The notes beneath the pieces are model-generated. The model saw nothing but the letters and a program-made list of their open reading frames with translations. It ran no database searches and was not told where the DNA came from. A stretch of DNA of 63,625 nt, counting the filler, from Octopus bimaculoides (taxonomy: Eukaryota): assembly GCF_001194135.2 (NCBI RefSeq). It is 5 parts of 5 records of this genome, joined end to end, with 100 filler letters (N's around TTAATTAATTAA, not from the genome) between each part and the next. Parts side by side here need not be neighbours in the genome. Positions count along the whole stretch, not along the records: positions 1 to 10,544 come from NC_068983.1; positions 10,645 to 34,392 come from NC_068981.1; positions 34,493 to 55,050 come from NC_069000.1; 2 more parts are not named here. The stretch is one strand, 5' to 3'. Positions within the stretch are counted from its first letter, which is position 1. Each line of letters opens with the position of its first letter. Below are positions 1 through 63,625 of this stretch, piece after piece. Both the position numbers and the translations under genes were made by a program.

Positions 1-270
1 CATAACAACATTTATTTAATGGTGGTTAATATATACATCTTTAGCTCTTGTTTGTTGTTACAGCTTCTGTGTGTGTGAGCATGGTTGTTGGGACGTTGGT
101 ATGTAGATGTAAGCGAGCTGTCGAGCGTAAGTTCAAAAGATGGAGAGAGACAGCTAAACACGTCCTTGCTCAATCGCTGGCCAGCAAGAAAGAGACAGAA
201 TGAAGCGGGAAAGCTTGGTTGTTGAATTCCACGCATGCGTGAGACTACGCATGCGCACGGCGTTACTACA
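1..270 (-). mobile_element. Candidate 3' LTR (partial) of the Gypsy element
   Basis: Lies directly downstream of the integrase remnant on the minus strand, starts TGTAGT at 270 and has AATAAA near the window start. No clear polypurine tract or matching 5' LTR was found. Confidence 0.35.
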
Positions 271-1290
271 TACTCAATTCTGGTTGTGGTTCTTGCGTGT
301 TCAGCAGGGCCAGTTGCTTAACTACCACTAACTGCAGTGGGTGACCTTCCTTAATCCATGCAATATTCTTTCTGGTATGTATTGCATATTTTGCCTTGGA
401 TGCAACCTTGTCAAACATGGTGTTGTGTATCACATCCTCACCTTTTCCAAAGAATGGGTTTACGGCAACCCTCAATTGTCTTTTGGTTAGTGATAATTTA
501 CAACCACCTGAGGCACTCCAATGGTTGAACAGAATTTTGTTCAAGTAGTGGCCAAAATTCCCTGTCTTTAGATCGAAATATTTCAGTGCAGCTTTCACAG
601 TTTGCATGGCCCTTTTAGCTGTGCTGTTAGATGCTGGACCATAAGCAGGTGTCTATCTTTCTGCAACCCATTGATGACAATATATTCTTTAATGCAACAA
701 ATTCAGGCCCGTTGTCCATTACTAAAAGCTGTGGGCACACCAAAATGAGTGAAGGCCTCCAACAGCTTGCTTTTTACCACCTCAGTCAAGTGATTAGGAC
801 ACAAGAAAATCTCGAATAGACATATCTACAATTTTGAATTGGCATCTACAATTGCAAGTATGTTATCAATGTTTGGAACATATGCCTAATCCATATGCAC
901 ATGTTCCCAGGGCCCAGAAATAGACCACGAATCATTTGCCTTTAGTAAATTTGGCCTAACCCTCTGGTAACTATCACAACATTTGACAAACTTCTCCACC
1001 GAGTAAGCCAACCCAGGCCACCAAATACAGAGTTGTGCCTTCTTAAATGTTTGTTGAATGCCCATGTGTGTGTCGTTTATTTTTAGCTCGTACTGTGGCT
1101 CTATAAGGTGCTGAGATAAACAGACAATTTTTATGATATAATATGCCATTTTCGCATGTTAGGAAATCCTTCTCTCTAACAAATGCATGTTCCAGATTTG
1201 AGACCGATCTCCTATTTTGCCATTTCTCTTTTATTTTGTTATATAATGCATTTGCATTTAGTTGTATTTGGATGCCTTCTACCATTACAG
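270..1290 (-). pseudogene. Gypsy integrase remnant (H2C2 Zn-binding + rve)
   Basis: ENGILYHKNCLFI..HMGIQQTFKKAQLCIWWPGL..VKCC; GPWEHVHMD; MQTVKAALK. Confidence 0.8.
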
Positions 1291-1549
1291 GATCGATGTC
1301 CTGCCATGATTGTCTAAATGTGAGACACAGAAAATTATGTCACCGTTGTTATTCTCATTATACCTCAATCGAGAGAGGACATCGATATGTGGAATACTTT
1401 TATCAGGAACATGCTTAACAACAAGATTGCACTGTGATAGGATCAAACTCCACCTGGCTAGTTTTTGTGAAGCACATCGAGATGCATCTAAATCTTTCGC
1501 AAACAGGGTTTTTAAAGGCTGGTGATCTGTTTCCAGATAAAACAGTGGA

Positions 1550-3050
1550 ACGGGGTGGTTACCAGAATGTAACGGTTGTTGTCTATGTTGAAGGCAAAGA
1601 TATAAAAAAAAATGTTGATTCCATGAAAGAAAGAGTGGCTGAAGTTGTAGATAACAGTTATTTCTCCATTACATATAATAAAAGCCAAAACACGATGGGC
1701 AGGCATGTATAAAAACAGTGGGAAAGCATATGAGGTAACAAGAGTTATATTTTCTTGTAATAGGGTTAGGGTTAGACTTACTTATTCCCTGTCATTCTAG
1801 CAGCCATAACTAAACAGAGGTTTCAAAAGTGAGTGAGAAAGAGAAAGAGAGTGGAGGACAGGACAACTGTATCATTGGTGAATTCCATAGCTGTCCTTCT
1901 ATGATGTTCTTTCGAGATGGTATTTCGAACTAATTGGCTTGCTCTTTATTGGTCATCCTCACTAACTAGTTTTTCCTTAGTGAATGCTGGTATTCATTAC
2001 TATACAGGCTAGCTAGAAAGATGTATATACTATTCTGACAATGGCTAAATTAATGTAGGTCACTCCTTATCTATTTCAACTCTTCATGGCATGGAAAAGT
2101 TTAAGAGTCAAGTGGAAAACAGATCTGCATTTATCACTGACAGAACAATAGGTTGTAATGCTAGGAAAAATTTACAGATTCAGTCTCGAATCTCGGTTAG
2201 GGCCAAACGAGGTCCCACACTACTTCCTCGCTGGAGAGTTTCTAAGAAGAAGAAATAAATGATCTAGGAAAAGGTATTTTGTTGTAGGTGAATGTGATGC
2301 ATATCAGGAGAGAGAATCCTAGGAATGTATATGGGACAGGTATCTATTCAGGCAGGCTTGAATAGTGGTGTCACTTTGCATGTGAGTGTGTGCATGAGTG
2401 CTGAATGTGCCAGTCATTGTGTGACTGAAGCAGTGAGTGAGTGTGTACACAAGGGTGTATACATGAGTGCGAGAGAAAGTTCTGCAACTGGGGCGCAAGG
2501 TGAGGTGAGTGAGTGTGTGCATTCTCAATCCATGATAGGAAAAATTTTCTTGCAGGATTGCATTCAGTATGAAATGCCTTTCAAATGGTGTAAAAGCGAA
2601 ATCTGTTTGGTGCTGTTGTTGTGGGCATTTGCTGAGATTAGCAAGAATGACAGTGTAGCATGCTGGCGCGATGCAGGAAACACATCTCTCCTCATGTATA
2701 CATAACCAACCTGTAGTCTTACAGAGGTGAGTTGTGTTTAGAAGAAGGGCGCAGAGAGTATGAGACATCTGACATGCATTGAATCTTGAAAAGAGCTGAG
2801 CAGGCACAGATGTAATGGAAACAAGGCAGTTGAGGCACAATATTGAGGTGCACGTGTGTAACTGGATATAGGGCATGCATGTATGTATGTCTGAACATTG
2901 TGTGATGCAGCAAAAGGAATGGGCTGTAGAAAAATGAGTAAACAAAAATGACAAACTTAGCTGGAAATAGTGTCCATTTTAAAAAGTCTACTGGTGAAAA
3001 GTGAGAAAAGAGGTGCATGCAAAGAAAAAGAGTTGTTGAGAGTCTTACAT
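1550..3050. other. About 1.5 kb unidentified insertion splitting the Gypsy RNase H domain
   Basis: The RH sequence stops at HFLLGK (~3055) and resumes at ETDHQPL (~1545). The intervening DNA shows no Gypsy similarity that I recognise. Confidence 0.55.
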
Positions 3051-3258
3051 ATGCTTTCCTAGAAGGAAATGCCACAGTCTATCTACACACCATACCATTG
3101 CATAAGCTCTCATTCTTTCTGTTCCACCAATTTCGTTGTGCCTGGCTAAAGGTGTGGCTTATGAATGTTACTGGGTGTCCTTTCTGGGATAATACCTCAG
3201 CCACTGCAATCAAAGATGCATCTACACTGGGAGTGCTCATCTTCTCCATCAAGTACAG

Positions 3259-3951
3259 TTACAAGACTGGAACCTCTGAAAGATGAGTGATGAGCATATG
3301 GAAAGACTTATTCTGCTCTTTGACCCACTTAAATTCTTTAGAGCTAATTGGTTCTACTTTTTCAGCAAATGCTAGGACAAACCTTCTATGGTAATTCATC
3401 AGATCCAATATTTTGTCAATATCTTCCTTTGATTTACTTACTTGTATGTTCTTTAGTTTTGCTACCAATTCCTGGGATGGAGAAATACACTCTTCAGATA
3501 TTTTCATTCCCAGAAAAGTGAAATTTCTTCTTCGGGAGAATGATTTTTCTTTGGTAATGGAAAACTGTGACTTGTTTAGCTTTGCAACTACTGCATTTCC
3601 TTTGCTCACCAATTTTGCTTTGCTACTAGCATAGATGAGGATACCAGCTTGGTATATCCTGACTCCTTCAATCCCTTTTATTAATGTTTCCATGTCGTTC
3701 TGTAATATGTCACTCAAACTCATAAGGCCTATTTGAAGTCTGTTAACCAGGGAGAGACCATTGGTTGTATTAATAGCACAAATACACCTTGCTTCCTCCG
3801 CTACAAGTATTTGCCAATATACATGCTTTAAATTGAGAGTGGAGAAAAATTTTGCACTTGACATATCAGAGAAAATAATGTCGATTGATGATATTAGAAA
3901 AGAATAGGTGTCAATATGTGCAGTTAAATAAGTCTTGTAATTGACACACAT
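3259..3951 (-). pseudogene. Gypsy reverse transcriptase remnant
   Basis: CVNYK..FSTLNLKHVYWQI..IYQAGIL (decayed YxDD)..FLG matches the Ty3/Gypsy RT motif order. Confidence 0.85.
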
Positions 3952-6460
3952 GTGAAGAGATCCACCTTTTTTTTTTCTCAGTCATGCCACAGATGAGGCA
4001 CATCTGACTCCAGAGTAATCTGAAAGAGTGATGATACCCATCATTTCCAACTTCTTTTTCCAAATGTATTGGAACACATCTCGCTGAATTCATCACACTA
4101 TATCTAGCATCAGAGCAATTAACTTTTAACCTCTGGGAGCACATCTTTTAACCCCCGGGAACACATCCATGTTGAAATTTAAACAAAACAGTCTTTAATA
4201 ATATCTTTTCCAATCAACCCAAAAGGTTATGGGCTGTCTACCATAATAAATTTTTGTGACTCATCAGTGTTGTTGAGATGAAATGCTTAGTGAGGAAGCC
4301 GGCATGTAGGTTTTCTATAAAGTTCATAGATGTAAGTGAGAGACATCCGTCTAGTTGTGTGTGACCACACAAGTTGAGAAGCCAGGAAGATAGGTGAAAA
4401 GCCAAGCACTAGAGGGAAAGTGCCAGAGAGAGCCTGGCAAAGAGAGAAAATTGCATGGTACATTGCTTTTTATAGTCGACTGGCGGTAATGTCACCTGTC
4501 AGCAATTCTACTAGAAGTTGCAACATATCTCAGAATTTTCTATAGTGAAGGAGGGAACACACCTCTTGTTTATTTCCCTTTCTCTCCAGTAGAGTCTGCC
4601 ACAAATGTCACTGGGTTAGATCCAACAACCTTTAGGTTTGGACCATCAAAAGTGGGTAATCTATTGTGGCATGATTCGATTGGGATACCAAACTGTGAAG
4701 TAAAATGATTATGGAACTATCAAACAAGCTGTCCCAGTATCCACTTTTATATTATCTATGTTTTTGTTATTCATAAAGCACTTGCAAAAACCTGTGTTAT
4801 CTGTACTCTCATTGTTGTTCATGTTTAGCAGCAAACTGTCGACAGATCCAGTCTCGCTCAGAGATTTATGTTGTGCACACTGCGACAATTTCCTGGTCAG
4901 CAATATCTTGCAAAATGCCCTAATTTTTCACACTAATTACAATTTTTCCCATATGCTGGACATGCATGAGCTTTGCGTGTACTCCCACAATTTCGACATT
5001 TCACTACAATGATATGACTTACCTGGGGTATTCATGTCGACATTAAATTTTGTTATTGCTTGTTGAGTACAGTCGAACAATGTTTCCAATTCTATGGTGG
5101 ATTGGAGAGCAGCTATTTCAGCAGTGGCCCAGGAACAAAATTTGCTCAGAGAGTGCAAATCCAGGTCCAAAGTTTTTAAAGTAAAAAGTGGATTTTTCAA
5201 TGTTAGCATTAAAACAAATGCAGGTGCAATAATAATTTTTATTATTATGATGGTCGGCTGAAATGTTCATAGGCTGTGCAAGACACTCATGGAATGGGAC
5301 CAAATGAACTTCATTTTGTTTCCATAGTTCCCCCTTCCATCACACTTCCATCAGTAGCTGCAGTGTTTGGATCGCACTGGTCAAGAAGCTATCCTGTTGG
5401 TCAAAATGGTCTTCAGCAGTAGATGAAATCATCATCACAGCGTTAGTGGTGTCCAGCCGAGTGTTTTTCATGTTGGGAAATGCAAACTTAATAATCAGAT
5501 GGAACCAAATCACTAAAATAGGGAGGGTGAACAAACAGTTCAAAGCTAGTCATCCATAGCAGCCATTGAAAGCAAGGACTTGGGTGCTGAAGCAATGTCC
5601 TAAAACCCCCATTCATCAGTTTTTTCTGGGTGTTTGGTCTTGATAGCTTTTTCTAACTGCTTTAGCAAGTTTGCATTGGACTTTCCGTTGATGGTCGGAC
5701 CATTTTGACGATAGTAAATAAACAGAATATTTTTTTGCATGAATATATACTATATGTAATAATGTGATGTATATTTTGTATATTAAAATGTTTAATTTCA
5801 GAAATTTATCAAGTGAAGCAAACATAAGCAGTAAAAATACAAATTGCAAGTATTTCGAAATGCGGTACACTACATGACAAAAACGAACAAAAAAGGAAGA
5901 AAATAGTGGTGCTTGTGTTCCAAAGGTACAATAAGAGGGCTCAGGAGAAGGATTGGAAAATGGGATAAAAAGGGAAAAAGAAAGAGAAAAGATAAACTCG
6001 GGGTCTGAAGTGAATACTGAGCAGGTGATGAAAGGAAATATGTCTTACTTACGCACTGGTCAAGTCGAAAAAAGATGAGTAATAAAAAATTGGATGGTCT
6101 TTTAGTAATAAAAAAGTGAAGAAAGAGAGACAGAGTGGAGTAGAGAGGGTTGGGGAAGAGCAAGTAGAAAGAAAGAGGGAGTGTGGAGAAAAAAGGGAAT
6201 AAAGATAGACAGTAGGTAGTTGACAGAGATGGACAGAGGAAAAAAATGGAAGGTAGTAAGCAGATAAGGTAGAGAGGAAGATAGAAATAGAAGGGGAAGG
6301 TTTTGTGCACAAGAGGAGATGGATAGAAAAGAGAGAAAATCTCACACCAAATATTGAACATTGTGTGGAGTGACAGTGAGTGGGAACAGAAGAAGGGTGT
6401 ATGGCATTACATTGACTAATAACCATAAAATGTGGCACAGAAAGTCAACATGATGTATAT

Positions 6461-7620
6461 ATCATCATCATCATCGTTTAACGTCCGCTTTCCATGCTAG
6501 CATGAGTTGGACGATTTGACTGAGGACTGGTGAAACCGGATGGCAACACCAGGCTCCAGTCTGATTTGGCAGAGTTTCTACAGCTGGATGCCCTTCCTAA
6601 CGCCAACCACTCAGAGAGTGTAGTGGGTGCTTTTACGTGTCACCCGCACGAAAACGGCCACGCTCGAAATGGTGTNNNNNNNNNNNNNNNNNNNNNNNNN
6701 NNNNNNNNNNNNNNNNNNNNNNNNNNNNNNNNNNNNNNNNNNNNNNNNNNNNNNNNNNNNNNNNNNNNNNNNNNNNNNNNNNNNNNNNNNNNNNNNNNNN
6801 NNNNNNNNNNNNNNNNNNNNNNNNNNNNNNNNNNNNNNNNNNNNNNNNNNNNNNNNNNNNNNNNNNNNNNNNNNNNNNNNNNNNNNNNNNNNNNNNNNNN
6901 NNNNNNNNNNNNNNNNNNNNNNNNNNNNNNNNNNNNNNNNNNNNNNNNNNNNNNNNNNNNNNNNNNNNNNNNNNNNNNNNNNNNNNNNNNNNNNNNNNNN
7001 NNNNNNNNNNNNNNNNNNNNNNNNNNNNNNNNNNNNNNNNNNNNNNNNNNNNNNNNNNNNNNNNNNNNNNNNNNNNNNNNNNNNNNNNNNNNNNNNNNNN
7101 NNNNNNNNNNNNNNNNNNNNNNNNNNNNNNNNNNNNNNNNNNNNNNNNNNNNNNNNNNNNNNNNNNNNNNNNNNNNNNNNNNNNNNNNNNNNNNNNNNNN
7201 NNNNNNNNNNNNNNNNNNNNNNNNNNNNNNNNNNNNNNNNNNNNNNNNNNNNNNNNNNNNNNNNNNNNNNNNNNNNNNNNNNNNNNNNNNNNNNNNNNAG
7301 ATACTTACACTCTGACGGGTATTCACATTGACATTACACATCCAACGGAGCATACTGGCTTCATTCCTTGCGAGCTTACGTATGTCCTCAGCAGTTACAG
7401 CCCATGTTTCACTGCCATGTAGCATGGTTGTTCGTACGCATGCGTCATACAGTCTGCCTTTTACTCTGAGTGAGAGTCCCTTTGTCGCCAGCAGGGGTAA
7501 GAGCTCTCTAAACTTTGCCCAGGCTATTCTTATTCTAGCAGCTACACTTTCAGCGCACCCACCCCCACTACTAACTTGGTCGCCCAGATAGCGGAAGCTA
7601 TCGACTACCTCTAGGAGTGT
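6461..7620 (-). mobile_element. 5'-truncated RTE-clade LINE (gap inside), with 3' tail ending in (GAT)n
   Basis: VDSFRYLG..ARIRIAWAKFREL..KGRLYDACVRTTMLHGSETW..EASMLRWM is the RTE C-terminal RT region. The tail GGAAAGCGGACGTTAAACGATGATGAT is at 6461-6500 (reverse). Confidence 0.9.
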
Positions 7621-7837
7621 CATGGGCCAAAAACATTTTCAACTTCTTGCCTAATGTGAGCATGGACCAATTCCTTATCTCTTACACTGTTTTGGTTTTA
7701 CATGTCAAAAGTGAAGCAATAACATCTCTATTGTAATGTGATATAATACTTTCACTAATATATGGTTTCAATTTCAATTGCTTTCACTATGTATATATTA
7801 GTTTCACTATATATTTATATTCAAATACAAAACCACT

Positions 7838-7985
7838 CTCGGAGTGGTTGGCGTTAGGAATGGCATCCAGATGTAGAAACTCTGCCAGATCAGATTGGAG
7901 CCTGGTGCAGCCATCTGGCTTGCCAGTCCTCAGTCAAACTGTCCAACCCATGCCAGCAAGGAAAGTAGACGTTAAAAGATGATGA
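7838..7985 (+). repeat. RTE 3'-tail copy / RTE-tailed SINE fragment
   Basis: GGAGTGGTTGGCGTTAGGAA..CCATGCCAGCA..GACGTTAAA.GATGATG matches the reverse complement of 6461-6620. Confidence 0.85.
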
Positions 7986-8859
7986 AGTCCAAGGTTATAT
8001 CCAGAAGATGTAAAATCACATCTTATTTCAGTTTGATGGAGGAGATAATAAAGATAAACATTATAGGGTGGGGTTAATGGGATGATCCTTATAACAGGGG
8101 TCATTAGTTAGAAACTAAAAACTATGCAAGAGAATAGTAATAAAATTTAGTTAAGGTCAAAAGAGTTGCGAAATCTTTACAAAATTATATCAATAAAGAA
8201 ATAATTTGGGTAGAAACTAAGTGTGATGTCATCATAATATCCCAATGCTAAGTTGGGGTAAGACCATGTCAATCCTACAACGTAATTGGTCAGCTAATAT
8301 TTAAAAACAACAGCGTTCTATCGGGTCCGTTAAAAACTAATCAATAAAATACAAAACAAATTTAAGAAGAAATTGTCTAAGTAGCCTTAAATACTAAGGG
8401 CGGGGACAATAAAAATAAATAGGAATCTGTTATTATGTTATGAATACTTCTAAGAGGAATCTGTTATTATGTTATGAATACTTCTAAGATAATTTTCTAA
8501 TTGAAAAGAAATTCATTTTTTGTGAAATATAGCTAAAGGGAGGTAACTGTGCAAAACATTTAAACATTATTTCGTTTTGGGATTTGGTTTGCAAGATTCT
8601 TTATGTGAGTTTGTGTGTTGAAGCATATTCTGTTGTGTCTAGGGAGAGTCATTCCCTTGTAGTGCCTTAGAATTTAACACACAGGTAATATTTCTACTCA
8701 TTTATTTATTTTTCTAAAATTTTCGTTGCTTCTTGCAACCATTTCAATAGTTGTTGATTGTCTGTTATTCATGCTGCTGGGCCTCACAGAGGCAATGACT
8801 GGAGGCCGAGACCTCTGGAGATTTACTGTAATTGAGAAGATTCGACAACTAAAGTGAGA

Positions 8860-9312
8860 TCGCAGCCATGGCCGATGCCAGTGTTGCATGTCCGGCCTAT
8901 TTAAGAGTACCCTTGATGCGTTGGGTGATATGGTATGTTTGAGAAGACCTGTTGAGTCAAGTAAAACCAGAATCGTAGCTGTAGCAAGTGCCCTATGACT
9001 GGCTGCCATTCCGGTGGCATGTAAAAAGCACCATCCGCATGTGGCCGATGCCAGTGCTCCCTTACTGGTGGCATGTAAAAAAACACTATCTGAATGTGAT
9101 TGATACCAGGGCTACCTGGCTGGTTCCTGTGCCAGTGGCACTAAAAAGCATTCACTACACTCTCGGAGTGGTTGGCATTAGGAAGGGCATCCAGCTGTTG
9201 AAACATTACCAGATCAGATTGGAATCTGGTGCAGCCACTGGCTCTCCAGACCTCAGTCAAACCATCCAACCCATGCCAGCATGAAAAATGGACACTAAAT
9301 GATGATGATGAT
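8860..9312 (+). repeat. RTE-tailed SINE-like element with modular internal repeats
   Basis: Repeated GGCCGATGCCAGTG and GTGGCA(TG/CT)AAAA(A/G)CAC modules, followed by the RTE 3' tail (9160-9312). Confidence 0.65.
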
Positions 9313-9334
9313 ATATATAATCGTGTGTATACAT

Positions 9335-10260
9335 ATATATATATATAGGGAGAATTCACAAAAAAAAAACAAAAGACGAAGACAGGTGGTGTAGAAAACA
9401 AACAGATGTACTAATATAACGCTCGGGAATTGAAAAAGTCTTTAACGTTTCGAGCCTACACTCTTCCATAGAAAAGAACACAGAAAGAAACAAGCAGAGA
9501 AAAAAAATGTGTGTAGTGGTTAGCGATCTATCATGGTGAATGCCGGACAGAAGGGTCACACAGGAGAGCTATAAGAAGGGGAGATAACAATGTAGTAATG
9601 ATGCCAAAGTGAAGGTGTGTGCGTGTGAAAGAGGGCTGGTGATCTTGACATATGCGTATGAATAGGTGTGAAAATGTGGGGATGGGAATTGGTCAGTGCT
9701 GGTGTTGGAAGGTGGGGAAAGCATGGGTGGGGTGTGGGTTAGGCTGAGGGTGGGGGTAGAGGTGGGATATGTGGGTAGGCAGAGAGTGGGAGTAGAGATG
9801 GGGTATGTGGGAGAGGGTATAAGGGATAGGATGGGGAAGGTGGGGTAGGCTTAGGGAGGGTTGATGATGGGGAAGGGGAAGGTGGCTAAGAGAGAAAGAG
9901 AAGTAGGAGTCAGAGCAAGAGAGAAGTGGGTGGTAGGAAGTAAGAGGGAGGGGGAGTGAGGCAAGGGGGAAGTTAGATGAAGAGGGGAGGAGAGTTGAGC
10001 TCATGTGGTGCGAAGAGAGAAGATTAATCCCTTTTCACAGCGCAAACGGGAGTCTGGATGGCCCCTGTGCAAGGACAATCTGAACACGGATAGGTGTTGC
10101 GAAGAGTGACCGGTAGAGTGGAAATGGCGTGAGACTAGGGTGTCATTGCCAAGGCGGATGTCTCGGAGGTGTTCTGTGAACCTGTCAGCCAAGCGGCGTC
10201 CCGTTTGTCCGCTGTACAGAGAATGGCAGAGAGAGCAGGAGATGCAATAGATGATATTGG
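9335..10260 (-). mobile_element. Penelope-like element 3' fragment (GIY-YIG endonuclease + 3' region)
   Basis: [43 protein letters not shown] (10001-10260) is a PLE GIY-YIG domain. The 3' end carries a decayed hammerhead-type GAG..CTCGAAACGT motif. Confidence 0.85.
9440..9472 (-). ncRNA. Decayed minimal type I hammerhead motif (PLE-associated)
   Basis: Minus strand reads TGGAAGA GTGTAGGCTC GAAACGTT: CUGAAGA core mutated, GAAAC intact, ACGT palindromic stem III. Confidence 0.45.
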
Positions 10261-10290
10261 TAGAAGTGCAAGTATGTATGTGTGTATATA

Positions 10291-10337
<47 letters not shown>

Positions 10338-10544
10338 GGATATATATGTGTGTGTACATATATATATACATATGGATACATATGTATATATATATATGGA
10401 TATATATATATATATATATATTAAAGCCTCAGGCCGACCAAAACCTTGTGAGTGGATTTTGTACATGGAAATTGAAAGAAGACTGTCATATATATGTGTG
10501 TCTGTGTTTGTACCCCTCATCATTGCTTGACAACTGATGTTACT

Positions 10545-10644
10545 NNNNNNNNNNNNNNNNNNNNNNNNNNNNNNNNNNNNNNNNNNNNTTAATTAATTAA
10601 NNNNNNNNNNNNNNNNNNNNNNNNNNNNNNNNNNNNNNNNNNNN
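10545..10644. other. Artificial scaffold join N44-TTAATTAATTAA-N44
   Basis: Exactly 100 bp with a six-frame-stop palindrome. The identical construct occurs four times in the window. Confidence 0.95.
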
Positions 10645-12044
10645 TATACATATATATATATACATGCATACACACGCACACACAAACACACAAACATATA
10701 TAAAGATGAAGAGACAAAAGATGGACAAGTATTTATAGATGCTGTTAAATCATTTATAAAAGATGTTATATAAGCGTAAACATACATATTTCTGGAAGAA
10801 AGAGTAGCGTCCATAATATTGTTCAGATGTATTACAAAAAAAATCATTGACTGGTTAATGTAATAATGTATTATGCAAACAGGTGTACATTTCGATACAA
10901 TAATACACATGAATACATTAGTAATTTCCTATTAATGCAAAATGATAGAACGTTAAAATTTCAATTTGGAAACGTTGAAGCGCCGAATTGTCTCTGTAGA
11001 TGGATTAGTGGAAAAACGAAAGTTCATTAACTGTAAACCGATATTTAAGTGAATATAATAATCAGTAATAACAAAAATAACACCGTAAAGCTGAGGTAGG
11101 ACCGCTCTGCGATCGTTAGTGAGAGGGTGTAGGTAAAAAGGGCGGAAGGATAATAGAAAAGAGACATGTTTAGAAAAAGAGGAGATCCCTCTCTCCCCGT
11201 CTTTTCATTGGTGCTATGTATGCACATAAATATCTCTATAGTATTAGACAATTTGAATTTTGCTATTTCCATTCTGAACAGAAAACTCAACGCTTCAACT
11301 TATTCCAGTATTGTGATTATGCAATGATTAAATGTTTTAATCTCTTATTCGTATTATTAAACTAATGTGCAAACCGTATTCCATAACGAAATACCGCTGA
11401 ATATTTTTTTTTCCTTCCAAAAGGTTAATTATGTGTTAAGATAACTTTTATAAATAATATACTGCCACATATAAGTGTAGGGCCGCCTTGTATCATTTTG
11501 CTATGCACTCGAGCTATAAGTTTATTTGAGGCAACTCTTATACCTTGAGATTATTTTCACTTGGACTTATATGTTGGTCCTAAACAGTTCTGACTATTTT
11601 GAGGAATATTCCTACGTTCACTTATTATAAGCGCATATAATCCTCATATTACCCATTTGATATTTTTTTATATGATAGTATGTTGCGAACATTTAAATAT
11701 CTATGCATACATACGTACAGATATAGAAATATATGTACATATCTCTCCTTTCCACCATCTCTCCCTCTTCTCTCTCTGTGTCTGTATATATNNNNNNNNN
11801 NNNNNNNNNNNNNNNNNNNNNNNNNNNNNNNNNNNNNNNNNNNNNNNNNNNNNNNNNNNNNNNNNNNNNNNNNNNNNNNNNNNNNNNNNNNNNNNNNNNN
11901 NNNNNNNNNNNNNNNNNNNNNNNNNNNNNNNNNNNNNNNNNNNNNNNNNNNNNNNNNNNNNNNNNNNNNNNNNNNNNNNNNNNNNNNNNNNNNNNNNNNN
12001 NNNNNNNNNNNNNNNNNNNNNNNNNNNNNNNNNNNNNNNNNNNN

Positions 12045-12790
12045 ACACACTTTTTTACGTAGACAAAGAGAAAAAAAAAATGAATCAGCACGATTTCGAT
12101 TAGCTACAGACGCGTTTCGAGATTAAAGTATTTACTCCCCAATCAACACTTCTAAAATTTACACAGCCGAATGGGAATACTGAAAGCATATTTATCCGTT
12201 GTACCCACGTGTATGTTACACGCAGTACGGCAAAAAACTGCAGTATTCGATCAAGTATTAAATTATAATCTAAAATTAATAATAAAAGGGTGAAAGTAAT
12301 TAATTAAAATAATTAATCAATCAATTAATTAATAATTTTACCAAGTAGATCGGTACGTTAAAATAACCTTTATACCAATATTCTACAATTATAAACATAA
12401 CTTTAATTTAACCGTGGCACATTCATATTTCATAATGGAAATACTTCACTGATGACGGGAAGTAATAAATTAAAACCTTTAATCTCGAAACGCGTCTGTG
12501 GCTAATCGAAGTCGTGTTGATTCAGTATTTTTCTCTTTGTCTATGTAAAAAAAGTGTGTTACCGTCTAGGAGATTCTTACGGTAGTAGAAAAGTAATTGT
12601 TAACTCCTATTTCTAAATTCGGGTTGTGATGAAGCAATTAGCTGAACCCTAATTATAATTATGTTTATAATTATAGAATATTTGTGCAATTTTACTTATA
12701 AAGTTATTTTAACGTACCGTTCTACTTGGTAAAATTATTAAGTTATTGATTAATTAATTAATTTAATTAGTTAGCTTTACCCTTTTATTA
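12045..12790. repeat. Inverted, circularly permuted hammerhead-containing repeat (PLE pseudo-LTR / retrozyme-like)
   Basis: 12045-12140 is the reverse complement of ~12475-12560, and 12280-12400 is the reverse complement of ~12660-12790. Confidence 0.8.
12444..12501 (+). ncRNA. Type I hammerhead ribozyme motif
   Basis: CTTCA CTGATGA [stem II region 12456-12486] GAAA CGCG TC TGTGG: intact core, palindromic ACGCGT stem III, GUC cleavage triplet, imperfect stem I. Confidence 0.75.
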
Positions 12791-13260
12791 TTGCGGGGTG
12801 ATGCCTATAAACACTGCAGACGTTTTTCTCTTCATCTCTTTCAAATCTGACAATTTTTTGCTTGAAAGCCTTTTTACCTTGGGGGTGGGGACAAAAAAAT
12901 CTCGTTAGTCACGTTAATAGGTAAGATCGCATTAAAAGGAAGGTGGGTAATCGGGTCACGTCACTTTTAGTCTAGAACGTCCAGTAAAATTGTATTTTAC
13001 TCGCGTGAGCCTCTTCGTAAACTGTTTGAAGCAAGCCCACAGTTTCGGCCGTCGTTTTCTCCACCAGTTGGAAAAAAATCGACGAACAGGTGAAAAGCAC
13101 AGCAAAACAAAGACGAACCACGTGTCAGTATATCACAGTACAACACTGGTGCGTAGACCGATGCGTGAGGGTCGCATCAAGTGGCTTCTAGTGGCGGAAG
13201 CCTGAAGTACAACGGGCTTCTACCTCACAGAAAGTGTCCGGTTATTTTGGAGTTGATCCC

Positions 13261-13309
<49 letters not shown>

Positions 13310-13327
<18 letters not shown>

Positions 13328-13660
13328 ATATATGCATATATGCATACATATATGTTCATATCTCCATATACATATGTATATATATACATGCATATATGGG
13401 TACAGGATGTCAATAAAACGTGAACAAAAGGAAAAACGAGAACATAAAAAAAAACAAGGTAAACGAACTTTTTTCAAACAACGAAAGGAACAAAGAGAGA
13501 AACGAGTTAGGCAACACAAAGAACAATCCCTTTATCAGTTGTCCCCTGTTGTATCTACTCCGCGTTTCGAATGTTAGGACGTCTCTTTCTAATAGCCTTA
13601 AAAAGTTGTATATCATCAGGAGTAATTATATATACTCATACACTCCAAAGAGTCGAGTTC
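13310..13660 (-). repeat. PLE-like terminal repeat family with decayed hammerhead (related copies ~29920-30100 and ~30570-30780)
   Basis: Shared ..CATATATGGGTACAGGA..AAACGAAAACATAA..GAACTTT block. Minus strand has TACTC CTGATGA..GAAACGCG GAGTA at 13556-13624. Confidence 0.65.
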
Positions 13661-13770
13661 AAACGCTATTGATTTAATAAGTATATATTATATCAATATC
13701 GATCTCTTAAAATTTCTTCTTCACTAATATTTGATCTCTGCAATTTCTATACTAACGCAGAAGAAAATAG

Positions 13771-13804
<34 letters not shown>

Positions 13805-14088
13805 ATTATAGATTAGTATATGTCCTCGGGTTATACACTACATATCGTACATGCGATTCTTACAACCAAATATCACGATATTGATGTTTACATTTATGTT
13901 AGTCTTTCAAGAATGGCCCATTATGGATTATATATATCATTTAAGTTATGTTTAGTCGTTATAGACTATGCACAGAATTGTTCATGAGATCTGTGAAAAC
14001 ATATCAAATGGTGTACTAGAGCAACATAATGATTCATATTTGTTGAAGAATTGCTGCTACGATCTCTGTTGAAATATTTATTATTGAA

Positions 14089-14297
14089 GACGAGCTGGCA
14101 GAAACGTTAGCAAGTAGGGCGAAATGCTTAGCGGCATTCCTTTTGTCTTTACGCTCTGAAGTGAAATGCCACCAAGGTCGACTTTGCCTTTCATCGTTTC
14201 GAGGTCGATAAATTCAGTACCAGTTGCTTACTGGGATCGATCAGTTCAAATAGCCCCCTGCCCCAAAATTTCGGTCCTTGTGCTTAGATTAGAAACG
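14089..14297 (+). repeat. tRNA-derived SINE, family S1
   Basis: GAGCTGGCAGAAACGTTAGCA..GAAATGCTTAGCGG..GTCGACTTTGCCTTTCATC; seven further copies in the window. Confidence 0.8.
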
Positions 14298-14725
14298 AAT
14301 GTATATTGGTGACAGCCTTTTCATACAAACTAGTTGAGAATATATTTTTGGAGATATTTATATGTAAAACAATGATTTTCATATTATAATATGATTGAAA
14401 AACAATATGATTTTGATACTACTGCGACATTTGAAAAATGAGAAATTGTAGTTTCTAAATAAATCCAATCATGGCAACTAATAATCGATAAGATGATTCA
14501 AAGCAAAACATTGTGATGTATAAAGATTAGCTAAACCTGAGAGTGGAGTCACTTTTCACTCAACAGGATTGCTATGGAAGGACAAGTTGTTGCCCTGGAT
14601 ATTACACTCGAAAAGAGGATTGTGATAAATAGAAAGTTATGGACCTATGCAGGGCTATATTATCAAAAACGACTTAACGAAATTACTGGTTTACGTAAAC
14701 ATGCAAACAGTCTGATGTTCTTCGA

Positions 14726-14767
<42 letters not shown>

Positions 14768-14777
14768 NNNNNNNNNN

Positions 14778-14808
<31 letters not shown>

Positions 14809-17070
14809 GTGTGTGTATTTATGTATATATATTCAAATACGCGCAAGTATATACATATATGAAAATATATATGTATGCGTGTAATTCATTCGCATGGTGT
14901 CTGCATACGTGAATTAGACTGAATCAGACGTTTCAGATTATTCTTTTAATCTCAACATGTACCCCATACATATTTTGCTCCTGGTGAGGATATGACAATA
15001 AACCGAAACAATAGATTCAGCCATAGAGTTAATATTCAAATAAAAATATCTCAAATACATATTATAATAGATATTGCAAATTTCATTGCATAAAAGTGTC
15101 CTTATTTCAATAAGCAGGAACTTCATATGAAAAGGATTTTATACTTATATGTATGTATATATATATATATATATATATATACGTATATAAATATATACAT
15201 ATATATATATAAATGTATATNNNNNNNNNNNNNNNNNNNNNNNNNNNNNNNNNNNNNNNNNNNNNNNNNNNNNNNNNNNNNNNNNNNNNNNNNNNNNNNN
15301 NNNNNNNNNNNNNNNNNNNNNNNNNNNNNNNNNNNNNNNNNNNNNNNNNNNNNNNNNNNNNNNNNNNNNNNNNNNNNNNNNNNNNNNNNNNNNNNNNNNN
15401 NNNNNNNNNNNNNNNNNNNNNNNNNNNNNNNNNNNNNNNNNNNNNNNNNNNNNNNNNNNNNNNNNNNNNNNNNNNNNNNNNNNNNNNNNNNNNNNNNNNN
15501 NNNNNNNNNNNNNNNNNNNNNNNNNNNNNNNNNNNNNNNNNNNNNNNNNNNNNNNNNNNNNNNNNNNNNNNNNNNNNNNNNNNNNNNNNNNNNNNNNNNN
15601 NNNNNNNNNNNNNNNNNNNNNNNNNNNNNNNNNNNNNNNNNNNNNNNNNNNNNNNNNNNNNNNNNNNNNNNNNNNNNNNNNNNNNNNNNNNNNNNNNNNN
15701 NNNNNNNNNNNNNNNNNNNNNNNNNNNNNNNNNNNNNNNNNNNNNNNNNNNNNNNNNNNNNNNNNNNNNNNNNNNCCGAAACAATAGATTCAGCCATAGA
15801 GTTAATATTCAAATAAAAATATCTCAAATACATATTATAATAGATATTGCAAATTTCATTGCATAAAAGTGTCCTTATTTCAATAAGCAGGAACTTCATA
15901 TGAAAAGGATTTTATACTTATATGTATGTATATATATATATATATATATGCACACTGATACAAATGCTGATATTTTGTTTCTCACTTTGTGTTGTTTTGG
16001 GCTTTTCGCTTTCACTTTTATGTTAATCTAAAAGCGGTATGAGCGTAATGTGTTCACAATTTCATACAATTTAGATTTGAATGTACGAAATGACTGTATT
16101 GTGTTTATGTAAAAATGTTTTCTGAAACATGTGAATCGATAAATTGATTTAGAAATATAATTCTTCAAAAAATGAATGACTACCTAAGTCAGTGAAATAT
16201 ATCTTTGTAAGAAATAATGCAAACATTTTGTTAAAGAATGTAATTCAGAATTACCAAAATAATAGATCTATGGAATATAGTTTAATGTTAACTAACTTAA
16301 TTGTCCGTAGAAAATTTATGATTAAGTACTTCAGAATTAGAAAGCTAATGTGCGTGTTAGTGTGTTTGAGTGAAAGCGGCTTTATTTCTATGTTTTTCAG
16401 TAATAAGTAGTAAGACTAATACCAGTAATATTCTCAGCTGTGTGTATATGTGATGTATGGGAGTATATGTATATACGCATATATAGTTGTGCGTGCTGTG
16501 TTGCAGTGTGTATATATTTGCATGTGTGCAGATGGGCATACCGGTGTATATCTATCTATCTGTGCAGCTCTTTGCAGATGAATTTTTCCTTCCTAAGCAA
16601 GGTGATATGCATATGAGAACATACGTAACCCAGGCATGTATTTCTTATTTGTCTGTTTTTTTCCCCCTCCATTTGACGACCGATTTTGTTGTGTCCCCGT
16701 TGCTTTGTGGTTCGTGAAAAAGTCACTGATAGTATAAGTAGTAGACTTCCAAAGAATAAGTCCTGGGGTCGATTTGTTTGATTGAAGGTGGTGCCCCAGC
16801 ATAGTCGCAGTCAAATCACTGAAACAATAAAATAATAAAAGAATTTATATATATATANNNNNNNNNNNNNNNNNNNNNNNNNNNNNNNNNNNNNNNNNNN
16901 NNNNNNNNNNNNNNNNNNNNNNNNNNNNNNNNNNNNNNNNNNNNNNNNNNNNNNNNNNNNNNNNNNNNNNNNNNNNNNNNNNNNNNNNNNNNNNNNNNNN
17001 NNNNNNNNNNNNNNNNNNNNNNNNNNNNNNNNNNNNNNNNNNNNNNNNNNNNNNNNNNNNNNNNNNNNNN

Positions 17071-17131
<61 letters not shown>

Positions 17132-17519
17132 AAACTAAATAAAATATCCGATTTCTCCTATATTAAGACAGTTTACACATGAGCGAATCATAGTATATAA
17201 TTTGGAAATATATATTTTACCCGGTATTTATAAGAAAACTCATATACATGTAATCGCAACCTTGCAGTACCATCTTCATTTGCTGTCGTCTTCGGAATTT
17301 ACTACGCTACTGATAGTGAAATAGTGTCCGAACAGGTGATCTTGAAATAATATGTTCATGTAGTCAAATATCATGCGAAGTATGCCACTCAATTTTTGTC
17401 TTAATACATTCCAGAATGTGATTGCTTATTAGGAATATTTTTTTAATCTGTCTTCGCACTTACGTATGTGTGTTTATCTCTGTGTGTGTGTATGTGTGTG
17501 TTTCTCTGTTTCTGTATTT

Positions 17520-17960
17520 GCATAACTGAAGGCGTGGGTGTGTGATAAGAATCTTGTCGTTACCCAACTACATGATCCCTGCTCAGTCGTAGTCACTGTG
17601 TGCGTATCCTGTATAATAACTTCCGCTCGACTAAAGACTTGTGAGTAGATTTTGTTGATGGAATCTAAAAGAACCTCGTGTGTGGGTGTGTGTATGCGTG
17701 TGTGTGTGTGTGTATGTGTGTGTGTGTGTCTGTGTCTGTGCGTTTGCTAATGCGTGTCTGTGTGTCTGTGTCTGTACGTATGTGTGTGACTTGTGTCTGA
17801 GTTTGTACATTCCTCACCGCTTGACAATCGGTATTGGTGTGTGTTATCCCCGTAGCCTAGGTGTTCGGCAAAAGAGACGGATGTAATAAGCACTACGCTT
17901 ATAAAAAGATAATAGTAAGTCCTGGAGTCGATTTGTTCGATTCAAATCCGTCAATGCATT
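17520..17960 (+). repeat. tRNA-derived SINE, family S2 (degenerate, internal (TG)n)
   Basis: GGCGTGGGTGTGTGATAAGAA head ... GTTCGGCAAAAGAGAC..AAGTCCTGGAGTCGATTTG; homologous to 48915-49330. Confidence 0.7.
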
Positions 17961-18879
17961 CAAAGTACAAAAACAAATAAAGATGAAATATATGAAGCTT
18001 GTGGGAAAATACAATTACAACTACTCTCAGCATTGTGAACATTGTTCTTTATCTCAAATGTGGAGGTCACATCACAAGTGTACTTATGTCTCTCTATGGC
18101 AATTGAACTCAACCAGTTATGTGAAATTTACGAATCTCCCGAATCGTAGCAGCCCATGTTTTCTCGCTTTTTCGTTTAATATCATGTTGTTTTGTTTTTT
18201 TTCCTTTTTTCAAATATACATCTTTCATTACACTAGAGGATAATAAACAACACTTTTGAAAAATTATTCTTACTTCGTATAGTACAATTGTAAGTATGTA
18301 TTTCATCTCACAAATACAAGTAGATATAACTTTTACTCAAACCTCATATTTTGTATAAACATATATTGGTTCTCGCTTGACTAAGCACCGTTTTCTTTAA
18401 TTTATGAGAAAAGAAAAAAGTGATTTATAAGATTTATTGTTTCCGATGGGCATTAAATGAATCATCGTTGTCGCTTATTCCGAAATAGGCCCAGATCGAT
18501 TAGAATTACAACGAAACAGGTATTAACTGTATTATTTTTTGCTTGAGTGCAAGCTATGAATATGTCCTACGTTATTTAAAAGTATAGCAAAACGATATAT
18601 TGCTGTTATTTCTACCAGAGAGAGAAATTAAATAAGTAGAAGCCGAATTTCACGTATAATTACAGTAACTTCATTAGGCAGAGGAGAAATTTAGAAAATG
18701 TTAACATTTATCAGCGTTATTCTAATATAGTCTTGTTTGAGTTGCAATTACACCAGGTTTGTGATAAGCTACGGTCGAAATAATAGATTCCTATCCACTG
18801 GGTTTGGGCCAGGGAACATTTGGTACCGGGTAGTAACGAACGAATAAAACGTATGGTTTTCAGTAGCGTTATATATACA

Positions 18880-19726
18880 AGCGACAGACAAAAATTACAC
18901 GCACTCTTGTTTTATCAATATATTTAATGTAAAGCAGGGGATAAACAAGTATGTCATTTTCCTATATAGTCTCCTGCTTTTTCGATGAACGTGGTTCAGC
19001 GATCCCCCAGCTTGCGTATTTCCTCCAAGAAGAAGTTTTTCGGTTAGCTGTGCAACCATTTATGCACCACTTCCTTCATATCGTCATCCACAGGAAATCG
19101 ACGACCACGTAAACCATCATTGAGCGGTCTAACGATATGACAGCCAGAAGGGACGAAATCTGGGCTGTAGGCAGAGTGTTTCAGCACACCTCAAAATCCA
19201 ATTGCTTATTGGTCTCAACGGCCTGGGGAGCCGTGTATGGGCGTGCATTGCCATGCAACAACAAAAAGTTTCTTCGACCATAACCTTTGGCGTTTGGTGC
19301 AAATTGCTGGCTTCAGTTTGTTGGCCAGTCAAGCACTGTATCTTACACTGTTGATCGTACACCCCGCTAGAAAAATCGGGTCATTGCACTTCGTTCTTCT
19401 CTAGTGCACATTGCTTGTGGGGCGGTCATGCTTACACTGTAATGCCAGAAAGAAAAAAAAATAGCGAGATCAAGCTTAAACTTCGATCACGTGATCAAAA
19501 TATTAACAACTATCAGCGTATCAAATTTCATTAGACTTGTCATTTCGAATTACTAGGTTAAAACATAAAAAAATAGAAGTATATTGCAATTTCGCATATT
19601 AGTTCCTTTTTTATGCAATACTATAAGGACATTTTATTTTGAAGGAAAAAAAAGAATACGCAAAAGGCCGTGTGACAATAATAAAGACATTACGAAAGTG
19701 CGAATAACTTTTAACTTGCCCTCGTA
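18880..19726 (-). mobile_element. Internally deleted mariner (DD34D-type) transposon
   Basis: TIR-like TACGAGGGCAAGTTAAAAG ending in TA at 19725-19726. The transposase remnant YSPDFVPSGCH..GLRGRRF..KEVVHKWL is a YSPDL-motif region. Confidence 0.8.
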
Positions 19727-19744
19727 TATTGAATTGTAATAATA

Positions 19745-19940
19745 TTTTCTACTAGACACAAGCCCTGAAATTTGAAGGGAACCACCAGTCGATTACAACG
19801 ACCCCAATACTTAACTGGTACTTACTTCCTCTCCAAAACGATGGAAGGCAAAGTGGACATCAGTGTATTTTGAACGCATAACCTCAAGCATGAACGAAAT
19901 ACCGCTAAGCATTATGCCCTGCGTGCTTACGATTCTGCTA
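19745..19940 (-). repeat. SINE family S1
   Basis: Reverse complement of the S1 consensus (GAAATACCGCTAAGCAT; GGCAAAGTGGAC). Confidence 0.7.
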
Positions 19941-20679
19941 GCTCACTTTCTCCATATTAAAATGTAATAATATTTATAAGAAAGTGCATAATGGTGGTAG
20001 TTTATCCAAGACCGAGAACGACGATTCTCCAATTCCTTGCTGAACAAAGACTTATAATAATGACATGTACGTCGTATAACAGCTTCTAAGCGGGACAGTA
20101 ATAACCTGCAAGACTTTTCTCGATTTTCAAAAGGGACATTGATTTCCGTGCCTGCATTCCGAAAATGGTGCTTTGTATCTATGTTGGAAATTTTCTCCAT
20201 GCGTCCACAGACCACATAAACAATTCAAAAAGAAGAGAAGATTCATATGTGTGCGCATGCGCGTATTTGTGTATGACAGTGGGGAGACATGTGTATGGTT
20301 GGTGAACACTGCATTTAGATAACTATATTCATAAATATGTACATACATACATACGCATATATATATATATATATATATATANNNNNNNNNNNNNNNNNNN
20401 NNNNNNNNNNNNNNNNNNNNNNNNNNNNNNNNNNNNNNNNNNNNNNNNNNNNNNNNNNNNNNNNNNNNNNNNNNNNNNNNNNNNNNNNNNNNNNNNNNNN
20501 NNNNNNNNNNNNNNNNNNNNNNNNNNNNNNNNNNNNNNNNNNNNNNNNNNNNNNNNNNNNNNNNNNNNNNNNNNNNNNNNNNNNNNNNNNNNNNNNNNNN
20601 NNNNNNNNNNNNNNNNNNNNNNNNNNNNNNNNNNNNNNNNNNNNNNNNNNNNNNNNNNNNNNNNNNNNNNNNNNNNNNN

Positions 20680-20713
<34 letters not shown>

Positions 20714-22461
20714 CCCACAGGATATATATTCCTATGAATTTATTATCAGTTTCCACCTCTGATTATATACATCTCTAATTCTCTGTGTTATGACTGAGAT
20801 TTTCTCTTTCTTATCAACAGTTATGATTTTCTTCCTCTTAAGCCTGTTTTCGTTTCAGAAATTTGCTAAACATATTTCCAAATAGTAAAATATTTCCTAC
20901 ACTCCACTGGAATACTCAGTAAAACAGTTCTGAATATTCAGAATCTATAACTTTGTCGTTCTTTCTGCATTGGTATTAGAAATTTTCAAATAATTGAAAT
21001 ACGTAAGTAAATATAGAAGTACGTTATTGTGCTAATATAACATTTGCGGTTTGGTTACCAGTTATATAATGTATTATGTAATTTTATCTGCAAGTTGTTC
21101 TTCGACATACGTTTCTGCGTTTATTCCTCCAAAATATTACCTCATAAATTAAATCATTATATCTTCTTATATCTTCAATAGTATATATTATCCGCACATG
21201 TATGCGATGCACACACATTTACATACACACGCGAGTACACACACACGCGCGCGTGTGCGCGTGAATTTTTGCTAAGCTCATTAAATCCAAACCCCTCTCT
21301 ACTAGTATTTTCTTCACATCTTTTAACAATTATCATTCTCCCACTGAGCATAGTAAATATCCAATATCTCAAAATGATCGGATGTAACATCTGAATCATC
21401 CAGTTCCATAATCAAAAAGAAGGAATTTTTTCAACATTTGAACAGTTTCTATGACGATATTTAACATTCAATGGTTACTTGAAACATTGACCACCTAGAA
21501 GGAACAAGTTGGTGAAACTGCTGCGATGCCACATAAGACATGTTGGTCTCCATTATAGCAAACACCTCCCACGGATTTCTGCGACATTTCTTAATAAAGT
21601 TTATATTGTTGTCAATTCAGGTGAGATATTTGACGGTACGTAGAAGTGATAGGCATCATAGAAGAATATGTTGACATGCATCGTGCACGTAGGACGCATA
21701 GGCATAACATAATTTCTGCATCACTGTTTAAGTAGTTAAGCATGACATTCTCCAAGGTACTTCGATTGAGGGTTACGTTACTTGCAAATGTTGAGGAATA
21801 ACAATGTTTTGATATCTGCATATAATATTCGAATTATTTAGGGAACTTTAACGAGGGGTTTCAAACCCAGGATAGAGTAACCCTCTCCTTTCGCCGGATT
21901 GTCTTAATATACATATGCTTATAAATAGTCATAGAAACGTACACTCACGCACATATATGTATGTATATATATATATATAACTGTATGTTCATTTGTTCCC
22001 TTGTATGTGCATGCATGTGTGCGTGAATACATGTAACGTGAGTATGAACAATAATCATAGCTACGCTCTAATATGTACTGTTCGCTGTTGGAGAAATATT
22101 TGTTGTATATATTTACGACTTTTCTACACAGTAAATTACATGAAAGATCAGAGCAGCACTTCCTTGTGTGAAGACGTTCAAAATTCAATGAATATTATAA
22201 TTTATTTACAGGCCCTTAGTTTCTGATTTTAAATCCTGGTCAGGTCAAATTACTTTGCAACAATCCAACTTCATTTACATAAGGAATCTGTCAAGTAATG
22301 ACATAAAATATTCATGTATGCTTTCAAGATGTGAATGGAATATATTATAGAAGAAGAATAATAAGCTAAGAATTCAAGTATTTCGGGCTGAGGAATGTTT
22401 CACATGTTGTTATTCCGAACTTCGAGTCGAAGACAGCTCAAATACCATTGAGAAATCCTCA

Positions 22462-22605
22462 GCGTATCAAATTTCATTAGACTTGCCATTTCGAATTACT
22501 AGGTTAATTCATAAGAAAATGGAAGTATATTGCAATTTCGCATATTAGCTCCTTTTTTATGCAACACTTTAAGGCCATTTTATTTTGAAGGAAGAAAAGA
22601 ATACA
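22462..22605 (-). repeat. Second copy of the mariner 5' non-coding region
   Basis: TATCAAATTTCATTAGACTTG..GAATAC closely matches 19518-19660. Confidence 0.8.
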
Positions 22606-24941
22606 TACTTCTTCCTCACAATCTGCCCCTGCTTAACTATGTTATCTAGATGTGCAAAATTACTTATGTTTCCATGACGCATACTTTTGTCAATGAATAA
22701 GAATTTCACTTCAGATTCTCCGTCCTTCGGTAAATGCTGATGCTTATGTTACCTATCTTACTCACTGAACTACTTATTAGATTGCATACAAAAAAAGTGA
22801 ATGTGTGGAATTGTTAGAGCCTCACAAAATTACTTTGGACGGCATCTTCAAATTCTGACTCTTCAAATTTTAAGTTCAAATCCTTTGAAATTCCAAGTCG
22901 GAAAATAAATTCCAAGTCAAAAAATAAAGTACTGAGATTAATAGAATCGACAAACTTCAACCATTCGACACTGCTGTTTTAATCTGTCTTATTAGCTTGC
23001 ATACAGGATGATATATCAATAATTATACTTGCAACCATCAGAAACCGGAGAGTTCACCGAAGTTAATATTTCTTTTTTTGATTTGATGTAAAGTAGTGCC
23101 TCGAGAGAAATTTACAGGAACAGAATTCTAAAAAGACAGACAAACACTAGGTACGATGTACCTAGTGTTTAGTGGGCAGCTTAACTACTGCTAAAAATAT
23201 ACTGTTGTCCAATAAATGTGAGATGACGATGCTTGTAATATTCATTTCTATGTGTGATTCAATTAAAATTCAACGGGTAAAAGTCGCTTTATCAATGCTA
23301 AAAAAGCAAATGGAAAAAGAGGGTTGCGAAGACAAAGTAACTGAAAAAGAAAGAGACGAAACGCAAACAGCATAGATGAGTGTCGGCGGAGTTCGAGGTT
23401 GTTTTAATAACATAAGGGATGAATAGGCATGTGTGTTCTACGAGACAATATTGAAATGTGCCCACTAAAACAAAAACGCTATTCGAAGTCTGGATTCCTG
23501 CAATCTGCTGCTCTCGTTTGACGAAAGTTGCCTAGGTTACAGATAAATGAATCATTGGCGAGAAAATTTAGAATGGAATGAATGGCGGTGGAATCTACTT
23601 TAGTAATATCGTTATTACAAGTGACAAAGATGCCAATCTATGTTGCAGAATGTGATAGAGAAAATTCTCAAAATATATACTGCGAATCACAAGAGATGAT
23701 AGACTCCGGTTTAGAAGAAATCCCTCGGTAAGGATGGAATGCTCTTGCCTTTTGCGAGGCGATGCTGATGTGAAGTGCAAAACATATTTTCTGATTTCAT
23801 GAGCACCCTAGTGAATCACGGAGATGCGCGGTTCACTTACGATATGTGTTTGAAAAAGCGGTAGTTGTGGTAACTGCGCAGAAAATGTTTTAGACATTAG
23901 TTATTAATGCTTATCACCATAATTATTTTAGAATGTGGACGTCAGTGAAATACTTAGTAATAATATTTCGAGAACCATTGATGTTGCTATCAGTATCGGT
24001 GAAATATTCTGTATCTTTGCACGCTGAGATTCATTAAAGTATCAATTTATTAGATATTCCTAACATCAAAAGGATGTTTTTCATATCATAAAGGTATTCC
24101 TATATGCGAAAAACACCTTTTCTAGCTGCTCATATTTCAAACGTATGGCATTGAAAAACAGTATTTGGAACATTAGAATATTGCATAGCATTAGGCAACT
24201 GTTCCAGCATTGCCTTTCATTCTCCTGTCTTCGAAGAAGTCACGTAAAGATTTTGATATAATTGACTGTATTAAACACAACCCTTACCATGGTGAATGAC
24301 CACTGAATGCAAGGAATATGCATATATATTGAATCTATCCTTTCTTTATTACTGAGTAATAATATTCGCTTTCATTCCTTTTAATTTAATTATTTCATGT
24401 GACACGTATCCGTTTTTGTTATATCGCTTGATAATGATAAGAGGAAGAAACATGTGACTTCAAAATTCCAGGCTGTTATTTTGGCACGATTGCCAGAAAA
24501 CGTTACAAAGACTCATGCACAGATCCCGGGACAACATTTCTAATTGTACGCAACCAACTATTCGTCAAAGCACAAAGAAAATACAGGATCAGAGTAAAAG
24601 ATTCATAGATTTTTACTGGTTTTCTGTTTCAAATTATCCGAAGTATATCATCCATGATGTTATTACATTTTATAATCATAAAAATAGAATCAGTGTTGAC
24701 AAAGGCACAAAAATATGATGTACTTAAAAGCGTACCCACAATTTCTTATTATCTATATTTACATATACACACATACACAAACACACACAGAGTCCTACAG
24801 ACAAACCCTCACACACTTAATAACACACACATATGTAAACACACTCACACACACAAACATACACATACACACACGCGCACGCACCAAGGTCAGCGGCTAT
24901 CGAACGCCGACGAATGGAAATAACCCTGAAATCCGGATCCG

Positions 24942-25110
24942 TTCGTGCTGCAGATGTTGGTGAGAGGGATAACTTCCCTTGGCAAACAGGACACAGTCGT
25001 GTGTCGATAAGCCAGCTGGAGGAGATGTCCTCCTGGGGCTAAAAGCAACAGTAACATCCACCCCTAGGGGTCAGCCACACTTAAGTGGCAATATACTACA
25101 CTATATATAT
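24942..25110 (+). repeat. Young dispersed repeat ending in (AT)n; inverted copy at 63455-63625
   Basis: About 150 bp nearly identical to the reverse complement of the window end. Confidence 0.9.
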
Positions 25111-25970
25111 NNNNNNNNNNNNNNNNNNNNNNNNNNNNNNNNNNNNNNNNNNNNNNNNNNNNNNNNNNNNNNNNNNNNNNNNNNNNNNNNNNNNNNNNNN
25201 NNNNNNNNNNNNNNNNNNNNNNNNNNNNNNNNNNNNNNATATATATATATATAATTGAAGAATAAGATAAATTCTTTATAAGAATTTATCAAGTAGTTAG
25301 CTTGAGAAAACTTCATAAGAGAAAAATCTATCATTTTTCCCCTATAAATATATTTATTTATACAAGGGCATCTCTACACATAAGTGCCTCACGCTAAGAG
25401 AGACTCTAAAGACAAACAACCATAATAAACACATTCTTACCGAATGCAACTCACAAAGCCCCCCCCCCCTAAAAGCAGACTAAACAGTCAACCATGATTT
25501 CGTAATTTTTGAAGTATTATGCAAACTTTACTCATCAGTCTACGTATGGTCAAGACACATGAAAATAAACAAAAAAATCAACATACCAGACGTACACTCC
25601 ACGTATTCAGCATAGTACATAGAAAATTGTCTATATTCATATATCTATGTAAGAGGCGGACTTTTCGAATTGCATCTCGGTACATGTTTTGTCTTTCAGA
25701 ATAAAATTCAGCACCGAATACATTCTGGTCATATTTCTAATTCAAGAAATTTACCAAGTAGTTGGCGTGAAAAAACACCACATTAGGGAAAAATCCTGTA
25801 AATACGAAATCATGAGCTACAGTTTAGTCTGCTTTGAGGGGGCTAGTTTGAGACTTGCATTCCCTCGCGTTCGGTAAAAATATGTTTATTATGGTAGTTT
25901 GACTTTAGTGTCCCTCTTAGCGTGAGGCATTTATGTATAGTAATGCCCTTATATAAATATATACATATAT

Positions 25971-26021
<51 letters not shown>

Positions 26022-26099
26022 ACACAAACAGGGTGCAGTGAATAATATAGTCTAATTTACGCAAAAATGAAAACAACACTGACATCTCATTTTACCAAA

Positions 26100-26600
26100 A
26101 TTCCATACAATAATCCTGAAACACTAAAAATAAATTTATTTAATAAAATAACCATTAACTTCTACTACGGCCTCCAGACGACTTCGGAATTTTGTGCCAC
26201 TCTTCTGGACGGTTTCCTTGTTTAAGTTGGTGAAAGCTGCTATAATCCTTGCCTTCAGATTATTGATTTTACAAGGAATTTTGTTGGTCTCTCGCACAAT
26301 TGAACCCCACACATAATAATCAAGAGGGTTGTATTCTAGGGAGTTGGGTAGCCAAATGTTGAGGAGATAGGATCGCTGAAATTGCACACAGTCATGTCTG
26401 GCTTCTCTTATTCTTGTAGCATGGTGGTGAATCATGTTGCCAGACATAAAAATATCATCCAGCAGACACCCTCTTGACCGATGGCAGAACAACCTCTACC
26501 AGACACTTGATGTAGGCCTCCGTGTTGCCTGAGGATATGTGGGAAATTGAATTGAGGCAGAACTTCACCATCACTAGTCATCACCCCAGAAACGATGATG
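26100..26600 (-). mobile_element. Tc1/mariner superfamily (maT/DD37D-like) transposase 3' remnant
   Basis: WLPNSLEYNPLDYYVWG..LKARIIAAF..FRSRLEAVVEVNGYFIK resembles the WPPNSPDLNPLDY..RLEAVV C-terminus. Confidence 0.8.
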
Positions 26601-26792
26601 TTGACTAGTTGCTTGTTTTTTTTTTCTCACTCTCGGTACATGTTCGGGGGGCTCGGCAGGCAACAATTGTTCTGTGTGGTCAAGAAAATTAAACATATTT
26701 CATGAACAAGCGTCATATAAAACATACAAAAGCGTGAAAATTTACCCATCGCACACTATACATACATACACACACACACACANNNNNNNNNN

Positions 26793-29405
26793 CAGTAATA
26801 CGCATAATATTCACAATGCAACCAACAATAACAATGGAAATGACAACACCAACTACACCCCCACCACCACCACCACCAACAATAATGATTGCACTACCAC
26901 CATCAGCAACAGCAATGATAACAGCAATAGCAACAACCACACGAACAGCACCGTACACACCAGGAACAACAGCAACAACAACGTCCGTCACAATAACAAC
27001 AGCGACAGCAGCAACAGCAGCCACACATACAACGATAACAACAATGGCAACAACAACGCCTTAGAAAATCTCTTTTATAACCCAATTGACAAATCGTATG
27101 ATATGACGCGCATCTATCCAACGGATTTACCTTTCAACAAAAGAGTATGCATCTCGCCATACACAGATGATAAAACAGAAGCCGTGATCTCTTTAGCTAG
27201 AAGCAGACTCAAGAAAACATTAACACGTTATATAGCAACTGCACCAACACAAAACGAAGCAGAGGCCCACCAACTCGGTACAGTAGCTGCAATGGGCATA
27301 CGAAAACAAAAGCATAAAGTTAGAAACAATGAGATAGTATGCCTCCCTACAGACAAATCAGGCAGGATATCGGTAGACAGCCTGCAAAACTACACCCATA
27401 CGATGCAAAAACATATAGAAGATATGAGAGAAGTTACACAGCAAGAATATGAAAAAGTAGAGAACATTCTCAATGCACACATGGGAATGTGGTGTAACAT
27501 ACTCCAACCTAAGAGACGCACAGCACAGAACTTCGCATCATCCAACAACGACATTCCTACACTCTATGGGTTACGAAAAGACCATAAACCCATTGCAGAC
27601 CCTATCATGGGCCCCCCGTGTCGACCAATATTGCCAGCAACTATAAGCTGTCATTCTTCCTCTCACAGATATTAAGACCACACATCGAGATGACTCCTGA
27701 TGTTTGTGAAAACACTCATGACCTCCTCAGCAGAGTCAATGAAAGTAACTGCTCCCATGACCTGACAGATTGTATTATAGGCAGTATGGATGTAGTATCT
27801 CTCTATCCATCCATTGACATTGACTTTGCCGTAGAGAGATGTGTGGAAATTATTTCGGAAAGTGAAGTAACCTACTGTGAAGTGAACACGAGGGAACTAG
27901 GCGTCCTCCTAAAGCTCGTTTATAATAATGAATACTTAGATCACCACGACCTAACTAGATTCTGCCCCACCAGGTCAGGACGGGGTAGACCACCTACGAT
28001 CACAGCAGCTGCTAGAAAAACCACCGCAGAGCGTTGGAATGGATGGAATACACCCACCCACGACCCAGAGGATAATATCCAAACACGAAAAATGGTTGCA
28101 CATGCTGTAGGTGCAAGTGTGAAGACCACCCTGCAGAACCATATAGTTAAATTCAATGAAAAACTATACTTGCAGGTCCAGGGAGCGGCTATTGGTGTCA
28201 GTGTGGCCGGAGACGTGGCAAGCCTATTCATGACCTGGTGGGACAAAAAGCTGAAAACAACTCTCGAAGAACACTCAATAACAATCAAACTATACGGGAG
28301 ATATGTGGATGGCATTAACATCGTAGTCAAAACGCCATCAAACATTCAGACTGAAGAGAACGAGAAGATCGTGAAGGAAAACATCCAGAATATAGCTAAT
28401 ACACTACACCAGAGCATCAAATTAACAATAGATTACCCAACAAGACACCTAAACATGAGACTCCCAGTACTTGACACAGAACTTTGGCTACAAACAATTA
28501 ATGACTAAGTTCAAATCCTCCACTCCCATTATATGAAACCTAGATCTTCAAAGTATGTTATCCATAAGAATTCGGCTCTATCACACAGTGTGAAAATCAA
28601 TATATTAATAGCCGATTTACTTAGAATAATGAAAAACATATCCCCCCTGTGCAGTCCATGGCAGAGGCAATGACATATTCAAGACTTCATGCATCGCATG
28701 CAGTTTTCGGGATACAGCCAGGAAGATAGAATCCGAGTATACATAGGAGCTAACAAGAAATTTGAGGAGATTGTTGTCAAAGATACTGATGGAACACAAC
28801 CTAGATACCGTAACAAACAGTGGAATGGACTACAAAGAATTAGTGACAAAACCAACAGAAAGAGCACGTGGTACAATACCGACAAGTTCCAGGGAGTAAT
28901 GTTTGTGGACGCCACGCCACACAGAAAACTGGCCCGCAGATTTTGAAAAGTCCTCAAAAGTACCAAGTTGAGGATAAATGTTATAGAAAAACCATGGAGA
29001 TCCATTAGATCAATAATATGTAAAACATATCTCTTCAGAAGAACAAGGTATGTTGAGGAGAGTTGCATTGTGTGCAAATATAGTCCTGGTGCCAACTGCA
29101 AAGCCAGAAATGTGGTCTACAAAATAAGCTGTATGGATGGTGAGTGTAAAAACAGAAACACGACATACATAGGTGAAACGGCAAGAAGTTTGGCTGAGCG
29201 TGTAAACGGACATTGGAGGGACTATAATAATCAAAAACAAACATCGGTGCTCTACCAGCATGCCAAAGAACAACATGTTGGTGTACTGGACAGAATTAGC
29301 AGAGAAATCATGTCTAGACACCCTGGTGACGCATCGTTGCGGCAAATACAGGAGTCGGTCCTTATAACTGAAACGCAACCAATTTTGAACACCAAATACA
29401 CGTAG
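26793..29405 (+). mobile_element. Near full-length Penelope-like retroelement, Naiad-like (RT + C-terminal GIY-YIG), inactivated
   Basis: VCLPTDKSG, LYGLRKDHK..RPI, SMDVVSLYPSI, QGAAIG, RYVDG (YVDD mutated), LPVLD, then CIVC..NCKARNVVYKISC..YIGETARSLAER..H. One frameshift (~27640) and in-frame stops TAA 28506, TGA 28671, TGA 28944. Confidence 0.9.
28968..29405 (+). pseudogene. GIY-YIG endonuclease domain of the Penelope-like element
   Basis: NVVYKISC..TYIGETARSLAERVNGH..QHAKEQH..QIQESVLI. Confidence 0.9.
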
Positions 29406-29857
29406 ATGAGGGCCTTACAATTGCCCGTGGTTGCATGTGTTGTTCACACATATGATGCGGAATATGAACGTAAATAAATAAATTTAAATAAAAAAAAAGT
29501 TTTAAAGTCTCTATCTGTTCTGATATAAACGAAAATGTTACAAACACACATAGACGCACGTACTTACATATAAGCACGAACACATAAGTGCGTGCACACA
29601 TATGAGCGTGCACACATATGAGCTTGCACACACTCACATGCTCATACCGAACAGTTTCAAAACAACGCCAAAACGACGCCAGATCATACCTTCAAAATAA
29701 ATGGAAGTGGAGAGACAAGTTACTGAAGAGATTGCAAGAGTGCAATGAAATAATTTAACAAAAAACTATATAAATTAATAAAGGACTGAACCAGTGCGTG
29801 TGTTTATTACCGGCATAATGCCTCTCCCAATGTTTAATTGTATATATATATATATAT

Positions 29858-29908
<51 letters not shown>

Positions 29909-31013
29909 GAGAGAAATAATATATACGTATATGCAAATATCCATACATATATGTTCTTACCTACATCTATGTGTATACATACATGCATATATAGGTACAG
30001 AACCTGAAAAAAGAAACAATAAACACAATGAGAAACGAAAACATAATACGAACTTTATTGCGTTTCGAAGGCAAGGACAATACGTGACTTCATTGGAACA
30101 GTCCTTCCCGCAAAGCAAATTAAATAAAATGTTGAATTTTTGTGGAGTGTGAAACTGTTAACAAGAAAAGGACAGTGAGAACAAGACAGCAAAAACAAAC
30201 GGTGAGGGCTGTTGAGCCAAGACGATAGAAACATTATTATGAACGCTAGGCAGACGTGCCATGAGAGAAGAGAGAGAAAAAACATGTCTTTTCTTTAGGA
30301 AGGCAGTTGACAGAAAGAGAGAACCCCTTTCGTCACGTGTTAGCGAATAGAGAGTCAAGGATGAACAGTGAGACAGGGATTGAAAGAGAGGGAACGGTGA
30401 AAGGCAGAGAAGAATAGGGAAAGGGTGGGTGAGTAAAAGAGAAAGGATGAAGAACAAGAGAGGGAAAGAGGTAGACAGAGGAGCGATAGTTGTAGAGTGT
30501 GCATTGTAATTATTAAGATAAAATTTACTTGGAAAAGGATGCGTGGCGTTCGATCATATAATGATATAAATAATATATAAATATATGCATATATCCATAC
30601 ATATATGTACATACCTACATCGATATGTATACATAGTTGCATATATGGGTACAGGACATAAAAAAAAACCTTAAACACAATCAGGAAACGAAACATAAAA
30701 ATGAAAAGAAAAAGAACTTTTTTCGAACAACGAAAAAAACAAATATACAAATATATGTGTATGTGTATGTGCTGTACATATATATNNNNNNNNNNNNNNN
30801 NNNNNNNNNNNNNNNNNNNNNNNNNNNNNNNNNNNNNNNNNNNNNNNNNNNNNNNNNNNNNNNNNNNNNNNNNNNNNNNNNNNNNNNNNNNNNNNNNNNN
30901 NNNNNNNNNNNNNNNNNNNNNNNNNNNNNNNNNNNNNNNNNNNNNNNNNNNNNNNNNNNNNNNNNNNNNNNNNNNNNNNNNNNNNNNNNNNNNNNNNNNN
31001 NNNNNNNNNNNNN

Positions 31014-31049
<36 letters not shown>

Positions 31050-31269
31050 ACAAAAGGTAAGTTAAAAAGAACAATTCACACTGTTTGTGAATTGAGAGAC
31101 AAGGTGGTTTCTAATAAAGGTTCATCATATTCATGAAAATCATCCAAACAAGTAATGCGAATATGAACGTAATATTTTACGAGATCTGTTATAGGTATAA
31201 GAATATACCATATACAAGTAAAAAAAAAGAATGGAGAAAAGATGTTGAAACACAATGTTTAATATAAAA

Positions 31270-31415
31270 CTGGATTCAAGGCATAGGTACGTTTCTAAAA
31301 ACAATGCAAAAATGTTAAAAAAAATATAAATCGTAGTGATTTTAATTATAAAATAAAAATAAAAATTTAAAATATATTTAATGCATTGTCATTTCTCATC
31401 AGTGAGAAATCTTTT
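31270..31415 (-). ncRNA. Hammerhead-like motif with extended stem II (copy 1)
   Basis: CTGATGA at 31402-31396, ACAATGCA/TGCATTGT stem II base, GAAAC at 31295-31291. Stem III is decayed. Confidence 0.55.
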
Positions 31416-31935
31416 GAAGGACATCAAAGTAGTCATGAAGTAAAATGAGATTTAAAAATAACATAATAAAAGGAAAATAAGATACAATAACAGAACATGG
31501 ATGGGACAATAAGGGAGAATCTGGTAATTTACAAACAAAGTTGAGAACGGGAAAATAATCATATCAAAAATAATGATGGTGAGGGAGACGAAAAATAAAA
31601 ATAAAACGTATAGCATAGGAATCTAACGGATGTAGTTTTAAAAAATAAACAATAATAATACACACCGTTCTAGACGAAATACAGTTTAAAGAAGGCTACG
31701 TGAATTTATTTGAGTACAACGTAATAATTCAACTAGCATAACGGGGCCATAGAGGGTTATAAAAATACATAATAATATTATTGAGTAAACAAGTAAATAT
31801 ACAGACAAAAACAAAACCAAATTTTTTTCTCAAAGAGTGACGGCGTGCACAGTTTTTGTCTTTTTTTCTCTCTCTTCCTTCTTGTATGGGTATGTCTTCA
31901 ATGTTTGTGCATATTTATGTATGTTTGTGCATGTC

Positions 31936-32000
<65 letters not shown>

Positions 32001-32648
32001 NNNNNNNNNNNNNNNNNNNNNNNNNNNNNNNNNNNNNNNNNNNNNNNNNNNNNNNNNNNNNNNNNNNNNNNNNNNNNNNNNNNNNNNNNNNNNNNNNNNN
32101 NNNNNNNNNNNNNNNNNNNNNNNNNNNNNNNNNNNNNNNNNNNNNNNNNNNNNNNNNNNNNNNNNNNNNNNNNNNNNNNNNNNNNNNNNNNNNNNNNNNN
32201 NNNNNNNNNNNNNNNNNNNNNNNNNNNNNNNNNNNNNNNNNNNNNNNNNNNNNNNNNNNNNNNNNNNNNNNNNNNNNNNNNNNNNNNNNNNNNNNNNNNN
32301 NNNNNNNNNNNNNNNNNNNNNNNNNNNNNNNNNNNNNNNNNNNNNNNNNNNNNNNNNNNNNNNNNNNNNNNNNNNNNNNNNNNNNNNNNNNNNNNNNCGG
32401 ATGGCGATATTTTAGAGAAAAATTTTTAGAGAAAAAATTTAGAGAAAAATTTGTAGTTTAGAATTAGTAGTTCTTTGACTGCTGTTTCTGAATGTTCAGT
32501 ATGTTGGAGAAGCAACTCAATTGCTAATCCCTTATATTTATGATGATAAATGTTCTTACCGATAAAGGTTTATTTCATACTGAACTACTTGGCAAAATTG
32601 TTAATTGTTAATTCTATTATTAATTGACGATTCCCTGCCCTCATTTCT

Positions 32649-32696
<48 letters not shown>

Positions 32697-33599
32697 CATA
32701 CATATTTACGTTTTCTTGTTGTGAATGCGTACTCCTCTTTCATTTTTTATATGTTGTATCCATCCCTTATATATGCACCTTTATGTATGTGTGCTCCGAT
32801 ACATTCACATGTGTGTCGTAGGTGATGTATGCATTGTGTATGCATGTATGTGGGTATGTTTGACTGTATATTCCTTATGTGTTATGTGTATACGTGTTTT
32901 TTTTCTCTTTATTACTTGTGAATTGTTTAATAAGTATTTTTCTCCTTTATATATTCGTCTTTGTTTCTTACCCTTTTTTCGATACTCCTTTCAGTTGCCT
33001 CCTCTACGCCCGGCAATTTTTTTGAATAGAGACATTCTGCTGAACACACCAACCTACCCTGACTTTGATCGTATTCTGCCTTTGAAAAAAAACTCTTTGG
33101 TTTTGTTTGTGCCTTTGCTTTCATTCTCAAACATACTGTTTTTCATCAGCTTTAAGTCTCTGGTAAATAATGTATATACTTAGTAGTTTTTCATTATTAT
33201 TATGTATATCTATAACTCTCTATGGCTTTCTGATGCTAGTGGAATTGTTACATTGTATTCTATTAAAAACACATGGTTTCTTTATACTGTATTTCGTCTA
33301 AAACGGTGTTTATTATTATTATTTTAAACACATCCGTTAGATTCTTATGTTATAGTTTCTTTGCGCATATACACTTGCATACACATCGATAATTTTTTAA
33401 TTTTACTTTTATTTTTTGTCTCTCTCACCATTATTATTGTTGATATCATTATTCTTCCCGTTCACAACTTAGTTTGTAAATTACCGATTTCCCTTATTGT
33501 CCCATCTGTGTTCTCCTATTGTATCTTATATTCTTATTATTTTAATTAATTTTTATCACATTTTACTTCGTATTATTAAACTTCTTTGATGTCCTTCAA

Positions 33600-33778
33600 A
33601 AGATTCCTCACCGATGAGAATGGCAATGCATAAATTAAATTTTGAATTATATTTTTATTTTCATTCTTTATATTAATATTTTTTTTTAATTTTCAGTTAT
33701 AATTATAATCACTATGAATTAAAGTTAGTTCTTGCATTTTTGCATTGTGTTTCGAAACGCATGTTTGTATTGAATCCT
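33600..33778 (+). ncRNA. Hammerhead-like motif with extended stem II (copy 2)
   Basis: GATTCCTCA CCGATGA G..CAATGCA..TGCATTG..C GAAAC GCATGT T TGTATTGAATC. Core U4 is mutated to C. Confidence 0.5.
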
Positions 33779-33890
33779 GTTTGATAATAAATATATTTCT
33801 GTTTCAACATATTTTCTCCATTTTTAATACTTGTCTGTGGTATATTCTTATACCTTTAAAGATTCTCATCAAATATAAATGCATATATAC

Positions 33891-33953
<63 letters not shown>

Positions 33954-34019
33954 TTTGTGTATGTATGCGTGTGTGTGTGTGTGTGTGTGTGTGGGTGTGT
34001 GTGTGTGTGAGTTTGTGTA

Positions 34020-34310
34020 TAATGACCCCCTTCGGTCATGAATGACCATGGGATTGCACCTAGAAACTTACTCACCGAGGCACAAGTCAGGGGTGGGTTG
34101 TTTATGGAAGACCAACAGTCAGCCAAGCATACCGGCCTCCCCTCTCCGTGCCAACAGTGTTATCCAAGGGAAAGGCAAAGGCCAATAAAGCCTCGCACCT
34201 ATAACGTCGCAACTCATTTCTAAAGCTGAGTGAACTAGGCAACGTGAAATAAAGTGTCTTGCTCAAGAACACAACATGCAACCCGGTCCGGGATTCGAAC
34301 TCACAACCAT
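34020..34310 (-). repeat. tRNA/CORE-like SINE, family S3
   Basis: The reverse strand has a GAGTTCGAATCCC B-box and a GTGTTCTTGAGCAAGACACTTTATTTCACGTTG CORE-like block. Confidence 0.7.
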
Positions 34311-34392
34311 ATATATGTACGTATGTATGTATACACAAACATACACTTACATATATATATACATGCGTATATATATATATATATATATATAT

Positions 34393-34492
34393 NNNNNNNN
34401 NNNNNNNNNNNNNNNNNNNNNNNNNNNNNNNNNNNNTTAATTAATTAANNNNNNNNNNNNNNNNNNNNNNNNNNNNNNNNNNNNNNNNNNNN
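34393..34492. other. Artificial scaffold join N44-TTAATTAATTAA-N44
   Basis: Same 100-bp construct. Confidence 0.95.
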
Positions 34493-34526
<34 letters not shown>

Positions 34527-34866
34527 TATACAAACGAAACCTTGTGAATGTATTTGTTAGAAACCGAAAGAAGCCTGTCATGCATGTGTGTGTATGTGCG
34601 TGTGTGTGATTTAATTAACTGTCTTATATAATCTACATATACAAACGAACACCCCCACACTCCAACACACACAGACATACGCACTCATATTTACACGTGG
34701 TTTAAATTTGACATTAATATGCATAATGATAAAAATTTGGTTCATTTAAACAGATGCATTTAATAAACATTGACAAATTAGTTCTTGTTAGTTACACCCG
34801 AAGAAATCTGTAACCTTGGTCTTTGCGTCCATCCTTATTTACAGATGGTGAATATCCAATTGACAG

Positions 34867-34934
34867 GGGCGCCCTCTAGCGACTTCCTTTGACATTTTGT
34901 TGTTGATCAGATGACCTAATTTGCATTTGGCGCC
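34867..34934 (-). promoter_or_regulatory. Putative CTCF site with adjacent POU octamer
   Basis: TCGCTAGAGGGCGC (reverse complement of 34869-34882) fits the CTCF core. ATTTGCAT is at 34919-34926. Confidence 0.4.
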
Positions 34935-35044
34935 AAATATTGTTTTAATTTTTTATTTTCATTTTACATTTTTTGATTATATTTTTCTGCCTTGCATGTG
35001 TTTGGACTGAAGCAAAACATGTTCAAGGCAAATTATAGTGTCAT

Positions 35045-35225
35045 AAGTGCTCCGATGATGACGATGATGATGATGATGACGACGATGATGATGACGATGA
35101 TGATGACGACGATGATGACGTCGATGATGACGATGATGAAGATGATGACGATGCCGATGATGAAGATGACGATAATGATGATGATGACGATGATGACGAT
35201 GGTGAAGATGATGACGATGATGAAG
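35045..35225. repeat. (GAT/GAC)n trinucleotide microsatellite
   Basis: Directly visible. Confidence 0.95.
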
Positions 35226-35439
35226 ATGCACATATCGTTAGCCACCTACGGACTTGCTCAACTGGTTAAGGTCAAATAACTGACAAGCAAATCTGTAATA
35301 TTGAGTGGGATATATGCTGTAGCCCATCTTTTATGCCAAGACAAATCATGTACATGATGATGCTTCCAATCAGTTAAGATCAGAAACCATGAGAGCCAGT
35401 GCCTAGCACTACATTAGGGCATTATTATTATTAAACTAT

Positions 35440-35980
35440 AAAGGCACGGAGCGCCGTCAGCCGAGCATGTCCGAGTTGCGCGCAGGAAGACGAGACGGTT
35501 CTGCATGCACACGTCAAGTGCCCGAGTATTGCTAACCTATGGGTTTATGTCGAATACCTGCTGTCGCGTGTAGGACTGATCCGGCTATCAACTGAATCCA
35601 TCGTGAAGATCGCTCCGTCACCTTCCTTTGACCGGGAAGGAAAGGCTGTTTTTATATGCGTGGTGGCCATGGCGAAAGAGGTTTTTTGGTGGACGAGATT
35701 GAAGGAGCTGTCGACAAACACGTTTCTCTATGGCCACTCCCTCATCAGCACTTGAAAAGGGAAATAAGATTAGAGAGGGAAGCGTTGTCTTCCAGCCATT
35801 TTGCTGAAAAGTGGATGAAGGTGGCGAAAATGGTGCGAGCGAACGGGCCTACCCTGAGCATATGCTTGTAATTGAAGAAAAGGAAAGGAACAGAGGTACC
35901 TACCCCAAAATTCAGGTTACCCATGGTTTTTATAGGGGTTTTCCACGAGGAGCCCACAAGCGTCTCCTCCCGGAATTTGA
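35440..35980 (+). mobile_element. Tx1/L1-clade LINE 3' end (ORF2 CCHC zinc finger and C-terminus)
   Basis: ACPSCAQEDETVLHAHVKCPSIANLWVYVE..AKEVFWWTR..HLKREIRLERE..FAEKW, with one frameshift. Confidence 0.8.
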
Positions 35981-36635
35981 ACTCAGAACGTAACGGCAGA
36001 CGAAATACCGCTAGGCATTTCAATAATGAAAATACCATGTTTTTAGTATCAAAAATTTAAAAGTAGTCATTGTCATGATAAATGCTAAAACAAGACAAAG
36101 CAGAACAGCGAGCGGAGGAGGAGGACGGGAGATAACAGTAACTGGATCTGCAACATTAACAACAACCACAAAAACAAACGAAACAAGAAGCAAACCAGAT
36201 GACAAACGAAACAGAAAGAAGACACGTGTTTAACAATAAGTGGGTACTTCCGTGAAAAAAAAAAAAGACCTGATTGTGCACTTCCACACTCTGCTCTTTA
36301 CATGACACACTCGCTAATGATATCTCGTACTACTGGAGAGGTCAGAAGTCATAAGAGGACAAGAGGTCATACTGGAAAGCGGTCAGTCATTGACCTATAA
36401 TAGAGATTGTGCAGCAACAACAACAATAACAAAGAAGGGAAACGGAAGAAAGGGCCATTCCAGCTCATTAATATAATGTTTCTCATAGGGGGTGGAAGGT
36501 TTCTCCCTCATTCCCGAGGCTGGGGCTGTGGAGACTGAAAAGGGGTCGGGAAAATGGTTGTATCAGTGCACATTGCGTTTCTAATTATTTAAAGCGAATT
36601 TTAAAACTTCTCTACCACCATGACGACCAAAGAAT

Positions 36636-36852
36636 TACGAGGTGGGGCTGAAAAGTTCCTGGTTTTAAGGGTGTCACGAAAGGCCTGGTTGGAGGTTCAA
36701 CCGTCTGAGTTCTTTTACGGGACTTAGAAAAACTGAAGGACCGCTGCAATATGTGAGTCAGAGAGGGGAATATGTTGGATAAAACCATAATTATCAGATC
36801 CTCTTGTATTTTCTTTTACCCAAAGCCAGGAACTTTTCAACCCCTCCTCGTA
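36636..36852. mobile_element. Mariner-type MITE with TIRs and TA ends
   Basis: TACGAGGTGGGGCTGAAAAGTTCCTGG ... CCAGGAACTTTTCAACCCCTCCTCGTA. Confidence 0.85.
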
Positions 36853-36911
36853 CGTATATGAATACTAGTCTCCATTTTCGACTCCTTGGGGAACAAAACA
36901 AATTCTACTGA

Positions 36912-37183
36912 TACGAAGGGGTGTTCATTAAAGGTTTCCCCTGACCCACTTCTGGTTATTGCAAGAAATAGAACTTGTACAGGTATAATCATACATGTCT
37001 CTAGATGCCACATTGTAAATTGTAGCTTCCACTAGGATTCGTTGCCCAGATGAAAGCACACTCCTGCGGCCATGAAATCCTTCCTCATCTCCCTTATTTT
37101 CCCTTCTTTGCACCATCTGACTTCCTTCCTCTTCCCAACAATGAAGTCTTTTTTTGAAGGGGAAGCACTTTTCGGATGATGAT
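36912..37183 (-). mobile_element. Mariner-like element end (TIR-like TACGAAGGGGTGTTCA plus decayed transposase C-terminus), cut by a gap
   Basis: TIR resemblance and a minus-strand KDFMAAGV remnant. Confidence 0.45.
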
Positions 37184-38294
37184 NNNNNNNNNNNNNNNNN
37201 NNNNNNNNNNNNNNNNNNNNNNNNNNNNNNNNNNNNNNNNNNNNNNNNNNNNNNNNNNNNNNNNNNNNNNNNNNNNNNNNNNNNNNNNNNNNNNNNNNNN
37301 NNNNNNNNNNNNNNNNNNNNNNNNNNNNNNNNNNNNNNNNNNNNNNNNNNNNNNNNNNNNNNNNNNNNNNNNNNNNNNNNNNNNNNNNNNNNNNNNNNNN
37401 NNNNNNNNNNNNNNNNNNNNNNNNNNNNNNNNNNNNNNNNNNNNNNNNNNNNNNNNNNNNNNNNNNNNNNNNNNNNNNNNNNNNNNNNNNNNNNNNNNNN
37501 NNNNNNNNNNNNNNNNNNNNNNNNNNNNNNNNNNNNNNNNNNNNNNNNNNNNNNNNNNNNNNNNNNNNNNNNNNNNNNNNNNNNNNNNNNCACACACACA
37601 CATTTATACATGTTTACACATAACTATACAACATTAAATGGCCTCAGGTTATTCGTAGCCCGACCCATTTCCTTATTATAGACATACAAGAATAAAACAA
37701 GGTCAATGACTCCAGAATTGAAAACGGTAAATCCTTCGTGCTCGCCCTCTCTGCTCCTCCATCGCCCTCCCCTTCTCCTCCTCCTCCTCCTCTCCCTCGT
37801 CACCTTCGCCGCTATGTTGTCAGCGTTTAAACACTCGAGTGTCCAAAAAAGGCAAACGTACTCCATTAAAATGGCTGCTGCCTGACATTCGGAGATCTAA
37901 TTAGGAACACAATGACAGCAATAGCAAAACGATAATGATGATGATGATGATGATAATGATGATGGTGATGGTGACGGTGATGGTGGTGATGGCCATAATG
38001 ATGATGATGATGGTGATGATGATGATGAGAGTGGTGACGACGATGATGATGGTAATGGTGATGATGATGATAAATGATTGTCTCGAATTTAGGTTGAGTA
38101 GATTGTATGAATAGGGTCGCCTTTGATTCATATTGAAGTTATAAAAGTGTGTGTGTGTGTATCTATATACATAAATACACGCATTATATATATGTGTGTG
38201 TGTGTGTATAAATATATACATAGATATCTATATATAAATATGTATATATATATAACTATATATATATATATCGTTTTTGGATTTGGTTTGCAAG

Positions 38295-38344
<50 letters not shown>

Positions 38345-38349
38345 TAAGC

Positions 38350-38550
38350 ACAGGTGGAGTCCCTGTTCAACCTCACCAATGCCCTATTCATGGAGCAAGT
38401 TGTACTCAGATCAACAAGGGCGAATACCATTTTGGATCTCTGCTTCACAAACAATATGGACATCGTTTGTGATGTGAAGGTGACGCCGACATTAGTCTCG
38501 GATCACAACATAAAAGAGCTGTCTATGTTTGGGCCAAAAGAGTCGGACTC
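38350..38550 (+). mobile_element. CR1/L2-clade LINE AP-endonuclease fragment
   Basis: EQVVLRSTRANTILDLCFTN..LVSDHN is an APE C-terminal motif. Confidence 0.8.
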
Positions 38551-38744
38551 GTGATCTGGCGATTGTGAACGGGGCACCGGAAACACATACGAACGCGCGC
38601 GCGCGCACACACTCACACATGCACACACTAATGGTAGTTTCTCGTGCCTACACACACATGCACGCGCACGCACACACACATGTATGTGGATAATCCTTGC
38701 GAGCTCTCCTACGATAACCACAAACCGTCGTCATCAACAGTCTC

Positions 38745-39255
38745 GTGACGTCTAACATTACATCACCATCATCCAAACCACCACCACCACCACCACCATC
38801 ACCACCACCACCATCATCATCATCCAAACCACCACCACCACCATCGCTGCCGTCNNNNNNNNNNNNNNNNNNNNNNNNNNNNNNNNNNNNNNNNNNNNNN
38901 NNNNNNNNNNNNNNNNNNNNNNNNNNNNNNNNNNNNNNNNNNNNNNNNNNNNNNNNNNNATCTTCGCCATTATGATTACGACCGTCATAATTACTGCTAC
39001 AACTACAGCAACTTCTTGTCATCACCAACACCACCACCACCACCACCATCACAACGGCAACCAGAATCGTCACAAACCACCGCCTTTACCGCTGCTAACA
39101 CCACCAGCATCAGCAGCACCAAAACCTACACCACCACCCCAACAACAACAACAACAACACTACTAGTGTGTTGTTTCCTGTTTGCAATTTCGGTCTTTAA
39201 GTACTGCGTCCTGGAACAGTCAGTACACCAATGTCGAAGAACATCAACAACAAAA

Positions 39256-39317
<62 letters not shown>

Positions 39318-39320
39318 ATC
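38745..39320. repeat. Compound trinucleotide microsatellites (CCA, CAA, ACT)
   Basis: Directly visible. Confidence 0.9.
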
Positions 39321-39685
39321 ATTAAATTGGTAGATTACGTTCCAAATCATTTCGTATTATCATGTCCTAGTTTAGTGTCCTAAATATCAACACAATGTTT
39401 ACAAGGAGTTGGAATCCAATATTTTCTCTGCTAAATTAAAGGGCCTTCCTCATTCTTCCTGTGCCATCTGTCAAAAACGAACAGACGTAAGTCTTGTTTT
39501 CTTTCCATAATGAAACAGGAGCCGAATTACGATCGACACTCAAAGCTTTCCATGGGATTTCGAACCTATTGGAGAGTGAAAAATGGATATTTAACAGTTA
39601 ATTCTTGCAGAAGGCCTTGGCAGGAGATAAATTAAAAGGTAGAGAGAGAAAAGACAGACAGCTAACCAGCTACATAGGTATATGC

Positions 39686-39723
<38 letters not shown>

Positions 39724-39754
39724 ACACACACACACACACATATGATATATATAT

Positions 39755-39915
39755 ATACGACGAACTTCTTTCAGTTCCCGTCTACCAAATCGACTCACAA
39801 GGCTTTGGTCGGTCCGAGATTATAGTAGAGGACACTTACCCCAGGTGCAACACAATGGGACTGAACTCAGAACCATGTGGCTGGGAAGCAAACTTCTTAC
39901 CACACAGCCATACGT
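39755..39915 (-). repeat. SINE family S2 fragment
   Basis: CACAAGGCTTTGGTCGG..GGGACTGAACTCAGAACCATGTGG matches 49160-49330. Confidence 0.8.
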
Positions 39916-40316
39916 ATGTATAAATACACACACACGCACACACACACTTGGATCCAACTTGTACAAATGCAAAGCAGAAGTCAAACAAAAAATAATAATA
40001 ATAATATTGCCGAACGACCTGCCACTCAAATGATTTGTTTTTATTCTGATCAAATGCATGTGCCGCCGCCGTGCATTAGTTCACTCCCTCCTCCATCAAA
40101 GTGACGTTGCCTGAATTGGTGCACAGGCGTCAAAGTGATCATAGAGCAACGTGAATTGCAGTGTTTTTCTCAGGAACACAACGTACCACTCTGTCTAGGA
40201 ACTGAAACCACGATCTCGCGGTCGTAGTGCAACACCTTAACCATTAGGCCATGCGCCCTCATTATATATATATATGTGCGCGCGCGCGTGTGTATTTGCG
40301 TGTACTTCAGAGCTGT

Positions 40317-40633
40317 CTAGTTCAGACGAAGCATTTTCAATGCTGATGCTTCTTCCGTCAAAAGGCGCCTGCGGAAACGCCCCACCCAAGGCATCCACGT
40401 TTCCATTGACGCCACAGAAGGAAACACCGGGAATCTGAGAATAAAAGAAGCCATCATCAGTAGCAAGACCAAACCACAGATTGATAACCGAACCGAACTG
40501 CGCGCAACTGAATAGTGGTGCCATCTTATCCATGCAAAGCAAAGTTTGATATGCATTGAGGCATACGCACAATGCAGAGCAGAAAATCTAGCTTGCAACA
40601 CTAAATCTCCGAAGATTTCCTTAAGAAAGGGTC
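40317..40633 (-). CDS. Possible terminal exon of the TSP1 receptor gene (unverified)
   Basis: GC/CpG-richer island with an open frame to a stop at 40317. A ttag|GA acceptor after a pyrimidine tract gives phase 1, matching the TM exon donor. No recognisable domain. Confidence 0.25.
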
Positions 40634-40736
40634 CTAACTCCAAATATGGAAATACAAGATAAAAGTAAAATCGCTGACTTCTATCTTATTTTTTATTACT
40701 GACATTGTTTAGGGTTTACTAAAAAAAAAATTGAAC

Positions 40737-40782
<46 letters not shown>

Positions 40783-40894
40783 GTCACATATATAGATATA
40801 GTTGAAAAATATCGTTATAGGTATAAATATACCATAAACAATTAGAACAATGGAGGAGAAAAAGATGTTGAGTCAAAATTAGATTTAATACGAA

Positions 40895-41012
40895 ATAGGA
40901 TTCTGTAAATACGCGCGTTTCAAAAGACAATACAAATATGTAAGAAAAAATTATAATCATAGTAATTATAAATAAATTTATGCATTGTCATTTTCATCAG
41001 TGTGAGGAATTT
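40895..41012 (-). ncRNA. Hammerhead motif with extended stem II (copy 3, best preserved)
   Basis: CTGATGA (41000-40994), ~12-bp stem II base, GAAA, perfect palindrome ACGCGCGT (40911-40918), GUA triplet. Confidence 0.65.
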
Positions 41013-42544
41013 TTGTAAGGACATCAAAAAAAGGTTTAATAAAATAAAGTAAATGAAANNNNNNNNNNNNNNNNNNNNNNNNNNNNNNNNNNNNNNNNNN
41101 NNNNNNNNNNNNNNNNNNNNNNNNNNNNNNNNNNNNNNNNNNNNNNNNNNNNNNNNNNNNNNNNNNNNNNNNNNNNNNNNNNNNNNNNNNNNNNNNNNNN
41201 NNNNNNNNNNNNNNNNNNNNNNNNNNNNNNNNNNNNNNNNNNNNNNNNNNNNNNNNNNNNNNNNNNNNNNNNNNNNNNNNNNNNNNNNNNNNNNNNNNNN
41301 NNNNNNNNNNNNNNNNNNNNNNNNNNNNNNNNNNNNNNNNNNNNNNNNNNNNNNNNNNNNNNNNNNNNNNNNNNNNNNNNNNNNNNNNNNNNNNNNNNNN
41401 NNNNNNNNNNNNNNNNNNNNNNNNNNNNNNNNNNNNNNNNNNNNNNNNNNNNNNNNNNNNNNNNNNNNNNNNNNNNNNNNNNNNNNNNNNNNNNNNNNNN
41501 NNNNNNNNNNNNNNNNNNNNNNNNNNNNNNNNNNNNNNNNNNNNNNNNNNNNNNNNNATATATATATTTGGTGCAATACTTACTTAACATACTTTGTGTG
41601 TCTTCATGGAAAAGAATACTTTCAGATGCGGCTCCATATGCTGAAAATATGAATACAAACAGGTTTTGTTTGGTGTTTTGAAAGTTTGGAATATCTGGGC
41701 CAAATCGGCGAACGGGAAAAGACTAAGAGGAGAAGTTTCAGACCGAATCGGGATACTTTCTCAGCAGATAAAACCATATATACGTATACGCATGCATGCA
41801 TGTATCTATCCATCCATCCGTCCGTCCGTTCGTACATACATACATACATACATACATACATACATACATACCTATTGTCGCGAAACGCAGACATACACAC
41901 AACACAAACATAAACACCAAACACAAACACATACACTCACATATACTCATTAGAAGCGCATCGACAAGTACACATATACGGATATGTATGCATTAGCACA
42001 CACGCCAACAGGGCAACTTGTATGTGTAGTTTGACCAGGTAGAAATAATAGTCCGATATTCTTCATGTCATATCGCACCGTCTTAAAAATGTAAGGAAAC
42101 ATTGGATAATGTAGGCCAAGGTACACTTAGCCTGAATGAAACTAGGGATGAACACGGGGTGGGAATGCATCTTTGATCACAGATTTCCCTTGGTTTAGAC
42201 AACAATACATACAGTTACTAGCACTAGCAACACATAACACTCGCACACACACACGTACTTTCTCGCATACACACACATACACACGTACGTATTTTCTCGC
42301 ATACACACATACACGCACAATATCTTAATTAGGCATCATGCTGATTTTGTTGAAAAGCAAAGTGGGAGAGAATATTTAAAGAATGATTAACCTGAGCGAA
42401 GTGACATAAAGTACCTTGCTCAAGGACACAACGTTTTACCCAAACCAGGAGCCGAACTCACTATCTGGTAACCACGAGCAGAACAAACCTAACCATTCGA
42501 CCATCACTTTTCCAGTCCAGCTCTGTATGCGTATTGGATTAACA

Positions 42545-42958
42545 TTTTAGCACAGGACCATCAATTTCGGGATGGGGGTATGTCGATTACATCAACCCCA
42601 GTGCGTAACTGGTACTTATTTTATTGACCCTGAAATCATAAATGGCAAAGTCGACCTCGGCAGAATTTGAACTCAGAACGTAGCGACGGGTGAAATACCG
42701 CCAAGCATTTCGCCCGGTGCGCTAACGATTCCCCCAGCTCACCGCCTTATTATTATTATTGATGATAATAATAATAATGGTTTCAAATTTTTCCACAAGG
42801 GCAGCCATTTTGGGAGAAGGGATTAAGTCGATTATATTGAAAGGATGAAAGGCAAAGTCGACCGCAGCGGGATTTGAACTCAGAACGTAAAGACGGACGA
42901 AATGCCGCTAAGCATTTTGTCCGGCGAGTTAACCATTCTGCCAGCTCTCTGCCTTCGC
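42545..42958 (-). repeat. Two tandem SINE S1 copies (42545-42752, 42783-42958)
   Basis: GGCAAAGTCGACC..GAATTTGAACTCAGAACGT..AAGCATTT in both. Confidence 0.85.
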
Positions 42959-43015
42959 TATGTATGCTTATTAAAATTTTAAAAATGATTATGTATAAGC
43001 ACCCTATCCATTTAC

Positions 43016-43153
43016 CAGCGGCGATTCCTTTCCGATTGCGACTCCAGAGAATTATTACCGCCAAAATCAAAAAGACAAGAAGCACGAAGCAAACGGAACT
43101 GAGAACAATGGCGATTGGGACACTCGTTTCCGATTTTCTCACGTTGGTTTTTT
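43016..43153 (-). CDS. TSP1 receptor gene exon 6: transmembrane helix + basic stop-transfer
   Basis: cag|AA acceptor; VPIAIVLSSVCFVLLVFLILAVIILW SRNRK; G|gtaaat donor; 138 nt, phase 1-1. Confidence 0.85.
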
Positions 43154-43550
43154 CTGTTAGAAAAATAAAATGGAAGAAAATATATAAGCAATAAGAATCA
43201 GAAAACAAGACAAAAATGCAATGAAATAAATAATTCAAATAAAAGCGTTTGAAGTGCTCTTTGCCCTAAAATTGGGTGAAGGATAAGATTGTGTCTTTAC
43301 TATGAGCAGAGACAACACATGCGTACGCACACACACATACGTACACACACACACACACGTACACACACTCTCTCTCTCTCTCACATACACACACACACAC
43401 AAACACACATTCTCTCTCACACACACACAAGCACGCACGCACACATTCACACTCTTATGTACACGGTCTCGTATACACACGAGCATGTAAATTTCCAGTC
43501 AAGAAAAACAAATTAGACACGAAAAGAAAATTCAAAACAGGTTTACTCAC

Positions 43551-43742
43551 GCATTGTTGTGACGGAAGGTAAACTGTTTTTAGTGCAAATCGTTGACATG
43601 CAGGCTCGAATTTGTTGCGCAGCACCTTCACACATTGGAGACCCGAAAGGGTTCAGACAAGATCGAGTGCGTATCTGGATCCCTTCGTTGCAATTTCCAA
43701 CACACTGGCTCCATTCAAACCAAGACGTCCATTCGTTATCCA
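43551..43742 (-). CDS. TSP1 receptor gene exon 5: thrombospondin type-1 repeat 2
   Basis: WTSWFEWSQCVGNCNEGIQIRTRSC..CEG..QIRAC..IC; ag/gtgagt borders; 192 nt, phase 1-1. Confidence 0.92.
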
Positions 43743-43746
43743 CTGC

Positions 43747-43788
<42 letters not shown>

Positions 43789-44014
43789 ATGTGTATGTGT
43801 GTGTATGTATGTATATATACATGTGTATATTTTTGCATGTATGTATGTCATTTTTCAGTTTTATTTCAAGATTTCTTGCCAATAAAGAAAATCCCGGTTT
43901 CTAACCTAGATCCAAAGAATTCATTGGAATTTCAACATCAACAACAGCATATTTTTGTATGTATGGATGTATGTATGTATGCATGTAGGCATGTAAAAAT
44001 AAATCGAAAGTTAT

Positions 44015-44502
44015 AATGAATAAACGCTCCAATCGGTCAAAACGACTTTATAACATTCCCATATTATCATAAATCGAACATAAATATATATTAAAACACC
44101 TATATACGAATAAGAGGGGTGATAAAACCAAAAACTGTAATACGAGTGAAGTCGAATGCAGAAAAATATATGGATTAAATTAATGCATAATAAAAGCAAC
44201 TAAGAATTTAAGGCTACGAAACTAAAACGATATAAATATATATAAAAATGTTGGGCAAAGTAGAAACCAGAAAAGAGTCCATTCTAATCCATCTCTACGA
44301 TCGTTTCAAATGACGTTGGTTCATTTCGTCAGTGTAAAACCCTTTTAGGTCTTATCACCTTTTATTCGTATATATGTGTATATTTTATACTATTGCGTTT
44401 TACCATTGGATGCCTTGATGTTTTAATATATATTTATGTTCGATTTATGATAATATGGGAATGTGATATAGTTGTTTTGACCGATTGCAGCGTTCATTCA
44501 TT
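44015..44502. repeat. Intronic inverted repeat (arms ~44015-44135 and ~44343-44502)
   Basis: CCCATATTATCATAAATCGAACATAAATATATATTAAAACA versus its reverse complement at ~44420-44460, with flanking matches. Confidence 0.85.
44290..44340 (-). ncRNA. Intronic type I hammerhead-like motif, sense to the host gene
   Basis: CTGACGA (44332-44326) AATGA-loop-TCATTT GAAA CGATCG TA; perfect palindrome ACGATCGT. Stem I pairing is weak. Confidence 0.6.
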
Positions 44503-45020
44503 GCACCTTTCCATTTCTTTCTCCTTTCGCCTCGGTGTCACCTGAGCACTTCCAGCTGCGGTTCTATTTTTATTCTTCGATCTAACGAAATTATAAAATT
44601 ATCCTCATATATGTATGAATGTATGAATGTATGCATGTATGTATGTATGTATGTATGTATGTATGTATGTATGTATGTATGTATGCATGCATGTATGTAT
44701 GTATGTATATTTTTTGCATTGCAAAGGTAATGAACAAAGTAAGTTTGCAAAATGTATTAGTTTAACGCTTAAAAAGGATGGTAAAGTGTCTTAGCGTTTC
44801 GGACACTCGTTCTTCACCAAAAAATGTAGATAAGAAAAGTAAAGCAGGAGTGTGAATTAGAATAAAGTGATAGAGGAGTGGAAGAAAAAAATTAAGCGAG
44901 TGGTTAAGGGCCGCGTTGGGAGTTAAGAAGGCAGGAACTATTCCTCCTTTCCTGGGAGGGGTTGCAAATGAAAAAGAAAGAGAAATAAACAATGACAACA
45001 GCAACAAAATTTGTACTCAC

Positions 45021-45212
45021 GCATTGATGTGGGAGTAGGTAAACTGTCTTTTGAGCAGATATCTGAATTGCAAGTTCGAATCTCTTCGGCTGCGCCTTCA
45101 CACGTAGGCCCTCCAAATGGGTTCAAGCAAGATCGTGTTCGTATCTGGAAACCTTCGTTGCAAGTTCCGACACAAATGCTCCATTCAAACCAAGTTGCCC
45201 AATTGCTGTCCA
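45021..45212 (-). CDS. TSP1 receptor gene exon 4: thrombospondin type-1 repeat 1
   Basis: WATWFEWSICVGTCNEGFQIRTRSC..CEG..EIRTC..IC; ag/gtgagt borders; 192 nt, phase 1-1. Confidence 0.92.
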
Positions 45213-45269
45213 CTGGAATATATATATATATATATATACAGTATATATATCTCTGTGTGNNNNNNNNNN

Positions 45270-45313
<44 letters not shown>

Positions 45314-45910
45314 CAATCACACGCACACACAGACACACATAAAGGTAATCTTCATATCCAACTTAACACTGTTAGAACATCGAATACCGCGTTATTAGTC
45401 TTGAGAGATCCTCTCATATAGGCGCTTGGTGCATAAAAGTATACACATAAATTAATGAGTTATGCAACATATCGCTTTGAAAAACAAGTGAACTGTCAAT
45501 CATGCATTATTGTTATGAAATTTAGCGAATATTTGAACTTTTATTTATTTCTATTACCTTGAAATTCATTGAACAATGGAATTCGTATGAACATGTGATT
45601 TTTAAAAACATATTTTACCGAATTTTCCTTTGTACGTTAATCTCTGTTAAAAATTTTATTTTATTTGCCACTGAAAACTAAGTATTGTTGAAACCGGTAT
45701 GCTGTTTTAATCAATATGTCAAAACAATTTAAAACTACAATTCATTTTAAGACTCAGGGGCATTTCACCCCCAAACCAACTCACACACACACACGCACAC
45801 ACACGCACACGCACACACACACACACACACACACAACATATATACATTATATATACACATACAAGCGCATTCATGTTTTGAGTTCTATTTGCACCACCAA
45901 AACTCTCTCT

Positions 45911-45959
<49 letters not shown>

Positions 45960-46488
45960 TTATGACTATATGCAGAAGGTGTATATAAATGAATGATATA
46001 TATGTATATATGTGAGTGTGTGTGTGTGTATTAGTGTATACATATGTATGTATATATGTATGTATATAACGCAGCGAGTATCTTTTTTGAAATACATCTT
46101 TCATAAACGAAATCTTTATCTTATTCATTTATTTACGTATGGGTTATCAATGTTATTCCAAGACTTCACGTTGCTAAATATGAATTCAAAATGTCTAAGA
46201 ATCTCTCCTTTAAAATGTTTCTATTTTTACAAGAAGTTTTCTTTTCAACCAATGTTGTTGATGTTGTACTCTTGTTCGTCACGACTATGTGCAGCAGATA
46301 TCTCAACCGGACGAAAGCTACGTTTCCAGTTTCGGCATACGATCGTTTGTCGTGTGGGTGCACAAAGCACTATGAAAATCTGAGCATGTTGTTATTTTTC
46401 CATTAACCAGCATATTCCACCCACCTATGTCTTTATGCAGAAGGTGTGTGTGTGTGTGTGTATGTGTGTGTGTGTGTTTGTGTGTGTA

Positions 46489-46825
<337 letters not shown>

Positions 46826-48052
46826 NNNNNNNNNNNNNNNNNNNNNNNNNNNNNNNNNNNNNNNNNNNNNNNNNNNNNNNNNNNNNNNNNNNNNNNNNNN
46901 NNNNNNNNNNNNNNNNNNNNNNNNNNNNNNNNNNNNNNNNNNNNNNNNNNNNNNNNNNNNNNNNNNNNNNNNNNNNNNNNNNNNNNNNNNNNNNNNNNNN
47001 NNNNNNNNNNNNNNNNNNNNNNNNNNNNNNNNNNNNNNNNNNNNNNNNNNNNNNNNNNNNNNNNNNNNNNNNNNNNNNNNNNNNNNNNNNNNNNNNNNNN
47101 NNNNNNNNNNNNNNNNNNNNNNNNNNNNNNNNNNNNNNNNNNNNNNNNNNNNNNNNNNNNNNNNNNNNNNNNNNNNNNNNNNNNNNNNNNNNNNNNNNNN
47201 NNNNNNNNNNNNNNNNNNNNNNNNNNNNNNNNNNNNNNNNNNNNNNNNNNNNNNNNNNNNNNNNNNNNNNNNNNNNNNNNNNNNNNNNNNNNNNNNNNNN
47301 NNNNNNNNNNNNNNNNNNNNNNNNNNNNNNNNNNNNNNNNNNNNNNNNNNNNNNNNNNNNNNNNNNNNNNNNNNNNNNNNNNNNNNNNNNNNNNNNNNNN
47401 NNNNNNNNNNNNNNNNNNNNNNNNNNNNNNNNNNNNNNNNNNNNNNNNNNNNNNNNNNNNNNNNNNNNNNNNNNNNNNNNNNNNNNNNNNNNNNNNNNNN
47501 NNNNNNNNNNNNNNNNNNNNNNNNNNNNNNNNNNNNNNNNNNNNNNNNNNNNNNNNNNNNNNNNNNNNNNNNNNTATATATATATATATATTTATTTATT
47601 TAACCAGGTGACTTCCATAGGGTTACGGCCGTTTCGTAATTATCTTCGTGTAGTAAAATTTCTGCACGCAAGAAATTATGCGTACATGTTTGCATGTTAG
47701 GCTTCCACACAATTTCTGTCTACCAAATTCACTCACTTAGAAGAAGACATTTGCTCAAGGTACCACACCGTGAGACTGAACCTAAAACTGCATGGCTGCA
47801 AAGCGAATTTCTAAACCACACAGCCATTTCATGTACCTTAATGTAATATTTAATTTTTCTTTCACTTGTTTCAACCAGAGGCTGTGGTCATGCTGGGGTA
47901 AACCATTATAATAAATATTTTTAATTGATAATGTATGATCTTAAATACGCCGTCTTGACATGCTTCTTTTTTGAGCACTTGTTATTTCGGGTTAAAAACT
48001 TTCTGCTCGTTTAATAAATTCTTAAATGGGAAATTTATTTAGTGATACACAC

Positions 48053-48118
<66 letters not shown>

Positions 48119-48484
48119 NNNNNNNNNNNNNNNNNNNNNNNNNNNNNNNNNNNNNNNNNNNNNNNNNNNNNNNNNNNNNNNNNNNNNNNNNNNNNNNNNN
48201 NNNNNNNNNNNNNNNNNNNNNNNNNNNNNNNNNNNNNNNNNNNNNNNNNNNNNNNNNNNNNNNNNNNNNNNNNNNNNNNNNNNNNNNNNNNNNNNNNNNN
48301 NNNNNNNNNNNNNNNNNNNNNNNNNNNNNNNNNNNNNNNNNNNNNNNNNNNNNNNNNNNNNNNNNNNNNNNNNNNNNNNNNNNNNNNNNNNNNNNNNNNN
48401 NNNNNNNNNNNNNNNNNNNNNNNNNNNNNNNNNNNNNNNNNNNNNNNNNNNNNNNNNNNNNNNNNNNNNNNNNNNNNNNNNNNN

Positions 48485-48521
<37 letters not shown>

Positions 48522-48892
48522 TGCATTCACACACACTCAGACAAGCACGCATGCGTGTATATAAAGCTATGAATACACGAAGGAACTAACAGGTTGTATT
48601 ATTCGGGTATCTGGATGACACAGCTGATGTGAGTTGATGATAGGGAGACTTAGTGATAAAAAACTTGTTTTTAAGGGTACTTACTGTATCACAAGAGGTT
48701 TGAAATATATCCGATGAATCATATCATAGATCGAAAGGTGAAAAGAAACACGACAATAAGAATACATAAAAGAGTAGTTCTAAGAAGTATTCTAAATATC
48801 CATAAACAGTTTCCGCCTACCAAATCCATCTACAAGGCTTTGGTCGGCCCGAGGCTACGGAAGACACTTGCCCAAAGTGCCACGCAGTGGGC

Positions 48893-48914
<22 letters not shown>

Positions 48915-48925
<11 letters not shown>

Positions 48926-49324
48926 ACTCTTTTACTCTTTTACTTGTTTCAATCTTTTGACTGTGGCCATGCTGGAGCACCACCTTTAGTCGAGCAAATC
49001 GACCCCAGGACTTATTCTTTGTAAGCCTAGTACTTATTCTATCGTCTCTTTTGCCGAACCGCTAAGTTACGGGGACGTAAACACACCAGAATCGGTTGTC
49101 AAGCGATGTTGGGGGGACAAACACAGACACGCAAACATATACACACACATACATATATACACATATATACGACAGGCTTCTTTCAGTTTCCGTCTACCAA
49201 ATCCACTCACAAGGCTTTGGTCGGCCCGAGGCTATAGTAGAAGACACTTGCCCAAGGTGCCACGCAGTGGGACTGAACCCGGAACCATGTGGTTGGTAAA
49301 CAAGCTACTTACCACACAGCCACT

Positions 49325-49330
<6 letters not shown>
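48915..49330 (-). repeat. Near full-length SINE family S2
   Basis: Minus strand: GGCTGTGTGGTAAGTAG..GGTTCCGGGTTCAGTCCC head ... GGTGCTCCAGCATGGCCACAG tail + (GTAAAAGA) repeats. Confidence 0.9.
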
Positions 49331-49357
<27 letters not shown>

Positions 49358-49629
49358 CATTACAGCAACATTTTCTACATCTTAACCGATGAGCGATGGA
49401 GCGGCGAAACTCTGAGTGATGTTGTTATAATAAACAATATACATACATATACGGCGATTGCTTCATCTTCACAGATGCTTGTCGTCATTTCTAATGATAT
49501 TTCTAACTTTCCATCCAAGACCTCCCAGATGACTATTCAATCCCGTTGTCGGCATACAAACATTCATAACCCTCCACACACACACACACACACACAACAA
49601 TACATTCATCTTTATATATACATCTAGCA

Positions 49630-49870
49630 CTCCGTCTGCTCGTGAAATTAACGTGTAAGCGACTGAGCGCTCTACAGACTCGCGTACCCTTAACGTTGTT
49701 CTCGAGGAGATTTAGGGCGATACAAAATGTAACAAGGCCGGCCCCTTTTGAATTACAGGTACAACTCATTTTTGCCACCTGAGAGAACTGGAGCAGCGTA
49801 AGATGAAGTGTCTTGCTCGAGGACACAACGCCTCCCCAGGTATCGAACTCGCGACCTTTACACGTCGCCA
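49630..49870 (-). repeat. CORE-like SINE (S3-type)
   Basis: GAGTTCGATACC B-box and GTTGTGTCCTCGAGCAAGACACTTCATC on the reverse strand. Confidence 0.65.
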
Positions 49871-50020
49871 TTACACTCATGCTTACAGTTATACTCAAAT
49901 CGCACACAAAATACAATTTCGGAAGCAAAGTGTCTCAGAAAAACACTCTCATAAAACAGAAACAATACAATGCCAAACACGTCTCTTCTAATTCTAGATA
50001 GATTATCGCCCTTTACTTAC

Positions 50021-50183
50021 TGTCAACATAAAATTCGACTTCTCGGAAGCCATTGTTGTAGCTGGAATATACGGAGAGAACAGTGATGTTTACAGAACTT
50101 GTCAAGACTGGTTTTAGGTCAAAGGTGTCCCAAATTGCAAGTTCATCTTTCCAAGAAGTTCCATTGTTTTCGCTGAGAGTAAA
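50021..50183 (-). CDS. TSP1 receptor gene exon 3: C-terminal half of the F5/8C-like domain
   Basis: ttttag|TTT; FTLSENNGTSWKDELAIWDTFDLKPVLTSSVNITVLSVYSSYNNGFREVEFYVD; A|gtaagt; 163 nt, phase 0-1. Not in the supplied ORF track. Confidence 0.88.
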
Positions 50184-50399
50184 CTAAAACAAGAAAGAAA
50201 GAAGAATGAACGAGAAAAAGTAAAAATTGTAAAAAAAATATTCACGCTTGCACACAAAAAAGACTTTTTGAAAAAAACGTGATGAAAATATGACGAGAAC
50301 AGATGTGTGATATAAGTATGTATGTATGTATGTATGTATGTATGTATGTATGTATGTATGCATTATGCATGTATGTATGCATGCATGTATGTAGGCATC

Positions 50400-50610
50400 C
50401 TTTCTACTATAGGCACAAGGCCTGAAATTTCGGAGGAGGGATAGTCGATTACATCGACCTCAGTACACAACTGGTACTTATTTTATCGACTCCGAATGGA
50501 TGAAAGGTAAAATCAATCTCGGCGGAATTTGAACTCAGGACGTAAAAACGGACGAAATGCCGATAAGCATTTCGTCCGGTGTGGTAACGATTCTTCCACC
50601 TCGCCGCCTT
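50400..50610 (-). repeat. SINE family S1
   Basis: Reverse complement of the S1 consensus. Confidence 0.8.
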
Positions 50611-50806
50611 CATTTGGTTATGTAATAATGATTCCGAACAATAACCAATCAATGAATAGTTTATCTCAATCAAATAAACAAGCAGGAACATTGATTGAAT
50701 GCAGTAACCCAATGAAATTACGGTATATTAGTTATATTAAATGAATGCAATTCAGTCTGTAACCGGAAGCAAGGAAAATACAAAAACAAAAACCGGAAGT
50801 ACTCAC

Positions 50807-51078
50807 CGTTTGAGTGGAACCATCGCTAAAGGCCATCAAAATATCCTTTGATTGTTCGTGTGCACTGGAATGCTGCATGATCCTGGTTCGTTTGAGTAAA
50901 TAAAAGGAAGAGAAGCCGATTTTGATCCATGAACCTACTCCTTCAAACCGACTCATCCACATGCTGTTGTGATCCAGTTTTCCGTCGATGGCTTCGCCAC
51001 ATGTAGTGATGTTACTGTACGAGGAAGAAACTCCCATACAACGCCCGCCATTTTTACGACAAGCAACGTTAAACATAT
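50807..51078 (-). CDS. TSP1 receptor gene exon 2: N-terminal half of the F5/8 type C (discoidin/galactose-binding-like) domain
   Basis: NVA..GGRC..SSSY..CGEAIDG..W..EGVGSWIKIGF..FSDGSTQT; cag|AT and ACG|gtgagt; 272 nt, phase 1-0. Confidence 0.88.
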
Positions 51079-51183
51079 CTGGTTAAATTGGAGACAAAAA
51101 TTAGAAACGAAAAACAAATGGAAGAAAATAGGGGCAAAAAAGGGTGTAGAAAATGTAATAAATAAGTAATTAAAATAACTATG

Positions 51184-51184
<1 letters not shown>

Positions 51185-51229
<45 letters not shown>

Positions 51230-51367
51230 ACTCTCGTTCGTTCGTTCGTTCGTTCCTTCTTTCTTTCTTTCGTTCGTTCGTTCGTTCGTACCTTTCTTAC
51301 TTCCTTCCTTCTTTCCTTCCCTCCTCCCCATCTTCCTTCCTTTCTCTCTTACACATTTGTGAATACG

Positions 51368-51398
<31 letters not shown>

Positions 51399-51420
51399 GT
51401 GTGTGTATGTATTAATGTAT
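51185..51420. repeat. Compound tetranucleotide microsatellite (TTTC, TTCG, TATG)
   Basis: Directly visible. Confidence 0.9.
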
Positions 51421-51654
51421 GTATGCATGTGTGTGTGTCTGTGTGTCTGTGTGCGCACATACATGTTAATGGGTTTGCTCATCACCAGAATTCCCGTCGT
51501 TATCAACGGAACAATCTGTTTATTTATTCAAAGGCTTAATATTCCGTTGACACTTACGTTTTACTTAACGCGGTATTGTGTGGCGAGACATGGCTTTCGA
51601 ATCACAACAGTTCAACTGTTAAACAATTCCAAATATTTTCCCTTGCCTTATTTT

Positions 51655-63625: not shown

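Follow-up and report, generated by a model that had tools for sequence, protein, structure and literature searches.

The hammerhead-like motifs noted in this stretch of Octopus bimaculoides DNA are most simply read as the decayed, unlinked 3′ ends of five element families of Penelope-like build. In one of these, family B, the hammerhead is rewired and probably cleaved the element RNA at one defined bond. Judging from sequence comparison, we give this reading a probability of about 0.7. A companion proposal, that the Naiad elements and their short parasites use an undescribed monomeric hammerhead with a core split between A9 and G10.1 and rejoined by two extra helices, present here in thousands of copies and also in Naiads of distant phyla, is probably correct as well.

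Density and family membership of the motifs

The window, that is, the whole analysed stretch of 63,625 nucleotides, is a pack of five genomic stretches, and the nine noted sites fall on three of these, contigs C3, C1, and C20. Since these contigs are unlinked, the single hotspot that had been placed at 9440..44340 is excluded; its density is also not above the genome background. The exact arrangement, CUGANGA together with GAAAC-palindrome-H, is present at four of the nine sites (12.45, 31.3, 40.9, and 44.3 kb) and lacking at the other five. Four exact sites are more than chance provides in shuffled sequence (mean 0.18, maximum 2, 100 shuffles), as expected in the original prediction. Random genomic DNA contains 15 such sites per 522,794 non-N bases, or 1.64 per window, and the density in the window is at most 2.4 times this background, which is not significant. 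A paired type I descriptor gave 2 matches in the window versus 3 in the genome background (p = 0.08), and its relaxed form gave 1 versus 9 (p = 0.64). Among the 150 matches listed, out of 166 in an Rfam scan of the window at E ≤ 5, no hammerhead appears, only microsatellite noise. A general repeat search was dominated by microsatellites and gaps. Candidate hammerhead families at 6.5, 22.4, 35.7, 40.4, and 53.1 kb were unsupported in the loci examined.

The nine motifs are decayed tails of five unrelated retroelement families, A to E, where at least four had been proposed; a sixth, F, carries an intact minimal hammerhead that had been overlooked. The features of all but family B are as follows.

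12045..12134, minus strand: inverted half copy of family A, retaining GAAA, stem III, and the site but lacking CUGANGA
12139..12792, minus strand from 12139-12408 and plus strand from 12406-12792: family A fold-back insertion, non-coding
12443..12499, plus strand: family A type I hammerhead, with CUGAUGA, stem III palindrome ACGCGU, and a GUC site
31014..31777, minus strand: family C copy with a damaged type I hammerhead, core 31396-31402, GAAA block 31282-31297
33195..33876, plus strand: family C copy in the orientation opposite to that at 31 kb, with CCGAUGA as its core and a damaged stem III
40812..41056, minus strand: family C copy interrupted by an assembly gap, core intact, stem III ACGCGCGU, stem I mismatched
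43967..44520, no single strand: family D fold-back insertion, hammerhead-like motif at 44293-44334 (minus)
9328..10273, minus strand: family E, 5′-truncated 3′ end of a Penelope-like element with a C-terminal GIY-YIG
9440..9471, minus strand: family E minimal type I hammerhead, CUAUGGA in this copy
26908..29405, plus strand: family F, disrupted ORF of an autonomous Penelope-like element, with RT pieces ahead of a C-terminal GIY-YIG (28947-29402)
29719..29759, plus strand: minimal type I hammerhead at the family F 3′ end, CUGAAGA, with a bulged G

Thus, the CUGANGA reported at 9.45, 12.1, and 33.7 kb is not found there. Families A, C, and F show the type I organization of Penelope-like elements, with CUGANGA, stems I and II, a palindromic stem III, and an NUH site, and would act as ordinary dimer-type hammerheads. 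The type I core is kept in 19/30 copies of family A and in 17/29 of family C. Stem I of family A is 6 bp long family-wide and is eroded in the 12443..12499 copy; in the family C hammerhead at 31 kb, loop II is about 100 nt long; and the hammerhead of family F has a stem I of 4 bp and a stem II of 6 bp. Families D and E lack a canonical CUGANGA core. The core of D is mostly UUGACGA or UUAACGA, with CUGACGA in 2/28 copies and stem I unpaired; in family E, 19 of 26 copies have CUGUGGA, with A6 replaced by U. These changes are family-wide, the intact cores ascribed to both families are not supported, and D and E may be weak or dead as ribozymes.

The proposed Penelope-like origin is supported. A GIY-YIG fragment (10001-10264) lies upstream of the E motif, whose copy also has a purine/pyrimidine-biased 3′ UTR and a (TA)n flank, and an element with RT and GIY-YIG lies upstream of the 29.7-kb motif; RT and GIY-YIG thus occur with families F and E, for E as a GIY-YIG piece only. 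Neither domain was found for families A–D in the loci screened. The partial tandems, the 5′ copies in inverted orientation, and the flanking (TA)n also agree with Craig 2021 (PMC8557442). Inverted repeats, said to hold most of the motifs, do so for A, D, and the 31/33-kb pair of C copies but are absent at E, at both B copies, and at the C copy of 40.9 kb.

The original prediction pictured a single locus rich in retrozyme families whose type I hammerheads cleave as dimers and whose RNAs form circles. The type I cores and palindromic stems III of A and C and a non-coding tandem unit of 552 nt in A (one tandem pair) speak for it, and its type I retrozyme-like part stands for families A and C. As a whole, it is very improbable, given the three unlinked contigs, the background density, a family B that is not type I, and the noncanonical cores of D and E. 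Non-coding units running from ribozyme to ribozyme are present in A and B, which look non-autonomous and retrozyme-like in the sense proposed; none were seen for C and D. In sum, of the five families, three have ordinary or degenerate-looking hammerheads of known layout, one is broken, and one is scrambled. Families A, C, D, E, and F represent known biology in a new host.

The rewired fold of family B

Two copies of family B lie in the window, together with a misleading motif.

13262..13580, minus strand: family B copy, GAAA block at 13560-13573, core block (13528-13545) mutated to CUGAUAA
13613..13619, minus strand: CUGAUGA in flanking DNA, outside family B
30059..30751, minus strand: family B partial tandem, an upstream 3′ end (30556-30751) followed by the body

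A type I reading of the 13.6-kb site was rejected, as its CUGAUGA belongs to the flank and repeat homology ends at 13580. The 30059..30751 copy keeps P0, the upstream stem II strand, the site block (30075-30086), and the GAAA block (30060-30071), and its CUGANGA block is deleted. The type I assignment made for these two sites is therefore replaced by a non-circular permutation of the hammerhead.

The RNA order in B and its relatives is x, hairpin P0, a, b, site (GUC, GUA, or GUU), GAAA, l, CUGANGA, and o. All hammerhead core nucleotides are present, with the site first, GAAA next, and CUGANGA last. Stem I is built from the segments that follow the site and precede CUGANGA, stem III from those that precede the site and follow GAAA, and stem II from the upstream strand a and the segment in front of GAAA. 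The fold is clamped by a further helix, P (b:l), and the gap between A9 and G10.1 is taken up by helix X (o:x) together with P0; in the parsed families, X and P0 adjoin A9 and G10.1 directly, without a spacer. Since stem III forms within one molecule, no dimer is needed.

Exact site-GAAA-core patterns gave 488 genome matches versus 0 in the control, and the same pattern with the family B stems left out gave 3,102 versus 28, spread over several families that differ in their stems. The fetched loci, which are mostly pattern-selected, contain 82 distinct matches to a six-helix descriptor, versus 0 in the same 1,695,330 bases reversed, one of the 82 looking like a chance parse. The descriptor gave 2 matches in 60 random 10-kb stretches and 0 in the window, where both B copies are incomplete. 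CUGANGA, GAAA, U16.1, and a non-G H17 stay in register across families with unrelated stems, and only the tolerant core positions N7 (U/C/A) and H17 (C/A/U) differ by subfamily. Stems I, II (with G10.1-C11.1), and III flank this core and covary, and among the parsed representatives, pair types vary between families in stems I, II, III, X, and P0. Of the cells in 44 B copies picked by BLAST, 92.7% are paired, and 35 show changes on both sides, versus 14.0 ± 3.5 in shuffles (0/500), counts that overstate independent events since the copies are related. Pairs with two-sided change in B number 5 versus 4.7 in shuffles (291/500), which is no excess.

The nearest known relative is the type-SGC hammerhead (HRIMA-1 and variants; Eckert et al. 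2023, PMC10085705). As described there, it shares with the family B fold the block order site-GAAA-CUGANGA, all core nucleotides, a short linker between the stem I and stem II strands, and pseudoknotted stems I and III. In the type-SGC design, stem II is made by the strand right after CUGAnGA, whereas in the family B fold it comes from the upstream strand, and X and P0 at A9/G10.1 are without counterpart in the account of type-SGC. A plain type-SGC reading, the first tried for family B, was dropped because the post-core strand of other families is unable to make stem II. For nine of 12 representatives, those parsed, the base of stem II shows 4/4 Watson–Crick pairs when built with the upstream strand; built with the post-core strand, it shows 0–3 in all nine. 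The extreme is the family of L232, whose post-core strand, CCCC, faces a C-rich strand before GAAA, so that it makes 0 Watson–Crick pairs. A subtler version would have family B as an ordinary type-SGC in which the post-core strand displaces the upstream strand into stem II, with a:h, X, and P0 forming an inactive storage fold or switch. The block order, a site-to-GAAA linker of 2–5 nt, and the purine after the core do resemble SGC, and within B alone, 85.8% of cells would also pair in this weak alternative stem, largely through G-U. The L232 strand, the pairing in the nine representatives, and the spacerless abutment of X and P0 on A9 and G10.1 make this version quite unlikely.

Naiad elements, copy ends, and RNA

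Family B is non-coding in the copies examined, and tblastn with the RT and GIY-YIG pieces of the window, a search insensitive to a distant Naiad RT, found no ORF upstream of it. Its tandem units measure 651–745 nt in five gap-free pairs and 1,103 nt in another. The same fold occurs in an RT-bearing family (L350-L379) with 121 matches, 3′ of a terminal RT and with no GIY-YIG after it. The RT is thus the C-terminal ORF domain, as in Naiads, while family B is without a linked RT; the fetched copies of the RT-bearing family are 5′-truncated before the region of an N-terminal GIY-YIG and CxC linker. The family B wiring is also recognized by eye in eight Naiad consensus 3′ ends of the Craig 2021 supplement (PMC8557442), namely Naiad_Obim, Naiad_Ovul, and six further entries. 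Craig 2021, in the sections drawn on here, describes Naiads as having no canonical hammerhead and notes only an 'HHR_core' or 'HHR_half_core'. Naiads as described there and the elements studied here have in common (TA)n targets, partial tandems, inverted 5′ copies, and an RT as the last domain; unlike them, family B is non-coding in the copies examined and not tied to an RT.

The 5′ ends of truncated copies bear on cleavage. In a first group, 17/82 ends lie at 0..+10 relative to the predicted cut versus 4 at -11..-1 (p = 0.007), and a second group replicates this (13/75 versus 3, p = 0.02). The density of ends falls sharply exactly at the predicted bond in the two family groups, with a peak at +5..+10 and not at 0, and many ends are at (TA)n junctions. 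The 13262..13580 copy begins at +2.

Such ends could also arise if the fold were real but non-catalytic, for example, an RT-binding or kink-turn-like protein site reusing hammerhead-derived sequence, with RT stalling or (TA)n microhomology producing the pile-up. The peak a few bases past the cut, the frequent junctions with (TA)n, the kink-turn-like loop between stem III and P in the RT-linked family, and the assumption in PMC10085705 that the core does not open at A9/G10.1 favor that idea. We consider it unlikely, in view of the core nucleotides held in register across families with unrelated stems and the sharp fall at the predicted bond.

Our preferred reading remains an active ribozyme, and the family B fold would then work as a monomer. 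Cuts in successive tandem copies would release unit-length RNA (about 650–750 nt for B), which a Naiad-type RT would copy into (TA)n from an internal start near the element 3′ end. Copies of cut RNA would end just past the cut site, and copies of uncut or circular RNA would give longer and tandem insertions. RNA-seq (three raw runs and one contig set) has 795–1,153 matching reads per raw run, on both strands, with no pile-up of starts or ends and with neither the ends nor the diagnostic junction of linear or circular monomers. In two runs, loose ends lie exactly at the predicted cut, but they have one junction sequence in common and most likely stem from a single genomic copy that is transcribed. 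For a Poseidon element, the portion of PMC11167929 used here reports that cleavage is dispensable for insertion in vitro and that no RNA-seq reads start at the cut.

Relation to known hammerheads and significance

Families A, C, E, and F resemble the minimal type I hammerheads of Penelope-like elements, as outlined by Cervera and de la Peña 2014 (PMC4209133), in block order and palindromic stem III, with a bulged base at 9/10.1 in E and F and single or opposite-strand copies. They differ in the loop II of about 100 nt in C and the A6U change in E, and family D differs in lacking stem I and in having U3 with G8 (or UUAACGA). Metazoan non-LTR retrozymes have been proposed to be non-autonomous Penelope derivatives (Cervera and de la Peña 2020, PMC7229834; Li et al. 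2026, bioRxiv 10.64898/2026.07.22.740005), and, by these descriptions, they likewise have non-coding tandem units bounded by hammerheads. Their units are about 220–400 nt long versus 552 and 651–745 nt here, and unlike them, the present units are dispersed and 8–20% diverged.

No published description of the family B wiring was found in the open-access literature, and the sections of Forgia 2023 and DasGupta 2021 consulted contain no precedent. PMC13725137, in the passage concerned, cites Weinberg 2015 for hammerheads with additional helices, and that work may hold a precedent for the extra helices. Eckert et al. 2023 assume that the CUGAnGA-stem II block is not interruptible by more than 1–2 nt, and type-SGC is described there from metatranscriptomes only, with none in genomes of known organisms, unlike the family B fold with its thousands of copies in an animal genome.

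If the family B fold cleaves, the published claim that Naiads propagate in the absence of hammerheads would be overturned, as would the stated assumption that CUGAnGA cannot be parted from stem II. Standard descriptors and Rfam would be missing a large hammerhead class, and non-circular hammerhead permutations would move from environmental RNA to animal genomes, at high copy number. The pile-up of 5′ ends would offer a genomic handle on the role of hammerheads in Penelope-type transposition.

Hammerhead-like motifs of the window

The exact arrangement of CUGANGA, GAAAC, palindrome, and a non-G next base is present at four of the nine sites named in the original prediction (12.45, 31.3, 40.9, and 44.3 kb). 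Shuffled versions of the window average 0.18 of them, which marks the motifs as real, at a density above that of shuffled sequence. The remaining five depart from it, as follows.

about 9.45 kb: mutated core
about 12.1 kb: half copy
about 13.6 kb: CUGAUGA in the flank
about 30.07 kb: no core
about 33.7 kb: mutated core

The proposal that the sites form a hotspot does not hold. They are spread over three contigs of the 2.34-Gb genome (C3, C1, and C20, in stretches 1, 2, and 3), and a background of 60 random 10-kb stretches (522,794 non-N bases) contains 1.64 exact-type sites per window. With a paired type I descriptor, the window has two matches and the background three (p = 0.08); in relaxed form, the counts are one and nine (p = 0.64). 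The window joins five separate stretches, and the seeming hotspot results from that packing. At least four sequence families had been claimed, and genome searches assign the sites to five: A (12.1 and 12.45 kb), B (13.6 and 30.07 kb), C (31.3, 33.7, and 40.9 kb), D (44.3 kb), and E (9.45 kb). Family F is additional. Other elements of the window are these:

266–3981: LTR-retrotransposon pol fragments, RVT_1 match at 3259–3978
7309–7638: piece presumably resembling an RTE-type LINE
22380–22470: short imperfect inverted repeat, CTGAGGA on both strands, no relative among the fetched loci
25343–25971: fold-back element with intact CUGAUGA, 4-bp stem II, and GAAA at 25498–25538 (minus strand); one relative (locus L343)
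26136–26495: piece presumably resembling a Tc1/mariner transposase
35435–36056: piece presumably resembling a LINE 3′ zinc-binding region
43543–43854 and 44938–45351, minus strand: two similar exons with WxxWxxWS-CxxxC motifs, which we take to be thrombospondin type 1 repeats

A profile search over the pieces at 7309–7638, 26136–26495, and 35435–36056 matched zf-RVT alone, weakly. The family D copy likely sits in an intron, between the two exons.

Most of the motifs are Penelope-type hammerheads that are already known. In family A, stem I is 6 bp long, 19 of 30 aligned copies read CUGAWGA, the palindrome is ACGCGU, and the site is GUC or GUA; the insertions take the form of fold-backs or of partial tandems, end at (TA)n, and include one unit of 552 nt. 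Family C (CUGAWGA in 17/29, palindrome ACGUACGU, site GUA) has a long stem II, whose AU-rich loop spans about 100 nt. The core of family D is mainly UUGACGA or UUAACGA, and stem I is missing. Family E is the 3′ end of a GIY-YIG element with a minimal hammerhead (window 9440–9471; 4,663 first-look candidates in the genome). Of 26 copies, 19 have the core CUGUGGA, and this A6-to-U change is either a tolerated core variant or a sign that the element spread although its ribozyme was dead. An RT plus GIY-YIG element at 26.9–29.4 kb, now broken, represents family F; its minimal hammerhead at 29719–29759 is intact and recurs in its relatives. In the available excerpts of the two papers, these families agree with Cervera and de la Pena 2014 (PMC4209133) in their minimal Penelope hammerheads and with Craig 2021 (PMC8557442) in their tandem and inverted insertions, in line with the Penelope-type origin that had been suggested. 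Three further type I families were seen in random background stretches (L262, L290, and L308).

Block order and predicted fold of family B

The sites at 13.6 and 30.07 kb, two of the nine, are relics of what their sequence marks as a new candidate hammerhead variant. Family B has no CUGANGA 5′ of GAAA; the order is GUC or GUA, one stem I strand, GAAA, the other stem I strand, and then CUGANGA. First-look searches gave 2,921 and 3,374 genomic candidates. An exact pattern in this order matches 488 times (reversed control, 0), and a pattern excluding the family B stem I matches 3,102 times vs. 28 for the control, uncovering several families with other stems. The order site-GAAA-core is shared with type SGC, which the available part of Eckert 2023 (PMC10085705) names and reports only from metatranscriptomes.

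By its predicted pairing, family B is not plain type SGC. In every family with this fold, the strand 5′ of GAAA pairs, as stem II, with an upstream strand in which the first G is G10.1, and the two change jointly among families (GAAGG/CCUUC, GAACG/CGUUC, GAAGAG/CUCUUC, GACACC/GGUGUC, and GGCUGG/CCAGCC). The post-core strand instead has its pairing partner immediately 5′ of a hairpin, P0 (CCCU/AGGG, UUCCU/AGGAA, GGGG/CCCC, and CCA/UGG). P0 terminates directly at G10.1, and a helix, P, connects the flanks of stem III. Within family B alone, an SGC-type stem II is possible as a G-U-rich helix. Among 12 representatives, 9 were parsed, and in all nine the upstream strand offers 4/4 Watson-Crick pairs and the post-core strand 0–3; because pairing is what the parser selects for, the weight rests on the control comparison. 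A six-helix descriptor of the fold has 82 distinct matches in the fetched loci, none in the same bases reversed, two in the random stretches, and none in the window. At two intact matches per 522,794 random bases, the genome would contain several thousand intact copies. Of the cells of the four tested helices, 92.7% pair in 44 BLAST-picked family B copies. Two-sided changes number 35 (0/500 shuffles) but are confined to five pairs (291/500 shuffles) among related copies.

As far as the excerpts of Eckert 2023 go, no known hammerhead has more than 1–2 nt between CUGAnGA and its stems. The descriptor used there also demanded CUGAUGA(U)G directly 5′ of stem II, which accounts for its missing wiring like that of family B. 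We found no description of this wiring in the open-access literature; a precedent for the extra helices is possible in Weinberg 2015 or Lunse 2017.

Two more six-helix families, unrelated in sequence, occur at L290 (minus strand) and at L231/L232/L243. Between stem III and helix P, the RT-linked family of L350–L379 has a kink-turn-like loop (3-nt bulge plus tandem G-A), and other families have different asymmetric loops at this position, which together suggest a conserved bend.

5′ ends, proposed mechanism, and Naiads

Copies from two family groups with this fold begin preferentially just after the predicted cut, which would follow H17; this bias speaks indirectly for cleavage. The first sample was the first 90 of 462 copies, chosen solely by sequence 3′ of the site; among 82 with a 5′ end away from a gap, 17 start at 0 to +10 and 4 at −11 to −1 (p = 0.007). 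From a second group (90 of 1,376 copies), the counts are 13 of 75 and 3 (p = 0.02), with 4 starts at +12/+13 and, over the following 100 nt upstream, another 13. The 13.6-kb copy starts at +2. The peak lies at +5 to +10, not 0, and junctions with (TA)n are frequent, so microhomology or stalling may contribute. RNA-seq shows transcription of family B sequence from both strands; transcript ends were not seen in three raw runs and one contig set.

Tandem units of family B measure 651–745 nt. The fold would cleave as a monomer after H17, and tandem transcripts would thereby yield unit-length RNA, which might insert at (TA)n after internal priming near its 3′ end, as in the anole Poseidon element. 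For that element, internal priming near the 3′ end has been shown, and cleavage is dispensable in vitro according to the part of the report available (PMC11167929), which limits any claim that cutting is required.

The available portion of Craig 2021 describes Naiads as lacking canonical hammerheads and flags some, Naiad_Ovul among them, with half cores 35–50 nt apart. We scanned its supplement by eye at 58 of 62 CTGATGA, 14 of 43 CTGAAGA, and 14 of 23 CTGACGA places, plus all of part 24. At least eight Naiad 3′ ends there show the wiring of family B:

Obim
Ovul
the entry before Mley (weak stem I)
three entries, before Aacu, Anas, and Movir
one entry each in supplement parts 12 and 19

Short motifs of the 3′ end published for the Octopus Naiad have 121 exact matches in the genome. 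The matching family retains the six-helix fold (18 descriptor matches). At L351 and L441, an RT C-terminus (RVT_1 E = 2e-5) sits about 1 kb 5′ of it, and the interval contains no GIY-YIG. No ORF link was found in the loci screened for family B itself, so any dependence on a Naiad RT is inferred. Five other Naiad entries (supplement parts 13–16, near the Hcon/Nbra headers) have the order CUGANGA, site, GAAA with an ordinary stem II. By eye these are type-CSG hammerheads, and Naiads may therefore have two non-circular permutations.

What the first reader, a model, noticed from the sequence alone, without database searches (positions are those of the whole stretch)
31270..41012. Hammerhead family with an unusually long, length-variable AU-rich stem II
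Seen in three homologous copies: the segment between CUGAUGA and GAAAC is 100 nt (31.3 kb), 136 nt (33.7 kb) and 72 nt (40.9 kb). All keep a CAAUGCA/UG(C/U)AUUG basal helix. Stem III is ACGCGCGU in one copy and ACGCAUGU in another, consistent with two CpG deaminations. A distal (G/A)AUU(C/U)/GAAUC stem I helix is also retained. Known: PLE hammerheads usually have minimal stem II. Inference: an atypical variant that standard descriptor searches with short loop limits would miss.
Basis: partly seen in the sequence, partly recalled or inferred. Interest (0 to 1): 0.7.

Follow-up and report, generated by a model that had tools for sequence, protein, structure and literature searches.

The report
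Long-stem hammerheads in octopus Penelope retrotransposons
These three repeats are decayed tail ends of a Penelope-type jumping gene in what is likely an octopus genome; each carries a hammerhead (self-cutting RNA) motif whose second arm is three to five times longer than in its published relatives, and the motif is predicted to cut only when two copies pair.

Summary
Largely confirmed. The 100, 136 and 72 nt spacers, the basal helix and distal stem I are real, but the 33.7-kb copy reads CCGAUGA and no window copy is intact. The motif sits in the terminal repeat of a Penelope-like retrotransposon with Hydra-clade marks (DKT, CxCx5C, TA-repeat ends); one locus has hammerhead-ORF-hammerhead. Copies 1 and 2 abut head to head, probably as one insertion. 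Length is bimodal, not freely variable: 72-73 nt (subfamily B) or 112-142 nt (subfamily A, one extra ~60-nt block). ACGUACGU versus ACGCGCGU is a palindrome-keeping difference between subfamilies, not two CpG deaminations. Genome-wide, core plus this palindrome matches 1,479 and 964 times (controls 14 and 6), mostly with long arms of unrelated sequence, and stem I covaries across nine families (p=3e-6). Published Hydra-clade hammerheads have spacers up to 26 nt, also the limit of the one published search descriptor I read; Rfam misses these. Cleavage is untested; RNA-seq showed no read-end pile-up at the predicted cut. This scan noted the same class before in another octopus genome. New variant of a known kind.

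The parts
31044..31844 (-). Copy 1 arm: 5'-truncated 3' end (3' UTR and terminal repeat) of a subfamily A Penelope-like element, inverted against copy 2; outer end at a TA/TG repeat
   Evidence: blastn to L130 and L034; junction; alignment
31273..31411 (-). Hammerhead motif, copy 1: core 31402-31396, 100-nt spacer, GAAA at 31295, predicted cut between 31284 and 31283; stem III palindrome broken
31845..33880 (+). Copy 2 arm: longer 5'-truncated 3' end of the same element type (microsatellite-rich 3' UTR, assembly gap 32001-32397, terminal repeat)
33602..33776 (+). Hammerhead motif, copy 2: core 33611-33617 reads CCGAUGA (U4 changed), 136-nt spacer 33618-33753, GAAA at 33754, predicted cut after 33765
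40788..41058 (-). Copy 3: terminal repeat fragment of the younger subfamily B, cut by an assembly gap; lies on another stretch of the pack
   Evidence: 95% to the B majority
40899..41010 (-). Hammerhead motif, copy 3: core 41000-40994, 72-nt spacer, GAAA at 40921, intact ACGCGCGU palindrome, predicted cut between 40910 and 40909; proximal stem I damaged

Best explanation
The three repeats are decayed 3' ends of a Penelope-like retrotransposon with Hydra-clade marks, and the motif in their terminal repeat is a type I hammerhead that in the parent elements likely cut the element's RNA as a pair, with the long stem II likely acting as a tolerated, partly paired extension. Shown: position in the terminal repeat on the sense strand, about 310 nt before the ORF start of the next unit; core, stems and their covariation between families. 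Inferred: two hammerheads flanking a tandem unit pair through the 8-nt palindrome to form stem III, cut after GUA and free a unit-length RNA. Every genomic copy runs about 100-260 nt past the cut site, so the RNA that was reverse transcribed was either uncut at that site or rejoined (circular). Solitary truncated copies, such as the three here, would not cut and decay near the neutral rate.
For: L130 holds an inverted truncated copy, then repeat(hammerhead)-ORF(RT, endonuclease)-3' UTR-repeat(hammerhead), the two motifs 5.1 kb apart; RT and endonuclease parts match protein P0002 at E 2.5e-36 and 4.5e-22 and, by eye, the published Hydra alignment. Exact core plus ACGYRCGU palindrome: 1,479 against 14 control matches for spacers of 10-60 nt, 964 against 6 for 61-160 nt. 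Stem I was not in the search pattern, yet pairs in 9 hand-picked family representatives: runs 7,6,2,4,5,4,4,1,2; 1 of 362,880 permutations reaches this. Families with 25, 59-60 and 79-nt spacers lie downstream of a same-type endonuclease, and a 90-nt one upstream of an RT start, all on the same strand. Closing pair of stem II in 58 B copies: G-C 7, G-U 23, A-U 28, none unpaired. On 38 copies 97.1% of cells pair, covariation score 0.152, 0 of 500 shuffles as high, slid controls 27-48% paired. The palindrome stays self-complementary in its three common forms. A forced double hammerhead is 9.5-15 kcal/mol more stable than two forced monomers in the 26 intact A/B copies folded. Dimer cleavage of PLE hammerheads is published (PMC4209133; PMC6765202).
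Against: No cleavage data. RNA-seq reads from three runs (species label coded, maybe a relative) lie on both strands and show no pile-up of ends at the predicted cut, for subfamily B (28-73 reads per run) or for a 60-nt-spacer family (258-398 reads). Within A and B only 1 of 21 pairs has a two-sided change, and the copies are related, so the shuffle control is lenient. The hammerhead fold is never the minimum-energy fold in the 26 intact A/B copies: monomer 2.6-11.5 kcal/mol above it, double form 1.0-12.5 per ribozyme; the basal helix reaches probability 0.5 in 12 of 19 B but only 1 of 7 A copies. Whole window copies fold at z 0.02, -0.64 and -2.07. Pfam found no RT or GIY-YIG family in 4 of 4 protein pieces. 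In the one PLE tested in vitro, hammerhead cleavage needed protein and was not needed for insertion (PMC11167929).
Confidence: 0.72

Rival explanations
1. The long stem II is a selected working part, not a tolerated extension: it would dock the element's RT-endonuclease protein, or act as a switch, since its 5' strand (CAAUGCAUA) can also pair across the cut site and block cleavage.
For: Long arms recur in many families with unrelated arm sequence and fold better than shuffles in several (spacer z -2.0 to -5.1 in B, -1.4 to -5.2 in the 59-61-nt family). A and B keep an apical hairpin and an unpaired fourth position in the basal helix (paired in 0 of 21 A and 3 of 58 B). The alternative helix has probability above 0.3 in 5 of 26 intact copies. 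A PLE hammerhead is protein-assisted in vitro.
Against: A related family in the same genome spread with a 25-nt spacer. Subfamily A spread with an added ~60-nt U-rich block that folds little better than shuffles (z -0.1 to -3.3). The 106-nt family is no better than shuffles. I did not find the alternative helix in other families (tested only in the A/B register).
Confidence: 0.17
2. The motif is a hammerhead-shaped relic kept for another use (for example as the RNA signal near which reverse transcription starts) and no longer cuts.
For: No read ends at the cut site; all genomic copies span the cut site; cleavage was dispensable for insertion in vitro in another PLE; proximal stem I is only 2-3 bp in A and B.
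Against: The exact catalytic bases and the cut triplet are kept across families whose arms and stem I sequences have diverged beyond recognition, with only the free position 7 varying; the core was part of the search pattern, but control counts were 14 and 6. Short-read RNA-seq of mostly dead solitary copies is a weak test.
Confidence: 0.09
3. Chance motifs in AT-rich repeat DNA, made to look conserved by descent from one master copy.
For: Within subfamilies rare substitutions are only slightly fewer in the core than in flanks (10/230 against 147/2204 in A; 5/330 against 86/3128 in B), so within-family conservation alone shows descent, not selection.
Against: Stem I covariation across nine families, pattern excess over controls, and the expected position in the terminal repeat.
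Confidence: 0.02

Closest known systems
Type I hammerheads of Hydra-clade Penelope-like elements (Craig et al. 2021, PMC8557442, File S2; includes Hydra-1_Obim)
   Same: Same host clade marks (DKT, CxCx5C linker, C-terminal endonuclease, TA-repeat ends), same place near the 3' end on the sense strand, same core and short stem III.
   Different: The 26 Hydra-clade rows have at most 26 nt between CUGANGA and GAAA (23 in Hydra-1_Obim); here 72-142 nt, and 46-106 nt in sister families. Stem III here is an even 8-nt palindrome; three 12-base forms of it gave 0 hits in that supplement's text. The unit is about 5.1 kb against 'generally <3 kb'.
Minimal and palindromic-helix-III hammerheads of metazoan PLEs (Cervera and De la Pena 2014, PMC4209133)
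   Same: Type I, in both terminal repeats, weak palindromic helix III that needs a dimer, inverted truncated partner copies.
   Different: Helix II there is 6-8 bp with a loop of at most 10 nt; here a 13-position basal helix with one mismatch, an internal loop and an apical hairpin.
PLE-X1 hammerheads of Selaginella (PMC8557442 File S2) and the minus-strand hammerhead of Chrysanthemum chlorotic mottle viroid (PMC3705267)
   Same: [quoted passage not shown]
   Different: Single plant cases; not a multi-family, thousand-copy class in an animal, and shorter than 72-142 nt in the PLE case (the viroid length was not given in the passage I saw).
Non-LTR retrozymes (PMC7229834; bioRxiv 10.64898/2026.07.22.740005)
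   Same: Type I hammerhead with palindromic stem III, linked to PLEs.
   Different: Retrozymes are short non-coding tandem repeats; these copies are dispersed truncations of a protein-coding element.

Membership tests
Type I hammerhead ribozyme | CUGANGA and GAAA cores in order | tested here: met
   51 of 58 B and 14 of 21 A copies have CUGANGA; window copy 2 has lost U4
Type I hammerhead ribozyme | A15.1-U16.1 pair, stem III and NUH cut triplet | tested here: met
   A-U in 37 of 38, C-G in 29 of 38; GUA triplet in the family majority
Type I hammerhead ribozyme | Stem II closed next to the core | tested here: met
   12 pairs, 98.2% of cells paired; closing pair G-C/G-U/A-U
Type I hammerhead ribozyme | Stem I joins the 5' and 3' ends | tested here: met
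   2-3 proximal bp plus a distal helix in A/B; covaries across nine families, p=3e-6
Type I hammerhead ribozyme | Self-cleavage | not testable with these tools
   RNA-seq gave no read-end pile-up, a weak test
Type I hammerhead ribozyme | Loop I / loop II tertiary contact of fast hammerheads | not tested
   No terminal loop II at the usual distance; a kept mismatch at pair 4 is only a candidate site
Rfam hammerhead models | Match to a covariance model | tested here: not met
   No hammerhead family among 116 matches at E<=1 in the window
min-HHR descriptor (PMC4209133 Fig. S7) | Stem II 3-7 bp, loop 2 3-10 nt, stem I at least 3 bp | tested here: not met
   Spacers 72-142 nt against limits read
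Hydra-clade PLE | Single RT plus C-terminal GIY-YIG-type endonuclease frame | tested here: met
   L130, broken by stops and shifts; tblastn with P0002; Pfam gave no hit
Hydra-clade PLE | DKG changed to DKT | tested here: met
   QSDKTGKLY in L130; definition
Hydra-clade PLE | CxCx5C linker | tested here: met
   CSCRNPNTC in L034 and related forms in L032, L045
Hydra-clade PLE | CCHH motif absent from the endonuclease; no CxC motif or IFD | tested here: inconclusive
   Judged by eye only; no alignment to canonical PLEs was run
Hydra-clade PLE | Insertion into (TA)n | tested here: met
   Of 84 motifs, a TA run is the first repeat within 450 nt downstream in 47, an N gap in 22, CA/TG in 8, none in 7; no background control was run in this repeat-rich genome
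Hydra-clade PLE | Placement in the clade on an RT tree | not tested
   Only compared by eye with the published alignment
Non-LTR retrozyme | Short non-coding head-to-tail tandem units | tested here: not met
   Copies are dispersed or inverted and continue upstream into an endonuclease frame

The most novel reading that the evidence does not exclude
A cephalopod lineage of Hydra-clade retrotransposons evolved a distinct hammerhead subclass in which stem II became a 50-140-nt module that recruits the element's own RT-endonuclease or toggles the cut site shut, so that cleavage happens only on a protein-loaded tandem RNA; thousands of such ribozymes per genome are invisible to current searches.
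Probability: 0.17. Interest if true: 0.72.

Novelty: new variant of a known kind. Interest (0 to 1): 0.46.

Why it matters
Hammerheads in PLE terminal repeats are known, but their job is open: cleavage is slow, needs dimers or protein, and was dispensable in one in vitro system. This genome offers a natural series, with spacers of 25, 59, 72, 79, 90, 106 and about 130 nt on one core and one palindrome, to test what stem II does and whether pairing gates cleavage. It also shows that descriptor- and Rfam-based counts miss most motifs of this class: 84 of the first 100 listed matches (counted by eye) and all 964 exceed the 26-nt limit. That bears on statements that some PLE groups lack hammerheads; I did not test those groups. 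The three window copies themselves are dead remnants.

Tried and rejected
Rfam scan: no hammerhead. Pfam on four element pieces and two homologues: no RT or GIY-YIG family. Homologue search with the endonuclease piece: 2 unnamed proteins among 369 candidates. Run search: no RNA holder listed. Read lays: low two-strand coverage of the B repeat, almost none on the ORF, no end pile-up; even coverage across the predicted cut of a 60-nt-spacer family. Free length variation: rejected, bimodal. Two CpG deaminations from ACGCGCGU: rejected for copy 2. Retrozyme: rejected. Selection on individual copies: not supported. Shared template variants for copies 1 and 2: 4 shared changes, no more than other pairs, so the one-insertion reading rests on the junction alone. 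Order G-C to G-U to A-U inside B: the flank tree (82 of 84 copies, 258 columns) does not resolve B. A link of these motifs to Naiad elements was considered; the only coding remnants found near them were Hydra-type, but only Hydra-type queries were used. Lunse et al. (RNA Biol 14:1499) is not held and may describe long-stem variants.
Full report
Observation. The three motifs are at 31402 (minus, 100-nt spacer), 33611 (plus, 136 nt) and 41000 (minus, 72 nt). They align over the core, a CAAUGCA/UGYAUUG helix and a distal stem I. Copy 2 reads CCGAUGA. Copy 1 has lost the stem III palindrome and copy 3 the second pair of proximal stem I. Rfam gave no hammerhead among 116 matches at E<=1. The genome has 2.34 Gb in 145,327 contigs; that this fits an octopus assembly is my recall and comes from no call.

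The family. Copy 2 found 43 matches among 40 scored of 295 candidates, other copies at 70-91%; copy 3 found 40 among 40 scored of 521, other copies at 90-94%. A 23-base piece matches 94 times, control 0. Among 83 full motifs taken from my loci, 48 have a 72-73-nt spacer and 21 have 112-142 nt; 11 partial motifs were set aside. A tree of flanks only (82 copies) groups the 20 long copies it holds (support 0.93) with three 72-86-nt copies as sister group (0.74), apart from subfamily B. The long form differs by one U-rich block of about 60 nt on the 5' side of an apical hairpin. A gain in A is the simpler reading; the root is only a midpoint. Copy 1 is closer to A than to B (bit scores 299 and 142), and its 100 nt is a private deletion. 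Copies 1 and 2 meet head to head at 31844/31845, the inverted arrangement described for PLEs.

The host element. Upstream of the motif the repeat runs through a microsatellite-rich 3' UTR into an endonuclease frame with a CxCx5C linker. Locus L130 holds an inverted truncated copy, a 730-nt repeat with the hammerhead, an ORF starting about 310 nt after the predicted cut with DKT in the RT, the 3' UTR and a second repeat 5.1 kb on. These are the marks that define the Hydra clade (bioRxiv 10.1101/2021.04.23.441226, section 11), and the protein resembles the published alignment by eye. It is not Hydra-1_Obim, whose hammerhead has a 23-nt spacer. No RT tree was made, and Pfam gave no hit.

Structure. 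Basal stem II has 13 positions with a kept pyrimidine mismatch at the fourth; the closing pair is G-C in A and G-C, G-U or A-U in all 58 B copies. On 38 of 81 listed copies, 97.1% of cells pair and the covariation score beats 500 of 500 shuffles, but only 1 of 21 pairs changes on both sides. Stem III is two pairs closed by four bases and forms an 8-base palindrome: ACGUACGU in A, ACGCGCGU in B, ACGUGCGU (wobble-paired) in another family. Rare changes are about as frequent in core as in flanks, as expected for dead copies.

The wider class. Core plus palindrome matches 1,479 times at spacers of 10-60 nt (control 14) and 964 times at 61-160 nt (control 6); some sites may be counted in both. The 60 loci fetched, the first 30 of each list and all on contig C1, show families with 25, 46-55, 59-61, 64, 79, 90-92 and 106 nt and unrelated arm sequences that mostly fold as imperfect rods. 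Stem I, not part of the pattern, pairs with a different sequence in each family: 50 paired positions over 15 groups against 12.6 permuted, and 1 of 362,880 permutations for nine representatives that I picked to avoid sister families. Two of the nine pair poorly (runs of 1 and 2). Hydra-type endonuclease or RT remnants lie on the same strand next to the 25, 59, 60, 79 and 90-nt families; none was found for the other families within 1.5 kb.

Mechanism. Shown: anatomy, position, covariation. Inferred from published PLE hammerheads (PMC4209133, parts 1-2 of 4 and supplement file 2; PMC6765202 passages): a monomer has too weak a stem III, and two motifs of a tandem transcript pair through the palindrome and cut. 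Forced double folds gain 9.5-15 kcal/mol over two forced monomers but stay 1.0-12.5 per ribozyme above the free minimum (26 intact A/B copies), so help from protein is plausible, as shown for an anole PLE (PMC11167929 passages). A and B copies mostly end about 100-135 or 240-260 nt past the cut site, so the template was uncut or rejoined there. The arm is most simply a tolerated extension, because a 25-nt family also spread and A absorbed a poorly folding block. A working role stays open: the 5' strand of the arm can pair across the cut site (probability above 0.3 in 5 of 26 copies), and in 6 of 7 A copies the basal helix is not the dominant fold. RNA-seq from three runs, about 6 in 100 of each read, showed reads on both strands and no end pile-up.

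Comparison with print. The 26 Hydra-clade rows of PMC8557442 File S2 have at most 26 nt; a Selaginella PLE has 54 nt, flagged as deviant. A viroid hammerhead has an unusually long helix II (PMC3705267 passage). PMC3088659 (passages), PMC7229834 (passages) and bioRxiv 10.64898/2026.07.22.740005 (part 1 of 5) showed no such class in what I read. Seven searches (listings only) found no report of long-stem PLE hammerheads in cephalopods. Lunse et al. was not available, file 1 of the PMC4209133 supplement was not searched, and bioRxiv supplements are closed; these may bear on novelty. Earlier notes of this scan describe the same class in another octopus genome; they are unchecked and not counted as support.

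Verdict. A real, well-supported hammerhead motif in a known setting, with an arm length outside the published range that I could read and shared by many families. New variant of a known kind; activity and the role of the arm are untested. Interest 0.46.

Noticed in passing
window 26794-29790 (+): A different Penelope-like remnant (RT-like frame 27588-28505, GIY-YIG-like frame 28947-29402) followed by a conventional short hammerhead at 29723 (17-nt spacer, 4-bp stem I, 6-bp stem II).
   Followed up: partly
G000-wide; L161-L220: At least seven further hammerhead families with the same ACGYRCGU palindrome and spacers of 25-106 nt; one 60-nt family has many identical copies and looks young.
   Followed up: partly
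L052, L101, L136, L183, L197, L204, L209 and window 31044-33880: Two copies on opposite strands within a few kb are frequent; in subfamilies A and B the 3' ends fall in two classes about 130 nt apart, longer than the 30-40-nt tail described for PLEs.
   Followed up: partly
L133:1500 and L199:1500: Simple-repeat expansions (AGT and TAT triplets) sit inside the stem II arm of two single copies, giving 205 and 132-nt spacers.
   Followed up: no
L130:5200-5750; L114, L123, L124, L127: A long asparagine/lysine-rich low-complexity stretch lies between RT and endonuclease in these elements, which helps explain a unit well above 3 kb.
   Followed up: no
window 3262-3981 (-): Decayed reverse-transcriptase-like frame of another (LTR-type, by recalled motifs) retroelement.
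   Followed up: no
window 42786-43265 (-): Frame with a hydrophobic segment followed by basic residues, possibly a transmembrane exon of a host gene.
   Followed up: no
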